In this document: positions 1 to 55,725 of the stretch, piece by piece
How positions within the stretch are numbered: position 1 is the first letter of the stretch
Layout: the number at the start of each line of letters is the position of its first letter
IMG/VR virus record: IMGVR_UViG_3300046001_005126
Coordinates: 1 to 55,725 of that record
Direction: 5' to 3' (one strand)
DNA length: 55,725 nt
Origin: a virus
Taxonomy: Duplodnaviria > Caudoviricetes
Program-made: the position numbers and the translations under genes
The notes under the pieces: generated by a model
Seen by the model: the letters and a program-made list of their open reading frames with translations, nothing else
Told to the model about the DNA's origin: nothing
Databases searched by the model: none

Positions 1-126
1 GGTGCGCGATGGAGTTGTTCCTGACGAACTGATCAAACGAACTTCCGAGTCTATCGTCATCGTCCACTAAGAACCCACCACCACCGCGCGGAATTGTCCG
101 CGCGGTTTTCCATTTTCAGCATTTGA
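1..126. repeat. Terminal direct repeat / assembly overlap (copy 1; copy 2 at 55599-55724)
   Basis: Bases 1-126 match 55599-55724 exactly; only the last base (55725) differs from base 127. Confidence 0.95.
83..110 (+). terminator. Probable intrinsic terminator after the 55279-55668 gene (across the circular junction)
   Basis: accgcgcgga-attg-tccgcgcggt hairpin followed by a short T run. Confidence 0.6.
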
Positions 127-140
127 ACAGGATTGAAACC

Positions 141-923
141 ATGAAATTATTGTCCCCAGCATCGGCGAACACGAAGACACGCAAGAGCGCGGAGAAGGCG
201 CGGGAATATCGGATTGTCTCATTGATGTTAGCACCAGCCGACAGCGCCAATGGGAAGACCGTTTGTAGTCACTCGACAAGCGCTTGCGAACGTCTTTGTG
301 TCGGAGGCGACGGAATTGGGCTTGCGCAGGTATTTCAGACAATAGGCCAAAGCCGGCGTGACAAGGTAAATTGGCTGCATGCAGACCGCGCAGCATTCAT
401 GAAGCAACTTGAGACCGAACTGGAAACGGAACAACGTCTGGCAGATCGAGACGGGACTACGCTTGTCGCTCGTTTGAATTGTTTTAGTGACCTGAATTGG
501 TTTTCCCTGATTCGTCGTTTTCCGTCCATGGTCGCCTATGATTACACTAAAAACCTACAGCGCATCACATCACCCGACAAGCCTGAAAACTATTGGCTGA
601 CCGGGAGCTTCACAGAGAACAAAGCAAACCAACGGGAATGCATTGAACTCTTGCGTAGGGGTGAGAATATCGCGATTGCGTTTGCTGATCTCAATGGCCA
701 TTTTGTAGGCAATCGGGCCCTGAATCAGAGAATACCGAAGACGTGGACGCTTGACGGAACCGAGTTCAACGTGCTGGACGGCGACGACTCGGACTTGAGA
801 ATGCTAGACAGACGCGCCAAGCCCGGAAAGCCCGGATATATCGTGGCTCTTCGCCTCAAGAGCGGGACATCGGAACAACGTCGGGAGTCTATTGAATCCG
901 GATTTTGCCAGATTATTGAGTGA
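141..923 (+). CDS. GP88-family phage protein (Cys cluster, possibly Fe-S binding)
   Basis: CxxxxxxCxxxC, RLNxFSD, YDYTK and DGDDSDLR motifs typical of GP88-like proteins; ATG at 141 preferred over TTG at 123. Confidence 0.75.
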   Translation: MKLLSPASANTKTRKSAEKAREYRIVSLMLAPADSANGKTVCSHSTSACERLCVGGDGIGLAQVFQTIGQSRRDKVNWLHADRAAFMKQLETELETEQRLADRDGTTLVARLNCFSDLNWFSLIRRFPSMVAYDYTKNLQRITSPDKPENYWLTGSFTENKANQRECIELLRRGENIAIAFADLNGHFVGNRALNQRIPKTWTLDGTEFNVLDGDDSDLRMLDRRAKPGKPGYIVALRLKSGTSEQRRESIESGFCQIIE

Positions 924-939
924 TACGACCTGAAGACGG

Positions 940-972
940 AAACGCCGAGCACATTGTGCTCGGCGTTTTTTT
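940..972 (+). terminator. Rho-independent terminator
   Basis: aaacgccgagcac-att-gtgctcggcgttt stem plus T run directly after the GP88-like gene. Confidence 0.9.
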
Positions 973-1170
973 GTGCGCCGGATGGCTGCAGCCTCGACTG
1001 TGATCCGGATGTCTGCAGCGCATCGAATTCGAACTATCGACGAAATCGTAGGGGCGGCGAAGGGGGCATTAACGATGTCACTCAACTACTCCAAAAATAA
1101 AAAACAAATTTGCGTTCCATTTCTCCAACATTTCGTCTACACTTCTACTTCCATCAACAAGGATCCCATC

Positions 1171-1395
1171 ATGTCCATCAAGCCAATGGTCCAGTCTCAC
1201 GAGTTCTACGAAAAGATCTCCCCGCTCTTTGGGAGTCTTCCGCCGCACATTACGAAGATGTCAATCTATTTGGACTTTGCCTCTGTTCTTCCGGTTGTCA
1301 TCAAGGCCGAGTTCTTCTGTGACATCGCGGAGAACGGCGATTTCATCAGTGATAAGCAGGAGACAGCGTTCTTCAAGTTAGTGAGGGAAGAATGA
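1171..1395 (+). CDS. Hypothetical protein
   Basis: ATG after aagga; stop overlaps the next ATG (ATGA). Confidence 0.6.
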   Translation: MSIKPMVQSHEFYEKISPLFGSLPPHITKMSIYLDFASVLPVVIKAEFFCDIAENGDFISDKQETAFFKLVREE

Positions 1396-1565
1396 AGCAA
1401 ATATTACTGACTCGCCTCGAAGCCGAATGGCTCTTAAAGAAAACTTTGGACCGCAAGTCCGAGGTTTTATGCGATGACAACCGTCCGGAGTATTACGATC
1501 GTGAACTGATTGCGTTTTTTGACAGTATTATCAGCAAGCTATGTGCATCGATAGAAATTCCATGA
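1392..1565 (+). CDS. Hypothetical protein, 57 aa (not in ORF track)
   Basis: MKQILLTRLEAEWLLKK...; ATGA overlaps at both ends. Confidence 0.6.
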   Translation: MKQILLTRLEAEWLLKKTLDRKSEVLCDDNRPEYYDRELIAFFDSIISKLCASIEIP

Positions 1566-1765
1566 CCCAAACAAACCCCGGTTCCCCCGCAGCAATCGCG
1601 GCAGGTTGTCTCTGCCCGATCTCGATGAACAACCAGGGCAACGGCGTATCGACGAACACGCCGAATCTGCGTCGGTTCATTCATGCGAACGCATGTCCGT
1701 TGCATGGCGTTTACATTCCGCAAAACACCACCATCACAATCGACAGTTCAGGAGTCCAGCGATGA
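1562..1765 (+). CDS. Small Cys/His (putative Zn-binding) phage protein
   Basis: NPGSPAAIAAGCLCP...CPLHG pattern recurrent in small phage proteins; coupled to neighbours. Confidence 0.65.
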   Translation: MTQTNPGSPAAIAAGCLCPISMNNQGNGVSTNTPNLRRFIHANACPLHGVYIPQNTTITIDSSGVQR

Positions 1766-2100
1766 TCCGTAATTCCATTCTTACCTTGCTCATGATCGCC
1801 ACAAGCCGAATAGCAACTGCCGGCGAATCAGCGAGTGACCGGCATTTTGCGGCGATGGAGGCGAGGGTTTCTGTGCCAGTGGCAGAGAAACAAGAACCGC
1901 CACAGCCAGCGAAGCCTCCCATCAGGAAGATCACAAAGAAGCCGACGCCACGAGAGTTGCACCTTGCGGATCAGGCCCGTCACCTCGCGCAGCGAGTCGC
2001 CCCACCGAAGGTGACCTTCGACGGTGTTTACTACTGGAACGAGGCGGGAGAGTGTGTTGGGATGCGAACGCGGTGTAAGGCGTGTAGAATCGGGCGTTAG
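1762..2100 (+). CDS. Hypothetical protein with signal-peptide-like N-terminus
   Basis: ATG after aggag; MIRNSILTLLMIATS hydrophobic start; C-terminal CxxC. Confidence 0.6.
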   Translation: MIRNSILTLLMIATSRIATAGESASDRHFAAMEARVSVPVAEKQEPPQPAKPPIRKITKKPTPRELHLADQARHLAQRVAPPKVTFDGVYYWNEAGECVGMRTRCKACRIGR

Positions 2101-2156
2101 TTCAACAGGTTTCACAGCGTCGTGAAACACAACAACCATTAGCCGAAGGATCACAA

Positions 2157-2414
2157 ATGTCGAAGCAGTTTCGTTTCAGGATTAACGTCGAGTGTGACGT
2201 TCAGAACGCGGATTCCGAGTCGATTGCACGGACAGCAGCATTTGCACTGCTGACTCAGATGCAGTCGGAGAAGAAGCGGGGTCGTCCGTCCTCGGACGTG
2301 AAGGCGACGATTACGGGGGTAAGCATTGAGGATCAGGAGAAAACAAAGCCTGCACTTCAGGAAATTTGCAGTCGAATCGCGAAGACAATCGACGTAACCG
2401 AACGCGACCAGTAA
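2157..2414 (+). CDS. Hypothetical protein
   Basis: ATG with gaagga RBS; 85 aa. Confidence 0.65.
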   Translation: MSKQFRFRINVECDVQNADSESIARTAAFALLTQMQSEKKRGRPSSDVKATITGVSIEDQEKTKPALQEICSRIAKTIDVTERDQ

Positions 2415-2482
2415 GTCTCTCCCCGAAAGCAGTCAGCGATTCCCCCGAGTCGCTGGCTGCTTGTTTTGTTTGAAGGCCGAAA

Positions 2483-2779
2483 ATGAGATCATCCCGAGCC
2501 TCCCACACTCACGTTCGACACAAGATCGAGCAGATCACGAACGACACGGAGCAGATCAACCAGATTCTGGTGAACCACGCTCCGGATATCATCGACCTGC
2601 TGACCGAGACTCACTCGCTCCGTCAGGTGGCTCGTCGTGTGAAGAGATCACCGACATATTTAAGTCAGGTGAAGAACGGGAAGCAGAGGATCTCGTGGGA
2701 GACGTATTGCCTGTTGGTGATGTTGCTTGAAGAGGGCGAGAACTCTGATAAAATGAAATCATCGTCGCGTGCAAGGTGA
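2483..2779 (+). CDS. XRE/Cro-like helix-turn-helix protein
   Basis: SLRQVARRVKRSPTYLSQVKNGK matches the HTH_XRE pattern. Confidence 0.75.
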   Translation: MRSSRASHTHVRHKIEQITNDTEQINQILVNHAPDIIDLLTETHSLRQVARRVKRSPTYLSQVKNGKQRISWETYCLLVMLLEEGENSDKMKSSSRAR

Positions 2780-2855
2780 CAACGAAACATCCGGGTTAAA
2801 CCCTGGACTAAAACCGTCGATGAGCTGCTTGCACCAGTTTGTCGGCGGTTTTTTT
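2764..2855 (+). promoter_or_regulatory. Structured leader/attenuator with complementary hairpin loops
   Basis: Hairpin with loop GTGCAAG (2769-2775); long terminator-like hairpin with loop CTTGCAC (2828-2834) plus T run; TGaTAAAAT extended -10 at 2746-2754. Confidence 0.55.
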
Positions 2856-2868
2856 GTGGAGATTGGTG

Positions 2869-3384
2869 ATGGAAACTTCGGAACTAAGGCAGAGAATCCT
2901 TTCAATCGTAGAGTATGACTACGAGACAGGATTATTCAGGAGACTTGTTGCGTCGAAGGGGTGCAGCCTTAAAATCGGATGGACAAAAGGATCGTTGAGT
3001 TATCGAGGCTACCGAAAGATGAACCTGCTGAAGAAGTCTTATGAGCTTCATCGAATCGCGTGGCTCATTCATTACGGGGATTGGCCGAAGAAAAACATCG
3101 ACCACATCAACGGAGACAAGTCCGACAACCGAATCTGCAATCTGAGAGATGCGACAGTCGCTGAGAACGCCAGAAACATGAGCAAGAGTAGGGCGAACAC
3201 TTCAGGTCACGTTGGAGTGAGATATTACGAAAAAATCAGGAAATGGCGTGCTGAAATAAAGGTGAATTACAAGAATATTTCCATAGGCCACTTCAGCACA
3301 AAAGAGGAAGCCATTGAAGCAAGAAAGTCTGCTGAAATTGCTCATGGGTTTCATCCTAACCACGGCAGGCAAAAACAGAAATGA
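2869..3384 (+). CDS. HNH endonuclease with C-terminal AP2-like domain
   Basis: HRIAW...IDHINGDKSDNRICNLR; NTSGHVGV...KWRAEI...IGHF. Confidence 0.92.
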   Translation: METSELRQRILSIVEYDYETGLFRRLVASKGCSLKIGWTKGSLSYRGYRKMNLLKKSYELHRIAWLIHYGDWPKKNIDHINGDKSDNRICNLRDATVAENARNMSKSRANTSGHVGVRYYEKIRKWRAEIKVNYKNISIGHFSTKEEAIEARKSAEIAHGFHPNHGRQKQK

Positions 3385-4814
3385 AGCTCTCAGATCCACA
3401 ATACAGAGTTTTGGTAACAGAGGCAGAGTGGACCTGCTATGGCGGAGCTGCGGGCTCGGGAAAGTCACATATTGTCACACTTGACATGCTCAGGCACTGT
3501 CAGGGTCCGCATGCGAACCCGATGTTTCGCGGTTTGATCATGCGCCGTACATACCCACAGTTAACGAAGTCTGGCGCACTTTTGGATCACTGCAGGACGA
3601 TGTACGCACCATACGGCGCGATTTACAATCACACTCGCAACGAGTTTGAATTCCCGTGCGGGGCTAAGATTGCATTGGGATCCTGCCAGTTTGAGAAGAA
3701 CCTCGAGGACTATCAGGGAGCCCAGCTTGACGCATTGGCAATTGACGAGGCGACACAGTGGCCGCTGAAGTTCGTGCAGTACCTCTGGGGTCGCGCGAGA
3801 AGCAAGTCCGGGATCAAGCCGAGAATGAAGCTCAGCATGAACCCGGATAATGATTCTTGGTTGTACAGATTCCTGTATTGGTGGCTGAATCCAGAGACAG
3901 GGTTGCCGATCCCCGAGCGATCAGGAGTCATTCGGCACTTCAGGTACGTCGAACCGGATTTTCACTGGTACGACGAACCTCAGTATGAGATCAACGAAGA
4001 GACGGGCGAGAACGAGTGTGTTACGACATCAGCGACATTCATCGGCGCGACGCTGCGAGACAACACGCACCTGATGCAGTCAGACCCTGCCTACCGTCAA
4101 CGACTCGAGCAAATGTCGGATGACGACAGGGATCGTTTCTTGAACGGCTGCTGGCTCGCCTCCTCAAAGACTGGTGCCGAGTGGGACAGAGAGCTCTTTA
4201 CAAATCTCTACATCCCGCTGGAAAAGTTCCCCATCCCGAAACACGCCAACGACATTGTCCGAATGTTCTGCGTCGACCCAAGCAAGGGGCGCTCCGTCAA
4301 GAAGGGGGATTATTCGGCAATTGTTTGCATGGCACAAACGTCAGAACTGGCGTATGTCGATGCGGACTTAAAACGACGATCGCCGTCGGAGATCATCGAG
4401 GACTTATTCCTGTTCTGCGATCAGGATCACCACCGGATCAGATCAGGCGACCTGATTGGGATTGAATCGACGCAGTTTCAGAGTATTTTTCGCGACTTGA
4501 TCATGAACTACGCGGCGAATCATCGGGATTATGCGTTGTCGAAATACCTCATGTCTGGAGGGATAATTATCCCGGTCGAGGACATGCTGAAGAAGGAAAT
4601 GAGGATCCGGAGAGGCCTGGATAAACGACTGACGCAGCGAGAGTTCCGGTTCCTTGAGAATCCGGGGACGACGCTTCTGCTGCAGCAGATTAAGCAGTTC
4701 GACGGCATCCCGGGCGTCGGGAAACACGACGACGGGCCGGATGCATTGGCGATGTGTACTCAGTTGCCGCGATATGAGCAGGAATACTGGGAAAATCTGA
4801 GGAAGGAGAAGTGA
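3381..4814 (+). CDS. terL: Terminase large subunit
   Basis: Walker A GGAAGSGKS, Walker B AIDEA, SMNP motif, nuclease residues VDPS, DYSA and HDDGPDA. Confidence 0.95.
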   Translation: MKLSDPQYRVLVTEAEWTCYGGAAGSGKSHIVTLDMLRHCQGPHANPMFRGLIMRRTYPQLTKSGALLDHCRTMYAPYGAIYNHTRNEFEFPCGAKIALGSCQFEKNLEDYQGAQLDALAIDEATQWPLKFVQYLWGRARSKSGIKPRMKLSMNPDNDSWLYRFLYWWLNPETGLPIPERSGVIRHFRYVEPDFHWYDEPQYEINEETGENECVTTSATFIGATLRDNTHLMQSDPAYRQRLEQMSDDDRDRFLNGCWLASSKTGAEWDRELFTNLYIPLEKFPIPKHANDIVRMFCVDPSKGRSVKKGDYSAIVCMAQTSELAYVDADLKRRSPSEIIEDLFLFCDQDHHRIRSGDLIGIESTQFQSIFRDLIMNYAANHRDYALSKYLMSGGIIIPVEDMLKKEMRIRRGLDKRLTQREFRFLENPGTTLLLQQIKQFDGIPGVGKHDDGPDALAMCTQLPRYEQEYWENLRKEK

Positions 4815-4815
4815 C

Positions 4816-4983
4816 GTGAGTAAACGAGGATGCAATTCATGCCGAGAGAAATCAGATCCGGTCGGTGCTGCGATTCAGACGATCTCGATGGTCGTCGACC
4901 AATCGTTTCAGCAGAACGCGAACGTAGGAATTTACCGGCGTGCAGTGAGATCGACGTTTTGGTGGTGGAGGTTTCTTCGATGA
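4816..4983 (+). CDS. Hypothetical protein, 55 aa with CxxC (not in ORF track)
   Basis: GTG after gaaggag; MSKRGCNSCREK...FWWWRFLR; stop overlaps the ATG at 4980. Confidence 0.55.
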   Translation: MSKRGCNSCREKSDPVGAAIQTISMVVDQSFQQNANVGIYRRAVRSTFWWWRFLR

Positions 4984-5318
4984 TCGCGAAATACCAGTAT
5001 TCGGCGACCGTCATTTCGATTTACGACGGCGACACGATCACTGTGATGGTCGACCTTGGGTTTGGGTCGCACACGAAGCAGAAACTGAGACTGGCGCGGA
5101 TCAACACACCGGAAGTCAGAGGACCGCAGCGAGAACAGGGGATTGCGGCGAGGGACTATTTGATCGCCCTGATGCCGGCGGGATCTGAAATCGACGTGAG
5201 GACGATCAAGGACAGCCAGGAGAAGTACGGCAGATATCTGGCGGAAGTTTTCAAGGGCGATATTTGCGTGAATGACCTGCTCGTTCAGGCCGGAATGGCG
5301 GCATACAAGTCGTACTAA
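4980..5318 (+). CDS. Thermonuclease (SNase-like) family nuclease
   Basis: IYDGDTI..DLGF, LRLARINTPE, EKYGRYLA motifs; ggagg RBS. Confidence 0.9.
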   Translation: MIAKYQYSATVISIYDGDTITVMVDLGFGSHTKQKLRLARINTPEVRGPQREQGIAARDYLIALMPAGSEIDVRTIKDSQEKYGRYLAEVFKGDICVNDLLVQAGMAAYKSY

Positions 5319-5368
5319 GATTGTTTCGGCGTGTTTTCCTGTGTAATCTGCTGTCGAGGAGACATCAG

Positions 5369-6973
5369 ATGGCATATGCGAACGGTTTACCGACGAGTTG
5401 GGTGATTGAGAACGAGAAACTGGCAATCGAGGCTACGAAGGCTGCTGCGCGGATCTTCGAAGAACTTGGAGTCAGTTGCGGCGGAGTGAATGCTAACGGC
5501 GATCAGCTTCCGTTCGGTGGCGACGAGCCGTTCGAGAACATTCAGGATGTCCGAGAGGCAATTGTTCTCGGGGATCAGCTTGGCAGGTTGCCCTGGGGGA
5601 CAAATGCGAAGGACAATCGCAGTTATTACATCGCTGATACAGGGCACGCAATCACGGTAAAGCCGAGGGACGAGAATCAGCCGAACTCTGATGCGGTGAA
5701 GCGGATTGAGGCGTTCATTGAGCTGTGGACGGCTGAGAATCAGTGGCAAATGCGGCAGTCGGAAGTCAGTCAACGGTGCGATCGGCACGGTGAGGTGTTC
5801 GACCTGCTGAGTTACGACGACGACGGGATGGTCCGGGTTTACTTTGGCGAGCCACAGGATCTCGACGACGACCCGAAGAGCAGTTTCGTGGATCCGGACG
5901 ACGCTTCGAAGGAATACTTTGATTCGCTGGGCGTCCGGAAGACAAATGATCTCCGCGCTCAGCCGGTCGCGTACTTCCTGAAGGATGTTTGGTATCCGGA
6001 CCTGCGATTCGTCACGAAGATGACAAAGGACGGTAGTCTTGCGAATTACCGGGGCGACACGATTCCGCAGATGGAAGAATCTCAGGATCGGATTCTGGTT
6101 CAGCATCGCAAGAGAAACGTGTTGTCGGCGGATCCCCGGGGGCTCACTCTTTACTGGCCGGTACGCGAAGAACTGATCTTCGCGAAGAAGTTGCTGGCGA
6201 ATCTGATGCGAACGAGTTCGTTTCAGGCGGCGTTCGGTGCGATCCGGACAATCATGGGAAATCCGTCGAGCGATTCGGTCAAGAGTTACCTGAATACGCA
6301 GCAAAATGGCGGCGCGAGCAGCGGGCAATCAGAAACATACGACTTTCCGTCGGCAGCGGTTGTCACAATTCCGTCGCAGATCAAGTACGAGTTTCCGGAG
6401 ACAGGCGCCGGTAACAGTAACCACATAGAAACTCTGGTATCGCTGCTTCGGTCGTGCGCTGCGGGCATGAAACTGCCGGAGTTCATGCTGACGGCAAACG
6501 TCAGCGAGGGGAATTTCGCCTCGACGCTGGTTTCGGAGGGGCCGTTCCACAAGTCGATGCGGTTCGAGCAGTCTCTTATGGTGCAGGAAGACCTGCGGAT
6601 TCTGAAGCAGGCTCTGTGGTACGCTGCGGAGTCGGGACAGCATGACATCACAACGGCTGACGTGCTGCAGGTTGTGCTGGAGATCAAGCCGCCACGAGTT
6701 CAGACGAGAAACCGCCAGGAAGATCACGAGGTGATGAAAGACTGGTGGGATCGTGGCCTGCTGGGGAATAAGACGGTTCTGGCTCCGGAAGGGCTGGAAT
6801 CGGTGGCCGAGAATGCTCAGCGGAAGTCAGAACTGGTAACGGAGCTTCCGTTGCCGGCGGGATCGCCGCAATCGCCGCAGAACATGGGCACTCCGGGTCC
6901 AGTTGCGGGCAATAAAGCCGATCCGATGAAAGAAAAGGGTGTTTCGAAGAAAGATCCGACTCGAAACGCTTAA
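5369..6973 (+). CDS. Portal protein
   Basis: ~535 aa between terL and head protease; RHGEVF, RGLT and NFAS segments resemble portal motifs. Confidence 0.85.
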   Translation: MAYANGLPTSWVIENEKLAIEATKAAARIFEELGVSCGGVNANGDQLPFGGDEPFENIQDVREAIVLGDQLGRLPWGTNAKDNRSYYIADTGHAITVKPRDENQPNSDAVKRIEAFIELWTAENQWQMRQSEVSQRCDRHGEVFDLLSYDDDGMVRVYFGEPQDLDDDPKSSFVDPDDASKEYFDSLGVRKTNDLRAQPVAYFLKDVWYPDLRFVTKMTKDGSLANYRGDTIPQMEESQDRILVQHRKRNVLSADPRGLTLYWPVREELIFAKKLLANLMRTSSFQAAFGAIRTIMGNPSSDSVKSYLNTQQNGGASSGQSETYDFPSAAVVTIPSQIKYEFPETGAGNSNHIETLVSLLRSCAAGMKLPEFMLTANVSEGNFASTLVSEGPFHKSMRFEQSLMVQEDLRILKQALWYAAESGQHDITTADVLQVVLEIKPPRVQTRNRQEDHEVMKDWWDRGLLGNKTVLAPEGLESVAENAQRKSELVTELPLPAGSPQSPQNMGTPGPVAGNKADPMKEKGVSKKDPTRNA

Positions 6974-7051
6974 ATTCGGTTGCACAGCACTTGTCAAGTT
7001 CGTACAAAATGACTTATTGTCAATTTGGCGATTTGACAAAAGGAGTTTGCC

Positions 7052-7111
7052 ATGGGATGTGGCTGCGGAAATAAGAAGAAACCGAAGGGCGGCAAAGGCG
7101 GAACCAAATGA
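7052..7111 (+). CDS. 19-aa Cys/Lys micropeptide MGCGCGNKKKPKGGKGGTK (not in ORF track)
   Basis: Strong aaaggag RBS; TGA overlaps the ATG of the protease/scaffold gene. Confidence 0.65.
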   Translation: MGCGCGNKKKPKGGKGGTK

Positions 7112-8088
7112 GTGACATCCTCGTAACAGAAGATGCGTTCGAAGCCATTGCTGAAGATCGAATTGACCGAGAGCGGGGAATTATCCGTGGGGTTAAGTTG
7201 CTGGGGTTGAGAAGCCTCAACAAACGCAACTACGATACACCCGGAGTCCAGAAGTCAGCGATGAAACTGCTGCCGGGAACGTCGATTTACATCGACCACC
7301 CTCCGACAGCAACGACGAATCGCTCTTATCGGGACAAATTCGCTGTTGTTGGCCAGAAGGTTGAGTACCGTCCCGGCGAAGGCTACTTCGGGGACGTGCA
7401 TTTTAACCCGAAACATGCTGTTGCAGAACAGTTCTTGTGGGATGTTGTTAACGCTCCGAAGTCGTTGGGGATGTCGATCAATTCCTCAATCAAGTCCGGA
7501 AAAGTCGGTTCCGACGGGGACGTGATTGTCGAATCCATCGAGGTTCTCCGGTCTGTCGACATTGTTACGAAGCCGGCAACAACTGCTGGCATTTTCGAAT
7601 CAGAGGAAGAAGAGATCATGGACCTGAAGACACTCCGCGACAAGCATCCGGAATTAGTGAAGTCAATTCTCGAAGAATCACAGGCGACTGACGCGACCGA
7701 AGCCGCGCTCGCCCAGGCGAAGAAAGAGAAGGACGAGTTGAAAGCTCGTCTAGACGCACTGGAAGCCGAACGAGCGACTGAGAAGTTGCGAGGCGAAGTG
7801 TCTGCCGAGTTCACGAAGGTCTTCGAAGGCGTGACCATCGAAGCTGACCTGATGAAAGAAATCGTCGAGTGCGCCTGCGAAATGCAGGAAGGGGCTCGCA
7901 AGAAATTTGGTTCGGTTCTGTCCAAGATCAGCCCGATGCTGATCGATGACAATCCGGAAGACACAGAGGAAACCCCTGTCAAGGAAGAGGAAGAGCAGGC
8001 GAAGAAGCCAGCTTACCGTCCGACGCCAGGGAACAAGGCTGGTTACAAGAAGGGTTCTTTGCTTGAAGAACTCGGCCTGAAGAAGTAA
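7108..8088 (+). CDS. Prohead protease fused to scaffold
   Basis: S.N.R.Y, YIDHP, GMSIN and SVDIVTKPAT motifs; acidic coiled-coil C-terminal half. Confidence 0.85.
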   Translation: MSDILVTEDAFEAIAEDRIDRERGIIRGVKLLGLRSLNKRNYDTPGVQKSAMKLLPGTSIYIDHPPTATTNRSYRDKFAVVGQKVEYRPGEGYFGDVHFNPKHAVAEQFLWDVVNAPKSLGMSINSSIKSGKVGSDGDVIVESIEVLRSVDIVTKPATTAGIFESEEEEIMDLKTLRDKHPELVKSILEESQATDATEAALAQAKKEKDELKARLDALEAERATEKLRGEVSAEFTKVFEGVTIEADLMKEIVECACEMQEGARKKFGSVLSKISPMLIDDNPEDTEETPVKEEEEQAKKPAYRPTPGNKAGYKKGSLLEELGLKK

Positions 8089-8129
8089 TCACTGACCGTT
8101 TCGGTTCGTTTGTTTGAAAAGGGCGAGAC

Positions 8130-8663
8130 ATGCCACGCTGTTTGAATGTAATGCACCAGTACGGTCAGGTTCCTGCGGTCACTGACATCCGTCACATGAC
8201 TCCGCCTGACACTCTGGTTGATATGTGTCCTGGCGACTTCCTCGGAAGCGACAGTGCGACTGGAATCCTGAAGGCGGCTCTGATCCAGACGGATCAGGCA
8301 TGGGACACAAACTTGGCAACCACGCAGACTGCTGCGAAAGCCAAGTTTCAGGGTGTGAACCTGCAGGAAATCGATTCCGACGACGGTGTCTGCAACGACG
8401 CTCCGGATTGCATCCCGTTCGCACTTTATCGCGAAGGGTCAACCTTTCAGCGAGCTTACAAGATCGTCGATGTTGACGGGGCTGCTGCTCCGACGACCTG
8501 GACTCGCGGCCAAGGGTTCACGTTCGGCAAAGTTGCCGGATCGAATCTCTTGAGCAACGACACGATCCAGAAGACCGATACTGCCGGCCTGAAAGTGTTT
8601 CAGGCAGTGAATGACAGCGGAGCCGAAAGCCAGGCTTACGCTCTCGTCGAATTCAAGTCGTAA
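8130..8663 (+). CDS. Putative head decoration/cement protein
   Basis: 177 aa between scaffold and major capsid genes; positional inference. Confidence 0.6.
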   Translation: MPRCLNVMHQYGQVPAVTDIRHMTPPDTLVDMCPGDFLGSDSATGILKAALIQTDQAWDTNLATTQTAAKAKFQGVNLQEIDSDDGVCNDAPDCIPFALYREGSTFQRAYKIVDVDGAAAPTTWTRGQGFTFGKVAGSNLLSNDTIQKTDTAGLKVFQAVNDSGAESQAYALVEFKS

Positions 8664-8702
8664 TTTGTGTGGTGATTCCAAGGTTCAGACAAGGACAGTA
8701 AA

Positions 8703-9923
8703 ATGGCGAATCGCCAACTCACGAAAAAGGTTGTTGACGCTTACAAGAAGCACGGCGAGCAGGTCTTCGAAGAGTTCGACGAGGCTCTTGAGTCAAAGCA
8801 GGTCAAGCCTTTCGACATCGACTTGAACTACTGCGTTGAGCAGGATTTCGGGCCAAACTTCAAAGAGAAGATCCTGAACATGGATGCTGATGCGATGGAA
8901 GCCATCGTGACCAGCGGCACGTTCAACAAGATGGTTCAGCGAACCATCCGCTACTCGCTGCAGGAAAACCCTCGTGAAGAGTACAAGCTCTCAGCGATTA
9001 CTCCTGTCGAGACTCGTGGTGAGTGCGAAGAGTCGTTCAAGGACTGGGGTGTCTTCAGCGACATGAAGGCCCACGAGTTGTGCGAACTTGAAGCCAGCCC
9101 GCTGTACGGTGTTGCCAGTGATTATCTGGAGCATCCGAACGGCAAGACTGTTGGTCTGGGCCTTGCGTTCACTCGTGAAGCACTCTGCAAAGATCCGAAT
9201 GGATTCGCATTGCAGCAGGTTCCGAAGATCGCTGACGCTCACAACCTGTACCGCGAAGAAAAGTTGGTTGACGCTCTGATCGGCTACAACGTGACCTACG
9301 ATCGCAGCGGAACTCTGTACGACATCTTCTACGAAGATGGCGCGACAGGCACTCCGTTCGACGACGGTTCAGGTGGACCTTGGATCAACGCAGCTTCACT
9401 GACTTTGACCTGCGGCGAAGACCTGCAGACTGTCAAGAACCTGTTCTACGACATGACGGACTTGGTTCACGGTCGCCCGATGTCGGTCGACGTGACGAAT
9501 CTGAACGTGTTCACGAGTCAGCGAACTCGAGACCGGATTCTGCCATTGCTGAACGCGACCAGCGTTGAGCGAGAATCAACCTGCCCGGGATCAGGCGACC
9601 TGACTCACTTCTTCATGACTCCGGAAGTCGCCAATGGGATGACTTTCGCTCCTGTCGAATATCAGCGACTGACTTCTGCAATCGCGGCTCGGTACAGCTT
9701 GACGCTGGCTCAGGCTCGTGAATGGATCTTCTTCGGCAAGATTCCTGAGTTCATGGCGTGGGTCTTCCAGATCCGCCCGACGGTCACACGACTGAACCTG
9801 AGCGAAGAGTCTCAACGTCGTCGAATCGTGGCTCAGTACGACAGCATCAGCAAGGGATACGCTTACATCAAGGAGCCACAAAAGGCTGTTTGGCTGACCG
9901 GCGATTCCAGCGAATCAACATAG
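8703..9923 (+). CDS. Major capsid protein
   Basis: 406 aa at the canonical position with a terminator downstream; GLGLAFTREALCKD resembles Mu gpT-like capsid motif. Confidence 0.85.
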   Translation: MANRQLTKKVVDAYKKHGEQVFEEFDEALESKQVKPFDIDLNYCVEQDFGPNFKEKILNMDADAMEAIVTSGTFNKMVQRTIRYSLQENPREEYKLSAITPVETRGECEESFKDWGVFSDMKAHELCELEASPLYGVASDYLEHPNGKTVGLGLAFTREALCKDPNGFALQQVPKIADAHNLYREEKLVDALIGYNVTYDRSGTLYDIFYEDGATGTPFDDGSGGPWINAASLTLTCGEDLQTVKNLFYDMTDLVHGRPMSVDVTNLNVFTSQRTRDRILPLLNATSVERESTCPGSGDLTHFFMTPEVANGMTFAPVEYQRLTSAIAARYSLTLAQAREWIFFGKIPEFMAWVFQIRPTVTRLNLSEESQRRRIVAQYDSISKGYAYIKEPQKAVWLTGDSSEST

Positions 9924-9948
9924 TCTGCGGTGAGCAGATGACGCATCG

Positions 9949-9983
9949 AAGAGCGACGGCGAGTGATCGTCGCCGCTCTTTTT
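9949..9983 (+). terminator. Rho-independent terminator after capsid gene
   Basis: aagagcg.cggcga-gtga-tcgtcg.cgctctt plus T run. Confidence 0.8.
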
Positions 9984-10011
9984 GTTTCCAGTTCCTGAAG
10001 GAAGGTGTAGA

Positions 10012-10275
10012 ATGGCAAGTAGCACGATGTGGGCTGTTCGTTGTCCTGGCGGGCCAACGAAGGTTGTGAAGTCGAAGAAACCGATCAGCGAGAACACGGT
10101 CAAGGAAGCTTACCTTGAGTCGTTCTCAAAGATTCGGACGGAAGTCGACAAGGACAAAGAGTTGAAGTGGCCAATCCTGAAACCGATTGACGAGACGGAA
10201 TTCCAGAAGGAATTTGCACAGGTTTGTGCCCCGTCTCCGAGCAGTGGTCGGGAATGGCGAATCGTTGAAGTCTAA
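10012..10275 (+). CDS. Hypothetical protein (head module)
   Basis: ATG after gaaggtg; in structural operon. Confidence 0.65.
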   Translation: MASSTMWAVRCPGGPTKVVKSKKPISENTVKEAYLESFSKIRTEVDKDKELKWPILKPIDETEFQKEFAQVCAPSPSSGREWRIVEV

Positions 10276-10286
10276 GGAGATCTACG

Positions 10287-10595
10287 GTGGCAAGCTGTCT
10301 TTCGTGTGAAGAGCTAGAGCAGAAGATCTGTGATCTTTCGGAAGAGATCACAGCAGCCTCCTGCACGGCATCGATCACGAAAGAGGGCGACACCTCCGAG
10401 GACAGAACTCCGGGACTGAAGGCCAAGATTGAGGTTCTGAAGACGTACAAGGATTTGTACGCTACGAAGAAGTGCGGCTCATCGAATGACTTGTTCGAGT
10501 TCATTCATGTGCCGTGCGTGACTCCGGTAAGCTGTATCGGTGATGTCTGCATTTCGACTCCGTTGATTCGGAGGAATCGCAGGTATCGCCGATGA
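10287..10595 (+). CDS. Putative head-tail joining protein, Cys-rich
   Basis: taaggag RBS; position and size similar to gpW-like adaptors. Confidence 0.55.
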   Translation: MASCLSCEELEQKICDLSEEITAASCTASITKEGDTSEDRTPGLKAKIEVLKTYKDLYATKKCGSSNDLFEFIHVPCVTPVSCIGDVCISTPLIRRNRRYRR

Positions 10596-11275
10596 GCGAG
10601 TCAGAATCTGAATCGTGTTGTCTTGAGATCCCGTGCGGATGCACGAGTTGGCTGACAGCATTCTGTGACTATGTTCCGCTGACTTTCGAGTATTGCGGAG
10701 AGACGACGCAGTTTCTGTCGGCCAGATCGAAGGGCGTGAAGTTCGAGGCGACGAACAATCACACGAACGTGCATATGAGTGATCGGATCTTCCGTGTGTC
10801 AACTCAGGAGAATCCGGTCGAGGTCGGCGCGGGAGCAGTGATTACGGATGCTGATGGTGCGGAGTGGGTCGTTTACGCGACTGAGTATCTGACATCGTTC
10901 TGTGTCTGGAAGTTGTGGGCTCGGTCGGTTGCGGCGTGTTTCCTGCTGACGGAGACGATCGATGTACTCGAAGAAGACTGTGAGGACTGCGACTGCAGTC
11001 AGGAAACGGTTTACCGGCGAGTTGCGAGAGTCAAGGGAAGCATCTACGCAGAGACAGGGCAGATTCAGTCGAGGAACGACGGGCGAGATCTGGTGTACCA
11101 ATATTCCGGAGATCTGGTCAAGTGGCCTCTCAGTGACAAACCCTCGGCCAGACATCGACTGAAGACGAAGACAGGCTCTTATAAGATCACGAGGGTGTCG
11201 GATCAGGGGAAGTTTGTCCCGTTCAAAGTTGGATTGGAGAAGGAAAGTGCTGACTGCTCGGTACGAGGATCATAG
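10592..11275 (+). CDS. Putative head-closure protein, Cys-rich
   Basis: Positional; beta-rich, apparently two-domain; ATGA coupling. Confidence 0.55.
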   Translation: MSESESESCCLEIPCGCTSWLTAFCDYVPLTFEYCGETTQFLSARSKGVKFEATNNHTNVHMSDRIFRVSTQENPVEVGAGAVITDADGAEWVVYATEYLTSFCVWKLWARSVAACFLLTETIDVLEEDCEDCDCSQETVYRRVARVKGSIYAETGQIQSRNDGRDLVYQYSGDLVKWPLSDKPSARHRLKTKTGSYKITRVSDQGKFVPFKVGLEKESADCSVRGS

Positions 11276-11750
11276 CGATCGGGTGATCGAGATGCTGAAC
11301 AGGAAGCTGACTGCTTCGATCAGGGCTGCAGCGGAACACTTGGCGGATGCTTACAAATACGGGCTGCAGTTGGATGAGTCTCCGGAGCATTCTCCTCCTA
11401 ATCAGATACCTCATCGATACCTCGGTCACGCGAGAGACGGTTATGGTCCTGTAAACGGAGAAAATGAACCAAACAACACTCCACTTCAGGGATTCAGCGG
11501 GACTCAGACAGACTTTCTTGCAACTTACATTGACGGTGGAGCAGATGATGTTTTCGGGGTGGTTAATGGCTATGTGGGATTCCTTCCAAGTCACGTAACC
11601 AGAAGAGATCAGAACTACCTTCTTCAATGGGACCAAGGTACAATCCCGCGAAAGCTAGGCGTAAGGCGACCATGGGTCGATGAGATTTATGATCGCAATA
11701 AGGGTTACATAAAGGCCGATGCGAAAGCAGCCTTCGAAGGAACGAATTGA
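11247..11750 (+). CDS. Putative neck/tail-completion protein (HK97 gp10-like)
   Basis: C-terminal GT...RRPW motif; position. Confidence 0.6.
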   Translation: MLTARYEDHSDRVIEMLNRKLTASIRAAAEHLADAYKYGLQLDESPEHSPPNQIPHRYLGHARDGYGPVNGENEPNNTPLQGFSGTQTDFLATYIDGGADDVFGVVNGYVGFLPSHVTRRDQNYLLQWDQGTIPRKLGVRRPWVDEIYDRNKGYIKADAKAAFEGTN

Positions 11751-11911
11751 TGAAGTACATTGTTTACGGCGCAGGATCTCCAATTGAGGTGGAAGCCTTG
11801 AGTCCGGAGATCGCTGAAGCCGTCGTGATCCGAGATCATGGAGTGGCACTTGAGAATTTGGTTGTCGTAAGGAAGTCAGATGTCATGTTGCATCGAAGAC
11901 GCAGTTCTTGA
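11750..11911 (+). CDS. Hypothetical protein, 53 aa (not in ORF track)
   Basis: MKYIVYGAGSPIEVEALS...; TGATG coupling fills the gap between neck genes. Confidence 0.5.
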   Translation: MKYIVYGAGSPIEVEALSPEIAEAVVIRDHGVALENLVVVRKSDVMLHRRRSS

Positions 11912-12314
11912 AACCCTCCGGGGTTTGAATTGCACGACCATCAAGAGCGAGAATCACTTTCTGAATGAGAAGCGATGTTCGGATTGTCTTCCGTATGTCG
12001 TGGTCAAGATCGATACCCAGTCTGGGCTGCGGACATCGTCTGCAGTCCAGAAGAGTCACACGGTGGATCTGAAGGCTTACTTTTCTGACACGATGCAGAA
12101 GAAGGCTCAGGAATACCGTGCTCTGGTCGAGGACTGGCTGTTCGCAGCCGGCTGCGTGACTCTTGGGAGTTGCGGGTGTTTTTGCCAGCGAGGGAACGCA
12201 AGTTCATCGATTCGCAGTGGCACTGGTGGCGTAATCGTTTACAGTCTTGTTTTTCGTGGGACGTACAAGCAGTCGGAGTCTTCAGATTCCGTATCCGCGT
12301 CTGAATCTGTTTGA
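11880..12314 (+). CDS. Putative tail terminator protein
   Basis: LPYVVV motif, 144 aa, directly before the tail tube gene. Confidence 0.65.
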   Translation: MSCCIEDAVLETLRGLNCTTIKSENHFLNEKRCSDCLPYVVVKIDTQSGLRTSSAVQKSHTVDLKAYFSDTMQKKAQEYRALVEDWLFAAGCVTLGSCGCFCQRGNASSSIRSGTGGVIVYSLVFRGTYKQSESSDSVSASESV

Positions 12315-12326
12315 TGGAGAGTTGAA

Positions 12327-12791
12327 ATGCCATTTTCTGCTGGTGAACTGTGCTGCCCATCGGAAGCCTGCGTGTTGCTGGATACGACTGCTGCCGAGAG
12401 TTCTGCGTCGTGGGACACGATCCCGCACGTAACTCGCGTTTCATTCACGAAAACTTCTGCGGTCAAGAAGCTCGTCACGTCGTCAACCGGCGGCAATGAA
12501 AAGACAGCCTGCGGAACAGTGACCAGCGCTGGCAACCTTGCGATTGCCTGTCACGACGGGACTGCTCCGCTTCCGTTTGCGATCAACGGCATCTACCACA
12601 TCATGTGGTCGGTGAACTGCGACAACATTCTGGAGTCACCGTCAGATCCGTACTACGAAGCGAACATTCGCATCGTGTCGGTTCCGGTTGACTTTGACAT
12701 CGCTGGGAATTCTCCGGTGGTTTACAACTATGGGTTTGAAGTGGATGAGTGGCTGCACGAGCCAACGACACAAACTCAGGAAAATCAGTAA
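12327..12791 (+). CDS. Major tail (tube) protein
   Basis: 154 aa, Thr/Ser/beta-rich, directly upstream of the frameshifting chaperone pair. Confidence 0.7.
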   Translation: MPFSAGELCCPSEACVLLDTTAAESSASWDTIPHVTRVSFTKTSAVKKLVTSSTGGNEKTACGTVTSAGNLAIACHDGTAPLPFAINGIYHIMWSVNCDNILESPSDPYYEANIRIVSVPVDFDIAGNSPVVYNYGFEVDEWLHEPTTQTQENQ

Positions 12792-12805
12792 TTGAGGAGT
12801 GAGGC

Positions 12806-13300
12806 ATGATCTCAGTCGTTCTTGGCGGAACAACGATTGAGGTGAGGCCGAAGAGATTATTGAACTACGTTGAGAAGCTCGAGCACATCAAGTCTCGTCG
12901 CGACAAACCGTGGAATCTGATCTCCGGCTTCCCCAAGGATATGACCGAGGAGAATTACAAAATTCTCGTCGGGATAGCGATGAAACAGGTTTACTGCAAT
13001 TCTTCAGCGGTTTCGATCGAGGAAGAATTGCAGTACGACCGATCGCTGGAAGGCTTTTTCTTCGACGTTTGGCGATGCAACAAGCGGAAGATCAAGACCG
13101 GCAAGGGACTGCGTGACGAGACGTGGGAGGAAGGGATCCAGCGAATCAAGGATCTCTGGGACCGCGCGACTCCGGAGGCACAGGCCCAGTTGAAACTGGC
13201 GTTGTTTGCGACGGACGAGTCGAACACGCTGGGAAACTCAGATGGCCCGAGCGAACAAAGCCAGACGCTGGGGCCACAAAATCCACAACCATCACCGTAG
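12806..13300 (+). CDS. Tail assembly chaperone (G-like)
   Basis: Between tail tube and tape measure; carries slippery GGGAAAC at 13231-13237. Confidence 0.8.
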   Translation: MISVVLGGTTIEVRPKRLLNYVEKLEHIKSRRDKPWNLISGFPKDMTEENYKILVGIAMKQVYCNSSAVSIEEELQYDRSLEGFFFDVWRCNKRKIKTGKGLRDETWEEGIQRIKDLWDRATPEAQAQLKLALFATDESNTLGNSDGPSEQSQTLGPQNPQPSP

Positions 13301-13452
13301 AGAAGAAAGCTCCGGTGGATGTGGTTGACGGAAATCGCTATAAGATGCTGGCGCTCGCAGTGACAAAGAACTCCGGGATCGGACTCCGGGAGGCAATGAG
13401 TCTGTCATTGGTTGAGGCTTATCTTGCGTTAGGAGCGACGATCAGTGGCTGA
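13231..13452 (+). CDS. Tail chaperone -1 frameshift extension (GT-like)
   Basis: G-GGA-AAC heptamer in frame LGN; the -1 frame (KLRWPERTK...) is open to 13452 and overlaps the tape-measure start. Confidence 0.8.
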   Translation, partial: GKLRWPERTKPDAGATKSTTITVEKKAPVDVVDGNRYKMLALAVTKNSGIGLREAMSLSLVEAYLALGATISG

Positions 13453-16021
13453 CGGCGACGAATCACTGCTGGACGTGTTTGTCAACATTCGTCCGGATCC
13501 GAACTTTCAGGACATCATCCGCACGTCAGCGAATGAGGCAATTGCCGAGTACGCTCGCATCTTCTCCACAGCGTCCATCCCATCTCCAAGACTCGGCCCT
13601 CCGAATGTTAGTGGCGGCGGAACGGGAGGCGGAGGTGGGGGGAATGCTGGAGGCGGAGGAACTGGTGGCGGCGGTCGAGGAACGCTCGCCCAGGAATACC
13701 GTGACGCGGCCAGAGCCTTGGAAGATCTCCAGCGAAACCTGCGAACAGTCAGTCGAGAATCATCGCTGAGTGGGATTGTGCAGTTCGACGACGAGGTTAA
13801 GAGACTGCAGGACCAGTTGTCGGACTTGGTGCTGAATGTTCGCAGGCAGACTCAGGACAGAGACCTGCTTGGCATTCAGGCGAGCCTGCAGTACGTCGAA
13901 CCATTGCGGCAGGAGATTCTGCGAGTCTTCCAAGACGTGTCGAATCAAAGGCCGCTGAAGGAGCAGTTTGATCTGGAAGTCGGTCGCGGGCGCGAGGCAA
14001 TTAGCGAAGGCCGAATCACGAACAGGCTTGAGGCATCGCTGGTGCGTGGCTTGCCGTCTGCTGAGATTCGAAGAGCAATTGCGATTGTTCGGTCGGAGAT
14101 TGAACTTGCTGAAGCTGATGTTCGCCGACTGTCTGCAGCGTTCAACGGGACTTCTGAAAGCGTCGAAAACCTTTCTAACGCGACACAGATTCTTGCCCTG
14201 AGAAATCAGGAACTGAAGGAGGTCTATCAGCAGGCCCAGCAAGTATCTCAGTCGATGAATACACTGAGCAACAATGCATACCAGTTGGGGCAAGCATTTG
14301 AGGACTTCTCTGTTGGATTCAGTCTCAATGGGTTTGCTGGTGGTATTCGCGGCGCTGCGAACAACCTCGCATTCCTGCTGAATGATATGTCAAGGCTTGA
14401 GTCGGTCCAGAAAGCACTTCCGGCTGGATGGGCCAAGCAGCTTCCATTGATCGCTGGTATTGGTTCAGCGCTGGCGATTGTTGTTCTGCCGAAAATCGTC
14501 GAGTGGCTCGAGTCGCTGAATGATATCGAAGGCAAATTCGCAGACATTTCGGAAGAGTTAAGAACGTCATTCGAGGACATTGAGTTTGACGTTAAGTTCA
14601 ACACTGATAATGCCGCACTCGAGAGGGCGTTGGCGACATCCAGTTCAGTTCTGGACGTGCTAAGTCAGATTCGAGATCTTGATTTTGAGTCGAAGCAAAA
14701 AGGGAATGCGATCAAGGATTTGTTTGAGGGAATCAATCAGGGCACTCGATTCGAAGAGTCTGGATTGTCTCAGATAAACTCACTCGCAACTCAGTTTGAA
14801 AACGCGATTGCTGCACAAGACGCGATCCTTCAGGAAAAGGCAAGACGCCGCCGACAGCTTCGAAACGCTGACTTTCCGGTTCTGGAACCATTTACAGTTC
14901 TCGGTGAAGGATTTTCTGACTTAATCGGGTTTGGAACTGCTGAAGGAAATCTCGCATTAGTCAAAGAGTTGAAGACAACTCTTTTTACAATGCAGAGAGA
15001 AATAAACGCAGCCTCAGAAGAAGCACTGGGAGGACGAGGAACAGCAGAAACATTTGTGAGAGCCCAGAATTCAATAGCGACGTTCAGGAAGACGATCGCT
15101 GAGAATATTGGACTGCTTGATATGGCAGATGACAAAGCACTTGAGTCGTTCAATAACACAATCGGTGTTCTTGAAGAGGCTTTCAAGAAAAGTGAGGCGA
15201 TCGCCAGAGAGCAGGAGAACATCATTAACAACAGCCTCGAAATCGCATTCGGCGCTGCTACGGTGAAGGTCCGCGAACTTCAGGATCAGCTTGATCTGTC
15301 GAGAGCAGTCGCACTGAAAGTAAATGTCGACTTCGATCTTGATCTTTTGGCGTTGGACGCTCAGATAAACGAAGGCCGAAGCATTCTTACGGATTCGATC
15401 AAGGCAATTCGGGATGCTGTTCCTGCGACACCAGAGAGAGAGGCCGGAATAAAAGTTCTCGAGGAGGAGTTCCGTGTTCGTTCGTTGCTTTCTGTTGAGC
15501 AACTACAATCGACTAATCTCAAGGAGCGTGAGAAGATCGAGGAACGAATCCTTGAGATAAAAGAACGTCAGCGACAGTCGGCGAAGTTCACGAACCTTGA
15601 AGAGTTTGCAAGAAGTCTGCAGATCAACGCATTGTCAGGATCGGACGAAGAGAAGCGTCGAAAGAAAAGGCTCGCGGACCTTCAGGACGAACGAAATCAG
15701 AATCTTGAAGACTTCAAGAGAATCACTGAGGCCCGCGACTTAATCGAGAATGGAAGGGCGTTCGGCGATGTGGCTACTCGACAAAGAACTCTGGAAGGAA
15801 CAGGGACCGGATTCATGCCGTTCTTCCTTGAGATGGCTGCTAAGTATGCAGAGAATGCGATGGATCTGAAAAGAGCCGACGGAGGCCAAGCAAAGCCTGA
15901 AGAGATAAAGAACGCGATCTCAGAAGGAGTCAGAGAAGGTATGAAAGCCATCTCTGATGGTTTCGGAGGAAAGACTGTCGACGCGCTGGGTAAATTGAAG
16001 GGTGTAGCGGTGGCACAATGA
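13445..16021 (+). CDS. Tape measure protein
   Basis: 858 aa helical; AYQLGQAFEDF lambda-like TMP motif, hydrophobic segment, Gly-rich linker. Confidence 0.88.
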   Translation: MADGDESLLDVFVNIRPDPNFQDIIRTSANEAIAEYARIFSTASIPSPRLGPPNVSGGGTGGGGGGNAGGGGTGGGGRGTLAQEYRDAARALEDLQRNLRTVSRESSLSGIVQFDDEVKRLQDQLSDLVLNVRRQTQDRDLLGIQASLQYVEPLRQEILRVFQDVSNQRPLKEQFDLEVGRGREAISEGRITNRLEASLVRGLPSAEIRRAIAIVRSEIELAEADVRRLSAAFNGTSESVENLSNATQILALRNQELKEVYQQAQQVSQSMNTLSNNAYQLGQAFEDFSVGFSLNGFAGGIRGAANNLAFLLNDMSRLESVQKALPAGWAKQLPLIAGIGSALAIVVLPKIVEWLESLNDIEGKFADISEELRTSFEDIEFDVKFNTDNAALERALATSSSVLDVLSQIRDLDFESKQKGNAIKDLFEGINQGTRFEESGLSQINSLATQFENAIAAQDAILQEKARRRRQLRNADFPVLEPFTVLGEGFSDLIGFGTAEGNLALVKELKTTLFTMQREINAASEEALGGRGTAETFVRAQNSIATFRKTIAENIGLLDMADDKALESFNNTIGVLEEAFKKSEAIAREQENIINNSLEIAFGAATVKVRELQDQLDLSRAVALKVNVDFDLDLLALDAQINEGRSILTDSIKAIRDAVPATPEREAGIKVLEEEFRVRSLLSVEQLQSTNLKEREKIEERILEIKERQRQSAKFTNLEEFARSLQINALSGSDEEKRRKKRLADLQDERNQNLEDFKRITEARDLIENGRAFGDVATRQRTLEGTGTGFMPFFLEMAAKYAENAMDLKRADGGQAKPEEIKNAISEGVREGMKAISDGFGGKTVDALGKLKGVAVAQ

Positions 16022-17217
16022 GCATGTACAACGATTACGATTTTGATGTCATCGCAGTTGATCCGTCTGGATTCCTGAGTTACCAGTCTGGTAAGGCATC
16101 ATCATCGCTGAAGTTTGTTATGTCCTGTGAGCATGCCGAGGAGTTCGCACTACGGCAGATGGGCAAATTCTGGACTTCCGCTGCGCCAAGTCCTGTGCTT
16201 CCTGTGCCGTTTCCATTCGACAACCTCACTGATCAGCCGCGAGGCTATGGGCGAATGAACCTTGTCGCAACAGGGTTTTCAATTGAGCCAGTGTCTGCCG
16301 CGTGCTTCGGCAACAATCTTAGCGCCCCGAGGGCTCCTGTTGGAGATCCTGCAGACATCGATACGATGGCTTTGTACTTCACTCCCTCTCCGGAACCAGA
16401 AGAGGAGCAGCCAGACAACTCCTGCTGCGAATGTATGGTGACTCTGACATACGAGGAGAATCCGTGTGACTGCTGCGGGTACGACCAGAATTCTTTGAGC
16501 CCAACGTATCGGCAGTGGGTCGCTAATGATGAGATCTTGCCGGGGACGTGCATTTCCGTTGAGAGAAATCCAGCCTACGAAATGCTGACGCTTCCGAACG
16601 GAAATCTAATCTGGAAAGATCTTCCATCATCGACAGAAGACGAGCAGATCGCAAGGCAGTTGAAATCTGATTCGTATGCGTACAAGATTATTCCAAAGGC
16701 TGACATCATCGTCAGTTGGCACAACGTCCCGGTCAGGAATATTTGTGCAATTGAAAACCACCTGAGAAACTTCAGGGGAACAGTAAACGACTTGGCATGG
16801 GGCGACGTGCTTCAGTGCGATGCGGCTCCAGTTGCTCCAACGGCATGCGGGTGTGGCCAGTACGAGCCAGAGACGATCATGTTCATCGACTATCAGGAAG
16901 ACAGATCAAGGAGGACCGATGCGTTTGGCGGAAACTTCCTGAACTCTGGCGACCCTGCAAATAACATGAATACGACGACTCTCAAGCTGATCTTCAAGCA
17001 GAAGCGAATTGAGATACCCAATTCAGAGACATACTCTGACAGCAACGGCTGTCCTGACGATAATGACGAAGCCTATGGATGGAACCATCTGTTCTTCGAC
17101 AGAAACACTGAAGACGACTCTCCTGGCGAATGGATGCGTGTCGCCGTTGACAACGCAACAGAAGATCCGCTCTTTCCGCTAAAATCATTCTCTGACATAT
17201 TCTACCCAGTCCTATGA
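16018..17217 (+). CDS. Tail tip / distal tail protein, Cys-rich
   Basis: Follows the TMP with ATGA coupling; GTVN...W, GWNH motifs. Confidence 0.65.
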   Translation: MSMYNDYDFDVIAVDPSGFLSYQSGKASSSLKFVMSCEHAEEFALRQMGKFWTSAAPSPVLPVPFPFDNLTDQPRGYGRMNLVATGFSIEPVSAACFGNNLSAPRAPVGDPADIDTMALYFTPSPEPEEEQPDNSCCECMVTLTYEENPCDCCGYDQNSLSPTYRQWVANDEILPGTCISVERNPAYEMLTLPNGNLIWKDLPSSTEDEQIARQLKSDSYAYKIIPKADIIVSWHNVPVRNICAIENHLRNFRGTVNDLAWGDVLQCDAAPVAPTACGCGQYEPETIMFIDYQEDRSRRTDAFGGNFLNSGDPANNMNTTTLKLIFKQKRIEIPNSETYSDSNGCPDDNDEAYGWNHLFFDRNTEDDSPGEWMRVAVDNATEDPLFPLKSFSDIFYPVL

Positions 17218-18947
17218 CAACACCAAAGCGATGGACTCCCGGAGATCCGATCACCGCTGAACGCCTAAACGCGACGATCAGCGAATCTGTTCGTCCGCGC
17301 CGAGACATTTCACTTGGTAATGGGTCATCGCTGGTCAATGAAACTCTTGGGAACCAGTCGGCCACTGAGAGGCACCAGCAGATAAAACTGGTTGTCGCTG
17401 TGACGGACTTCGCGATTTCCGGGACTCCGACAGACATCGCAGCATGGCCCGACGACATTCCGTCCGGACTGGTTAAAGAAGTCCGACTGAACCGCAGGTC
17501 AGGAACTCATGGGCAAGACGACTCTAATAAATCCTTCCGCGCCTACGACGCTGTCGGCGGATTAAATGGAGGGATTTGCCAGACGGGGACAACCACAAAC
17601 CCTGCCAGCGAGTCATCGACAACGGCAGCCAGCAAGTTGGCATGTGACGTTTTTTATGTCTTGTTCAATACAGCATCAAAGAGATGGGAAGTCATTGAGG
17701 CTGGCGGGCGCACCCATGAAATCTGGTTCACTATTGACGAGGTGCAGAGAGAACAGGAATGCGAAACAACCCTGATTGTCCGGCCAACTTACTACACAGG
17801 GGGATGCTCTACAGGGATTCCCGGCGAGGATCAGGACGGGCTGATCACTGTCACAGACCCATTCAGAACTCTGGAACAATACTCGGAAGAGTTTCTACTT
17901 GCTGCGACAGGACGTGCAACGTGGATGTATCCACGCACTGGCAACGGTTCCAGTAGTTCATCCGCTGAATCAACGAGCAGTTCTTCAGGTGGTGAGTGCG
18001 ATCCAGTCTGGATCGTGGACATTATCTACGAAGCTGTAATATGTGCTTCGTCGAGTTCATCATCGAGTAGTTCGTCATCCAGCAGCAGTTCGTCCTCAAG
18101 TAGTTCGTCCTCAAGTAGTTCTGCATCCAGTTCTGCATCCAGTTCTGCATCCAGTTCTGCATCCAGTTCTGCATCCAGTTCTGCATCCAGTTCTGCATCC
18201 AGTTCTGCATCCAGTTCTGCATCCAGTTCTGCGTCCAGTTCTGCGTCAAGTTCTGCGTCAAGTTCTGCGTCAAGTTCTGCGTCAAGTTCTGCGTCAAGTT
18301 CTGCGTCTGCTTCTGCGTCTGCGTCTGCATCCGGAAGCAGTTCGTCATCCGGAAGCAGTTCTGCATCCAGTAGCAGTTCGTCATCCAGCAGTTCAGCATC
18401 CAGCAGTTCAGCATCCAGCAGTTCAGCATCTAGCAGTTCAGAATCTGATTCTGTGTCTGGTTCGGTGTCTGGTTCGGTGTCTGGTTCGGCGTCTGGTTCG
18501 GCGTCTGGTTCGGCGTCCAGCAGTAGTTCGGCGTCCAGTAGCAGTTCGTCATCCAGCAGTTCAGCATCCAGCAGTTCAGCATCCAGCAGTTCAGCATCCA
18601 GCAGTTCAGCATCCAGCAGTTCAGCATCCAGCAGTTCAGCATCCAGCAGTTCAGGATCTGATTCGGTGTCTGATTCGGTGTCTGGTTCGGTGTCTGGTTC
18701 GGTGTCTAGTTCGGTGTCTGGTTCGGAGTCCAGCAGTAGTTCGGCATCCAGCAGTAGTTCGGCATCCAGTTCGGCATCCGCATCCAGTTCGGCATCCGCA
18801 TCCAGTTCGGCGTCTTCCGAATCCGGATCATCTGACTCATCGGCAAGTTGCAATCTTGTTTTGATAGACGTAACTTTCGACTCCGTGACGTGTTCGCTGG
18901 TAAAGACGTTCTGCAACCTGACTACAGGCGAAATAACAACAGGGTAG
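17214..18947 (+). CDS. Tail protein with long serine-rich repeat region
   Basis: N-terminus PGDPITAERLN resembles tail-associated proteins; ~265 aa Ser/Ala/Val/Gly repeat; short Cys-containing C-terminal cap. Confidence 0.8.
   Translation: MTTPKRWTPGDPITAERLNATISESVRPRRDISLGNGSSLVNETLGNQSATERHQQIKLVVAVTDFAISGTPTDIAAWPDDIPSGLVKEVRLNRRSGTHGQDDSNKSFRAYDAVGGLNGGICQTGTTTNPASESSTTAASKLACDVFYVLFNTASKRWEVIEAGGRTHEIWFTIDEVQREQECETTLIVRPTYYTGGCSTGIPGEDQDGLITVTDPFRTLEQYSEEFLLAATGRATWMYPRTGNGSSSSSAESTSSSSGGECDPVWIVDIIYEAVICASSSSSSSSSSSSSSSSSSSSSSSSSASSSASSSASSSASSSASSSASSSASSSASSSASSSASSSASSSASSSASSSASSSASSSASASASASASGSSSSSGSSSASSSSSSSSSSASSSSASSSSASSSSESDSVSGSVSGSVSGSASGSASGSASSSSSASSSSSSSSSSASSSSASSSSASSSSASSSSASSSSASSSSGSDSVSDSVSGSVSGSVSSSVSGSESSSSSASSSSSASSSASASSSASASSSASSESGSSDSSASCNLVLIDVTFDSVTCSLVKTFCNLTTGEITTG
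18048..18845 (+). repeat. Coding tandem repeats (12-nt SASS, 15-nt SASSS, 12-nt SVSG units)
   Basis: tctgcatccagt, tcagcatccagcagt and tcggtgtctggt arrays; all unit lengths are multiples of 3. Confidence 0.95.
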
Positions 18948-19442
18948 ATGGATATGAGTTCGGGTTCGAGTTCATCATACTGCCATTGCTGCAACAACTG
19001 TATCTGTGGTCGTCCAGTGGGAGATATCTTGCGGGTGCTGTGGTCATCAGGAAACGGCACGCATGGCTCAGCAGCGAGAGAGTTTCTCATTTACTACGGA
19101 ATGCACGATGAGCCTGGGATCACGTGTTCCCCATTCTCACCAGACCCATTCCCGGGTTACCGTGGGAGTGTTTCTGGGACGTTCCCATTGCCAATGGGCG
19201 GAACAAGAGGCGACACTCTGGAAGTGATTTTAGTGTGTCAATGCATCGGGTGTGAGTTTTGCATATATTATCGGTGGGTAAACGATGATGCTTATCCTAC
19301 CTGGCAAGTGGTTCCTTACACCATTCTCACGTGTGACTGCCCTGCGGTCTTAGACGTGATCGGTGGTTTCACTGAAGGTAACTCTTGGGGGTATCAGGTC
19401 AGCGATGTCACTGTTTACGAGCTTGAAAGCAACTGTTTATGA
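18948..19442 (+). CDS. Cys-rich hypothetical (probable tail-associated) protein
   Basis: Abuts the previous stop; YCHCCNNCICG, CQCIGCEFC, CDC. Confidence 0.65.
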   Translation: MDMSSGSSSSYCHCCNNCICGRPVGDILRVLWSSGNGTHGSAAREFLIYYGMHDEPGITCSPFSPDPFPGYRGSVSGTFPLPMGGTRGDTLEVILVCQCIGCEFCIYYRWVNDDAYPTWQVVPYTILTCDCPAVLDVIGGFTEGNSWGYQVSDVTVYELESNCL

Positions 19443-19594
19443 GACGCCTTCTGCTTGTTCTGTTGATTCCAATTGTGTCGCAATTTGGAGTCCACTATTT
19501 CCGAATATTCGCTAAGGCAATTGGCGAGGCATCGGTCAACCAGTGGAAACAAGTGATGGTCGAAAACATTGAGAAGGAATTCCCTCGTGAGTGA
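19439..19594 (+). CDS. Small hydrophobic protein, 51 aa (not in ORF track)
   Basis: MRRLLLVLLIPIVSQFG...; ATGA coupling; fills the gap. Confidence 0.5.
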   Translation: MRRLLLVLLIPIVSQFGVHYFRIFAKAIGEASVNQWKQVMVENIEKEFPRE

Positions 19595-22223
19595 TTGCCA
19601 GTGCGAACTGACCGGATTTTGTAAGGTGCGAAACATCGCAATGAAGCGAACGCATCAAATGATTTGCCGGGAGAATAAGCATCGCATGGACGCAATTCTG
19701 GCTGGCGAGCACACTAAAAGTCACGACGAAAACAACCAAGAAAAAGTGAAAGGTGTCGGAACAGTTCTGTCGTCAATCTTCAAAACTATTGGGATTGAAT
19801 CGTCGGAAACTTGTAATTGCAGGCGATATGCAGTGGAGATGGATCGACGAGGGACGAAGTGGTGTCTTGAAAACATAGACACAATCGTAGGATGGCTGCA
19901 AGAAGAAGCTGTCGCAAGAAAACTGGTGTTCTTTCGTGCTGGTGTAAAGATTGCCTTGTATTCATTACTTAAAAGCTATTCGATATTTGAAAAGGTTCGT
20001 CCGGACAGCGGCGAGGACAGCAGGGTCTTCAGCAGGCGAGACGACGAATGGGCAGTCGCAGTCACGGCAGCACCGCGAGCCGGAGAGTACACTCTTGCCA
20101 AATGCCTGCAGTCAATAATTGCGGCTGGCTGGAGCGACCCTATTGTCTTCGCAGAGCCTGGCATCGAGGTGCCTGAAGGAATAACCACATTCCACAACCC
20201 AGAACGTCGAGGCTGCTTTCACAACTGGCTTCACAGTGCAAAATGGGCACTTGAGAATACGCAAGCTGAAATGATCCTGTGCGTTCAGGACGACTCTCTG
20301 TTCCACCCGGACAGCAGGCAGTTCACCGAGGATCACTGCTTGTGGCCCAGTGATGACACTGGGATTGTCAGTCTCTACACTGCCTCGCACTACCAAAGCG
20401 AAAAAGGGGCGATGAAAGCAGTTGGGATTAACGAAGTCTACACGGGCGTATGGTGGGGCACTTGTGCTGTCGTTTGGAGGAGATCAGCACTTGAGGCAGT
20501 GGTCAGCCATGAAATAACAAAGAACTGGCTGGGTATTTCACCACGGAAACAGGCTGATGAAACCCATAACCCTAAACTGCGAGCAAAAAGGGTCGCTGAT
20601 TATTTTGAAGGAAGAAAAAAGCAGCCGCACCTAATCAACAACAGTGACTACGTCGCTGGGCATGTTCTCAACCTGCTTGGCTTCAGGAAGTTCTTTGTAG
20701 ACCCATCCCCAGTATCACACATTGCCAAAGTCTCAACAATAAATCACGGAGGGAATAGCGGCAAGAGGAATTGCGCACGATGTGCAGACCATAAAAAACC
20801 ACTCATGTCTCAGGTTGGGACAGTTATCAACAGGATTGAAAAGGAAGAAGACATTATGGCATCAGGAAGAGGACCAAGGCCAGCAGGAGCGTCGCTAATC
20901 ATAACTCCGGGACCATCAGTTGGCGCTGTGCCGAAACATACGTTTCTGATAAGGACTTCGTTTCGAGATCCAATAGTGTCGGCCTACAGATGGAACGTCA
21001 CTCAGCATACGTTGCTCAAGTCGCTCGCATCTCAAAACAACAAAGACTTTGAGATTCAACTCATCTGTGGAGATGATGACCCGCTGCGTGAAGTGAAGTT
21101 AGCGGCATTCAGTGAAGTTGCCCCGACAACAATTGCCCCGAAGGACTGGTACAACCAGCCACACGACGGGGTGTGGAGAAGAACAACCCGAGTCGATGAC
21201 GACGACATGCTGTCGATCCGGTTCGTAGAGCTTCTGGCAGAGCAGCCGTTTGACGGAACCGAATGTCTATTCAACTTCCCGATCGGATGCCTATGGTCAG
21301 AGGGGGTGTCACATCGCTGGAATTACCCAGTGAATCAGTTCATTACCATTCAGACGAACACGCGACTGACTCCGTATCATTTTGCGCATCAATACTATCA
21401 GCAACTCCTGCCTGTTGTTGTCGTGACCGAGGAGATCCACTGGATGTGGATCAGGCACCACGGGGTACTCAGTGGGGCAACACCGGGAGCAATTCCGAAG
21501 CGGTTTACGCATGGCGTGATACAGACAAACGCAAGTCTGTTTCCGTACGACTTTGCCACCATCAAGACTGCTCTAGTCCATGATCAGTCGGCGGTCGTGA
21601 AGGTTTTGGAGTTGCGGGCGAAGTACGGACGAGTTGACAAAGATGTACTCAACATCTGCGCAAACGCGACGACTGATGAGTTAACAACACTTGCAGCGAC
21701 TTACGGAACTGACAAAGGTGTCACTGGGACTACAGACAAAAACCATCAGTACACGCTGGTCTACGATCGCCTGTTTAAGGGGATGCGAGACCAGGTCGAA
21801 CACGTCCTTGAATTCGGCGTGGGCACCGGCGCAAGTCTTCGAATGTGGGCAGACTATTTCCCTAAAGCGATGATTCACGGGCTGGACGTTAAGCGAAGAA
21901 GTGTGCCACATCCTCGGATCGTAACACACAGGTTTAACTCCATCACCCCGCTTGACACACACTTCAAGTTCTCATTGGTGATTGACGACGCGAGTCACAT
22001 ATCGAGTCACCAAAGAGTCATGTTCGAACTGCACAGCAAACATGTCAAGCCAGGAGGGTTCTATATAATTGAAGACCTTCATGCCTGCAGACTGGGTGGC
22101 AAGTATTTAAACGAATCTCCTTCAATGCTTGAAACATGCCGTCTGTGGGTGTCTACTCCGCCATTCGGATGGACGTGCCAGCTTTACGGCGACCAGTTGT
22201 GCATACTGCAGAAAGATGAATAG
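19587..22223 (+). CDS. Multidomain protein: Cys-rich N-terminus + GT-A-like domain + rhamnosyltransferase-like domain + class I SAM methyltransferase
   Basis: CNC motif; CVQDD; SLASQ...TTRVDDDD; YGTDK..HQY..VLEFGVGTGASLRMW..IDDASH..GGFYIIEDL (sugar O-methyltransferase-like). Confidence 0.78.
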   Translation: MSDCQCELTGFCKVRNIAMKRTHQMICRENKHRMDAILAGEHTKSHDENNQEKVKGVGTVLSSIFKTIGIESSETCNCRRYAVEMDRRGTKWCLENIDTIVGWLQEEAVARKLVFFRAGVKIALYSLLKSYSIFEKVRPDSGEDSRVFSRRDDEWAVAVTAAPRAGEYTLAKCLQSIIAAGWSDPIVFAEPGIEVPEGITTFHNPERRGCFHNWLHSAKWALENTQAEMILCVQDDSLFHPDSRQFTEDHCLWPSDDTGIVSLYTASHYQSEKGAMKAVGINEVYTGVWWGTCAVVWRRSALEAVVSHEITKNWLGISPRKQADETHNPKLRAKRVADYFEGRKKQPHLINNSDYVAGHVLNLLGFRKFFVDPSPVSHIAKVSTINHGGNSGKRNCARCADHKKPLMSQVGTVINRIEKEEDIMASGRGPRPAGASLIITPGPSVGAVPKHTFLIRTSFRDPIVSAYRWNVTQHTLLKSLASQNNKDFEIQLICGDDDPLREVKLAAFSEVAPTTIAPKDWYNQPHDGVWRRTTRVDDDDMLSIRFVELLAEQPFDGTECLFNFPIGCLWSEGVSHRWNYPVNQFITIQTNTRLTPYHFAHQYYQQLLPVVVVTEEIHWMWIRHHGVLSGATPGAIPKRFTHGVIQTNASLFPYDFATIKTALVHDQSAVVKVLELRAKYGRVDKDVLNICANATTDELTTLAATYGTDKGVTGTTDKNHQYTLVYDRLFKGMRDQVEHVLEFGVGTGASLRMWADYFPKAMIHGLDVKRRSVPHPRIVTHRFNSITPLDTHFKFSLVIDDASHISSHQRVMFELHSKHVKPGGFYIIEDLHACRLGGKYLNESPSMLETCRLWVSTPPFGWTCQLYGDQLCILQKDE

Positions 22224-22990
22224 TGGAAGACATAAACGCAGTTGCTGCCATGAAGACGTACAGCAGCGACGATAACGCTTCTGATCGCGAAGACATTCAC
22301 AGGGCAATCAACACATACCAGAATACATGTGGCTTGCCGCTGCATGTGTTCGACGATAGTTCATGCCCGACGTATGTCGAGTATTTGATGGGATTCAAGG
22401 GCGTTTTTCTTCACAAACATGGGGAGAATGTCGGGCCAACTGAGAACAGCAATCGCTGTATGAGTCTGTTCAAACAGTATCACGAGATCGATGCGTTAAT
22501 CCTGCTGGATGACGATATCGAGTTCCTGAAGCCTGGCTGGTCAGACCTATACCTCAATGCACTCTCAGACGAAGTTCAGCTACTGTCATTCAATGACAAA
22601 GAAATCACGCAGTCACCCGGTGTCCCGCACGGCAACTACTCACTTTCGCAATGGAGTTGTGGAGTTTGCGTGACATTGACGCGGCAATGCTGGATGAAAG
22701 CTGGAATGTATGGACCATTCCCGGAAAAGTATGGATGGTGCCATATAGAGTACAACTGGCGATGTGCGTTACTGGGGCTCATCCCAATGGATGGGTTCTA
22801 TGACGTACCTGGAATCCATAACTACATTAAGATTTCCTCTTACTTAGGAAGCGAAGAAAAGCTGCGTCAAATCGCAGTCAACTGGTCATCAGAAACAGTT
22901 CAGTTGACTGTAGATAAATACTTCGCAGGAGATCAGGAGAGATGGGATAAATTAAAGAAAATCAATCAACCACTGCGGCCAGTTAGGTAG
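22223..22990 (+). CDS. Glycosyltransferase (GT2/GT-A-like)
   Basis: VFDDSS, N.G...N.N, LLDDDIEF, G.......YGW.H.EY motifs. Confidence 0.78.
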   Translation: MEDINAVAAMKTYSSDDNASDREDIHRAINTYQNTCGLPLHVFDDSSCPTYVEYLMGFKGVFLHKHGENVGPTENSNRCMSLFKQYHEIDALILLDDDIEFLKPGWSDLYLNALSDEVQLLSFNDKEITQSPGVPHGNYSLSQWSCGVCVTLTRQCWMKAGMYGPFPEKYGWCHIEYNWRCALLGLIPMDGFYDVPGIHNYIKISSYLGSEEKLRQIAVNWSSETVQLTVDKYFAGDQERWDKLKKINQPLRPVR

Positions 22991-23126
22991 CTACATCAGA
23001 ATCACCTCGCACGATTGCAGGACCGCAGAGAGGGACAGGCAGGCTGGCATCAACGGGTTATCAGAGCAAGTCCAATCATCTCTAAGCAAATACACTGCGA
23101 TGAGGCTGGAGGCAGGCATAGCATGA
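22986..23126 (+). pseudogene. Start-less remnant paralogous to the C-terminus of the upstream glycosyltransferase
   Basis: SYIRITSH..AERDRQAGINGLSEQVQSSLSKYTA aligns with NYIKISSY..EEKLRQIAVNWSSETVQLTVDKYFA. Confidence 0.65.
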
Positions 23127-23536
23127 TCAAGGTCTACACGGGCGGAACTTTCGATTTGTTTCATGCGGGGCATGTGCGATTCCTTCGCCGGTGCGCAGAT
23201 ATCGGGTACGTGACGGTTTCAGTAAACACAGATGACTTTGTATTGCGGTATAAAGGGAAAGCCCCTGTCATCAAACTTGAGGACCGCATTGCAGTCCTTG
23301 ACGCATGCCGGTGGGTTTCATGCGTAGTGGTGAATGAAGGTGACGAAGATTCAAAAGTCGCAATTGAAAAGATTTCCCCGGATGTAATCGCGATTGGTTC
23401 TGACTGGCAGGCAAAAGACTACTGCCGACAGATGGGGTTCACATCAGAATGGCTGGAAGCCAGAAACATTGCACTGGTATACCTGCCCTATACGGATGGA
23501 ATTTCATCAACCTTGATTAAAGAGAGAATGCAATGA
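23123..23536 (+). CDS. Cytidylyltransferase (TagD/RfaE-like)
   Basis: YTGGTFDLFHAGH (HxGH), IGSDW, YTDGISST. Confidence 0.92.
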   Translation: MIKVYTGGTFDLFHAGHVRFLRRCADIGYVTVSVNTDDFVLRYKGKAPVIKLEDRIAVLDACRWVSCVVVNEGDEDSKVAIEKISPDVIAIGSDWQAKDYCRQMGFTSEWLEARNIALVYLPYTDGISSTLIKERMQ

Positions 23537-24195
23537 TTCACATTCTGATGCCGACCAGAAACAAGCCCGAAGAAATCACCAGAGTGTGCAGCGAGTTAAG
23601 CGGATCGGAGTGTCGACTGTGGCTTTACGTGGCAGATGACGACCCTAAACTCGGCGAATACCAATCATTGCGTTTACCGACTGCAGCAACAGTCGTCTTC
23701 GGAACACCACTGGGGTTCAGTCGCGGAGTGAATCATCTTGCGAGCATCGCAGCAAAACAGCCAAACGCGACTATGCTCATGCGTGCCGAGGATGACTTTT
23801 ATTTCAAGCCGGGGTGGGATAAAAAATACAAAGAAGCCATGTGGAAAGACGGCGTCGGAATGGTATGGTGTAATTATGTGATGAAGGGGCCGGAAGCAGA
23901 GCCACACACAGCAGCGATAGGACTTGGGTGGTATCGTGCGCTCGGATGGTTTTCGTTGCCTGGCGTTCAACACCACTACTGCGATAACGTGTTGCGAGAA
24001 ATTGCTGAGGCCGCTGGTCGCAGCAGATACATCCCAGAGCCGATGATTGAGCATCGGCACAACCTCAAAGATCCAAGAAAGTGTGGGCATGGCCAGCAAA
24101 TCTATGATGCAGACAAAAAAAGGTATGATCAGTGGCGGAGTGGCGAAAAAGCAGACGACTGCAGACGAATTTTCGAAGCTCGACATGGAGTCTAG
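23533..24195 (+). CDS. Glycosyltransferase (GT2-like)
   Basis: ILMPTR, ADDD, AEDD..F..GWD, HHYCDN, IEHRH. Confidence 0.78.
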   Translation: MIHILMPTRNKPEEITRVCSELSGSECRLWLYVADDDPKLGEYQSLRLPTAATVVFGTPLGFSRGVNHLASIAAKQPNATMLMRAEDDFYFKPGWDKKYKEAMWKDGVGMVWCNYVMKGPEAEPHTAAIGLGWYRALGWFSLPGVQHHYCDNVLREIAEAAGRSRYIPEPMIEHRHNLKDPRKCGHGQQIYDADKKRYDQWRSGEKADDCRRIFEARHGV

Positions 24196-24343
24196 CCTGA
24201 TTGCGGGCGAGATGATGATCAGGGTTCGCGTGACTGACGGGAAAGTGCTGACACGAGTTCAGACAAAAGAATTCCCGAACGCGGACATCGCAATCGCGGC
24301 AAAGTCAATCGAAGAACAATTGGCGACTCTGTACGCCACATAG
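24185..24343 (+). CDS. Hypothetical protein, 52 aa
   Basis: In-operon ORF overlapping the upstream stop. Confidence 0.5.
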   Translation: MESSLIAGEMMIRVRVTDGKVLTRVQTKEFPNADIAIAAKSIEEQLATLYAT

Positions 24344-24363
24344 TATTGATGGCGGCGAAATCA

Positions 24364-25098
24364 ATGACCCAGTTCGTCTATCTCAACGTCATCGGTCCCG
24401 ACAACGGCGAAGAACTCCGGCTGTCGATGGCATCCGTGCGGAAGAACTTCACAGGATCGTCGACGTTCACGATCATCGGTGAAAAGCCGAACTGGTACAC
24501 AGGGCATCACATTCCGGCTTCACGCCTGACGAAGATGCGAGAACTGCCAGGTCGCATGGCGTTCCGCGACACACAAGCGAAGATCATGCTGGCAGCGTCT
24601 CATCCGGAGATCGACGAAGAGTTCGTCTGGATGATGGATGACCAGTTCTTCCTGAAGCCAGCGTCGATCGAGGATCTCAGAGTTCTTCGGTACGATCCGT
24701 GGTATCGGACGAATTCGAAGCGTGAATGGCATCGACTGATCAAGATGACGTTCGCCGCGCTGGCTGCAAATGGCAGGTCTAACTTTCAGGCCGGCACTCA
24801 TCTTCCGCATGTCTTCGAGAAGACGAAACTGCAGCAGATGTTCGTCGAATACGGGTTCCCGAATAATTTGTACCTGTTCGAAATACTGTACGAAAATCAT
24901 TGGCAATTGGATCGCACGCCGATACCTTACGGAAGCATTTGGCAGGGTGTTCAGTATCCGCAGTTTCTGAAGAGATTGCTGAGGCCGCTGATGTCTCGCC
25001 AATTGAATGAAATTGATGCCAATGTGCTCAACTACCAGAGCAACGTATGGAGGCCGACTATGCGAGATTGGCTGAGGAACAGGTTTACGGAGGAATGA
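24364..25098 (+). CDS. Putative glycosyl/phosphotransferase (Stealth-like N-terminus)
   Basis: EELRLSMASV..N, IIGEKPNW, FVWMMDDQFF, THLP resemble the ELRYSLRS / NDD / H.P motifs. Confidence 0.6.
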   Translation: MTQFVYLNVIGPDNGEELRLSMASVRKNFTGSSTFTIIGEKPNWYTGHHIPASRLTKMRELPGRMAFRDTQAKIMLAASHPEIDEEFVWMMDDQFFLKPASIEDLRVLRYDPWYRTNSKREWHRLIKMTFAALAANGRSNFQAGTHLPHVFEKTKLQQMFVEYGFPNNLYLFEILYENHWQLDRTPIPYGSIWQGVQYPQFLKRLLRPLMSRQLNEIDANVLNYQSNVWRPTMRDWLRNRFTEE

Positions 25099-25099
25099 G

Positions 25100-26590
25100 A
25101 TGCTCAATGTTTTCACCTACTGGGAGCATGCTCCGAAAGCTCGCAAGTGGCCTTACATTGAATTTTGCCTCGACACTATTCGATCGAAGTGTTTGGACGG
25201 CTGTTTGTTCCACCATATTACTTCAGCGAATATCGAGAAGTACATCCCAGACGGGATCATTCATCCGTCATGGAAGAACATCAAAGAACTCGGTGTGAAG
25301 TCCGATTGCGTCCGCGCTGCTGTGCTGATGCAGTATGGCGGGCTTTACATTGACGCAGATACGCTGATGCTGCGATCGCCAAAGGAACTCGACACAGGGC
25401 ATGAATGCGGATTCATGACGTGGTCTACTCCGCCGCGACGGGTAATCGCTGGTTACATCTACTGCTTCCCAGGCAGCGAAGTCGCGAAGAAGTGGGTTGC
25501 GAATATCAATGCAATGCTCGAGCAGGGAAAGCATGGATGGACTGATCTTGGAGAGAGGTGCCTGACTCCTGCCGTTGATTCCAGCGAAAACACGATCAAC
25601 TGGCCTTTGGCGACATTCCTCCCAATAGAGATCGACACGGATGTCCAGCGGTTCTTTAGCAGTTCTCCGTGGAAGGCTCCGGATCAGTCAGTCGCGATTG
25701 GATTGAATCATTCTCTTATGACGAGGAAGTATGCTGGAGAAATGAGGTCTGCAGGTCACGAGAATGCGTCGTTTAAGAAAAGATCGAAGGACTCAAAGCT
25801 AACGATTCACAAGATCTTCAGCAAAAGCAGATCATCTCAGAGTCAAATGAGGATCGGAGTTTGCGTTCCAACATTCCGCAGGCCGAAACTGCTTGGGCAT
25901 TTGATCTCCTGCTTCGAAAGCCAAAAGTACGAAGACAGGCTCCTGATCGCATATGACGACCATGGAGAGATCGCTGAGTCGTCCGGCGATCGCTGGAAGA
26001 TCGTAAGTCGCAACGATCCACATGCCTCTCTAGGAGATAAGAGAAACGCGATCGCTGAGATGTTCGGCGATTCCGTCGATGCATTCGTGTTCTGGGATGA
26101 CGACGACATCTTCCTTCCTGATGCATTGTCTGCCGTGGAGAACGCACTGAGCCGATCAGACTGGTGCAGGGCGAGTCAGGTACTTGTTCGTGGAACTCGG
26201 GATCTGTCGCGGTGCAAGACTTACTGGCGCGAAGACAAGTCTGACAAAGCGTTTCAGTGTACCTGGGGGGTGACTCGTTCTGCGTTCTGGAGTGTCGGCG
26301 GGTTCGATTCTGTTTCTCTGGGAGAAGACCTTCGACTTGCAAAGAAACTGCGAGACGCGAAGATCAGCGAGGCTGACCCGATTGCAATGGGATGGAGTCC
26401 TTATGCTGTTTCATCGCCATACGGAAATGAACACTTTTCGTGGACTGTTAAGGATTACGAGAAGTGGAAGGATGTCGCAAAGTCTGACGGCGAATTCAGG
26501 GTTGCGGATCATCCATTCAGTTTGAAGATTGCAGATCATGTCAATGATCGATCTTGGAAGGGAGATTGGTATGACGACGAAGTACGATGA
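25100..26590 (+). CDS. Two-domain glycosyltransferase (GT32-like + GT2)
   Basis: SDCVRAAVLMQYGGLYIDAD; VCVPTFRR...LGDKRN...FWDDDD...GED. Confidence 0.88.
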   Translation: MLNVFTYWEHAPKARKWPYIEFCLDTIRSKCLDGCLFHHITSANIEKYIPDGIIHPSWKNIKELGVKSDCVRAAVLMQYGGLYIDADTLMLRSPKELDTGHECGFMTWSTPPRRVIAGYIYCFPGSEVAKKWVANINAMLEQGKHGWTDLGERCLTPAVDSSENTINWPLATFLPIEIDTDVQRFFSSSPWKAPDQSVAIGLNHSLMTRKYAGEMRSAGHENASFKKRSKDSKLTIHKIFSKSRSSQSQMRIGVCVPTFRRPKLLGHLISCFESQKYEDRLLIAYDDHGEIAESSGDRWKIVSRNDPHASLGDKRNAIAEMFGDSVDAFVFWDDDDIFLPDALSAVENALSRSDWCRASQVLVRGTRDLSRCKTYWREDKSDKAFQCTWGVTRSAFWSVGGFDSVSLGEDLRLAKKLRDAKISEADPIAMGWSPYAVSSPYGNEHFSWTVKDYEKWKDVAKSDGEFRVADHPFSLKIADHVNDRSWKGDWYDDEVR

Positions 26591-27278
26591 AGAGAAGCGA
26601 TTCTGGAAGGATGAGATCTCTTTTTACGTCCGATGGTTCCACGGAAGAATCAAGGAACTGTACGGCATTCCCTGTCCGAAGCAGCATGAGAAGATTCAGC
26701 GTTTCTCTTCGGAAGAACTGAATGCGATCGAGACGTGGATCAATGCCGACAAATGGCGATACTGCAAGAGACTGCATGTTGAGCCAACGTACTTCTCGGG
26801 CAAGAAAGTTCTGGAAGTTGGCTCTGGTCCGCTGGGGTTGAGTCGGTTCTTTGCTGGCGCGGAAGTGCATTATCTCGATCCACTTCATGCATGGTACTGG
26901 CAGTGCGGATACCGCAAGGTTGGATATTCAATCGAGGCGAGAATAGAAGACTGCATGCACCATCGATATGACGCTGTAATTTCAGTGAATGCAATCGATC
27001 ATGTCGATCAGTTTGAAGACGCAATCGATGCCTGTGAAATGATGTGCGACATGGACGGCGAAATCCGCATGGACATCCACTACCACGCACCAACAGTCAC
27101 AGAACCACACGTCCTGAATGACGAGATCGTCGCTGCGGCATTTAAGAGATTCGACATGAAGAAGATAGCGGAGAATCCGTCGCGAGTCTTCTATCCACGC
27201 GGTACGCATCCAGACTCCGATCGATTCGCTGTGTGGAGCAATCGCGACTACGTTTATGACGCAGTGAGGTCGCTGTGA
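26571..27278 (+). CDS. Class I SAM-dependent methyltransferase
   Basis: KKVLEVGSGP, YDAVISVNAIDHV. Confidence 0.85.
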   Translation: MTTKYDEEKRFWKDEISFYVRWFHGRIKELYGIPCPKQHEKIQRFSSEELNAIETWINADKWRYCKRLHVEPTYFSGKKVLEVGSGPLGLSRFFAGAEVHYLDPLHAWYWQCGYRKVGYSIEARIEDCMHHRYDAVISVNAIDHVDQFEDAIDACEMMCDMDGEIRMDIHYHAPTVTEPHVLNDEIVAAAFKRFDMKKIAENPSRVFYPRGTHPDSDRFAVWSNRDYVYDAVRSL

Positions 27279-28195
27279 ACCGAGAACAAGCACTTGCAAA
27301 GATGGTCGCCCCTGTCAAGAAGCGAAAGACTGCCTGGCTGAAAGGAATCATCCAGATCCACGTCACCCGCGCCTGTGATTTGGCATGCTCCAATTGCACG
27401 CAAGGATCTCAGTTCGGAGGCAAGGCCTCGTTCATTACCGAAGAAAACTTCGAGGCGGCTGTCATCAGTCTGAAGGACTATTTCGGCGTTGTGGGGATCT
27501 TCGGCGGGAATGCCGCTCTTGCTCCAAACTTCGAAGCACTCTGCCTAATCCTTGAAAAGCATATCCCGAAGAATCGTCGAGGACTCTGGTGCAACAATCC
27601 ACGAGGACACGGCAAGCTGATGCGACGGGTGTTTAACCCGAAAGTTTCGAACCTGAATGTGCATTTGGTTAAGGACGCCTACGACGAATTTAAGCGTGAC
27701 TGGCCAGAGTCAGAACCGTTCGGACTTCACCACGACTCACGTCATTCTCCCGTCTACGGATCACTGGAGAAACTGGTTCCGGACGAGTCGCAGCGATGGG
27801 ATCTCATCGGCAACTGTGCGATCAACCAGAACTGGTCGGCGATGATCTGTCAGTTCCGTGGCGAACTTCGCGGATACTTCTGCGAGATTGCTGGCGGGCA
27901 GGCGATGCTGAACCAAGAGAATCCGGAATACCCTGATACCGGAGTGAGAATCGAGGCAGGATGGTGGAAGAAGGCGATGCCGGAATACGGCGCACAAGTC
28001 GACTTTCATTGCCATCGATGTCTCGTTCCGTTGAACGGTCACGGGGCGCTGGCTCAGGCCGACAAGAAGACACAGGTCACGGAAGAGTATTCTCACCTGA
28101 AGTTAAAGTCTGGAGGAACATTCCAGATCGTCGACAGTGTCAATGACATTCTTCCCGAAGAAAATCGCATCGTGACGGAGTACCTTGGAACATGA
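27275..28195 (+). CDS. Radical SAM protein
   Basis: CDLACSNC (CxxxCxxC), FGGN, additional C-terminal Cys including CHRC. Confidence 0.88.
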   Translation: MNREQALAKMVAPVKKRKTAWLKGIIQIHVTRACDLACSNCTQGSQFGGKASFITEENFEAAVISLKDYFGVVGIFGGNAALAPNFEALCLILEKHIPKNRRGLWCNNPRGHGKLMRRVFNPKVSNLNVHLVKDAYDEFKRDWPESEPFGLHHDSRHSPVYGSLEKLVPDESQRWDLIGNCAINQNWSAMICQFRGELRGYFCEIAGGQAMLNQENPEYPDTGVRIEAGWWKKAMPEYGAQVDFHCHRCLVPLNGHGALAQADKKTQVTEEYSHLKLKSGGTFQIVDSVNDILPEENRIVTEYLGT

Positions 28196-28734
28196 GAATA
28201 CAAACTCGTGACTGCTTGGGTGATGTTGCGAACGCTTTGGGCCTTAGAACTGCTGTCGAGGTAGGGACTCATCAGGCAGTATTTGCCCGCTCATTCATGA
28301 AGAGATTCAGGGGATCGATCACGCTTGTCGATCCTTGGCTCGACTACGAGCAGGGCAAGGATGCGTTTTATCCTTCTGTCGACCCAACAAGCAAGACTCG
28401 ATCGAAGGACATGCAGATCGCCGTCGGGATCATGACGGAATTCTACGGACGGGTGACTTTTATGCAGACGACGGGTGAGCAGGCGTCTCATTCGTTTGCC
28501 GATTCATCAGTCGGCATTGTCTACATCGACGCACTTCACGAGTATCAAGACGTGATCAGCGATATCAACACATGGTTTCCGAAAGTTGCCAGTGGAGGGA
28601 TCATTGCAGGTCACGACTTTAGTTACATGCTTCCCGGAGTTGTTGCTGCTGTGGAAGAATTCAGGATCAAGAGCGGACTTCAGGTCAACCTGACTTGCGA
28701 CGATATGCCGTCATGGTGGGCGATCAAGAGATAG
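28192..28734 (+). CDS. Methyltransferase (Methyltransf_24-like)
   Basis: VEVG, VDPW, VYIDALHEY..V..DI..W...GGIIAGHDF. Confidence 0.88.
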   Translation: MRIQTRDCLGDVANALGLRTAVEVGTHQAVFARSFMKRFRGSITLVDPWLDYEQGKDAFYPSVDPTSKTRSKDMQIAVGIMTEFYGRVTFMQTTGEQASHSFADSSVGIVYIDALHEYQDVISDINTWFPKVASGGIIAGHDFSYMLPGVVAAVEEFRIKSGLQVNLTCDDMPSWWAIKR

Positions 28735-28754
28735 TTCCAAGGAAGAGGCGTTTT

Positions 28755-29498
28755 ATGACAGCAATCAAGCCCCGAGGCATCACTGTCTGCGTCGACTACG
28801 CCGACATCCTCGCACTGACGCTTCCGTACAACCGGGAGTTCTTCAGCGAGTTCATGGTGGTCACGACGGTCAAGGATCATCAGACAATCCACCTCGCGCA
28901 GGAGAACGACTGTCATGTCCATCTCAGCGATGCTTTCTATCGTGGCGGCGCTGTGTTCAATAAGTTTGCAGCGATGGAAGAAGGGCTTGACGTTTTCGGT
29001 CGGCACGACTGGATGTGCATCATTGATGCTGACATCGTCATCCCGAAGAACAAGCTCGCCTGGGTGCCGAAGGTCGGGAAGATCTACACTCCGCATCGCA
29101 GAATTCTCCACCAGATCCCGGCGGAAATCCCGGAACATCGCCTATGGCGACAGTCGAAGAGGCCGATGAACAACGAAGAGTTCGCAGGCTACTTCCAGTT
29201 GTTCCATGCGAGCGAACCGTTCCTTCAGAAAACTCCGTGGCATGGGACGGACTGGACGTGGGCCGGTGGCGCTGACTCGTTCTTCCATCAGAAGTGGTCA
29301 GAGTCGAATAAGGTTCGGCCACCGTTCGAAGTTCTGCATCTCGGGCCACCGTTCATCAACTGGTGCGGACGAGTCACTCCGTTCGCTGATGGGACGACAC
29401 CCGAGAAGGCGATGCTTCGCAACGAGCATAGGATGATGCTGCTGAAGAATCGGCGGGAGAACAAGCAGGACAAGTACAAGGCGGAGAAACTGAAGTGA
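28755..29498 (+). CDS. Glycosyltransferase-like (DxD) protein
   Basis: TVCVDYAD.L, FNK, IIDADIV, GYFQLF. Confidence 0.7.
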   Translation: MTAIKPRGITVCVDYADILALTLPYNREFFSEFMVVTTVKDHQTIHLAQENDCHVHLSDAFYRGGAVFNKFAAMEEGLDVFGRHDWMCIIDADIVIPKNKLAWVPKVGKIYTPHRRILHQIPAEIPEHRLWRQSKRPMNNEEFAGYFQLFHASEPFLQKTPWHGTDWTWAGGADSFFHQKWSESNKVRPPFEVLHLGPPFINWCGRVTPFADGTTPEKAMLRNEHRMMLLKNRRENKQDKYKAEKLK

Positions 29499-30298
29499 GA
29501 ATCTCCGTCGGAATTCTGTCAGCGCCGAGGCCAGAGCCGACGCTTCTCAAGTGTTCGAGTGCGATCGCTGAGTCTGGATTCAGCCTGATCCATCACGCGA
29601 CGGAATCAGAGAGCAGGCATTTTCTGTCGCCGTGTGAGTTTGAGCGATCGCCGACGGGATCTCTCGGGAACTTCCAGAATTGGCTGCAGACTGCCAGGGA
29701 TCTGCTCACGATGGACCACGACGCAATCCTGATCGCCGAGGATGATGCTTTGTTCTGCCGGGACGTGCATGCACTTCTGCAGCGGGATCTCTGGCCTTCC
29801 CGGGACTGTGGTTGCGTCTCGCTGTACTGCCCTGCAATGTCGCACTATTCCCAGACATCGTTCGGGCTCGGTAGAACTCGAGTCGTCATGCGGGAACCGC
29901 TGTCAAGCAGCAACAATCTGGTCGGCGCGCTCGCTCTTGTATTTCCGGCTGCTGTTCTGCGAGAACTCGTTTATCACGAATCGATCGGACTCTGGAAGGG
30001 ATCGCACTCGCAGGCGAGGAATCCCGGAACACCACCTTATGAGCGAAAGGCGGTCGACACATGGATTGGCAGAACTCTGGTTTCGATGGGTCTGTCGATT
30101 TGGAACTATTCGCCGAGCCTCGTTCAGCATTATGTCCCGAATCCAAAAGCGGCCAATTCTTCGCTTGGGCATGGTTTGGCCAACGGAAACCGCCAGTCGC
30201 GGTCGTGGGCTGGAAATTCAAGGCAGAGTGTGCTGGAAATGATTCCGGCGCGAAGGGAGAGATTTGATGGTGCCGGTGTACCTGAACATTCGGTCTGA
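29495..30298 (+). CDS. Glycosyltransferase-like protein
   Basis: ILIAEDDALF, PSLVQH; paralogous to domain 2 of the 19587 protein. Confidence 0.72.
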   Translation: MRISVGILSAPRPEPTLLKCSSAIAESGFSLIHHATESESRHFLSPCEFERSPTGSLGNFQNWLQTARDLLTMDHDAILIAEDDALFCRDVHALLQRDLWPSRDCGCVSLYCPAMSHYSQTSFGLGRTRVVMREPLSSSNNLVGALALVFPAAVLRELVYHESIGLWKGSHSQARNPGTPPYERKAVDTWIGRTLVSMGLSIWNYSPSLVQHYVPNPKAANSSLGHGLANGNRQSRSWAGNSRQSVLEMIPARRERFDGAGVPEHSV

Positions 30299-30977
30299 GT
30301 ATGCGGAGGCGGACAGTTCGCGGTATCGGTTCTCGCTGACCGAGAACATTCTGATCCCGAGCCTCAAGAATCAGGTCGCTCGAGGAGCGATCATCTTCCT
30401 GGAGCAGTCTCCGATGGATCCGTACTTCAAGCGGCGGGAGAAAGCCTTTAGGTCAGTCACTGATCGCGTTATTCCGATGCACGAGAAGGAAGGCATAGAA
30501 TTGCCGGCTAGAGTTGAGGCGACAGTTGGCGACGACGACTTCCTCGGGCCGGAGTTTGTCCAGAAAATGCGGATGGGGTTTACGCCGGAACGCGGAAACG
30601 TCCAGATGTTCATGCCGCATGGGTACATTTTCTTCGAGGGAGCCCTGCATCCGTGGCGGAACAAAGCGGATTTCATTGAGATCACTCAGTACGGAAACCC
30701 GGGTTCGCCGGTCGTTCGGCACGAAGGATTCGACATTGCCAGCACTCCGCAGTGGATTTACTGCAGGCATCAGATGAATTTTAACCCGCTTTCGGCTTCA
30801 GAAGTAGATGCTCCTGAGATAAAACTGGCTGCGTGGAAGGGTTGGCATCAAGGAATAGTGGCTCGCTATTGCCAAACCCAAGTCCTCACGGCGACTGCGA
30901 ATGGGTGTACTTTGCACCCAACAAAAAGCAAGTCGATGATGTACGCTAAGGGTTCTGCCCGTAGTCGAAGGAAATGA
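30264..30977 (+). CDS. Rhamnosyltransferase-like protein
   Basis: IPSLKNQ, GDDDFL, WIYCRH; paralogous to domain 3 of the 19587 protein. Confidence 0.6.
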   Translation: MMVPVYLNIRSEYAEADSSRYRFSLTENILIPSLKNQVARGAIIFLEQSPMDPYFKRREKAFRSVTDRVIPMHEKEGIELPARVEATVGDDDFLGPEFVQKMRMGFTPERGNVQMFMPHGYIFFEGALHPWRNKADFIEITQYGNPGSPVVRHEGFDIASTPQWIYCRHQMNFNPLSASEVDAPEIKLAAWKGWHQGIVARYCQTQVLTATANGCTLHPTKSKSMMYAKGSARSRRK

Positions 30978-31249
30978 TCATGGACTGTCTGGTTTGCTGG
31001 CTAGCAACATTTGGATTCGCTTTTACCATCGCGTTGACGCATGGTCCGCTGGGCTTATTCAAGACGATGCGGGAGAAAGTGAAGGCTCGCTTCGGCGAAA
31101 AACACTGGGTGACAATCGGAATTGGGTGCCCCGTCTGTATCAGCATGTGGGTTGCAATTCTGTTCACAATAGCCTCCGGTGGGGGCATCCTGATGTGGGC
31201 GTCGAGCGTGGGGTTCACCTGCGCTGTGACAAGCATCAGTCCCGATTAA
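30974..31249 (+). CDS. Small membrane protein with CxxC (DUF1360-like)
   Basis: Hydrophobic segments; GP.G.F...R and CPVCISMW. Confidence 0.7.
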   Translation: MIMDCLVCWLATFGFAFTIALTHGPLGLFKTMREKVKARFGEKHWVTIGIGCPVCISMWVAILFTIASGGGILMWASSVGFTCAVTSISPD

Positions 31250-31337
31250 GTCCACTGCCCGGGCCATGGTGTGATTCCTTCGCACTTCCATGGAGACGCC
31301 CCCGGGCAGTGGCAACCACATTTTCAGGAGATCTGTC

Positions 31338-31541
31338 GTGAATAACGCGAGCTGGAAAACAACCGCCGCCGGCATCGTCGCGGCGTTAAGCATTCTCCTT
31401 CATCAGGCGAATGCATATCTGGACACAGACCCGAAGACAGTCTTCGACCTGACTCAGGTCATTGCTGCGTTTGGGATGCTGTGGATGGGAATCTCTGCTC
31501 GGGACAACAACGTCACGAGCGAAAAGGCAAAGGCAAAGTAG
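31338..31541 (+). CDS. Holin-like two-TM protein
   Basis: SWKTTAAGIVAAL...GISARDNNVTSE; two hydrophobic helices, basic tail; aggag RBS. Confidence 0.65.
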   Translation: MNNASWKTTAAGIVAALSILLHQANAYLDTDPKTVFDLTQVIAAFGMLWMGISARDNNVTSEKAKAK

Positions 31542-31565
31542 TTTCACAGTTCAGAAAGGCGTCTC

Positions 31566-31922
31566 ATGAACAATTTGAACAAGCAAGCTCGGCTTGCAGC
31601 GGATCGCGTCGACTCTTCAGTCGGGCTCGATCCAATTACGATCCTCACGATCATCACTCAGGTTCTTCCGTTCCTGACTTCGTGCTGGAACAGGAATGAT
31701 TCTCCGGATCCGGCGGAATCGAAGAAGAAGTTGCAGGCGTATGCTGAGAAAAGTCCGCAGGCACTGCTGAAACGAACGGCACGACGTGTTCGTTCGGAAG
31801 CCGACGAGAAACTGACCAAACTGGAATCCTTTGATATCGCCAGGGCGATTATCGAGCAGGCGTTGTCTGCAGACGAAGAGACGGTCGCAGCCTGCTGCGC
31901 GGAAGCACCGGAGGGGCTATGA
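31566..31922 (+). CDS. Hypothetical protein with hydrophobic helix
   Basis: GLDPITILTIITQVLPFL; coupled to the next gene. Confidence 0.7.
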   Translation: MNNLNKQARLAADRVDSSVGLDPITILTIITQVLPFLTSCWNRNDSPDPAESKKKLQAYAEKSPQALLKRTARRVRSEADEKLTKLESFDIARAIIEQALSADEETVAACCAEAPEGL

Positions 31923-32788
31923 GAGAGTCATTTGCAGTCTTGGCTGCTTTTATGGGCTTGCTCCTCGCTACAGTTCAGGACGAACCCGCAGTTCTGAAGC
32001 CTGCTCCCGACAAGATCAGCGAAGCCCCACAGATTATTTTCCCGACGATCCCGGTGATCGACGAGAAAGACATCCCTGAAGAAGACCTGCCAGTTCCGGT
32101 TCCGCGCCCGAAGCGAGGCCCAGAATTCGTCTCGAAACTGAATGAAGAGACGTGGCTTGTTATTGAATCACCGGGACCGCTGATGATCTTTGACTTTCCG
32201 GAAGGACTGGTCGAGATTGATTCCGACGACGGCGCACGACCGATGAAAGTCAAAGGGAAGTTCGCCGACGGCACTGGCAAGGTCGAGACACGCACATTCA
32301 CGAGCAAGCATCTGTACTTCGTTAATGCGGTGAAGTCGGGCCAGATGGAAATGCTGATCATCCCAGAGGGAGCGATCAGTAAGACGCAGTCCCAGCGACA
32401 TAAGATCGTCGTCATGGGGCAAGGTCCGATTCCTCCGCCGGATCCCGATCCAATACCAGATCCCGATCCTGTACCTGTTCCGACAGGCAATGTGGTCATC
32501 GCGATTGTCGAGGACGCGCAGAATAGAAAGCCTGATACGGCGATTCTTTTGAATGCGATGGCGAGTTGGAATTCCCTGAAAGACGCTGGTAACGACTGGC
32601 GTCTTTATGACGTTGCAACCAGCGAGTCAAAAGGGAAGCAGGCAGTTGAAGATGCGAAGTCTTCCGAGTTGCCGGCGATGATCATTCGCGACAAGGAGAC
32701 GGATAAGATCCTACGAGTGATTCCGTTGCCGAAAGATTTCGACTCGCTCAAAAGAATTCTTTCTGAACTGGGGGTGAAAGGTGTCTGA
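31919..32788 (+). CDS. Exported/membrane-anchored protein with Pro-Asp linker and possible thioredoxin-like C-terminal fold
   Basis: N-terminal hydrophobic segment; PPPDPDPIPDPDPVPVP linker; LPAMII segment, no CxxC. Confidence 0.65.
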   Translation: MRESFAVLAAFMGLLLATVQDEPAVLKPAPDKISEAPQIIFPTIPVIDEKDIPEEDLPVPVPRPKRGPEFVSKLNEETWLVIESPGPLMIFDFPEGLVEIDSDDGARPMKVKGKFADGTGKVETRTFTSKHLYFVNAVKSGQMEMLIIPEGAISKTQSQRHKIVVMGQGPIPPPDPDPIPDPDPVPVPTGNVVIAIVEDAQNRKPDTAILLNAMASWNSLKDAGNDWRLYDVATSESKGKQAVEDAKSSELPAMIIRDKETDKILRVIPLPKDFDSLKRILSELGVKGV

Positions 32789-33587
32789 GGAAATCGAACA
32801 GATCATTGATGAGACTGGCGAAACACGCCGACTCGGATCTCTGGCTCCTCAGGAGGGATTCGTATCGGCGTTCAACACGTTTGAGCAGGAACATCCTGTC
32901 TGGGACGACGCTGATATCAAACGAGTCGTGACGAACTCAGACAGAACTCCGCGCCGAGTCCTGTTTGCAAAAGAGTGGATTCAGAACCAGAAAAGCCACG
33001 GATCCTGCAACGGATACGCGGCTTCTGGCGCTTTGGCGAAAGCTCGCTTCCTGCGAGGGATTCAGGATAAGCTGAAGCTCTCTGGAGCGTTCATCTACTC
33101 GCTCATCAACGGTGGGCAGGATAACGGTTCTGCTCTGGAGAGCGGACTGAAGGTTATTGGCACTCACGGAGCCCCACCAGAGGCTCTGGTTCCGTGGAAC
33201 ATGATTTACCCCAAGCAGCAGCCATCAAACGCCAAGGCAGAAGCCCTGAAGCACCGTGGGCTGAAGTGCTACGCTGTACAGACGAAGCAGGGATTCCGAA
33301 CGGCTCTAGCCGCTGGGTTCCCTGTGATCGTGGCTGTTCAGGCCGGATCGAAGTTTCAGCGACTGAATGCCCAGGGGATTGCCTCGGCGGATTCAGGCGG
33401 CGGCAACCATGCGATCCACTGCGACGACATCCGGATTGTTGGCGGGCAGGAAGTTTACGACTCCTGCAATTCATGGGACGTGACTTACGGAGACCAAGGG
33501 CGAGCATTCCTGACGTGGGATTCGTTTGCCCAGACCTTCGGTCGGCATACGTTTTACGCCGTCGCGAGTACCGAAGAAAAGGATTAG
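32781..33587 (+). CDS. Papain-like (C1 family) cysteine peptidase
   Basis: QNQKSHGSC (Gln...Cys), LS..FIY, NHAI (His), NSW...YG..G (Asn). Confidence 0.88.
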   Translation: MSEEIEQIIDETGETRRLGSLAPQEGFVSAFNTFEQEHPVWDDADIKRVVTNSDRTPRRVLFAKEWIQNQKSHGSCNGYAASGALAKARFLRGIQDKLKLSGAFIYSLINGGQDNGSALESGLKVIGTHGAPPEALVPWNMIYPKQQPSNAKAEALKHRGLKCYAVQTKQGFRTALAAGFPVIVAVQAGSKFQRLNAQGIASADSGGGNHAIHCDDIRIVGGQEVYDSCNSWDVTYGDQGRAFLTWDSFAQTFGRHTFYAVASTEEKD

Positions 33588-33589
33588 TC

Positions 33590-34186
33590 ATGCAAAACGT
33601 CGTCTTCCTGCTTCTGTGCTGTCTTTCCGGGCCTCCGGAGATCTTCTCAGCCACCGGCGTTTACGCTGAAAAACCGAAAGCGACTCCTGCTCCGTACCTG
33701 CTCATGTTCACCGCAGAATGGTGCGGACCATGTCAGGCGTGGAAAAAGTCCGGGAAGAAAAAGCAGATCGAGGAAGCCGGCGTTTCCGTGACTTTCGTCG
33801 ACATCGACAAGAATCCAGAGTACCGGATCGTGGGAGGACCGCTTCCAGCAGTGGATCGGTTCCCGACGTTCTGGCTTATGATCCCGCCCAACCAGAAGCC
33901 GGTCAAGGTGTGGGTCGGAACAGTTTCGCACTTGGATGTGCGGGCGAATTTGCGAATCCGCAGGTCAAAGGAAGATCTGGACAAATGGGTTCGCAGTAAT
34001 TACACCGAGCAAACCACGTTAAAGATGGGTATGAAAAACAATTCGGAAGTCTGGAATCATCTTACAGATGGGACGGAAGGGACGCATGTTTTCACAAAAG
34101 AGCAGATTTCAGGGCTTGATTTATGGGTTGCCTTAGCACTTCATGACGCTTTGCATTCCGGAAAGCTGACTCCGTTTGTAGACTGA
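33590..34186 (+). CDS. Thioredoxin-domain protein with hydrophobic N-terminus
   Basis: FTAEWCGPC, VDID, FPTF; C-terminal HL..H...HD..H extension. Confidence 0.88.
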   Translation: MQNVVFLLLCCLSGPPEIFSATGVYAEKPKATPAPYLLMFTAEWCGPCQAWKKSGKKKQIEEAGVSVTFVDIDKNPEYRIVGGPLPAVDRFPTFWLMIPPNQKPVKVWVGTVSHLDVRANLRIRRSKEDLDKWVRSNYTEQTTLKMGMKNNSEVWNHLTDGTEGTHVFTKEQISGLDLWVALALHDALHSGKLTPFVD

Positions 34187-34199
34187 GCAGGGTTCCGCC

Positions 34200-34820
34200 A
34201 TGGCAATGCTGGCTTTTTGCTCAGGAAATGGAATCCAAGATGTGGATGAACTTGAAAACCTTTTCAATAAACTGGTTGGGCTTTGGGGAATCCTGCTTGG
34301 TTGTGGTGGTGCCCTTCTTGCCGGTCACAAGTGGATCCGCCAGTGGTGCCGTACTGTCAGTCGTGCTATGCGGTTTTCTGTCGCTATGCATACTCATTTC
34401 GGTGCTAACCCCGCAGCTTCAGTTATTGAGTCACTCCGCGAGCATACACGCGACGGCGCTATTCGAGAGATCCGTCTCACACTTCTCGAAGAAAGCCTGG
34501 GAGCGGGAATCTACCTCTGCCATCCCGACACAGGTTCCTGCTTTAAGTGCAACACAGCCCTCTCTGAGTTGTGGGGAGTCGACCAAGTGTCTTTCTGTGA
34601 GTTTGGTTGGCTTTCCGCAGTTATGCCAGACGACCGGCTTGCCGTCCACGAGCGTTGGATTTCGAGCGTTAGAAATAAAATCCCGTATGAATGTGAGTAC
34701 CGAATCAGAAACCAAAGGACAGGACGAGAGTTCCGAGTCGTAACTCGGGCATATCCGGCGGTATTGAAAGATGGTACGATTCTGTGCTACGTTGGGACTG
34801 TGGAAGAGATGAGGCACTGA
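34200..34820 (+). CDS. Membrane-anchored PAS/PAC-domain protein
   Basis: TM helix LVGLWGILLGCGGALL; N..L..LWG, GWLSAVMPDD, YECEYRI, G....YVG PAS/PAC pattern; no output domain. Start may be GTG 34242. Confidence 0.8.
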   Translation: MAMLAFCSGNGIQDVDELENLFNKLVGLWGILLGCGGALLAGHKWIRQWCRTVSRAMRFSVAMHTHFGANPAASVIESLREHTRDGAIREIRLTLLEESLGAGIYLCHPDTGSCFKCNTALSELWGVDQVSFCEFGWLSAVMPDDRLAVHERWISSVRNKIPYECEYRIRNQRTGREFRVVTRAYPAVLKDGTILCYVGTVEEMRH

Positions 34821-34922
34821 GGATAAGTAAACGCGGATCGTTGATCCGCTCACATTCGGGTAAGTTCGAAAAACACAGGAAAGACAGTCGAAAACCGACT
34901 CCGCTGCTCATTGAGAGAAATC

Positions 34923-35777
34923 ATGTCTGATCCAGTACCATCATCAGCAATTTATGACGCGACCACCGGCGGACGGTCTGTGATCGTAGTGGCCGGAGGC
35001 TCTGATGGTGACGTGCTGACGCGACAGTCGGATGGCACGTATCTGCCGCAGGCTCCAAGTGCAGGCGGTGGAAATTCGTTTGAGACGATACGACCAGCAA
35101 TCGGAGGCACGAACGGTACAGCAGTCGTGGCGGAGTCGGGCACTGATACACTGACTCTCGATACCGGCTGCGGAATGACGATCACTGGAGACGCGGCGAG
35201 TGACAAAATCACACTGAATGCGTTTGGTGAAGAAGAACCAATTGCTGCGTTTCTCGGTTCGATTTACGAAACAATGCCGGGGATCATCGCAACAGGTACT
35301 GCATTGGGAATAACGGCTAACCGAAAGTATTTAATTCCTTGGAAATGCACTAAGCGCAGGACGATTACAGAAATTGGCGTTAGTGTCACGGCAGGAACAG
35401 CATCAAATATTCGACTAGGAATCAGAAATCGAAACGCCGCGACCGGAGAACCAACTACACTCGTCAGTGATTGCGGAGTCGTGTCTGGAGCGACAAACGG
35501 AAACAAGATTATTTCCAGTCTGTCTATTACTTTAGATCCCGGCTGGTACTACCTCGAAATGGTGTCTGACGCTGGCCCAGCGTTGCGAGCTGTTGCAAGT
35601 GCAACACTGCAATCGACAAACATGGGATTCCAGTTGGTATCAACGAACACCCACACGATGGTGAGCGGGCTTTATCGAGCTTTTACCTACGGATCGTTGC
35701 CGTCGGACGAAACCGGCCAAACTCAAACCAATCACCTTTCTGCGGCTGGTACACTGCCAGTGATTTTTGTGAGGTAG
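34923..35777 (+). CDS. Putative tail fibre / virion appendage protein
   Basis: GSDGDVLT, DTLTL..G.G.TIT fibre-like segments, beta-rich C-terminus (RLGI, LDPGWYY). Confidence 0.6.
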   Translation: MSDPVPSSAIYDATTGGRSVIVVAGGSDGDVLTRQSDGTYLPQAPSAGGGNSFETIRPAIGGTNGTAVVAESGTDTLTLDTGCGMTITGDAASDKITLNAFGEEEPIAAFLGSIYETMPGIIATGTALGITANRKYLIPWKCTKRRTITEIGVSVTAGTASNIRLGIRNRNAATGEPTTLVSDCGVVSGATNGNKIISSLSITLDPGWYYLEMVSDAGPALRAVASATLQSTNMGFQLVSTNTHTMVSGLYRAFTYGSLPSDETGQTQTNHLSAAGTLPVIFVR

Positions 35778-35780
35778 CAC

Positions 35781-36218
35781 ATGCCAGCAGCGATCCATGA
35801 AAAAACCGATGCAGTCACCGGAGAGACATCTCAATTCGTGATTCCGTGGACTGCGGAAACGGCAAAAGAGCGACTGAAGGAATTGCGATTTGCACGCGAA
35901 ACCGCAGGCGTGGTTGTCGATGGCGTTCCGATCAGCACGGAGCGAGGAGACCACAGGAACACAATGCTTTCGCTGGCTCTGGCTGGCTCACAAAGCCCAT
36001 CAATGCAAGTGCCGTTTAAACTCGCTGACGGTTCGTTCATAGTCATGTCAGGTGCTTTTGCATCAGCCGCATGGCAGTTCGGTCAGTCGTACGTGGCTCA
36101 ATGTTTCTCTGTCGAAGGGGCCGCCTCAGCAGCGATTGACGCAGCACAATCTGACGCAGAGATCGACGCGATTTTTGGCGGTCTGGAATGGCCTGGGCAG
36201 GAGTTTAGCACGACATGA
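35781..36218 (+). CDS. DUF4376-like tail fibre assembly protein
   Basis: R..RETAGVVVDG...T, FKLADGSF, VAQCF..E, I....W. Confidence 0.72.
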   Translation: MPAAIHEKTDAVTGETSQFVIPWTAETAKERLKELRFARETAGVVVDGVPISTERGDHRNTMLSLALAGSQSPSMQVPFKLADGSFIVMSGAFASAAWQFGQSYVAQCFSVEGAASAAIDAAQSDAEIDAIFGGLEWPGQEFSTT

Positions 36219-36985
36219 CGACTCAGACGGTACAAATCCACACTTTTGACTACGGGGCTTCGCTGAGCAGTGCGACGCTTCGCAACGTGGCTGATGATAC
36301 CCTCGAAGCGACTGCGGACAGCGTCAATGAGGTGACTGCTGATTCAGGGCTATACGCTGCGGTATTCAGTGAAGTGTCAGTGATCGCAGCCGGTGAGTAT
36401 CGGTTGCGGGCAGTCGTCGGCGGTCAACCGATAAATCGCTACGTGACTCTCTCAGGGACCGATGGCGAAGTTGTTCAAGCCAGATCGGAAAGACTAGCGG
36501 TACTGGACTCCGCTGCTCGTGTTACATTAGCTGCGTCACAACCGGATTACGACCTGCCAACCAACGCGGAACTCAATGCGGCTTTGGCAGCATCAGACGA
36601 CGCAACTTTGGCGGCAATCGCTGCCGAAGCGGTCAAGACATCAGCGATCAAAGCGAAAACTGACAATCTCCCGACAGATCCGGCTGACCAATCCCTCCTT
36701 GAGGCAGCAATCACAGCAGCAACTTCTCCGCTGGCGACCCCGGCTCAGGTGAATGCTCAGGTGCTGGATGTTCTGTCGGTCGACACATTCTCCGAGTTGA
36801 CTGCTCCTCCGGCGGCAACGAGTAGCCTGAAGGACAAGATCACTTGGTTGTTCATGTACGCTCGCAACAAGGTTACACAGACGGCGATCGCAAGAACCCT
36901 GTACCGCGACGACACGACCACCGTTGCAGGAACCTCAACGACTTCCGATAACGGGACGACATTCACGAAGGGTGAGGACGCATGA
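36215..36985 (+). CDS. Putative virion structural protein
   Basis: AIKAKTDNLPTDPAD motif common in phage fibre-like proteins; Ala/Thr-rich. Confidence 0.6.
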   Translation: MTTQTVQIHTFDYGASLSSATLRNVADDTLEATADSVNEVTADSGLYAAVFSEVSVIAAGEYRLRAVVGGQPINRYVTLSGTDGEVVQARSERLAVLDSAARVTLAASQPDYDLPTNAELNAALAASDDATLAAIAAEAVKTSAIKAKTDNLPTDPADQSLLEAAITAATSPLATPAQVNAQVLDVLSVDTFSELTAPPAATSSLKDKITWLFMYARNKVTQTAIARTLYRDDTTTVAGTSTTSDNGTTFTKGEDA

Positions 36986-37248
36986 CGACCACAGCAGCAA
37001 AACGCAGCGCTGCCGCTGGGGTTGCGCTGCCGGGATTCGTTACGATCCCATTCGCGAATGGAACTGACGACCAAACATCTCGATGGCACGGAGCATTCTG
37101 TTACTTCCTTGGTTCGGAACAGACTGCAGTCCCAGCGGTCGGCTGGACGGTGTCTGGACGCGAGCGAGTCTTTAGTGCAGAATCTGTGTCTCGAGTATTC
37201 GCGGCGTCTCGCAATCCTCGGGTATGGCGATTCAGGGAGAGAACGTGA
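36982..37248 (+). CDS. Hypothetical protein
   Basis: Translationally coupled on both sides. Confidence 0.6.
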   Translation: MTTTAAKRSAAAGVALPGFVTIPFANGTDDQTSRWHGAFCYFLGSEQTAVPAVGWTVSGRERVFSAESVSRVFAASRNPRVWRFRERT

Positions 37249-37616
37249 TGTCGGAATATCCGGATTGCTACGAGTCCAGCAACGTGCTGTGCAAGCACAG
37301 TCGCGCGACGATCACAGTTTACCTCGACCTGAACAAGAGACTGCCGCCTGACGTAACGGTGTCGAATCCTACGGCAGATCCTGTCGACGCGACACTGACC
37401 ATTACTAATGTGGACACGATCGACGTGGACACAGTTGTCGAATCAGATTCGGGATGCAGTGGGCTCACCCTGATCGCAGGCCGAGCGATTCAAATGACGA
37501 TCGCCGGCGGAGCCTCCTCAGACGACGAATCAATCGTGACGGTCGGCTTCGACATCAGTAACGGCGACGAGGATTATCTGGACTGCCGGATTCTGGTGGG
37601 TGGAGTCGGCGCATAA
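37248..37616 (+). CDS. Hypothetical acidic beta-rich protein (possible fibre adaptor)
   Basis: Last gene of the + strand late operon. Confidence 0.6.
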   Translation: MSEYPDCYESSNVLCKHSRATITVYLDLNKRLPPDVTVSNPTADPVDATLTITNVDTIDVDTVVESDSGCSGLTLIAGRAIQMTIAGGASSDDESIVTVGFDISNGDEDYLDCRILVGGVGA

Positions 37617-37640
37617 AAACGGAGCCATCCTTGGCTCCGC
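37616..37640. terminator. Hairpin between convergent operons
   Basis: aaaa-cggagcca-tcct-tggctccg; the A run gives a U tail on the minus strand. Confidence 0.6.
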
Positions 37641-37657
37641 CGGACTCCGTTCGCGGA

Positions 37658-38488
37658 TTACTCTGCAGCAGAGTCGACGATGTTCAATCGCCCTGCATCA
37701 TGCATCCGCTGCAGTTCTTCCTTGTACTTCTCTTTGATCACGGAAGCCGTCGCAGGATCCAGAGTGCCCGTTCGCTGTGGAACAACGACCGAGTAATCCT
37801 TTCCTGATGCAGACTTCTCAACCTTCAATCCCAATGATACATACGCCATTGTGTGGGGGACGTTAAGCTGCCGGAAAAACTTCCGGATCGGCATGATCGA
37901 CGTTGGCCCAAGCTGGATCCGCAGCGGGAGAGCCTCAGCCTTTCGAAGAACGTAGAGGATCTGATAGTCCTTCGCCTTCTTGCCCTTCGATCCGGCCTTC
38001 GTTGAACTCCCGAACTCGCAGTAAGGCAGTTTGTTCGGGCCATCCCAGTAAAAGTACCGGACGGGATTCCCTTCCGCATCCTCACGCAGGGCTCCGGCTT
38101 CCCGGAGAACGTCTGCCGGCACTTCGTGATTTGGGAGAACATCCTGCATGTCCGCAGGAACTTCCGCCCAGGGGATATTCAGCCGAGCGTACTTCATGTC
38201 GTCAGAGACAAGCACAGGCTTGTCATCGGACGTTTCGTCGGCCTTCCAGAGAATCCCCTTCTGGCAACGGAACACGATCACGCCTTCGATCGCTGCCGTG
38301 GATTCCATCCCGTTAGCGCCGTTGATGGTCCAGAACATTCCACCACCGGACGGAGTTTTGACTCGGGGAAAGTCGGACTCCAGAAATCCTCCGCCATCGC
38401 CGTTTTCCAGCATTGCTGCTGCCAATTCGCTGCCATCGGCAAGAACTGAGAAATCGGACTTCTGATACTGCACGAGTGCTGTGGACAT
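37658..38488 (-). CDS. Putative ssDNA-binding/annealing protein
   Basis: FPRVKTPSGGG, GSSTKAGSKGKKAK, LGPTS motifs; lies with helicase genes; gaaagg RBS. Confidence 0.55.
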   Translation of the reverse strand: MSTALVQYQKSDFSVLADGSELAAAMLENGDGGGFLESDFPRVKTPSGGGMFWTINGANGMESTAAIEGVIVFRCQKGILWKADETSDDKPVLVSDDMKYARLNIPWAEVPADMQDVLPNHEVPADVLREAGALREDAEGNPVRYFYWDGPNKLPYCEFGSSTKAGSKGKKAKDYQILYVLRKAEALPLRIQLGPTSIMPIRKFFRQLNVPHTMAYVSLGLKVEKSASGKDYSVVVPQRTGTLDPATASVIKEKYKEELQRMHDAGRLNIVDSAAE

Positions 38489-38535
38489 TGAACACCTTTC
38501 GAAAGGAAACATTGGGTACTGGCGATTTGCCAGAA

Positions 38536-38600
38536 TTGCGAGCGAGGATTCGAACCTCATTTAGCTTCAAGTCTGCCACCACGCAGAAGTCGACTCGCAA
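38536..38600 (-). ncRNA. tRNA-like element 3 (acceptor stem + canonical T arm, no normal D/anticodon arms)
   Basis: ttgcgagt/gctcgcaa stem; gagg-ttcgaat-cctc T arm; no encoded CCA. Confidence 0.6.
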
Positions 38601-38605
38601 AACAA

Positions 38606-38678
38606 GATCTGATGTTGAATCGAACAGCAATCCACAGTCTGCTTCATGGTCTGTGAATGACGCACCACGTCTCAGATC
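38606..38678 (-). ncRNA. tRNA-like element 2 (73-nt cloverleaf, 13-nt central loop)
   Basis: gatctga/tcagatc stem; gacg/cgtc arm; attcacag/ctgtggat arm; TTCGATT T loop. Confidence 0.55.
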
Positions 38679-38686
38679 GATCCCGC

Positions 38687-38759
38687 AGAAACACGGCAGG
38701 GTACTCTCCTGCATACTGAAATTGCCGTCAGCGTCCTGTAGTTTGAACGACGTGTTTCT
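38687..38759 (-). ncRNA. tRNA-like element 1 (73-nt cloverleaf, non-canonical anticodon and T loops)
   Basis: agaaacacg/cgtgtttct stem; cgttc/ggacg D-like arm; ctga/tcag arm; gcagg-agagtac-cctgc arm. Confidence 0.55.
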
Positions 38760-38773
38760 TTGGAAGACTAACG

Positions 38774-39019
38774 TCAGGCTGTTCTCCAGACCCTGACTTT
38801 CTTTTCGGACTTACCAATCTTCTCGATGCGGAACGACCAGTCTTTGTACTCGTCGTTCTTCTTGAACTGGCGAATGCAGGCATAGACTGTCTGGTACGAC
38901 GCATTGATATCGGCGGCATCGTCAACTTCCATCTGCTGGAAATTGTACTCGCGCGGACGACCGACACGAGCGGGATCCGGAGGAGTCAGCCCTTTGGTAA
39001 TCTTCATTTCAGAACTCAC
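38774..39019 (-). CDS. Small putative DNA-binding protein
   Basis: GRPREYNF..MEV.D ... VRVWR pattern of small phage DNA-binding proteins. Confidence 0.65.
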   Translation of the reverse strand: MSSEMKITKGLTPPDPARVGRPREYNFQQMEVDDAADINASYQTVYACIRQFKKNDEYKDWSFRIEKIGKSEKKVRVWRTA

Positions 39020-39450
39020 GATCTATAAGAGATTCTCGGTTTCTCAATCACCGAGATCAGGTTCAAAACTGAAGGGTCAAGCTGCTCGCCATTCTCTTCG
39101 ATTTCCTTGATCCGCGACCGCAGGGTTGCTGCGTTGTAATCGCGTTTCACAATGTCAGACGTATCAGGGCATTCCGCCAGAGCCTGGATGAATGCCTGCT
39201 TCGCCTCGGCCTTCTGTTCTTCCGTCGCATCCATCGGATACCGGATCGCGTAGAACTTGTCGACTCTGGTGTAAAGAGTCTTCCCGGACTCCAACTTTAT
39301 GCATGGAAGAGTCTCGTCTGCCATCTTATCCAGAAGTTCCTGCTCGAGACTTTCGATCTCGGCAGAGACTTCTTTTGTGTCAGCAGCCGCCTTGTTCTTT
39401 CGATCAAGCAACTTCTCAAACTTTCGAGCCAACTCACCAATACTCGGCAT
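39016..39450 (-). CDS. Coiled-coil phage protein of the replication/recombination module
   Basis: 144 aa charged helical protein; coupled to the next gene. Confidence 0.7.
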   Translation of the reverse strand: MPSIGELARKFEKLLDRKNKAAADTKEVSAEIESLEQELLDKMADETLPCIKLESGKTLYTRVDKFYAIRYPMDATEEQKAEAKQAFIQALAECPDTSDIVKRDYNAATLRSRIKEIEENGEQLDPSVLNLISVIEKPRISYRS

Positions 39451-39560
39451 AAGGTATCCATTTCTAAAACGAAGTCAAGAAAAACTGTAGGTTATTTTAT
39501 TATCGGAATGGTTATCCGCTGCTCACAATGAACAGCGGATGTTCCACACCTCTGTTCAAT

Positions 39561-40976
39561 TCAGAACACATCCTCATCAAACAGGTCCATCAGTAACGCA
39601 TCCACGATGTCCCGCTTTTCCTGCCGAGCCTTGATCAGTTTCTCTTCGACAGTCTTCTTCGCCACAAGGTGGTAATAGATTACGTCCCTCGTTTGCCCAG
39701 GCCGATACTGGCGAGCCATCATCTGATCATAGTCGCCAGGCGACATCAGGCCGGAGTTCAGCGTGATGCCAATGCGAGCGCGAGTCAGGTCGATCCCGGA
39801 ACTCCCGGACTTACACTGCACGCCCATGATGTCGATGTCTTCCGGGTACGTCGCATGCTCGGTGAGATCCTTCCGTGCGCCGGAGATCTCTCCGTATCGT
39901 CGACCGAGTATCTCGCAGCATCGTTTGACGATCGCAAGATCATTCTTAAACCACCCGTAAACACAGACCGGCTCGTCGATGTCCTCGAGCAGATCCAGCA
40001 GCACCTTGCGCTTCTCGGTATCCGTGTCGAGTTCTTCGCCTTCCGTGTCCTTGATGAACCCCTGTGAAAGCTGGAGCAGTCGCAGGAACTGCACAGCGCC
40101 GTTCGATCCGACGGCTGTGCGGATTTCTTCGTGTGTTTCTCCGTTCGCGTTCTCGATGGATCGCTTGATGTCGACCATCGATTCCTTTCTCATCTCGTCA
40201 TACAGCTTCCTGCCTTTTGCGCTGAGGGTAACTTCAATGACGATGTCCTGCTTGTCGGGCAGGACCAGAACCTCTGGGCCGATGTAGTACCGGAAGGTAG
40301 AGATCTTTGCGTTCATCCGGTCGAGGTTGACCCATCGGTCGACCTTCTGCGGAATGTACGGATTCATGATCGCGTATTCGTTCTTGAATGCGCCCCAGTA
40401 TTTGCCGAAGATCTGGTCGTTCAGGAAGCGGGCCTGGCCGAAGATGTTGCCGGGATTGTTTGGCATCGGCGTTCCGGTAAGACCCGTCTTCGACCCAGCG
40501 CGAGACCCGAGTTTCCATGCATGCTTGCTGCAGGCCGCTGAAGCCGACATCAGTCGATGCGACTCGTCAGCAACGATCTTCTCCCATGTGAACGACGAGA
40601 ACACTTTCAGAAGTTCTGGTCGCCAGAAGGATTCGTAGGTCACGACGAACACGATCGGTCTTTGATGCGATCGCTGGAGGTTAATGGACGTTGCGACAAG
40701 CAATGCTTTGTCCTTGGACGAACCTTTGTCCAGTACGATTACGTCGAACTCTTCAGGGGCATGCTTGAAGAACTCTCTTCTCCAAACCCCGAGGACCGCT
40801 GAGGGGCAGAGGATGATGGTACGCTTCGTTCCAGTCGTGGAAATCTTGCGCATGTGGGAGACTGCCATGTAGCTCTTTCCGCCCCCCATAATACAATCAA
40901 GAAGACTGTACCTAGTGTGGTCAAGGAATTCTATCGCTTTTGGTTGGTGATTCCAAGTCTGCTTTTGATCAATCAT
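39561..40976 (-). CDS. SNF2-like (SF2) helicase
   Basis: MGGGKS, DESH, LTGTP, GIDLT, RQYRPGQ. Confidence 0.92.
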   Translation of the reverse strand: MIDQKQTWNHQPKAIEFLDHTRYSLLDCIMGGGKSYMAVSHMRKISTTGTKRTIILCPSAVLGVWRREFFKHAPEEFDVIVLDKGSSKDKALLVATSINLQRSHQRPIVFVVTYESFWRPELLKVFSSFTWEKIVADESHRLMSASAACSKHAWKLGSRAGSKTGLTGTPMPNNPGNIFGQARFLNDQIFGKYWGAFKNEYAIMNPYIPQKVDRWVNLDRMNAKISTFRYYIGPEVLVLPDKQDIVIEVTLSAKGRKLYDEMRKESMVDIKRSIENANGETHEEIRTAVGSNGAVQFLRLLQLSQGFIKDTEGEELDTDTEKRKVLLDLLEDIDEPVCVYGWFKNDLAIVKRCCEILGRRYGEISGARKDLTEHATYPEDIDIMGVQCKSGSSGIDLTRARIGITLNSGLMSPGDYDQMMARQYRPGQTRDVIYYHLVAKKTVEEKLIKARQEKRDIVDALLMDLFDEDVF

Positions 40977-41506
40977 CGATTCTCACCATGCATATCAGAA
41001 AAACCATACTTCTTTTCAGCGGATTTCCTCGCGGCTACTGCATCATTTATATCTCGATACAAGCCGAGGCCGATTTCTTTTCCGTCGATATGAATTCTAG
41101 CTTGCCACATCTTCCCAGCCTTATGCCACCGAACACCAGTGTGTCCGCTCTTAGGATTCCTCTTCTTCAGGTTCATTGCGTTCTGCTGGTTGGTAACCTC
41201 CCGGAGATTGTCAATCCTGTTGTTCAATCCGTTTCCGTCCTTGTGGTCTATTTGCATTGCAGGCCAACGACCGTAATGCAGAAGCCAAGCAACGCGATGG
41301 GACATAAATGGCGTGTGCTTAATAGACAGAGATCTATAAGTCATCCCATCAGAATCAGTTCTTTCTGCTCCAGCTTCTTCTCCGACATTCTTTCCCATCC
41401 AATAACATCGACGAAGAATCAACCCAGTCTCCGCATGGTAAAAGAAAAGCCTTCTCGCCTCTTCAGCGACTTCTTCGGTCTCTCTTTCCGCCGGTGTCTT
41501 TCTCAT
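40973..41506 (-). CDS. HNH endonuclease with AP2-like domain
   Basis: SHRVAW, IDHKDGNGLNNRIDNLR, SGHTGV.W..WQARI. Confidence 0.92.
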   Translation of the reverse strand: MRKTPAERETEEVAEEARRLFFYHAETGLILRRCYWMGKNVGEEAGAERTDSDGMTYRSLSIKHTPFMSHRVAWLLHYGRWPAMQIDHKDGNGLNNRIDNLREVTNQQNAMNLKKRNPKSGHTGVRWHKAGKMWQARIHIDGKEIGLGLYRDINDAVAARKSAEKKYGFSDMHGENR

Positions 41507-41751
41507 CCCTTCCTCCTCTTCCCCTGTTCAATAATCCGGTCCTTCTTACTCTTCGCGGCCCTCTTCTTGGCCTGCGCCAACATGCGATCCAACTGGCCGA
41601 CGAACTCCGGGTTGCGATCGACCGCCCATTTGCGGACGTTCAGATTCACTTCCGGATGAACTCCGCCAGCGCAGGAGTTCAGTCCATAAATGAAAACCCG
41701 GATAATGTCGTCAACATGCTCATCCGGCACTGCAAAGACTTCACTGCCCAT
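41503..41751 (-). CDS. Hypothetical protein
   Basis: ATG at 41751 overlaps the csrA stop; MGSEVFAVPDEH... Confidence 0.6.
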   Translation of the reverse strand: MGSEVFAVPDEHVDDIIRVFIYGLNSCAGGVHPEVNLNVRKWAVDRNPEFVGQLDRMLAQAKKRAAKSKKDRIIEQGKRRKG

Positions 41752-41920
41752 CTTCAGCCTCTTTCTTAATTGCGTCCCAAACTTCCTGCCGATGCACAGC
41801 AATCTCTGCTGGTGCATCAATCCCGATGACGACTTTTCCGGGACTTACTTCGACAACAGTTATGACGATGTTGTCGCCAATCAGAATCTTCTGGTTTTTC
41901 TTCCGTGCAAGTATCAGCAT
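41741..41920 (-). CDS. csrA: Carbon storage regulator CsrA/RsmA homolog, 59 aa (not in ORF track)
   Basis: MLILARKKNQKILIGDNIVITVVEVSPGKVVIGIDAPAEIAVHRQEV follows the CsrA consensus including the HR.E Arg; aaggga RBS. Confidence 0.95.
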   Translation of the reverse strand: MLILARKKNQKILIGDNIVITVVEVSPGKVVIGIDAPAEIAVHRQEVWDAIKKEAEDGQ

Positions 41921-41930
41921 GAAATCCCTT

Positions 41931-42023
41931 TCATCCCAAAAAAGAATCCGGATCCACTCCGTAAACCAGCAGGTTCAGGAACTCAATGAATCCGACCAGT
42001 AAAATCACAGCGATGATCCACAT
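41931..42023 (-). CDS. 30-aa hydrophobic peptide, probably leaderless (not in ORF track)
   Basis: MWIIAVILLVGFIEFLNLLVYGVDPDSFLG; ATG lies 7 nt after a TAGGAT -10. Confidence 0.5.
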   Translation of the reverse strand: MWIIAVILLVGFIEFLNLLVYGVDPDSFLG

Positions 42024-42030
42024 GCGAGGC

Positions 42031-42058
42031 ATCCTACAAAAGTCAAGAGTCGTGTCAA
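42031..42058 (-). promoter_or_regulatory. Sigma70-like promoter for the csrA/helicase operon
   Basis: TTGACA-N16-TAGGAT on the minus strand. Confidence 0.65.
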
Positions 42059-42153
42059 GAAATATTATCGAAAAATTCTAGGACAAGACTTTACTGATTT
42101 TCTGTCGATGGATAGGCTACCATGCCGGAAAACTTTGTTTGAGGAGAATCTCT

Positions 42154-43884
42154 GTGAGTGTTGCGTCCGTTGATGTGCTGCAGTTGGTGGAATTTGGCTT
42201 GTATCCGGTGCGTCTGCATTATCCGGTGTTCGAGCAGGACAGGGTTCTTTGTTCGTGTGGACGCGAGGACTGCAAAGCCCAGGGCAAGCATCCTGTCGGC
42301 AATCAGTGGGGGAAATCCGCCACGCAGGATCCGGAAGTTATCTCGGAACAGTGGGGCGAGAAACCGTGGAACTGCGGGATCATTCTGGGACTGTGCCACG
42401 GCATCCCCGAAGAACAGGCTGTCATCGACATCGAAGATGATACGCTCGAAGGTCGAGCGATGGCAGACGCTCTCCTAGCCGATTACCCAGCGCCGACGTA
42501 TACCTCTGGCAAAAGCCTGCACAGAATTTATCGCTGGTGTTCCGGACTGCCGCCTGTCGCCAATATGACCATCAGCGGTCTCGAGTTTCGCTTCGGAGGC
42601 AAGGGCAAAGAGACTCAGTCCGTCGCGCCGCCATCAATACACCCGAGCGGGAAAACTTACCAGTGGTTGGAGGGTAAATCGCCGTCCGACATCCCGATCG
42701 GGAAGTTGCCGCAGCATGTCGTCGATTACCTGTGCGAGGAGTACGCTCGTCAGGGCTCCGTGGCTCCTCGCGGGGCGTCGACGACGGACGCGACGAAGTT
42801 CCGGTCGCCCATGGGAAAGATCGGGCCTGGCGCTCGTCACCACAGCCTCCTGAAGTATGCGAACAGTTGCTGGCGGGATGCCCTGCTGAAGTACGGGATC
42901 AATGGGCTGGAAGAGCAGGAGGCAATTGATCAGGTGTGGATGTGGCTGGCAGGGGCGAACCTGTTGGTCTGCGATCCGCCGAAGACCGAGGCGGAACTGC
43001 ACGTCATCTTCCAGAGTTCTCAGCGGTTTATGCTGGGCGAGTTCCAGAAGGAAATCGAGGCGAATACGGATCTGACTGACCCGCAGCCGGCAGACAATTC
43101 TGATCGAACGCTGGGCGGGTGGTTGCATCGGCACGGGATCCGGATGGTTGCCGATCCCCGGGTGGAGTCTGGTGCGAAGAGCATCGACCGGATCGACGAG
43201 TGGCAGAGTAACTGGTCGATGAAGTTCGTCACGAAGGCCGACGAGGAACTGGTCGCATTGAAACTCCCGGACATCGACAAGGAGATCCTGATGAAACAGT
43301 TGGAGTTCGAGTCGCCGATGGCAGTGGCGAGGAAGATTCAGACGGAGACGAACGGGAAGTGGCAGTTGTCGCGGACGTTCCCGGTGTGGGAATGGGATTC
43401 GATCTGGAAGGGACGCGCAAACGACAAGAAGCGGGAGAACGGAATCACCCGAGGACTCCGGGAATACCTGTCGAACTCGGCGAAGGTCGAAGAGAAAGTC
43501 GAGAACAGCCTGGCCGAACAGACCGAGTCGCTGATTGCCGGAATGGTCGGGCCAGTCAGTCCGGTGATGGACAAGCTGGACGAAGCCGTCGAACGCGGAC
43601 ACGGGATTCACACATGGACAAGCCGGCTGAAACTCACTCCGATGGGAGACCTCGCAAGCCACAAGGCTCCGGAGGATCCGACGAGTGGCCTGTACGTTCA
43701 CGAGGAGAAAGTGTGGAAGCTGATCAAGTTCGACGAACTCATGAAGCGATACCGAGGCAGTTATGGATCTGGCGTTCCGAGCCGAATGCTGACCGAATGT
43801 ATGGAAAAACTGCGATACCAGAAGAAACACATCAGGTCCGGACCACTCGAAGGACGATGGTATGGGAAAATTGTAGATAAATAG
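42154..43884 (+). CDS. Bifunctional primase-polymerase (Prim-Pol) domain protein
   Basis: CSCG..C...GKHP, N.GI, VIDIE, H..Y, VAPPSIHPSG..Y.W, PriCT-like G.RH; no Walker A in the C-terminal half. Confidence 0.88.
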   Translation: MSVASVDVLQLVEFGLYPVRLHYPVFEQDRVLCSCGREDCKAQGKHPVGNQWGKSATQDPEVISEQWGEKPWNCGIILGLCHGIPEEQAVIDIEDDTLEGRAMADALLADYPAPTYTSGKSLHRIYRWCSGLPPVANMTISGLEFRFGGKGKETQSVAPPSIHPSGKTYQWLEGKSPSDIPIGKLPQHVVDYLCEEYARQGSVAPRGASTTDATKFRSPMGKIGPGARHHSLLKYANSCWRDALLKYGINGLEEQEAIDQVWMWLAGANLLVCDPPKTEAELHVIFQSSQRFMLGEFQKEIEANTDLTDPQPADNSDRTLGGWLHRHGIRMVADPRVESGAKSIDRIDEWQSNWSMKFVTKADEELVALKLPDIDKEILMKQLEFESPMAVARKIQTETNGKWQLSRTFPVWEWDSIWKGRANDKKRENGITRGLREYLSNSAKVEEKVENSLAEQTESLIAGMVGPVSPVMDKLDEAVERGHGIHTWTSRLKLTPMGDLASHKAPEDPTSGLYVHEEKVWKLIKFDELMKRYRGSYGSGVPSRMLTECMEKLRYQKKHIRSGPLEGRWYGKIVDK

Positions 43885-43913
43885 TTGACAAAGTATTTGG
43901 TGGTGGTTAGAGT
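43885..43913 (+). promoter_or_regulatory. Sigma70-like promoter
   Basis: TTGACA-N17-TAGAGT followed by aaggagg RBS and ATG 43933. Confidence 0.72.
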
Positions 43914-43932
43914 GTGCCGAAGGAGGTGCTTT

Positions 43933-44289
43933 ATGAATGAGACAGAAGTTGATCCAGAGATTGTTTCTCTGGCCGCACATGCGTTGAGTTGCGAGTTCAA
44001 GCGGCAGTATGTGAATCTCGTGCAGAAGTTCATTGCTGCTTCTAAGTGCTTTGACGATGACACGCAGCAAGAAGTCGAATGCCGGATCGCAGATGATTCG
44101 AACTGGGCATCAGCCTGCTTTGTTGGGAATGGTCGTACTCCAGAATGCACAGTGAAGATAACTGGAGAGTCCGGCAAAGAATACGAGAGCATGATGGAGG
44201 CTGTTTCTGCAGATCCTCCAGAGCCGATCATGGTTGATGGGGTTAAGTATTTCACATTGAAGAATGGCGAGCTTTACTGGGCTCAATAA
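43933..44289 (+). CDS. Hypothetical protein
   Basis: Perfect aggaggt RBS. Confidence 0.7.
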   Translation: MNETEVDPEIVSLAAHALSCEFKRQYVNLVQKFIAASKCFDDDTQQEVECRIADDSNWASACFVGNGRTPECTVKITGESGKEYESMMEAVSADPPEPIMVDGVKYFTLKNGELYWAQ

Positions 44290-44305
44290 CGAAGGAGAGT
44301 TACCG

Positions 44306-44656
44306 ATGTTCGCAGTGAACCGAAAAGTGGCGTGTACGGGATGTGGTCTTCAGTCTGGTCAGTGGATCTTCGAGGAGTTCATGTTTACCGACGGGATTCT
44401 CGGTGAGGCTGTTGTCAGTTACGAGTGCAAGTACCACCGTCCGGATAAGCGAGACGATGCATTCTTCAGCCTCGGACAGAACACTGGCGAGTTCGAAATC
44501 TGGGACGCGAAGGTCTTCAGCGTCAAGGTTTTCAACGATGACGGCGACGAAATGCCGTTGACCGAGGACGATGTTCTTGCCTGCTCCAAGATGGTCCTGG
44601 GGCGATTCGCGGAGATTGAACGCGATGTTCAGGACTTTGAGATGGGATTGCTGTGA
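44306..44656 (+). CDS. Hypothetical acidic protein
   Basis: gaaggag RBS; CxxC near the N-terminus. Confidence 0.7.
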   Translation: MFAVNRKVACTGCGLQSGQWIFEEFMFTDGILGEAVVSYECKYHRPDKRDDAFFSLGQNTGEFEIWDAKVFSVKVFNDDGDEMPLTEDDVLACSKMVLGRFAEIERDVQDFEMGLL

Positions 44657-45093
44657 CATCCCTCGCCAAACGAAAGATCTTCGACTCGCTGGATCTCACG
44701 CTCGACACGAACGGCGTCGTCTGGGATGGCTCCAAACGCTATCCCTCGACGACGTTCGTCTCGAAGAGACACTCGCTGCCTTACTCTGCTGTTGTCGTCG
44801 AAGGGCAGACGTGGATGATCTGGAAACTCCTGTCAAAGATCTGGTACGAGAACCGGCTGATCCTGACTCGCAGTGGTTCTGTGGCTGCGTGGAAGGCCGA
44901 CGAGACGTTTGTGTTGACAGCCGTCAGTTCGGGAGCGATCACAGATCCCGAAGAGATTCATTTGATTTGGTGCAGATACTGCGCGGGCGTTCCGTGCAGG
45001 GATATGGCACGAGTGACCGGATTGGTCGCGTACTGCCGAGAAGACTTTTACAGCATCGTGAAGGATGTTGTTATGGGAGGAATCAGGGGATGA
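44653..45093 (+). CDS. Hypothetical protein
   Basis: GTGA/ATGA coupling on both sides. Confidence 0.6.
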   Translation: MTSLAKRKIFDSLDLTLDTNGVVWDGSKRYPSTTFVSKRHSLPYSAVVVEGQTWMIWKLLSKIWYENRLILTRSGSVAAWKADETFVLTAVSSGAITDPEEIHLIWCRYCAGVPCRDMARVTGLVAYCREDFYSIVKDVVMGGIRG

Positions 45094-45302
45094 CCGAGAA
45101 AATTAAGTGCAACTTTTCGGATGCGTTTGAGCTTGTCACTGCAACGATCACGATCATTGAACTGGAAGCCATCAGATCGATGATGGATGACGACAAGAAT
45201 AAGATCTTCGAGATCCTCACGGAAGCTTTTGATGACATGAAGAAGCATCTGAAGCGAATCGATCCGATCATGAAGCGTAATCTGAACGCAGGAAACAACT
45301 AA
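45090..45302 (+). CDS. Hypothetical protein
   Basis: MTEKIKCNFS...; ATGA coupling. Confidence 0.6.
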   Translation: MTEKIKCNFSDAFELVTATITIIELEAIRSMMDDDKNKIFEILTEAFDDMKKHLKRIDPIMKRNLNAGNN

Positions 45303-45316
45303 CGGAGTCCCTCGCG

Positions 45317-45577
45317 ATGGATGCGCAGCCAGTACAAACAGCCGAAGAATTCGCTACCGAACTGCATGCTCAGTGGGTTCGTGAATTCGCCCAGAGTCAC
45401 ATGGGCTTCTACGGCGAGCCCGACGATTACTACTACGTCCGCCTCGGAAAACTCGCCAGACTGGCGGGGACGTTTTATCTTTACAGGGATCAGGACGGAG
45501 GCTTCGAAAATGGTATCAAAAACCGTGACCGCGAACTGGAGGTTCCGGGATACGAAGACTTCCGGGATCAAAGCTAA
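45317..45577 (+). CDS. Hypothetical protein
   Basis: ggag RBS; overlaps the next gene by 68 nt. Confidence 0.55.
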   Translation: MDAQPVQTAEEFATELHAQWVREFAQSHMGFYGEPDDYYYVRLGKLARLAGTFYLYRDQDGGFENGIKNRDRELEVPGYEDFRDQS

Positions 45578-45845
45578 AAATCCAAAGGGTGCCTGCAAGC
45601 AGGTCAAAGTTGGCGACGAATTCGGGATGCTGACAATCGTAAAAGAACCATGGAGTGAGCCGCAGAAAAGCGGCGGAACGAACTGGTTCTGCCTGGCCGA
45701 CTGCTCATGCGGAACCAAGGCAAAGAGAATCTGGGTAAAGCAGTTATCGATCAACAAGACAAAAAGCTGCGGGTGCCTGAAGATGCGGAAACATTGGTCC
45801 ATTATGAACGGGAAATCAGGGAGAAAGGAGAAACCGAATGGTTAA
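45510..45845 (+). CDS. Stand-alone CxCG...SCGC domain (as found N-terminal to phage HNH nucleases)
   Basis: GDEFGMLTIV...DCSCG...TKSCGCL; ggagg RBS; no nuclease domain. Confidence 0.7.
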   Translation: MVSKTVTANWRFRDTKTSGIKAKNPKGACKQVKVGDEFGMLTIVKEPWSEPQKSGGTNWFCLADCSCGTKAKRIWVKQLSINKTKSCGCLKMRKHWSIMNGKSGRKEKPNG

Positions 45846-46167
45846 AATCAACCCGGAATGGCTGAACTATTCGCCGGATGACTTCAGCGGATTGCCCGTT
45901 ATTATTCTGCTGAAACAGGCTGGCGTGTTCGGTCGAGACTGGCGGGAATTCTGGATCACACTGTACACCGAGGATGTTCTTGTGGATGCCGAAGAAGTCA
46001 AACTGATGGACCGGCTCCATCATGCGTATGTCGTCGCCATCAGGTCGCGGCGCGATGAAGTGATGACTGAACTGCATCGCGTGGATGTTCCTGTCGGCAA
46101 TATCGACGATCCCGGGAATGCCCTGATTGCTGCGTCACTTTATGAAAAACGAATGAGGGGGGTTTGA
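45838..46167 (+). CDS. Hypothetical protein
   Basis: aaggag RBS; in operon. Confidence 0.65.
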   Translation: MVKINPEWLNYSPDDFSGLPVIILLKQAGVFGRDWREFWITLYTEDVLVDAEEVKLMDRLHHAYVVAIRSRRDEVMTELHRVDVPVGNIDDPGNALIAASLYEKRMRGV

Positions 46168-46409
46168 TGTCCAACACCAGAGTAATCGTCACCGAAGAAG
46201 CCGGCGTCTTCCGGCTCCGAACTGAACGCGGATTCGTCCTGGGGCCGAGGTTGTACTCGGCAAATCCAGAGGACGGAAAGGTTCTGCCGGGACTGCAGGA
46301 CGAGTTCCCAAATAAACTGGCGGCGACTCGCGCTGCTATGGACTGGAATGTTTACCTGCTCTACGCATGGCAAAAACGCTCAAAAAAACGCGAGAGATCC
46401 GCCGACTAA
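46164..46409 (+). CDS. Hypothetical protein
   Basis: Coupled to the upstream stop. Confidence 0.6.
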   Translation: MMSNTRVIVTEEAGVFRLRTERGFVLGPRLYSANPEDGKVLPGLQDEFPNKLAATRAAMDWNVYLLYAWQKRSKKRERSAD

Positions 46410-46520
46410 CCAAAAACAACTTTTCCAGAATAATTTTACTACTGTTGTTCTTGACATTGTGTTAGGAATGACGATGATGTGCGTGCGTCATGTGTTTTTG
46501 AACTTTGAAGGAGATTGGTT

Positions 46521-46934
46521 ATGGGAATTCGATTGGAAGCTGGCAAGCGTTATGTGACTCGCAGTGGCTGGATTACTCCGCCGCTGTGCGAAGACATGGA
46601 AGCTGATTCCGACAGCAGCATGCGGTTCTACGCCGGGGCTGATTCGTGGAATGTTGATGGTGGGGTATTTCAGGTACTGGAAGATGACGGCGATCTGATC
46701 TCCGAGTTCACTGTCGTCGCGCCAGTTGTCAACGTGCCGGACGATCACGAGTCTCTGATCCTGGCGAAGATGACTCTCTACGGAGGATCATTCGTAAAGG
46801 CTCTGGCCGCTGCGTATCCGCTTGCAGGTGCCGACAATCGCCAGATCATCCGTAACTCATTCGCAGATTACTGGGTGAGATACGCTGAACTCGCTGAAGT
46901 CGAAGTCGAACTTTCAAATGGGGATTCACTATGA
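46521..46934 (+). CDS. Hypothetical protein
   Basis: gaaggag RBS, TTGACA at 46451; LEAGKRYVTRSG...DLISE and YGGSFVKALA segments. Confidence 0.7.
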   Translation: MGIRLEAGKRYVTRSGWITPPLCEDMEADSDSSMRFYAGADSWNVDGGVFQVLEDDGDLISEFTVVAPVVNVPDDHESLILAKMTLYGGSFVKALAAAYPLAGADNRQIIRNSFADYWVRYAELAEVEVELSNGDSL

Positions 46935-47161
46935 ACACAATCACCTGGGAATTTCTCTCGTCCATCGGGTTCTCCGTCGAGCCCAACAACACTCTCTTCC
47001 ATTGGCCTTCGTCGCCTGATGTGAAGATCGAGATCGTCGGCAAGGGTGCTGACCAGCGTGTCGTCTGCCTGATTGGTCGGAAGACACAGTTGCACCTGAG
47101 TCGCCGTGAAGATGTGGTAGATCTGGTTCGCCTGCTGAAGAAGGGGGTCGCTGATGATTGA
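46931..47161 (+). CDS. Hypothetical protein
   Basis: ATGA coupling. Confidence 0.6.
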   Translation: MNTITWEFLSSIGFSVEPNNTLFHWPSSPDVKIEIVGKGADQRVVCLIGRKTQLHLSRREDVVDLVRLLKKGVADD

Positions 47162-47369
47162 GATTTATCGGGGATGGGAGATTCGGGAAGCCGACGTGTA
47201 CTACTTCGACTTCCAGCGTTTTCAGGCAACACAGGTGGGATACGGCGCCTCCTACGAAGGACCAGAGGACGGTTGGGTCGGTTCTGGGCCTGTACTGAAC
47301 GACTCCACGGTGGAGAATCTGAAGAAAGAAATTGACTGCTGGATTGAGGAGAATTCTGATGCTGAATGA
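47154..47369 (+). CDS. Hypothetical acidic protein
   Basis: Overlapping coupling; YRGWEI start. Confidence 0.6.
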   Translation: MIEIYRGWEIREADVYYFDFQRFQATQVGYGASYEGPEDGWVGSGPVLNDSTVENLKKEIDCWIEENSDAE

Positions 47370-47583
47370 ACATGATGAATCCGCGTTTCCCGTGGAAGTC
47401 GGACAGACTTGTGATGATCTGCGGGGGATGAGTTTGCTCGATTGGTTTGCAGGACAGGCTTTAACAGGGCTTCTTTCTGATGGCGACCCTGATCCGAGCC
47501 ATTCGGAGTTTGCAACTGGTGCTTATCAAATCGCTGACGCAATGATGAACGAAAGGAAACGACGCAATGACGAACGAAAATAA
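47359..47583 (+). CDS. Conserved small phage protein (GMSLxDxFA family)
   Basis: AFP...GMSLLDWFAGQAL...AYQIADAMM.ER. Confidence 0.8.
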   Translation: MLNEHDESAFPVEVGQTCDDLRGMSLLDWFAGQALTGLLSDGDPDPSHSEFATGAYQIADAMMNERKRRNDERK

Positions 47584-48193
47584 GCCGGTATTCACCGGAG
47601 AAGTCGAGGACTGGGTTACGCAGGATGTCCTGCCGCGACGTGTTTCCATCGATGAATATCGGTGGATAATGAGAACAGGAACTGTTTCGTCATGGGGTAT
47701 GACTCTGATTGAACCGAAGATGAGAGACGATATCTCTCACGGGTATATCGACTGCCACGGCGCACGACTGGAAGTCCGCTGCAAACGCAAAGATCACCCT
47801 GTTCTCGGAAAGGTCGGAAGCCGGTTCATCTCACAGCACGAACTGAACGCCGAGCCACGAACTCGTGCATGGACATTCGGGACTCCGGCGCAGACGGGGC
47901 ACTTCCTGATTTCGTTTCTGGATCCTGCTCTTGGAAGTCAGGAAATAGCTGCAACGTCAATCTGGAACGTCAATGAACAGTTCGGAGAAACCAGATTCTG
48001 GTTCATCTACCTCGGGCAAACCTCTGACTTCGCTGATCCTGTTGTCCAGAAGGCTAAGTACACTCTGCTCAGTCACACCGCTGAGCCGTTCTCGAAGTGG
48101 TGCAAAGATCCCGCTGATGTTCAGGAAAAACTGGATCTCGGCTGGATCATCGTCAAAGAACAGGAAATGCAAGTACCGGAGTGGGACCGATGA
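47567..48193 (+). CDS. Hypothetical protein
   Basis: aaagga RBS; 208 aa. Confidence 0.65.
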   Translation: MTNENKPVFTGEVEDWVTQDVLPRRVSIDEYRWIMRTGTVSSWGMTLIEPKMRDDISHGYIDCHGARLEVRCKRKDHPVLGKVGSRFISQHELNAEPRTRAWTFGTPAQTGHFLISFLDPALGSQEIAATSIWNVNEQFGETRFWFIYLGQTSDFADPVVQKAKYTLLSHTAEPFSKWCKDPADVQEKLDLGWIIVKEQEMQVPEWDR

Positions 48194-48396
48194 GCGTACC
48201 TGATGTCGACAAAGCGTTTGTTGCCGGGATCCTCTTCGGAGGTTTCATCTTTCTGGCCTTCGGTACGATCATCGTTGGTGCAATCAACAGCCAATGGAAA
48301 TCCGAAGCCATCGAACATCAGGCGGCTCGCTACAACGAGTCGTCCGGTGAATTCGAATGGATCGACCCAGAAGTGAAAACGAAGGCCAAGCCATGA
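48190..48396 (+). CDS. Single-TM membrane protein
   Basis: AFVAGILFGGFIFLAFGTIIVG; A.Y...GEFEW tail. Confidence 0.7.
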   Translation: MSVPDVDKAFVAGILFGGFIFLAFGTIIVGAINSQWKSEAIEHQAARYNESSGEFEWIDPEVKTKAKP

Positions 48397-48602
48397 GTCT
48401 CCACGATGCCTCTGAGTGCCCAGCGACCGGAAAACGTCGCTGGGGTACTCGTCCCAAAGCTGTCACCGAACTCCGGCTCATTCAGGGACGATCCCGACGC
48501 GGATGCGTCCCGCAACGAGTCTACTTCTGCAAAATGTGTAACGGGTGGCATCTCACCCACGAAGCCAAACATCGGCCTCTGAAGGATCTGGAAAATGACT
48601 GA
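48393..48602 (+). CDS. Small Zn-finger-like phage protein
   Basis: CPATGK ... RVYFCKMCNGWHLT. Confidence 0.75.
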   Translation: MSLHDASECPATGKRRWGTRPKAVTELRLIQGRSRRGCVPQRVYFCKMCNGWHLTHEAKHRPLKDLEND

Positions 48603-48873
48603 GAAACAGTTTCCTCATGACAATTTCGAACACGCAGACAACAGAATCATGAAAGACCTTCACAGGTCGCCTCGAGTGATTGTTGTGGAGGAATGGCGAG
48701 ACGGGCAGTGTTCGTTCGGTGAGCTTAGTTCGGACGGACATGTCGAAGATACGACACTCATCGGCAAAGTGCTGGAATACGCAGAACGGCGACTCAAGCT
48801 GGATATTCTCGCCGGTCAGTTTGAAGTCGACGGCATCAAGTATGTGTTTGTTGGGCAAAGAGCGAAGGAGTAA
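48595..48873 (+). CDS. Hypothetical protein
   Basis: In-operon overlap. Confidence 0.6.
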   Translation: MTEKQFPHDNFEHADNRIMKDLHRSPRVIVVEEWRDGQCSFGELSSDGHVEDTTLIGKVLEYAERRLKLDILAGQFEVDGIKYVFVGQRAKE

Positions 48874-48877
48874 TCTG

Positions 48878-49693
48878 ATGGGCGATTTAACTCAACCGCT
48901 GAAGTGGCATGGAGGCAAGGGTGCCTTCAATGGCAAACTTGCCAAGTGGATTATCTCACTCATGCCGTCTCACCTGCACTACGTCGAACCATACTTTGGC
49001 GGAGGCGCTGTCCTCCTGCACAAAGACCCTGAAGGAGTTTCGGAAGTCGTCAATGATCTCGATAAAGATCTCACCAACTTCTGGCGTGTGCTGGCGCAGA
49101 CTCCTGACCGAATGCTGCGGGCTCTCTGGGGGGCTCCGTTCTCCGAAGTGGAATTCGACAATGCCGTCAAAGATCTCGCCGATTCTGATGCTGTGCGAAG
49201 GGCGACAGCGTTCTTTATCCGCTGCCGACAGTCCCGCCAAGGACTCCAGAAGGACTTCGCAACTCTCAGCCGCAACCGGACGCGAGGTGGCATGAACGAA
49301 CAAGTCTCCGCCTGGTTGACTGCAGTCGACGGATTACCAGATGTGCATGAGCGACTGAAGCGGGTCGTTGTCCTGAACCGCGATGCACTGGATGTGATTA
49401 AGCAGCAGGATAGCGAGAATACCTGCTTCTACCTCGATCCTCCGTACCTTCATGGCACGAGAGTCACCACGAAGGACTATAAGCATGAGATGACGATTCA
49501 CGACCATGCCGACTTGCACCGATGCCTCTTCAAGATCAAAGGAAAGTTCCTGCTGAGCGGATATCCGCACGAATTGTACGACAAAGGCGCAATTGCCGGT
49601 GGCTGGAAGCGTCATGAGTTCAAAATCGCGAACAATGCCAGTGGAGCCGACGTAAAAGAGATCAAAACTGAGTGCGTTTGGACAAACTTCTGA
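48878..49693 (+). CDS. DNA adenine methyltransferase (Dam/D12 class)
   Basis: LKWHGGK, YVEPYFGGGAV, VVND, FYLDPPY. Confidence 0.93.
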   Translation: MGDLTQPLKWHGGKGAFNGKLAKWIISLMPSHLHYVEPYFGGGAVLLHKDPEGVSEVVNDLDKDLTNFWRVLAQTPDRMLRALWGAPFSEVEFDNAVKDLADSDAVRRATAFFIRCRQSRQGLQKDFATLSRNRTRGGMNEQVSAWLTAVDGLPDVHERLKRVVVLNRDALDVIKQQDSENTCFYLDPPYLHGTRVTTKDYKHEMTIHDHADLHRCLFKIKGKFLLSGYPHELYDKGAIAGGWKRHEFKIANNASGADVKEIKTECVWTNF

Positions 49694-49704
49694 AGGAAAT
49701 GACC

Positions 49705-50268
49705 ATGGGCGAAATGACGTACAACAAACTCTCCGGATGGGTCAAAGTCGACGGAGTTCGCGTTGGACAAAACCGACCGACGGGCAGAGTGCTTCGTATT
49801 CCGATGGAACAGAAGTATCAGGGACTTCCGGCACACAAAGTCGTGAAGGAAGAACTCTGGATCTGGGAAAACGAAACCGCAATGGCGCCCGTCGGTGATA
49901 TTGTGCATCTGAATGGCGATCCGTTCGATAATCGATGGCGGAACCTGCGGGATCAGGACGGGTTGGAGGTTGAGGCGAAGGATGAACAGTGGCTCCGGTT
50001 CTTCCTGAGGTTGGCGTCCGGAGCGATGGCTGTCGAGTATCTGCAGAAGACCGGACAGCTCGTCGATAACTCCGACGGCGAAGAGCGTGGGCGGAATGTT
50101 GTGAAGATGGTCGATGACAGGCCGGTCGTCTTCTGGGCCGGTGAATGGTTCGCTGCGGAGGATGTCGCGTATTTTTTGGCGACTGGCGTTTGGCCGGAAC
50201 GCGGGGTTCGGCAGGTTAACGGAGAGTTTTGCGATCTTAGGTTGGCGAATTTGAGGAGGATTGTGTGA
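49705..50268 (+). CDS. Protein with two degenerate HNH-like modules
   Basis: IVHLNGDPFDNRWRNLR and VRQVNGEFCDLRLANLR. Confidence 0.65.
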   Translation: MGEMTYNKLSGWVKVDGVRVGQNRPTGRVLRIPMEQKYQGLPAHKVVKEELWIWENETAMAPVGDIVHLNGDPFDNRWRNLRDQDGLEVEAKDEQWLRFFLRLASGAMAVEYLQKTGQLVDNSDGEERGRNVVKMVDDRPVVFWAGEWFAAEDVAYFLATGVWPERGVRQVNGEFCDLRLANLRRIV

Positions 50269-50423
50269 TGAAGTGGCTCCTTCGGGAACTCGCTATCCTT
50301 GTCATCAGCGTTGTTATTCTTGTGCCGCTGCTGCTCGTCATCGCTGCCTGTGTTCCTTTTGCGGCGATGTGGGCGATGATGTTCGATTGGGATCTGAAGG
50401 AGGAGATTATCCGTGAGAAATAG
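50268..50423 (+). CDS. Small membrane protein, 51 aa (not in ORF track)
   Basis: MKWLLRELAILVISVVILVPLLLVIAACVPFAAMW...; gaggagg RBS. Confidence 0.65.
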   Translation: MKWLLRELAILVISVVILVPLLLVIAACVPFAAMWAMMFDWDLKEEIIREK

Positions 50424-50724
50424 TTCCATGAACTCTTCTGCTGCCTCGATATCAGCGGAGGTCGCTGGCGTGACTCTTAGCGATTGGCTCCGGGTGCAGT
50501 GTGGCAGCGAAGGAATGCTGTGGCAGGAACTGATCTACTGCTCCTGGCCTGAGTCGTTTGCGAATACCTCCGGGCCGTTCTTTGGGATCGGAGGACAATC
50601 GATAACAACCTTCCGCATGGAAGCGTGGTGCTGGGAACAGTGGGCTGTGATCTTTTGTAATGGTCGGTTTGTGAAGTGTGGTGAATTTCAGATTCAGGCT
50701 GAATGGGAAGGGAGAGGGAAATGA
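50413..50724 (+). CDS. Hypothetical protein
   Basis: aggag RBS; WPESFANTSGPFFGIGGQSIT motif. Confidence 0.65.
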   Translation: MRNSSMNSSAASISAEVAGVTLSDWLRVQCGSEGMLWQELIYCSWPESFANTSGPFFGIGGQSITTFRMEAWCWEQWAVIFCNGRFVKCGEFQIQAEWEGRGK

Positions 50725-50969
50725 CGGTTTATTACGTTGAACTTTACGCAGAATTCAAAGAACAAGTGATTACCGCTCTTGTGCAAAAACACATGATTCA
50801 GCAAGTGACGTTCGATCGGGATGGCTACATGACAATCAGTGACCTGATCCCGAAGTCACTGAATAAGAAAATTATTCTCGCCGCAGTAACGTGGAATGAG
50901 GCAATCGGCGATGCCAGAGACAAACTACAAAAACTTGTGATCGAACTCGGAAAGAATGAGTCACCCTAA
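50721..50969 (+). CDS. Hypothetical protein
   Basis: ATGA and TAATG coupling. Confidence 0.6.
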   Translation: MTVYYVELYAEFKEQVITALVQKHMIQQVTFDRDGYMTISDLIPKSLNKKIILAAVTWNEAIGDARDKLQKLVIELGKNESP

Positions 50970-53185
50970 TGGTAGAGACGCATGTTGTAGTAGGTATAGC
51001 AGGCGCTGGAAAGACACAAAAAGGAATGGAAGTCCTTGAGGAGCGTCTTCGTGGCGGTCTGAAGTGGCATCAGGTGGGATATAGTAGTTTCAGTCGATCC
51101 GCGTGTCTCGAAGCGGCTCAGAGGGCCTCTCGGCTCACTGGCGTCGATTGTGATCGATTGCAGAAGGAAGGTTTCTTCAGAACGATACATTCTTCGGTTC
51201 TACGCTTGTTGGGACTGGATCCAAAGTGTATCTTGGATCACGACTCGGCTGAAGGCCGGAAGTTTATGACGGAAGTTCTCGGGGCTCCCAGAGGTGGTGA
51301 GACTGGAACTCTGTCGGCAAAAATTGATGATGCATTGAACTGGTGGGATCTGACGCGGGCTCGACTGACCCGTCTAAAACAGATCGATGACCCCGTAGGG
51401 GTATACAAAACCAGCGATCACCCTGATCACCCAAGATCAGCCTCCGTGCGCCCGCATTTTGGGGTGGGCGCACGCACTTTTTCCAATGAAAACACAGGGT
51501 TTTCTGAAGCTCCGAATAATATTCTACCTATAGGAGGTATTTTTAATTCAGAATTATCCCTACATGCTCCTATACGCGAAATTGTTTTTCCGGGTGAGCG
51601 AGGTGTAACATGTGATAAAAAATGGCCTTATATGCAGGATATTTTACGTTCAGGCACTGGGTGGCGGTTGGGTGGCGGTGGGTCTGCAGGTGAGCGCAAA
51701 AACGGCGAAATAAGGCCAGATTGCGATAAGATGCGTAGCTTTGGAGAGATAGTGACAAAATACGAGACTCAGAAGCGAGTCTGGGGGAAGCTGGACTTTT
51801 GTGACCTGCTGTTCAAGTATGCAGGTCTTCGAGTCGACGAGAACCTCGAGTTTCAGGAAACGTACCCGGAAGGATCTGTTCCGGCTGAAATTGATTTGTG
51901 GATCATCGACGAGTTTCAGGATTGCTCGAGCATCTTGGATCGCTGCTGCCAGAGGCTCGCAGAGGCTGCTAGAGAGCTTTGGCTGCTCGGGGACGTATAT
52001 CAGTCCGTCTACGGATTCAGTGGCTCTGAGTGGCAAATAATGCGATCAAGGGAGTTGCAGGCCAAAGAAGAAGGAAAACGTGTAGTTCTGAACAGGTCTT
52101 GGAGGAATCCGGAACCAGTGATTGAGTGGGGCGAAGACATCCTGAGGAGAGATCCGCAGTATGAGTCAAGGGAGGCGGTTAGCGAGACTGGAGAAGGAAC
52201 CACTGGTTTGGTGGAATGGAAGGAATTAGTAAGATTACTGCCGCTGCTGGTGAATTCAGACACGATGGTCCTGAGTCGCACATGGTTTAACCTTGGGAAG
52301 GTTACGCAGTTTCTGGACTCTGCGGGGATTCCGTGGAAGTCGATTCAGGAGAAGATGAAGTCTCGATGGGAATCGCCGGTCCAGATTGCCTTCGTGCTGG
52401 TGATGAGGGATTTGAGGGACGGGAAGAGGATCTCAGAACAGGACTGGCGGAGAGTCACCGAGGAACTCCCTCAGAAGATGGATGGGAAGGAATTGTTCGT
52501 CCGTGGGGCGAAGGCGAAGTGGAAGAAGACCGAATGCAGCCAGGAGTTGAAGCGGACGTTGGATGAACTCGAGGAGTGGGGCGCTGGGCCGGAGTTTGCA
52601 GAGTTCATCAGGAGTGAGCGATGGCGAGTCGACAAGGTACTGCTGCTGGATCAGGCAATCGACCGATTCGGAATCGACTGCGTCAGAGATCCCGGGCTGC
52701 GACTGGGATCCTGTCACTCAGCGAAAGGACTCGGCGCTCGAAATGTGTTCGTGCTTGCCTCGAGTACTGAGAAGGCATCAGGGGCTGCAGTGGACTTCTA
52801 TGAAGACCTGTTCCTGAAGTATGTTGCCATTACCAGAACCAGAGAGAACTACAGACTGGTGGTCGACCAGATGGACTTGGCGCGAGGAAAGCCGATGTTC
52901 TGGGCGGCTCCAAAGGGATTCAGAGAGTTCATCAGCTTGCCGGAAGGAGCGTTTCGTGAAAGAGAGCGACATACAGACGAAGATTTTGAGATGGGCGGAG
53001 AAGTTGCCGGAAGTCTGGATCGTGAAGTATCCGGGGGGAACCTACGGTCGGAAGGGAGTCCCGGATCTGCTGCTGTCAGTGAAGGGGAAGTTCCTCGCGA
53101 TCGAGGTGAAAAAACCCGGAGGAAAACCGACTCAGATGCAGTTGATGGAGCAGGAGAAGATTCGTATGACTGGATCTCGATCTGA
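50969..53185 (+). CDS. UvrD/Rep-like SF1 helicase with large in-frame insertion
   Basis: GIAGAGKT, RTIHS, IDEFQD, GDVYQSVYGFSG, LNRSWR, HSAKGL, YVAITR. Confidence 0.9.
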   Translation: MVETHVVVGIAGAGKTQKGMEVLEERLRGGLKWHQVGYSSFSRSACLEAAQRASRLTGVDCDRLQKEGFFRTIHSSVLRLLGLDPKCILDHDSAEGRKFMTEVLGAPRGGETGTLSAKIDDALNWWDLTRARLTRLKQIDDPVGVYKTSDHPDHPRSASVRPHFGVGARTFSNENTGFSEAPNNILPIGGIFNSELSLHAPIREIVFPGERGVTCDKKWPYMQDILRSGTGWRLGGGGSAGERKNGEIRPDCDKMRSFGEIVTKYETQKRVWGKLDFCDLLFKYAGLRVDENLEFQETYPEGSVPAEIDLWIIDEFQDCSSILDRCCQRLAEAARELWLLGDVYQSVYGFSGSEWQIMRSRELQAKEEGKRVVLNRSWRNPEPVIEWGEDILRRDPQYESREAVSETGEGTTGLVEWKELVRLLPLLVNSDTMVLSRTWFNLGKVTQFLDSAGIPWKSIQEKMKSRWESPVQIAFVLVMRDLRDGKRISEQDWRRVTEELPQKMDGKELFVRGAKAKWKKTECSQELKRTLDELEEWGAGPEFAEFIRSERWRVDKVLLLDQAIDRFGIDCVRDPGLRLGSCHSAKGLGARNVFVLASSTEKASGAAVDFYEDLFLKYVAITRTRENYRLVVDQMDLARGKPMFWAAPKGFREFISLPEGAFRERERHTDEDFEMGGEVAGSLDREVSGGNLRSEGSPGSAAVSEGEVPRDRGEKTRRKTDSDAVDGAGEDSYDWISI

Positions 53186-53246
53186 GATCGTTGAGAGCTT
53201 TGTTGAGGCGAAGTTGATTATTTTGGAGGTGTTGAATGGTGAGTAA
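52956..53246 (+). CDS. VRR-NUC domain (PD-(D/E)xK) nuclease
   Basis: MKESDIQ..I, GVPDL, IEVKKPGGKPT..Q; gaaggag RBS before GTG. Confidence 0.9.
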   Translation: MKESDIQTKILRWAEKLPEVWIVKYPGGTYGRKGVPDLLLSVKGKFLAIEVKKPGGKPTQMQLMEQEKIRMTGSRSEIVESFVEAKLIILEVLNGE

Positions 53247-53640
53247 ACCAAATGTTCCTGCTGATGGGCTGAAGTGGATTGCATCGCGAAGTCACTTCAA
53301 GGTCTGGATAAAGGTGCTGAATGGGCACAAATTTGTCGGATGCTTCAAAACATTCGAAGATGCTTACGCTGCCAGAAAACAGGCGACTATCGAATATCTT
53401 GAGAAAAGAAGTCTCACTGGAGAGCGTAGGACACTTCAAAAACCAGTAAAAAACAGCAAGAGCGGAGTCACTGGAGTGAGATGGAACGAAAAAAGGCAGA
53501 GATGGCAAGCATTAGTGAAGGTTGACAAGAAACAGATCCATCTCGGGTTCTTCGTCGAGAAGGACGCTGCCATTGCTGCGAGACAAGCAGCCAACGTAAA
53601 GTACGGGTTCTTTCCCAGTGAGAAGACCGGAGAAAAATGA
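53236..53640 (+). CDS. AP2-like DNA-binding domain protein (no HNH)
   Basis: Two AP2-like units: VGCFKTFEDAYAARK and SGVTGVRW...WQA...LGFF...AIAAR. Confidence 0.78.
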   Translation: MVSKPNVPADGLKWIASRSHFKVWIKVLNGHKFVGCFKTFEDAYAARKQATIEYLEKRSLTGERRTLQKPVKNSKSGVTGVRWNEKRQRWQALVKVDKKQIHLGFFVEKDAAIAARQAANVKYGFFPSEKTGEK

Positions 53641-53972
53641 TGGATTCCCTGAACGACCTGTCTAACTATCGAACCGTCGGCTTAATGGGGCGGCTCATGA
53701 AACAGGGGAAACGCTGGGAAACCACGCCGGAGATCAGGAATAAGTCGCTTGAATTGATCGGCGATGTGATTGATGACTCGAGCGAAAACGTCGCAAACCG
53801 CCTGAAAGCCGTCGATCTGCTGCTGAAGTGCGAAGCCCAGAATATGCTGGATGACAAGGTGTCGCTTGAGTTGGCTGGCGGCGGCGGAGAGGTGGAACAG
53901 CCGAAGGTTATTCTTATCTTGCCGCCGAATAATTCGGAGACTTCTGCTACTGTGGGTGAGTTCGGCGCATGA
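53637..53972 (+). CDS. Possible terminase small subunit
   Basis: 111 aa helical; RLKAVDLL and C-terminal VILILPPN strand resemble small terminases; not adjacent to terL. Confidence 0.45.
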   Translation: MMDSLNDLSNYRTVGLMGRLMKQGKRWETTPEIRNKSLELIGDVIDDSSENVANRLKAVDLLLKCEAQNMLDDKVSLELAGGGGEVEQPKVILILPPNNSETSATVGEFGA

Positions 53973-54242
53973 AAAAACCCGAGTGATGAGTTCGGGTTCA
54001 GTGAATTCAGTGTGATGACTAACTCAACGAATCAAAGCTAATCCCTGGCGACTCTTGCCTCCGGGGAACAGGGGCATCCCATGGGAATCCGTGGGTCCGG
54101 CGATAGAAGTGCAACAACGCCGTTTTGTCGTTCGGGCATTCTGCCATAACGCCGAAACAATGCAAGCGAAGAATCCGACGTGCCTCTGCTGCTACCTTGC
54201 ACACCGGAGCATCAGGTGGTAGCATCCCGCAAGGAGGCTACT

Positions 54243-54710
54243 ATGATTTCGATTGAGACACTTCGTGAAAAGTATTCGTACAACCCTGAGACCGGCGAGA
54301 TCAGGAATCGCAAACTGGGATTCGCGATTACGAATCGATGCAAGAACCGCAACACACACTATCAGTATCTGAAGGTTGGCGAATCGATAGTTTCAGCTCA
54401 TCGCGCAGCCTGGGCTATGCATCATGGAGAGTGGCCGAACGGTCAGATTGATCATCGAGACGGCGATGGAATGAACAACCGGATCGACAATCTCAGAGAT
54501 GCTACGCACTCGCAGAACCAGAGGAATCAGCGACTCCACGCAAGGAATAAGACCGGGGTTCGCGGTGTCTGCCTCTGCAAGAGGACTGGCAGATGGCAGG
54601 CACTGATATGGGATGGAAACGGGAAGAGGGTTTTCATCGGTCGCTTCGAGACCATTGAAGCCGCCGCTGCTGCTCGCAAAGAAGCTGAGTTGAAGTATTG
54701 GGTCGAGTGA
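54243..54710 (+). CDS. HNH endonuclease with AP2-like domain
   Basis: YNPETG, AHRAAW, IDHRDGDGMNNRIDNLR, NKTGVRGV; aaggagg RBS. Confidence 0.92.
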   Translation: MISIETLREKYSYNPETGEIRNRKLGFAITNRCKNRNTHYQYLKVGESIVSAHRAAWAMHHGEWPNGQIDHRDGDGMNNRIDNLRDATHSQNQRNQRLHARNKTGVRGVCLCKRTGRWQALIWDGNGKRVFIGRFETIEAAAAARKEAELKYWVE

Positions 54711-54775
54711 CCTGCATCTGCTGCCGACCTGCCTCTGCTGGTGACCCGCCTCTGCTGCTGACCCGCCTCTGCTGC
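54708..54775 (+). repeat. Four tandem 17-bp repeats (consensus tgacccgcctctgctgc)
   Basis: Copies at 54708, 54725, 54742, 54759; an outlying copy at 54176-54192. Confidence 0.9.
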
Positions 54776-54816
54776 TGGGCCGTGAATCCCGGCCCATACC
54801 GGACAACCGGATATCC

Positions 54817-54859
54817 TTGTATTAATACAAACATATCTTTTTGTATTAATACAAAAAGA
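54817..54859. promoter_or_regulatory. Two perfect palindromes TTGTATTAATACAA, putative operators
   Basis: 54817-54830 and 54841-54854; the second extends to a 24-bp palindrome (54836-54859). Confidence 0.7.
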
Positions 54860-54944
54860 CAAAGATATCCGATTTTCGGCTGTCCTTATTATCTATCCCG
54901 GCAGATCGCTGATCATTATTCCGATAATATTTCTACCAATTGTC

Positions 54945-54972
54945 TTGACGAGTGTTTTCATTGCGTTAGACT
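54945..54972 (+). promoter_or_regulatory. Sigma70-like early promoter
   Basis: TTGACG-N16-TAGACT with AT-rich upstream sequence. Confidence 0.65.
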
Positions 54973-55017
54973 GCCGATAGTTCATTTTGACAATTCAACA
55001 CTTTTGGAGATTGAACC

Positions 55018-55230
55018 ATGCGACTAACAGTAATTCCAGCCTATGGGCGAGACTACAAGAGCGCCAAAGCAGTAAAGGCCGACTTCGATTCAAACAAGGA
55101 CTTCCTGATCTGCGATATGAGTTCACCGGATGACGGACGATACGTTAACGCTGATGACTTGAAAACAGGCGATACGCTTTACATCCGTTACGCTCGCAAC
55201 ACGAAGCAAACGAATTGCACTAAGAAGTAG
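55018..55230 (+). CDS. Conserved small phage protein
   Basis: PAYGRDYKS..V..DF...KDF motif; ggag RBS. Confidence 0.75.
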   Translation: MRLTVIPAYGRDYKSAKAVKADFDSNKDFLICDMSSPDDGRYVNADDLKTGDTLYIRYARNTKQTNCTKK

Positions 55231-55278
55231 CCCACGTTTCCCCGTTTTCCATTTTTCACCATTCAAGGAATTCAGACC

Positions 55279-55668
55279 ATGACTCAGAACACTATCAATC
55301 TGCGCAGCACCGCGACCCTGACAGCATACGTCAAGACAACCGACAAGATGCGGACACTCGCCAAGCAATTGAACGAGCTATCGAAGATGGAAGCGAAACT
55401 CCGGCCTGAAGTATTGGAAGCAATCGGCGATCGCAGGGAAATCGCCGTTCGTGGCCAGGTGAGGATTCTAGAGCCGAGCATTAAGGAGAGCATCGGCCAG
55501 GAAGACGCGGAGCGCACCGTAGAAGTATTCCGGGAACTCGGTTTGCCATTGAACACCCGCAGCGCCGAATACGTAGCTCCAGCATCGTTCAGCAAACTGG
55601 TGCGCGATGGAGTTGTTCCTGACGAACTGATCAAACGAACTTCCGAGTCTATCGTCATCGTCCACTAA
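55279..55668 (+). CDS. Hypothetical protein
   Basis: aagga RBS; 129 aa; followed by a hairpin. Confidence 0.7.
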   Translation: MTQNTINLRSTATLTAYVKTTDKMRTLAKQLNELSKMEAKLRPEVLEAIGDRREIAVRGQVRILEPSIKESIGQEDAERTVEVFRELGLPLNTRSAEYVAPASFSKLVRDGVVPDELIKRTSESIVIVH

Positions 55669-55724
55669 GAACCCACCACCACCGCGCGGAATTGTCCGCG
55701 CGGTTTTCCATTTTCAGCATTTGA
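55599..55724. repeat. Terminal direct repeat / assembly overlap (copy 2)
   Basis: Identical to bases 1-126. Confidence 0.95.
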
Positions 55725-55725
55725 T

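Follow-up and report, generated by a model that had tools for sequence, protein, structure and literature searches.

The serine-rich tail-tip protein and its neighbors

What do the sugar-transferase-like and methyltransferase-like enzymes encoded at the end of a phage tail module act on, and is the long poly-Ser tract of the protein encoded upstream one of their targets? This question is raised by a 55,725-nucleotide stretch of DNA from an uncultured tailed phage (IMG/VR record IMGVR_UViG_3300046001_005126), which is referred to below as the window. The tail genes concerned are the following:

11880-12314 (+), predicted tail terminator, 144 aa, with a C-terminal Ser-rich tag (residues ~132-144; AF2 and Foldseek)
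13445-16021 (+), tape-measure protein candidate, 858 aa (phrog_4704, E 2e-4, weak)
16018-17217 (+), Cys-rich tail protein, 399 aa, syntenic in all relatives
17214-18044 (+), N-terminal domain of the tail-tip protein, residues 1-277, two OB-like β-barrels (AF2 pLDDT 81)
18045-18848 (+), poly-Ser tract of the tail-tip protein, 268 aa, 74% Ser, tandem DNA repeats
18849-18947 (+), Cys-containing C-terminal piece of 32 aa and stop codon, conserved in L001 and L002
18948-19442 (+), Cys-rich protein, 164 aa, with a short N-terminal Ser run and a CxCC cluster (by position)

ORF 17214-18947 (+) is placed after the tape-measure candidate, whose position, size, and hydrophobic segment are in agreement, and after the 399-aa gene, for which Pfam and PHROG searches did not return any match. 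Its translation yields a 577-aa product, in which residues 278-545 form the tract (198 S, 43 A, 12 G, 8 V, 4 D, and 3 E out of 268). The near-uninterrupted Ser stretch of ~265 residues that an earlier note, made from the sequence alone, had read in a tail-module gene is therefore borne out, and so is the location in the tail module: the enzyme cluster is flanked by tail genes and the likely lysis region, all on the same strand. All six Ser codons are used, and the DNA is made up of tandem repeats (periods 12, 15, 18, 30, and 213 nt), the protein units being SASS, SASSS, SGSA, and SGSV. Judged by its continuity with the conserved N-terminal domain and the conserved 32-aa C-terminus, the Ser reading frame is the real one. 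The two closest relatives, L001 and L002, are near-identical to the window and encode versions of 605 and 551 aa that differ by in-frame repeat numbers, the tract thus being of variable length among the three genomes; the C-terminal piece has amino-acid substitutions but is conserved whatever the repeat number. The N-terminal domain detects 79 homologous clusters, and its structure matches are generic OB-folds only (Z ≤ 7.2). Regarding the 164-aa protein, without any match in family searches, it occupies the position at which relatives have a variable gene behind the N-domain, whose product opens with a CC/CxC cluster and then turns Ser-rich, and is a candidate distal tail or receptor-binding protein.

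The AF2 model of the 11880-12314 product, built from an 8-sequence alignment, is of moderate confidence (pLDDT 70), residues 134-144 of the disordered tag falling below 50. Foldseek reports 24 matches with E ≤ 0.001; those of them that are listed are all tail terminators, tail-completion proteins, or neck/connector/collar assemblies of phages and tailocins, apart from three entries without stated function. The T5 p142, lambda gpU, SPP1 gp17, and NF5 neck terminators match with E 3e-5 to 7e-4, an Atlas lead points to tail terminator and completion families, and the gene follows those of the connector and precedes those of the tube and tape measure, as expected for a siphovirus terminator. As modeled, the protein has the siphovirus tail terminator fold of lambda gpU, T5 p142, and SPP1 gp17. 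The window and 9/9 near relatives all have its Ser tag, with S137, S139, S141, and V144 invariant down to 55% identity. A very similar tag terminates the tail-tip proteins of six relatives (L003, L004, L006, L007, L008, and L009), L005 being devoid of it. Since two different tail proteins are tagged at their extreme C-termini, a linker would join nothing there.

The enzyme cluster

In the segment 19569-30977 (~11 kb), sugar-transferase-like domains are the most numerous (~10); three domains of the methyltransferase type, one cytidylyltransferase-like enzyme, and one radical SAM enzyme are also encoded:

19569-22223 (+), multidomain enzyme, 884 aa: transferase-like (residues 162-400), Rhamno_transf-like (461-632), sugar O-methyltransferase-like (693-846)
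22223-22990 (+), glycosyltransferase-like, 255 aa, DDD motif (phrog_2456, E 4.6e-14)
23015-23536 (+), cytidylyl/adenylyltransferase-like (Pfam CTP_transf_like, E 1.8e-18)
23533-24195 (+), glycosyltransferase-like, 220 aa (phrog_14945, E 3.4e-20)
24346-25098 (+), Stealth-like sugar-1-phosphate transferase candidate, the most conserved gene of the cluster (profile against PDB)
25100-26590 (+), two-domain glycosyltransferase, DXD sugar-binding type and GT2 (Pfam)
26529-27278 (+), class I methyltransferase-like, weak (NCBIfam UbiG 4.4e-4; Pfam Methyltransf_11 0.016)
27275-28195 (+), radical SAM enzyme, weak (Pfam Radical_SAM E 7.5e-6; CxxxCxxC at residues 34-41)
28192-28734 (+), Methyltransf_24 methyltransferase (Pfam E 2.5e-14)
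28695-29498 (+), GT2_4-like glycosyltransferase, weak (Pfam E 8.7e-5, below cut-off)
29495-30298 (+), transferase-like with an invariant EDD motif, weak (phrog_854, weak; paralogy)
30264-30977 (+), Rhamno_transf-like glycosyltransferase paralogue with an invariant GDDDF motif (BLASTP)

The tally of the earlier note (about nine glycosyltransferase-like domains, three methyltransferases, a cytidylyltransferase, and a radical SAM enzyme) was roughly right, with support that is uneven gene by gene. It is strong or moderate for the Rhamno_transf and sugar O-methyltransferase domains of the 884-aa protein, for 22223-22990, 23015-23536, 23533-24195, and 28192-28734, and for 25100-26590 (Pfam Caps_synth 1.8e-7, Gly_transf_sug 1.3e-6, Glycos_transf_2 2e-4). 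In the 884-aa protein, the methyltransferase domain resembles MycE (PDB 3ssm, E 4.7e-18; MycE/TylE-like), and a methylated glycan is plausible because of this domain. The 23015-23536 product scores ~1e-20 with each of the NCBIfam heptose-1-P adenylyltransferase and glycerol-3-P cytidylyltransferase models, both below cut-off, and is a candidate for the activation of a sugar-phosphate or glycerol-phosphate. The radical SAM score is 26.6 bits against a cut-off of 29.5, the best PDB sequence match having E 0.92. Enzymes of relatives related to 28695-29498, a gene kept in distant relatives, score 26.7-27.5 bits. Two assignments draw on paralogy with the 884-aa protein: 29495-30298 with its residues 162-400 (E 9e-12) and 30264-30977 with its Rhamno_transf region (BLASTP E 1e-7). 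No clear membrane segment is found in any cluster enzyme, and family searches with the cluster genes report no flippase, polymerase, or transporter and no membrane-embedded initiating transferase; such soluble enzymes are more in keeping with a protein substrate in the cytoplasm than with a polysaccharide for export.

The family profile of 24346-25098 hits the GNPTAB catalytic domain in the PDB (7s6n, E 3.9e-6; 9bgg, E 5.9e-5), the alignment covering profile positions 25-175 with three shared conserved motifs visible, whereas a profile made from its close relatives alone found nothing there. Pfam Stealth_CR2 is reported in 3/8 members (best E 0.0012) and in the L115 homologue (E 9.4e-5), all below the 39.4-bit cut-off, while the CR1, CR3, and CR4 models match nothing in the family. 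The Pfam domain is precomputed on only 1/86 family members, the match being remote, and an Atlas lead also points toward Stealth-like proteins. The enzyme is thus a candidate Stealth-like sugar-1-phosphate transferase and not a classical glycosyltransferase. Its likeness to the Stealth family (GNPTAB and bacterial capsule phosphotransferases) resides in the catalytic-domain profile alignment; it differs by being soluble and just ~250 aa long, and the known members act on sugars. In the part of PMC7729866 that describes them, Stealth enzymes transfer to sugar acceptors and not to protein.

Distribution among relatives

The long tract and genes 19569-24195 are confined to the window, L001, and L002. 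Gene 24346-25098 is present in 9/9 near relatives, and the core genes 24346-30977 are kept in relatives with tail-tip Ser-rich segments of only ~8-26 residues, indicating that the long tract is not a required scaffold. The earlier note had proposed a methylated glycan on a dedicated Ser scaffold: the glycan stays plausible, but the tract is neither dedicated nor required. What the note had named as a refuting case, a glycosyltransferase cluster without a Ser-rich virion protein, is partly encountered, the core cluster being kept without the long tract.

Within the tail-tip family, a protein was called Ser-rich when some 20-aa stretch holds at least 7 Ser; 22 loci carry the Stealth-like gene and 21/22 have a Ser-rich tail-tip protein, the exception being L021 with a maximum of 6 Ser. 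The gene is absent from L034 and L047 (at least 3 kb downstream examined), where the Ser maxima are 5 and 4; these two make up a single lineage, and L036, too short to judge, was left out of the absence cases. In L047, whose tail-tip protein is not Ser-rich, homologues of 28695-29498 and 30264-30977 persist.

A distant phage set comprises 61 loci with Stealth-like proteins 24-48% identical. Here, 1082 ORFs were examined and 22 are Ser-rich; 19 of these lie within ~2.1 kb upstream of the Stealth-like gene, on the same strand. Counted by gene, a 20-aa stretch with 7 or more Ser occurs in 58/107 upstream genes versus 57/890 others, the loci being interrelated, so that p-values of this comparison overstate independence. 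A Ser-rich protein is encoded directly upstream of the enzyme in 54/61 loci and none upstream in 7/61. The co-occurrence check that the earlier note had called for is thus positive for Ser-rich segments (21/22 with the enzyme versus 0/2 without, and 54/61 distant loci). Separate poly-Ser tracts directly upstream of Stealth-like genes measure, by eye, ~230 residues in L121, ~100 in L122, and ~130 in L123, the longest uninterrupted scored runs being 24, 90, and 44 residues; transferase and methyltransferase genes come after in both L121 and L122. Long tracts of ~100-230 residues arose again in distant loci. Three genes past its cluster, L121 encodes an integrase, so some members may be temperate.

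What the enzymes may act on

Building on the established sequence features, terminator fold, family assignments, synteny, and phyletic pattern, we favor, with a probability of about 0.5, the reading that cytoplasmic phage enzymes decorate Ser-rich segments of the phage's own tail proteins; the comparison of relatives suggests these segments as the enzyme targets, and it is their role as acceptors, the linkage chemistry, and any biological role that we infer. The soluble glycan-building enzymes encoded at the end of the tail module would act before or during assembly, with candidate acceptors in two proteins: the terminator, through its C-terminal tag, and the tail-tip protein, through its loops, linkers, and tags at the C-terminus. 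Because the conserved first enzyme, 24346-25098, is Stealth-like, the glycan would probably contain a sugar-1-phosphate (phosphodiester) linkage; the remaining transferases would extend it and the three methyltransferases would cap it. In the sublineage of the window, one acceptor segment would have been lengthened to 268 residues via repeat slippage, and four genes, 19569-24195, would have been gained, coding for two transferases, a nucleotidyltransferase, and the fusion of two transferase domains with an O-methyltransferase. If modified, the tract would give the tail tip a long brush bearing dense substitutions, for which adhesion, shielding, and mimicry are speculative roles.

Tail-fiber genes are usually the last of the structural operon, with accessory genes often right behind them, and the synteny could be mere inherited gene order. 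The Ser segments might be flexible linkers or tethers that carry no modification and stem from repeat slippage, with the cluster acting elsewhere, e.g. on host envelope glycans or their precursors, with possible roles such as receptor masking, superinfection exclusion, or less trapping of progeny on debris. We hold this to be doubtful, if a serious contender: the tract is indeed made of slippage-prone repeats of variable length, polyserine linkers exist in bacterial enzymes, the core cluster persists without the long tract, PHROG places several transferases in its 'moron, auxiliary metabolic gene and host takeover' category, and the integrase of L121 fits possibly temperate members. However, no integrase is found among the window ORFs scanned, the cluster lacks the membrane-embedded initiating transferase, flippase, and polymerase mentioned above, a linker role hardly explains Ser tags that lie at C-termini and have invariant positions, and L034 and L047 lack both the Stealth-like gene and Ser-rich segments.

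The enzymes might also glycosylate virion proteins at other sites or other proteins, the Ser-rich segments being bystanders, as would suit the capsid and tail tube targets of mycobacteriophages (part of PMC11600133) and the two transferase homologues retained by L047 without a Ser-rich tail-tip protein. The capsid candidate 8703-9923 and the 12327-12791 product carry no Ser-rich or other low-complexity extension, and the Stealth-like gene tightly adjoins genes of Ser-rich proteins, which makes this improbable. Still less credible is hypermodification of the phage DNA, by glycosylation and methylation of modified bases: phage glycosyltransferases often act on DNA, as in T-even phages, and two cluster proteins are labeled by PHROG with a 'DNA methyltransferase' family, phrog_2675, but the cluster sits in the tail module with the replication genes far off at ~39-53 kb, the ORFs scanned include no thymidylate-synthase-like hydroxymethylase, the methyltransferase domain best matched to a known structure is of the sugar O-methyltransferase kind, and the same enzymes remain beside tail genes in distant phages.

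Comparison with known systems

The SRR adhesins (Fap1, GspB, SraP) share with the phage locus long Ser-rich repeats coded beside cytoplasmic glycosyltransferases, and the earlier note had likened the locus to this streptococcal and staphylococcal machinery. Membership was rejected: Pfam, PHROGs, and NCBIfam report no Glycos_transf_1/GT4 domain of a GtfA/GtfB-type pair (GT4, GT-B fold) in the cluster proteins, no SecA2, SecY2, or Asp1-3 family occurs among the genes of 16018-34186, the tail-tip protein has no signal peptide, its N-terminus being a conserved globular domain without hydrophobic leader, and its C-terminal 32 residues contain no LPXTG anchor. There is no homology, and only the long Ser-X repeat region is shared. 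Polyserine linkers serve as flexible spacers in secreted carbohydrate-active enzymes of Saccharophagus, Teredinibacter, and Cellvibrio. Their long, near-pure Ser runs between folded modules resemble the phage tract; these linkers join catalytic and binding modules, whereas the tract joins a tail domain to just 32 residues.

The closest analogy to a poly-Ser tract beside a sugar-phosphate transferase, and an analogy only, is the Leishmania proteophosphoglycan, which is described in part of PMC3384971 as a thread-like molecule with a serine-rich backbone bearing phosphoglycans on about every second residue. It is a eukaryotic product of the secretory pathway, unlike that of the phage locus. That the Stealth-like enzyme puts sugar-1-phosphate directly on serine hydroxyls of tail proteins, making a phage proteophosphoglycan, is unlikely in our estimation; if true, the 268-residue tract would be an anionic, methyl-capped tail-tip brush tens of nanometres long, and a large group of uncultured phages would have in common a conserved, undescribed virion modification. 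As described in part of PMC7019647, A064R of Chlorovirus PBCV-1 is a fusion of two rhamnosyltransferases and a 2-O-methyltransferase acting on the capsid protein. Compared by that description, its domain order is that of the 884-aa protein 19569-22223; unlike the phage of the window, PBCV-1 infects a eukaryotic alga and the glycans are N-linked.

Virion glycosylation in mycobacteriophages, described by Freeman and colleagues in 2023 for Che8, Corndog, and cluster O types, reportedly has C-terminal extensions as acceptors, which resemble the Ser tags of the window's phage. In the part of PMC11600133 concerned, capsid and tail tube proteins are the targets of glycosyltransferases encoded beside an O-methyltransferase. 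The window shares with these phages glycosyltransferase and O-methyltransferase genes beside structural genes, and only one part of the 884-aa protein, its methyltransferase domain, matches mycobacteriophage genes (32-37% identity). In contrast, it is in the tail terminator and tail-tip proteins, instead of capsid and tube, that the candidate acceptors lie, one candidate acceptor region having grown to 268 residues. The cluster is also far larger and includes a Stealth-like enzyme as well as nucleotidyltransferase and radical SAM genes.

Genome organization

The window comprises one virus record (55,725 bases) with an estimated completeness of 93% and a G+C content of ~52%, in which no tRNA genes were found. 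Its + strand gene order is that of a siphovirus-like phage:

3381-4814, +, large terminase, at most 33% identical to cultured-phage proteins
5321-6973, +, portal, followed by the capsid region
11880-12314, +, 144-residue protein with a predicted terminator fold
12806-13300 and 13123-13452, +, two overlapping frames before the tape measure
13445-16021, +, tape-measure candidate (weak PHROG match)
16018-17217, +, 399-residue protein, between the tape-measure candidate and the Ser-rich gene
~39-53 kb, replication genes (SNF2 helicase, primase-polymerase, Dam-type methyltransferase, UvrD-like helicase)

The layout of the two overlapping frames is the usual one for tail assembly chaperones made via programmed frameshift. 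Neither PHROGs nor Pfam matched the capsid candidate, the 399-residue protein, a 164-residue protein or several connector genes. Among cultured phages, the window has no relative at the DNA level and its capsid candidate has no match, and the Stealth-like protein described below (24346-25098) matches two Gordonia phages only, with 24% identity. No integrase was found among the window ORFs scanned. Scanning a genome collection with the tail-tip alignment returned 33 pattern matches, none of which was confirmed, and it therefore provides neither a prophage copy nor a clue to the host.

The Ser-rich tail-tip protein and the terminator tag

The Ser-rich tract that the earlier note had spotted in a tail-module gene is real. 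ORF 17214-18947 encodes 577 residues, of which residues 278-545 (window 18045-18848) form the tract, composed of 198 Ser, 43 Ala, 12 Gly, 8 Val, 4 Asp, and 3 Glu. The underlying DNA consists of assorted tandem repeats, whose periods are 12, 15, 18, 30, and 213 nt, employing all six Ser codons, and alternative frames are also open over this low-complexity segment. It is the Ser frame that is translated, because the N-terminal domain and the 32-residue C-terminus that it connects are both conserved, because the versions of the two closest relatives (605 and 551 residues) differ by whole codons, and because the C-terminus shows a few amino-acid substitutions in the near relatives L001 and L002. 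Residues 1-277 are predicted to fold into two OB-like β-barrels (pLDDT 81). Foldseek analysis against the PDB and BFVD, together with a wide VIA search, assigned no specific tail-protein family to this domain and reported generic OB-fold matches only; the protein is therefore assigned to the tail tip by gene position only. Searching 1.84 billion representative proteins returned 79 related clusters, none with the long poly-Ser form, and their alignment shows short loops and C-terminal tags rich in Ser recurring throughout the family, including members ~55% identical. About 20 stretches matching the second barrel (residues ~163-244) occur in P0014, a metagenome protein of 3294 residues. Cys clusters (CC, CxC, CCxC) are unusually frequent in the tail proteins of this phage group (11880-12314, 16018-17217, 18948-19442).

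A scan of all window ORFs for Ser-rich segments picked the tail-tip protein and also the 144-residue protein encoded at 11880-12314, whose final 13 residues are Ser-rich. The predicted structure of the latter matches the tail terminators T5 p142, lambda gpU, and SPP1 gp17 (E 3e-5 to 7e-4), with the Ser-rich tag being disordered. This tag is found in the window and in all nine near relatives, with three serines and the terminal valine invariant down to 55% identity; of the seven relatives that lack poly-Ser, six have a tail-tip protein ending in a very similar tag. Such conserved Ser-rich ends on two different tail proteins are poorly explained by a spacer role.

The enzymes encoded at 19569-30977

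The number of enzymes that the earlier note had counted in this segment broadly stands, with support that is uneven between genes; the starts of several of these genes are uncertain, TTG/GTG codons having been picked mechanically. The 884-residue protein (19569-22223) contains a sugar-type O-methyltransferase matching PDB 3ssm (E 4.7e-18). Its domain order is the same as that of chlorovirus A064R (PMC7019647), a likeness in order of domains. PDB searches returned nothing significant with the sequences of 25100-26590 and 27275-28195, or with the profiles of 24346 (close relatives only), 29495, and 30264. The most conserved gene of the cluster, 24346-25098, belongs to phrog_7999, which has no annotated function. 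A protein atlas gives a weak Stealth lead for its product, and Pfam Stealth_CR2 weakly matches three of eight relatives. When 22 diverse members of the family are combined into a profile, it matches the human GlcNAc-1-phosphotransferase in its catalytic domain (E 3.9e-6), and the alignment reveals three motifs common to both. The reaction of Stealth enzymes is hexose-1-phosphate transfer with phosphodiester formation (PMC7729866).

Conservation among near relatives

Nine viral contigs are closely related to the window, their structural proteins being ~90-100% identical. The poly-Ser tract is present in two of them, L001 and L002, as are the genes 19569-24195, and a separate search found no full-length copy of the 884-residue protein beyond the window and these two contigs. 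The tail-tip proteins of the other seven comprise 217-352 residues with 12-17% Ser. The homologue of 24346-25098 is kept in all nine and much of 25100-30977 in most, in mosaic combinations; the core cluster (24346-30977) also lies directly 3' of the tail-tip gene in four more distant viral contigs (structural proteins ~50-60% identical). In 24 metagenome loci, no Ser-rich run exceeds 26 residues, the tail-tip locus scan having used a narrower alignment than the broad first one, which was too divergent. Since the long tract is limited to the window, L001, and L002 while the core is kept elsewhere, it is a recent expansion in one sublineage, with the addition of four genes. The tract and these four genes (19569-24195) occur together in 3/3 genomes and in none of the others, which amounts to one event because the three genomes are near-identical there. 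The dedicated scaffold proposed in the earlier note is thus not borne out: the cluster does not depend on the tract, its core being kept in relatives devoid of it.

Some near relatives carry alternative cassettes, including radical SAM/SPASM enzymes. Two of these lie inside the glycan cluster (L005:16768-17763 and L006:14865-15848) and belong to another family than the radical SAM enzyme of the window (no tblastn match). Peptides are frequent targets of modification by SPASM enzymes.

Ser-rich genes beside the Stealth-like gene in other phages

Scanning with the Stealth-like family identified 75 viral loci, of which 62 belong to phages not in the group of the window. At these distant loci, which were chosen by the presence of the enzyme and whose ORFs were called by a crude script, 22 of 1082 ORFs are Ser-rich, and 19 of these lie on the same strand as the Stealth-like gene and precede it by at most ~2.1 kb. 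By a uniform measure (7 or more Ser within one stretch of 20 residues), 58/107 upstream genes are Ser-rich versus 57/890 other genes, and a Ser-rich upstream gene is present at 54/61 distant loci, the exceptions being seven without a Ser-rich neighbour; the surveyed loci are mutually related, and inherited gene order inflates these statistics. The typical upstream pair consists of a small protein with a Ser-rich tail followed by a protein starting with a Cys cluster and a Ser-rich stretch. The Cys cluster is conserved at the start of the protein preceding the Stealth-like gene in most distant loci (L064-L123). L121, L122, and L123, among the most distant loci, possess their own long poly-Ser tracts at the upstream position, and in L121 and L122 transferase and methyltransferase genes come next. 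Homologues of the Rhamno_transf-like domain occur in 38/62 loci as well, directly 3' of the Stealth-like gene in most loci inspected.

Within the tail-tip family, the co-occurrence that the earlier note had proposed to check across related contigs is observed at the level of Ser-rich segments: 22 loci hold the Stealth-like gene and 21 of them a Ser-rich tail-tip protein, L021 being the exception by the same measure. In the loci L034 and L047, a full-sensitivity profile search covering 3 kb or more downstream found no Stealth-like gene, and their tail-tip proteins contain at most 5 Ser per 20-residue window; this joint absence represents a single lineage.

In L115, two proteins with weak sulfotransferase-like N-termini (L115:9097-9690 and L115:11413-12003, Pfam E ~0.006) flank a 585-residue Stealth-like fusion, which adjoins a protein with a Ser-rich region of ~60 residues; these matches hint at a possible sulfation in this lineage. 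L121 encodes a phage integrase family protein (L121:13363-14550, Pfam E 3.9e-8) three genes past its poly-Ser/Stealth-like cluster, which makes a temperate lifestyle possible for some of the distant relatives.

Possible substrates of the cluster

We give about an even chance to the reading that the phage enzymes modify Ser-rich tags and linkers on the phage's own tail proteins. The modification would probably be a methylated glycan containing a phosphodiester, and the 268-residue tract would be an acceptor array grown by expansion. From the earlier interpretation, phage enzymes acting on a Ser-rich tail protein is thus retained as most likely, and the tract as a required scaffold is not. L047, which retains two other transferase homologues although its tail-tip protein is not Ser-rich, limits the evidence for this reading. 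The main rival is that the cluster acts on host envelope precursors. The cluster enzymes have no clear membrane segments, with one borderline hydrophobic stretch in 29495-30298, and none of them matched flippase, polymerase or transporter families, which argues against a polysaccharide built on a lipid carrier for export. As for DNA modification, it was rejected as the main reading and is unlikely: the cluster is located in the tail module, its O-methyltransferase is of the sugar type, and no hydroxymethylase-like gene was found among the window ORFs scanned. The earlier note likewise preferred a protein to a DNA substrate.

Comparison with known systems

To our knowledge, phage virion glycosylation has been documented so far chiefly in mycobacteriophages, where it alters the antibody recognition of the particle. 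These phages are the closest demonstrated case (PMC11600133). The streptococcal/staphylococcal Ser-rich repeat adhesin system, to which the earlier note had likened the locus, was rejected as the main reading, as the locus lacks three of the four defining features of this system. In Leishmania, a Ser-rich proteophosphoglycan backbone carries phosphoglycans (PMC3384971), a resemblance that is an analogy only. In the limited literature collection searched, Stealth-like enzymes are nowhere described next to Ser-rich tail proteins of phages, nor is this arrangement in work on O-linked glycosylated phage virion proteins. The pairing of a Ser-rich tag or linker with a Stealth-like gene is kept across dozens of uncultured phage contigs, with several separate expansions into mucin-like poly-Ser tracts. 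Judging from gene content, the locus suggests a second, unrelated solution to virion glycosylation, combining short Ser-rich tail tags and linkers with a Stealth-like sugar-phosphate transferase; on the most likely reading, it would be a new form of virus-encoded virion glycosylation. If real, it would offer a sequence-based rule by which modified virion proteins could be predicted in metagenomes, an enzyme-plus-tag pair that is compact, soluble, and open to direct testing in E. coli, and a new factor in how environmental phages adsorb, stay stable, and are recognized. Should the Ser-rich segments be plain linkers, an unusual repeat expansion next to an accessory glycan cluster remains.

Genes downstream of the cluster

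The segment 31566-33587, located 3' of the glycan cluster, is possibly a lysis region: its products are a small protein that contains a hydrophobic segment, a protein rich in Pro whose N-terminus carries a hydrophobic leader, and a peptidase of the papain family (Pfam E 4.2e-7). A thioredoxin-like protein is encoded at 33194-34186 (Pfam E 3.2e-6); as listed, this + strand ORF overlaps ORF 32781-33587 by ~390 nt, and its real start is probably further downstream. The 206-residue protein encoded at 34200-34820 comprises a hydrophobic N-terminal segment and a PAS domain (Pfam PAS_3, E 4.2e-12), which is unusual for a phage.

Follow-up and report, generated by a model that had tools for sequence, protein, structure and literature searches.

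A conserved two-gene core, in which a gene for a thioredoxin-fold partner is followed by one for a C1A cysteine peptidase, was detected within a gene run previously annotated as a six-gene lysis cassette. The window, meaning the whole 55,725-nt stretch of IMG/VR record IMGVR_UViG_3300046001_005126 (Duplodnaviria; Caudoviricetes), carries this pair, which is the conserved unit where the six-gene cassette is not. We suggest that phages of this group may use the pair to open the host cell, acting as a two-component, envelope-directed lytic peptidase within an envelope-directed lysis cassette, a reading that we hold as evenly poised between probable and improbable. The initial annotation is thereby supported in part.

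The window's first 40 bases are repeated at 55599, giving a 127-bp end overlap, and CheckV estimates its completeness at 93%, so the genome is effectively complete, as had been claimed. All six genes named at the outset (CxxC membrane, holin-like, Pro-linker, C1 peptidase, WCGPC thioredoxin and TM-PAS) were found on the + strand, with a seventh interposed (Table 1). Intergenic gaps of -8 to +40 nt within 30974-34820 agree with the compact operon described, but the run joins the upstream glycosyltransferase genes without a break, overlapping by -35 and -4 nt, and by spacing is not a separate operon. Promoter- and terminator-like sites did not exceed chance level. The upstream block spans ~11 kb of glycosyltransferase, methyltransferase and radical-SAM genes, and fibre-like genes lie on the other side of the cassette.

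Table 1. Genes of the cassette, with positions in the window.
Gene product	Length (aa)	Position	Strand	Features
Membrane protein	91	30974..31249	+	Three hydrophobic segments (hydropathy); CxxC motifs CLVC and CPVC
Holin-like candidate	83	31290..31541	+	Two moderately hydrophobic segments, Lys/Glu-rich charged C-terminus
118-aa protein	118	31566..31922	+	One hydrophobic segment; between the holin-like and Pro-rich genes
ProLinker (putatively exported partner)	289	31919..32788	+	Hydrophobic N-terminal helix, 11% Pro, 0 Cys
C1A cysteine peptidase	268	32781..33587	+	Pfam PF00112 (Peptidase_C1)
Thioredoxin	198	33590..34186	+	WCGPC, hydrophobic N-terminus, Pfam PF00085
TM-PAS protein	206	34200..34820	+	One TM-like segment and PAS_3 (PF08447)

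The peptidase matches Pfam Peptidase_C1 at 30.7 bits (cut-off 20.7), and its AF2 model (pLDDT 94.1) aligns with xylellain (3ois_A) at Z 24.4 and rmsd 2.8 over 237 residues (model residues 1-267); by this modelled fold it is a xylellain-type C1A cysteine peptidase. Its nearest solved structures are, by entry title, ordinary proteases, namely xylellain, cathepsins and the S-layer-processing Cwp84 (Z 20.2, rmsd 3.2, 233 residues aligned), and a BFVD search with the fold lists phage proteins under the names 'Peptidoglycan binding-like' and 'N acetylmuramidase'. The Q/C/H/N residues had been called intact; Q70, C76 and H210 are invariant across 27 homologues, and N230 is Asn in 20 and Gly in 7. Fold alignments start at residue 9-10 with proenzymes and at 31-47 with mature enzymes, and the first ~45 residues occupy the C1A propeptide position. 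The gene starts with GTG, inside the 8 nt that it shares with the partner gene. As a stand-alone protein the peptidase lacks both a signal peptide and a wall-binding domain, so enzyme and partner would begin in different compartments. The family is kept across unrelated phages at 50-90% identity and some members host inteins, which suggests a core rather than an optional function.

At the N-terminus of the partner is a hydrophobic helix, either a signal peptide or an anchor. Two Pro-rich spacers come after it, the first leading to a beta-sandwich (70-165) and the second to a Cys-less thioredoxin-fold domain (192-283). With its AF2 model (pLDDT 85.6), the best 50 VIA entries were, without exception, thioredoxins or domains with that fold (Z 8.0-9.3, rmsd 2.6-4.0, 84-93 residues aligned). 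Because it contains no Cys, the partner is incapable of reduction.

Among 38 sources (the window and loci L002-L038), 32 contained both genes, and in 30 of these the partner lay directly upstream, with -16 to +2 nt between its stop and the peptidase start. Phages with four different terminase/portal/capsid sets carry the pair, and its neighbours vary by locus among terminase, integrase, replication, capsid and fibre genes; it comes after the capsid gene in L014 and after terminase in L008, and in most loci glycosyltransferase genes do not adjoin it. In four of 149 representatives examined (P0256, P0260, P0270 and P0273) the peptidase is joined in one protein to the thioredoxin-like domain of the partner, detected by local hmmsearch at E 2e-7 to 1e-13. 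Read by eye, the start of P0256 resembles a signal peptide, and both P0270 and P0273 contain a TM-like segment internally; the N-terminus of P0260 is missing, and P0273 ends in a CPGGVCP-plus-Arg tail like that on small proteins after the peptidase in L007 and L011. In four other representatives the peptidase is extended by a segment with a CxxC motif. A model of the partner-peptidase complex scored 0.89, against 0.00 for the best of three controls; in a benchmark that is approximate, since our own alignments were used, 58 of 80 solved complexes attained this mark, as did 2 of the 110 mismatched pairs. Runs shared at least 83% of contacts, with partner pLDDT of at least 88, and together these values support the predicted binding of the peptidase to its partner. 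The link drawn in the initial annotation between peptidase and thioredoxin was thus borne out, with a Cys-less thioredoxin fold as the obligate neighbour. Across 24 loci, small ORFs with a hydrophobic segment were also enriched near the pair, making up 45/139 ORFs within three genes of it vs 28/334 farther away (odds ratio 5.2, Fisher p 4e-10).

The six genes had been read as one module, which the 37 related loci contradict: the PAS gene occurs in none of them, even where the peptidase is ~90% identical, and homologues of the window thioredoxin occur in six, all close relatives. The TM-PAS protein (PAS_3 at 46.6 bits, cut-off 25.6) had no relative in the genome collection, and its gene is strain-specific and lies outside the conserved module. 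The CxxC thioredoxin (Pfam Thioredoxin at 29.0 bits, cut-off 23.5) is a recurrent accessory, with thioredoxin genes downstream of the pair in close relatives L002-L006, MAG contig L032 and L012. Its C-terminal domain, with conserved residues W133, N156-H157-L158, H166, H185-D186 and H189, aligns with proteins downstream of the peptidase in L007, L011, L025 and L029 that carry it alone behind a hydrophobic N-terminus. Homologues of the 91-aa membrane protein (phrog_781, function unknown in PHROGs, 23.5 bits; DUF1360 15.5 bits, cut-off 21) were detected in 6/37 loci, limited to close relatives and L009. The 83-aa holin-like candidate (Kyte-Doolittle 1.73 and 1.67 over 15 aa; phrog_29636, function unknown in PHROGs, 21.5 bits) had homologues in 7/37, and the 118-aa protein, whose gene overlaps that of the partner by 4 nt and which matches no family in Pfam, PHROGs or NCBIfam, in 9/37. 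Pfam and PHROGs profile searches gave no holin or spanin match for any of the small genes.

No peptidoglycan hydrolase was recognised in the window by Pfam (76 ORFs, E<=0.01), PHROGs (E<=0.001, and E<=0.1 on 44 unannotated ORFs) or NCBIfam (50 ORFs), consistent with the claim that it lacks a recognisable muramidase, amidase or M15/M23 peptidase. These searches used sequence profiles, with fold predictions covering two window ORFs; a cryptic hydrolase among the ~40 window ORFs without annotation would count against a lytic reading of the pair. Six-frame searches with ten Pfam lysin families, including CHAP and NLPC_P60, were likewise negative for the window and gave none over cut-off in the 31 pair-carrying records, nor was a canonical hydrolase found in four further complete genomes (231 ORFs). 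Among relatives, the pair in G025 and G026 is followed by a candidate permuted papain-like amidase (Peptidase_C92 22.6 bits, cut-off 27; E 1.2e-6 vs PDB 3kw0), a second lysin candidate whose presence suggests that the peptidase may not act alone. Control records that share the radical-SAM gene gave no peptidase profile match (0/36), and five of them with a completeness of at least 92% (275 ORFs) showed no canonical peptidoglycan hydrolase. Of these five, G460 proved to have a divergent pair, which leaves four with no pair and no recognisable endolysin. Lack of a recognisable endolysin, proposed as a hallmark of the cassette, thus extends across this phage group and does not single out the peptidase.

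The phage host is probably a planctomycete, as first proposed: five of seven genome-collection matches lie on Planctomycetota MAG contigs. The pair also occurs on contigs binned with Pseudobdellovibrionaceae and Kapaibacterium.

A homologous C1 domain is found at the N-terminus of Alicyclobacillus phage MMB025 CDS0095 (PV686781.1, 753 aa), which its depositor labels 'endolysin' and whose gene stands after tail fibre genes, a lysis-type position. The protein combines Peptidase_C1 (27.9 bits) with Rv2525c_GlyHyd-like (101.2 bits) and PG_binding_1 (67 bits), and the C1 domain aligns with window peptidase residues 46-267 (27% identity, E 4e-13), including the Gln-Cys and Asn-x-Trp motifs. The window peptidase may thus simply be a peptidoglycan endopeptidase. 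The MMB025 protein differs, however, in lacking the N-terminal extension and a thioredoxin-fold partner, in its fusion to a glycoside-hydrolase-like domain and PG_binding_1, and in having a Gram-positive host.

We propose that the upstream gene yields a Sec-exported protein whose Pro-rich spacers would extend the Cys-less thioredoxin-fold domain into the periplasm, and that the translationally coupled downstream gene yields a peptidase without a signal peptide, possibly auto-inhibited by the ~45 N-terminal residues in the place of a zymogen propeptide. Small holin-like membrane proteins encoded upstream could release the peptidase late in infection, whereupon it would bind its partner in the periplasm and cleave peptide bonds of the wall, either in peptidoglycan stem peptides or in Cys/Pro-rich wall proteins. 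The WCGPC thioredoxin, if exported, may be an optional component that keeps the catalytic Cys reduced or opens substrate disulfides, and the PAS gene would be an unrelated passenger. This reading draws on the pairing, the fusions, the predicted binding, the hydrophobic small ORFs nearby, the MMB025 precedent for a lytic role, the empty lysin searches and the recurrent thioredoxins. Against it stand the uninformative control genomes, the missing signal peptide and wall-binding domain of the stand-alone enzyme, the ordinary proteases nearest to it in structure, the negative holin and spanin searches and the second lysin candidate in G025 and G026.

The pair might instead be an exported protease with a non-lytic envelope role, such as receptor destruction, superinfection exclusion or host surface remodelling together with the glycosyltransferase block, with lysis left to unrecognised genes elsewhere; we give this a minor but appreciable probability. 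It fits the signal peptides or anchors on the partner and fused forms, the moron-like variation of PAS and other accessory genes among strains, and the window cassette itself, which is continuous with the ~11-kb block and, placed between it and fibre-like genes, suits surface remodelling as well as lysis. Pair-less relatives without a recognisable endolysin also imply that the group has unrecognised lysins anyway. Against this, the pair lies away from glycosyltransferases in most loci, its neighbours encode small membrane or secreted proteins as in lysis cassettes, the stand-alone peptidase bears no export signal, and the family's conservation and inteins suggest a core function.

Exit without peptidoglycan hydrolysis, in which the thioredoxin reduces a disulfide-linked, Cys/Pro-rich wall that the C1 peptidase then digests, seems rather improbable. 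Cys-rich YTV-motif wall proteins are described in Planctomycetia in at least one report (PMC12673574), and the Planctomycetota contigs, the true protease fold with Cwp84 among its relatives, the CxxC thioredoxins adjoining or fused to the peptidase in several lineages and the empty hydrolase searches would all agree with it. Yet peptidoglycan is reported in planctomycetes (PMC4432640), most pair loci lack a redox-active thioredoxin, the obligate partner has no reducing power, the pair reaches Pseudobdellovibrionaceae and Kapaibacterium bins, its C1 homologue is part of a peptidoglycan-binding endolysin, and missing endolysins are not specific to pair carriers. The alternative offered at the outset, maturation of the virion, here with the peptidase either processing head or tail or acting on Cys-rich structural proteins, is very improbable. 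Pfam and PHROGs showed no prohead protease family in the window, some tail-region ORFs are Cys-rich (5.3%, 6.2% and 7.9% vs 1.9% overall) and the pair follows the capsid gene in L014 and the terminase gene in L008, but its position shifts between modules, its neighbours encode small membrane proteins, and signal peptides or anchors on the partner, thioredoxin and fused forms place the system beyond the cytoplasm, the site of virion assembly.

For the lytic reading that we prefer, several known systems offer partial likenesses. CHAP and NlpC/P60 endolysin endopeptidases have a papain-type Cys-His active site and cut peptidoglycan peptides, the phage lytic role proposed here, but the window peptidase matches neither Pfam family and has a full two-lobed C1A fold with a propeptide-like segment. 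The streptococcal phage lysin PlyC, in which catalysis and wall binding fall to separate subunits, is likewise built from two adjacent, mutually binding gene products, but its subunits are not known to have a thioredoxin fold, a signal peptide or a sequence relation to the pair and act on Gram-positive walls. The disulfide-regulated SAR endolysin Lyz of phage P1 illustrates that periplasmic thiol-disulfide chemistry can gate a phage lysin, and baculovirus V-cathepsin is a viral C1A protease that breaks down the host for release; however, Lyz is a muramidase, the target of V-cathepsin, which works together with a chitinase, is insect tissue, and neither is known to have such a partner protein. 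Xylellain of Xylella fastidiosa (PDB 3OIS), the best structural match, shares the ~268-aa stand-alone size and aligns through the N-terminal extension, but is the product of a bacterial gene with 17% identity to the window peptidase, and to our knowledge no coupled thioredoxin-fold partner is known for it. According to a 2023 survey, short C1A peptidases of the xylellain type were acquired by Myoviridae and Siphoviridae (PMC10380794); the portions of that survey drawn on here give the phage copies no function and also name V-cath.

Every gene that the initial annotation had listed for its candidate lysis module is present in the window, with intergenic gaps of -8 to +40 nt. Because there is overlap with the upstream glycosyltransferase genes as well, the spacing of the run does not define a separate operon. 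Promoter- and terminator-like sites were found at chance level. The predicted thioredoxin passed the Pfam cut-off for PF00085 and carries WCGPC in its translation. The holin-like gene is retained as a candidate that shares just generic features with holins, namely size, two hydrophobic segments, and a charged tail; neither Pfam nor PHROGs matched it to a holin family, even with thresholds relaxed to E<=1 and E<=0.1. DUF1360 fell below the cut-off for the CxxC membrane protein (15.5 bits against 21, E 0.018), and the PAS gene, considered as a host marker, had no relatives in the genome collection.

Genes of the cassette in the window, all on the + strand, with Pfam scores where a family passed its cut-off
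Feature	Coordinates	Length	Score (cut-off), bits
CLVC/CPVC membrane protein, three hydrophobic segments	30974-31249	91 aa	
Holin-like candidate, two moderately hydrophobic segments, charged tail	31290-31541	83 aa	
Protein with one hydrophobic segment	31566-31922	118 aa	
Partner: hydrophobic N-terminal helix, 11% Pro, 0 Cys	31919-32788	289 aa	
Peptidase_C1	32781-33587	268 aa	30.7 (20.7)
WCGPC thioredoxin, hydrophobic N-terminus	33590-34186		29.0 (23.5)
TM and PAS_3 protein	34200-34820		46.6 (25.6)

The distribution of these genes among other phages revealed a smaller conserved unit, the Pro-rich partner and the peptidase, in place of the six-gene module that had been proposed. Across 37 loci retrieved by peptidase searches (30 from IMG/VR and 7 from the genome collection), blastp homologues of the PAS protein occurred in none, of the thioredoxin in six, of the CxxC protein in six, and of the holin-like protein in seven; those of the thioredoxin came from the close relatives L002-L006 and from one MAG contig (L032). 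Profiles detected both partner and peptidase in 32 of 38 sources, these loci plus the window, and the distance from partner stop to peptidase start was -16 to +2 nt in 30 of the 32, with both exceptions coming from one Gemmataceae MAG. At least three of the six sources without both genes (L016, L027, L030) end at a contig edge within the peptidase match. The overlap of the two genes in the window reads GGTGTCTGA, with a purine-rich stretch just 5' of it. The pair adjoins terminase (L008, L018, L021), integrase (L010), replication (L011, L012, L022), capsid (L014), or fibre genes (L020), and lies in complete genomes with four different packaging/head gene sets; the peptidase travels between unrelated phages together with the same partner. 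Small ORFs with hydrophobic segments were enriched within three genes of the pair (45/139, versus 28/334 in the remainder of the 24 loci compared; odds ratio 5.2, p 4e-10, from heuristic gene calls and loci that are not independent).

We also detected two recurrent kinds of protein downstream of the peptidase. The first has a domain in which W, NHL, H, HD, and H are invariant; it makes up the C-terminal half of the thioredoxin protein of the window (residues ~125-198) and recurs at four other loci (L007 10849-11379, L011 10810-11211, L025 10804-11271, and L029 10709-11113), always behind a hydrophobic N-terminus and always just 3' of the peptidase gene. Pfam, NCBIfam, and Atlas returned no match for this undescribed domain, which possibly forms a metal site (the Atlas query gave nothing usable, best 0.82). 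Proteins of the second kind are small and have a Cys loop as well as a basic tail.

The peptidase is a genuine C1A enzyme of the xylellain type. It passed the Pfam cut-off for PF00112 (Peptidase C1, papain family; E 4.2e-7), and Q70, C76, and H210 never vary among 27 aligned homologues; at position 230, 20 of them have Asn, as in the window, and 7 have Gly. The AF2 structure model shows a two-lobed papain fold (pLDDT 94.1, pTM 0.92), for which the best solved match was xylellain (3ois_A; Z 24.4, rmsd 2.8, 237 aligned, model residues 1-267), and procathepsin K also aligned well (Z 21.6, rmsd 3.0, 231 aligned). Alignments to proenzymes begin at model residue 9-10, inside the propeptides (62P of procathepsin K), and those to mature enzymes at 31-47, so the first ~45 residues occupy the place of the C1A prosegment, where we infer that they would block the active-site cleft. 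Acquisition of xylellain-type C1A peptidases by tailed phages is mentioned in a previous report (PMC10380794). No signal peptide was found in the window peptidase, and Tat export through a conserved RR motif was rejected because this stretch lacks hydrophobicity and the model, at pLDDT >90, packs it against the enzyme as strands.

The family is widespread: a profile search with the peptidase against 1.84 billion representatives returned 6653 proteins at E<=1e-3, 1388 at E<=1e-10, and 231, each standing for a cluster at 50% identity, at E<=1e-30. A search for longer versions of the peptidase, as wall-binding fused forms would be, gave only intein-bearing ones of ~610 aa. Relatives of ~460 to 660 aa (P0121-P0126, P0168, P0216, P0221) are interrupted by an insert, which, in those that the profile could resolve, immediately precedes the region of the catalytic Cys; P0126, P0168, and P0216 matched Intein_splicing and Hom_end_hint, while weak LAGLIDADG_3 matches came from P0168 and P0221. 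One of these relatives, P0121 (610 aa), shares 95% identity with the window peptidase over 74% of it.

The partner had no Pfam match, and its AF2 model (pLDDT 85.6) starts with a helix (2-17), followed by two folded domains, a beta-sandwich (70-165) and an alpha/beta domain (192-283); a Pro-rich spacer precedes each domain, the first spacer being modelled at low confidence. For residues 186-289, the best 50 entries in VIA, our source of structure alignments, were all thioredoxins or thioredoxin-fold domains (Z 8.0-9.3, rmsd 2.6-4.0, 84-93 aligned). As the partner has no Cys, it cannot perform redox chemistry as an oxidoreductase, and on its model it is an exported pseudo-thioredoxin, with a thioredoxin fold predicted to be redox-inactive. 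The shortest homologues (131-139 aa) consist of just the hydrophobic N-terminus, a short spacer, and the thioredoxin-fold domain, and are missing the beta-sandwich. This sandwich weakly matched chagasin-type inhibitors in Foldseek (EhICP2 3m88, E 2.1e-3, TMt 0.49; amebosin 6cjz, E 1.6e-3) among generic Ig-like matches, and the inhibitory loop motifs of the chagasin family (MEROPS I42) were not seen in it. A spanin identity was rejected, since the model is a beta-sandwich plus a thioredoxin fold with no long helices and the lack of Cys leaves no o-spanin lipobox; the resemblance to spanins is only functional, in the periplasm-spanning Pro-rich spacers.

Fusions and a controlled complex model support the view that partner and peptidase belong together physically. 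Among the 149 representatives examined, four (P0256, P0260, P0270, P0273) combine in a single chain the peptidase and the thioredoxin-like domain of the partner (E 2e-7 to 1e-13); judged by eye, P0256 has a signal-peptide-like N-terminus and P0270 and P0273 have an internal TM-like segment, and the N-terminus of P0260 is missing. P0273 ends in a CPGGVCP-plus-Arg tail, also seen on the small proteins 3' of the peptidase in L007 and L011; its genomic context was not found in IMG/VR. Four other members of the same set (P0205, P0231, P0263, P0274) bear a ~100-aa C-terminal extension with an invariant CxxC, which had no Pfam match and weak profile matches in the PDB (3d4t, E 0.039; 8pr6, a 'Thioredoxin family protein', E 0.061), weakly indicating a possible thioredoxin. 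In the complex model, the peptidase with partner residues 186-289 scored 0.89, compared with 0.00 for the best of three controls. This score was reached by 58/80 solved complexes and 2/110 mismatched pairs, counts that apply only approximately because the complex model used our own alignments. Runs agreed in at least 83% of contacts, with partner pLDDT of at least 88. The contacts that the model names on the peptidase (37-61, 91-95, 161-162, 177-180, and 262-267) include no catalytic residue, and those on the partner include 200-218, after the first strand, where thioredoxins have their CxxC.

The absence of a recognisable muramidase, amidase, or M15/M23 peptidase from the window, noted in the initial annotation, was borne out by Pfam (76 ORFs), NCBIfam (50 ORFs), and PHROGs, the last including a search at E<=0.1 on 44 ORFs. 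Six-frame searches of 31 pair-carrying records for Phage_lysozyme, Amidase_2, Amidase_3, SLT, GH108, GH25, M23, M15_4, NLPC_P60, and CHAP found none of these ten families over its cut-off in any record; sub-threshold matches reached 12.6 bits for GH108 (G017, G018) and 13.5 bits for CHAP (G025, G026). Named control genomes were positive for nine of the ten families, with GH108 positive in none. Likewise, no endolysin family was found among the 231 ORFs of four further complete pair-carrying genomes. The initial annotation had suggested checking whether the cassette anticorrelates with endolysins, and on this point the comparison, with the radical-SAM gene as the anchor for related records, was uninformative. 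The peptidase profile matched none of 36 records sharing that gene, and five of these, each 92% complete or more (275 ORFs in all), likewise had no canonical endolysin family. One of the five, G460, has a divergent pair, leaving four (G441, G442, G461, and G471) with neither pair nor recognisable endolysin. The missing endolysin is therefore attributable to this phage group and to the profiles now available, and is not evidence that the peptidase replaces an endolysin. The G460 pair (L117 14400-16057) comprises a 288-aa signal-peptide/Pro-linker/thioredoxin-like protein and, after a 4-nt overlap, a 264-aa papain-like protein (Q..C, H, NQW); that the peptidase profile (A1) missed it indicates a family wider than this profile shows.

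A lytic role for the pair is suggested by similar domains in other phages. In Alicyclobacillus phage MMB025, a 753-aa protein annotated as an endolysin opens with a Peptidase_C1 domain (27.9 bits) that is 27% identical to window peptidase residues 46-267 (E 4e-13) and continues with an Rv2525c-type glycoside-hydrolase-like domain (101.2 bits) and then PG_binding_1 (67 bits). The same fold occurs in BFVD phage proteins named 'Peptidoglycan binding-like' and 'N acetylmuramidase'. We also observed a permuted papain-like amidase candidate of 175-178 aa directly 3' of the peptidase in two records (L026 10819-11346 and L043; G025 and G026), matching Peptidase_C92 below its cut-off (22.6 bits) and PDB entry 3kw0 (E 1.2e-6). 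This candidate marks the locus as wall-directed and suggests that the peptidase may not act alone.

The host is likely a planctomycete, judging by sequence matches. Five of the seven genome-collection matches lie in Planctomycetota MAG contigs, one of which (1.5 kb) is 93% identical to the window, and the other two are in Pseudobdellovibrionaceae and Kapaibacterium MAGs. The peptidase profile (E<=1e-15) matched two of 401 sampled Planctomycetota genomes, the centre genome included, which suits lytic phages occasionally binned with their host; as the pair is this rare there, the host evidence rests on the five MAG contigs. Peptidoglycan (PMC4432640) and Cys-rich YTV wall proteins (PMC12673574) have each been reported in planctomycetes, so both candidate substrates exist. 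Literature searches for a published pairing or lytic role of phage C1A peptidases and for planctomycete phage endolysins returned nothing relevant, a phrase search for planctomycete phages gave no relevant paper in the literature searched, and the word 'phage' appears once in a 2025 review of the phylum.

The gene content described in the initial annotation is confirmed and its lysis reading is supported in part; the six genes are not one conserved unit, and the absence of an endolysin is not specific to carriers of the pair. We put at roughly even chances the reading that the pair is a two-component, envelope-directed lytic peptidase acting on peptidoglycan peptides or wall proteins. Its thioredoxin-fold subunit would be exported beforehand, the zymogen-like C1A peptidase would then meet it, and a live thioredoxin would be an optional addition. 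A more specific scheme, which we consider rather improbable, is that phages of Planctomycetota and neighbouring lineages exit without a muralytic enzyme: the zymogen-like peptidase would be captured and activated in the periplasm by the redox-dead subunit, with a live thioredoxin helping where present, and would dismantle a disulfide-bonded, protein-reinforced wall. If the pair is the lytic enzyme, it would extend the known lysin architectures by one in which a C1A peptidase works with a thioredoxin-fold subunit exported separately, would give access to the bonds that keep the planctomycete envelope intact, and would account for part of the many environmental phage genomes without an annotatable endolysin. 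Even if it is not lytic, biochemistry has a clean target in this conserved pairing of a protease with a pseudo-thioredoxin, which fusions and the controlled complex model support.

The window itself is a tailed phage, carrying large terminase, portal, tape-measure-like, and fibre-like genes as well as a primase-polymerase, SNF2 and UvrD helicases, and several HNH-AP2 endonucleases (Pfam, PHROGs); no tRNAs were found in it. CheckV estimates 93% completeness, and the opening 40 bases are found again at 55599 as part of a 127-bp end overlap. The record is classed as linear in IMG/VR; this direct repeat (1-127 and 55599-55725) may be an overlap left by the assembly of a genome that is circular or circularly permuted. 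The tail genes are separated from the cassette by an ~11-kb block (19569-30977), which holds glycosyltransferase, methyltransferase, cytidylyltransferase, and radical-SAM genes and may serve to glycosylate the virion or the DNA. Its radical-SAM gene (27275-28195) is common to 39 IMG/VR loci at 36-98% identity in phages that otherwise differ. Three small ORFs of the head-tail region (10592-11275, 11880-12314, and 18948-19442), which had no family match, are Cys-rich, at 5.3%, 6.2%, and 7.9% compared with 1.9% overall. Four genes resembling HNH and/or AP2 homing endonucleases are dispersed through the window (2839-3384, 49672-50268, 53236-53640, and 54180-54710), two of them strongly matching phrog_99. 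Among the control phages, G442 has a large terminase with a LAGLIDADG/Hom_end insert (L112 13569-16556), and G461 has two thymidine hypermodification genes, one for a 5-hmdU DNA kinase and one for an amino acid:DNA transferase (L123 12754-13794 and 16002-16874).
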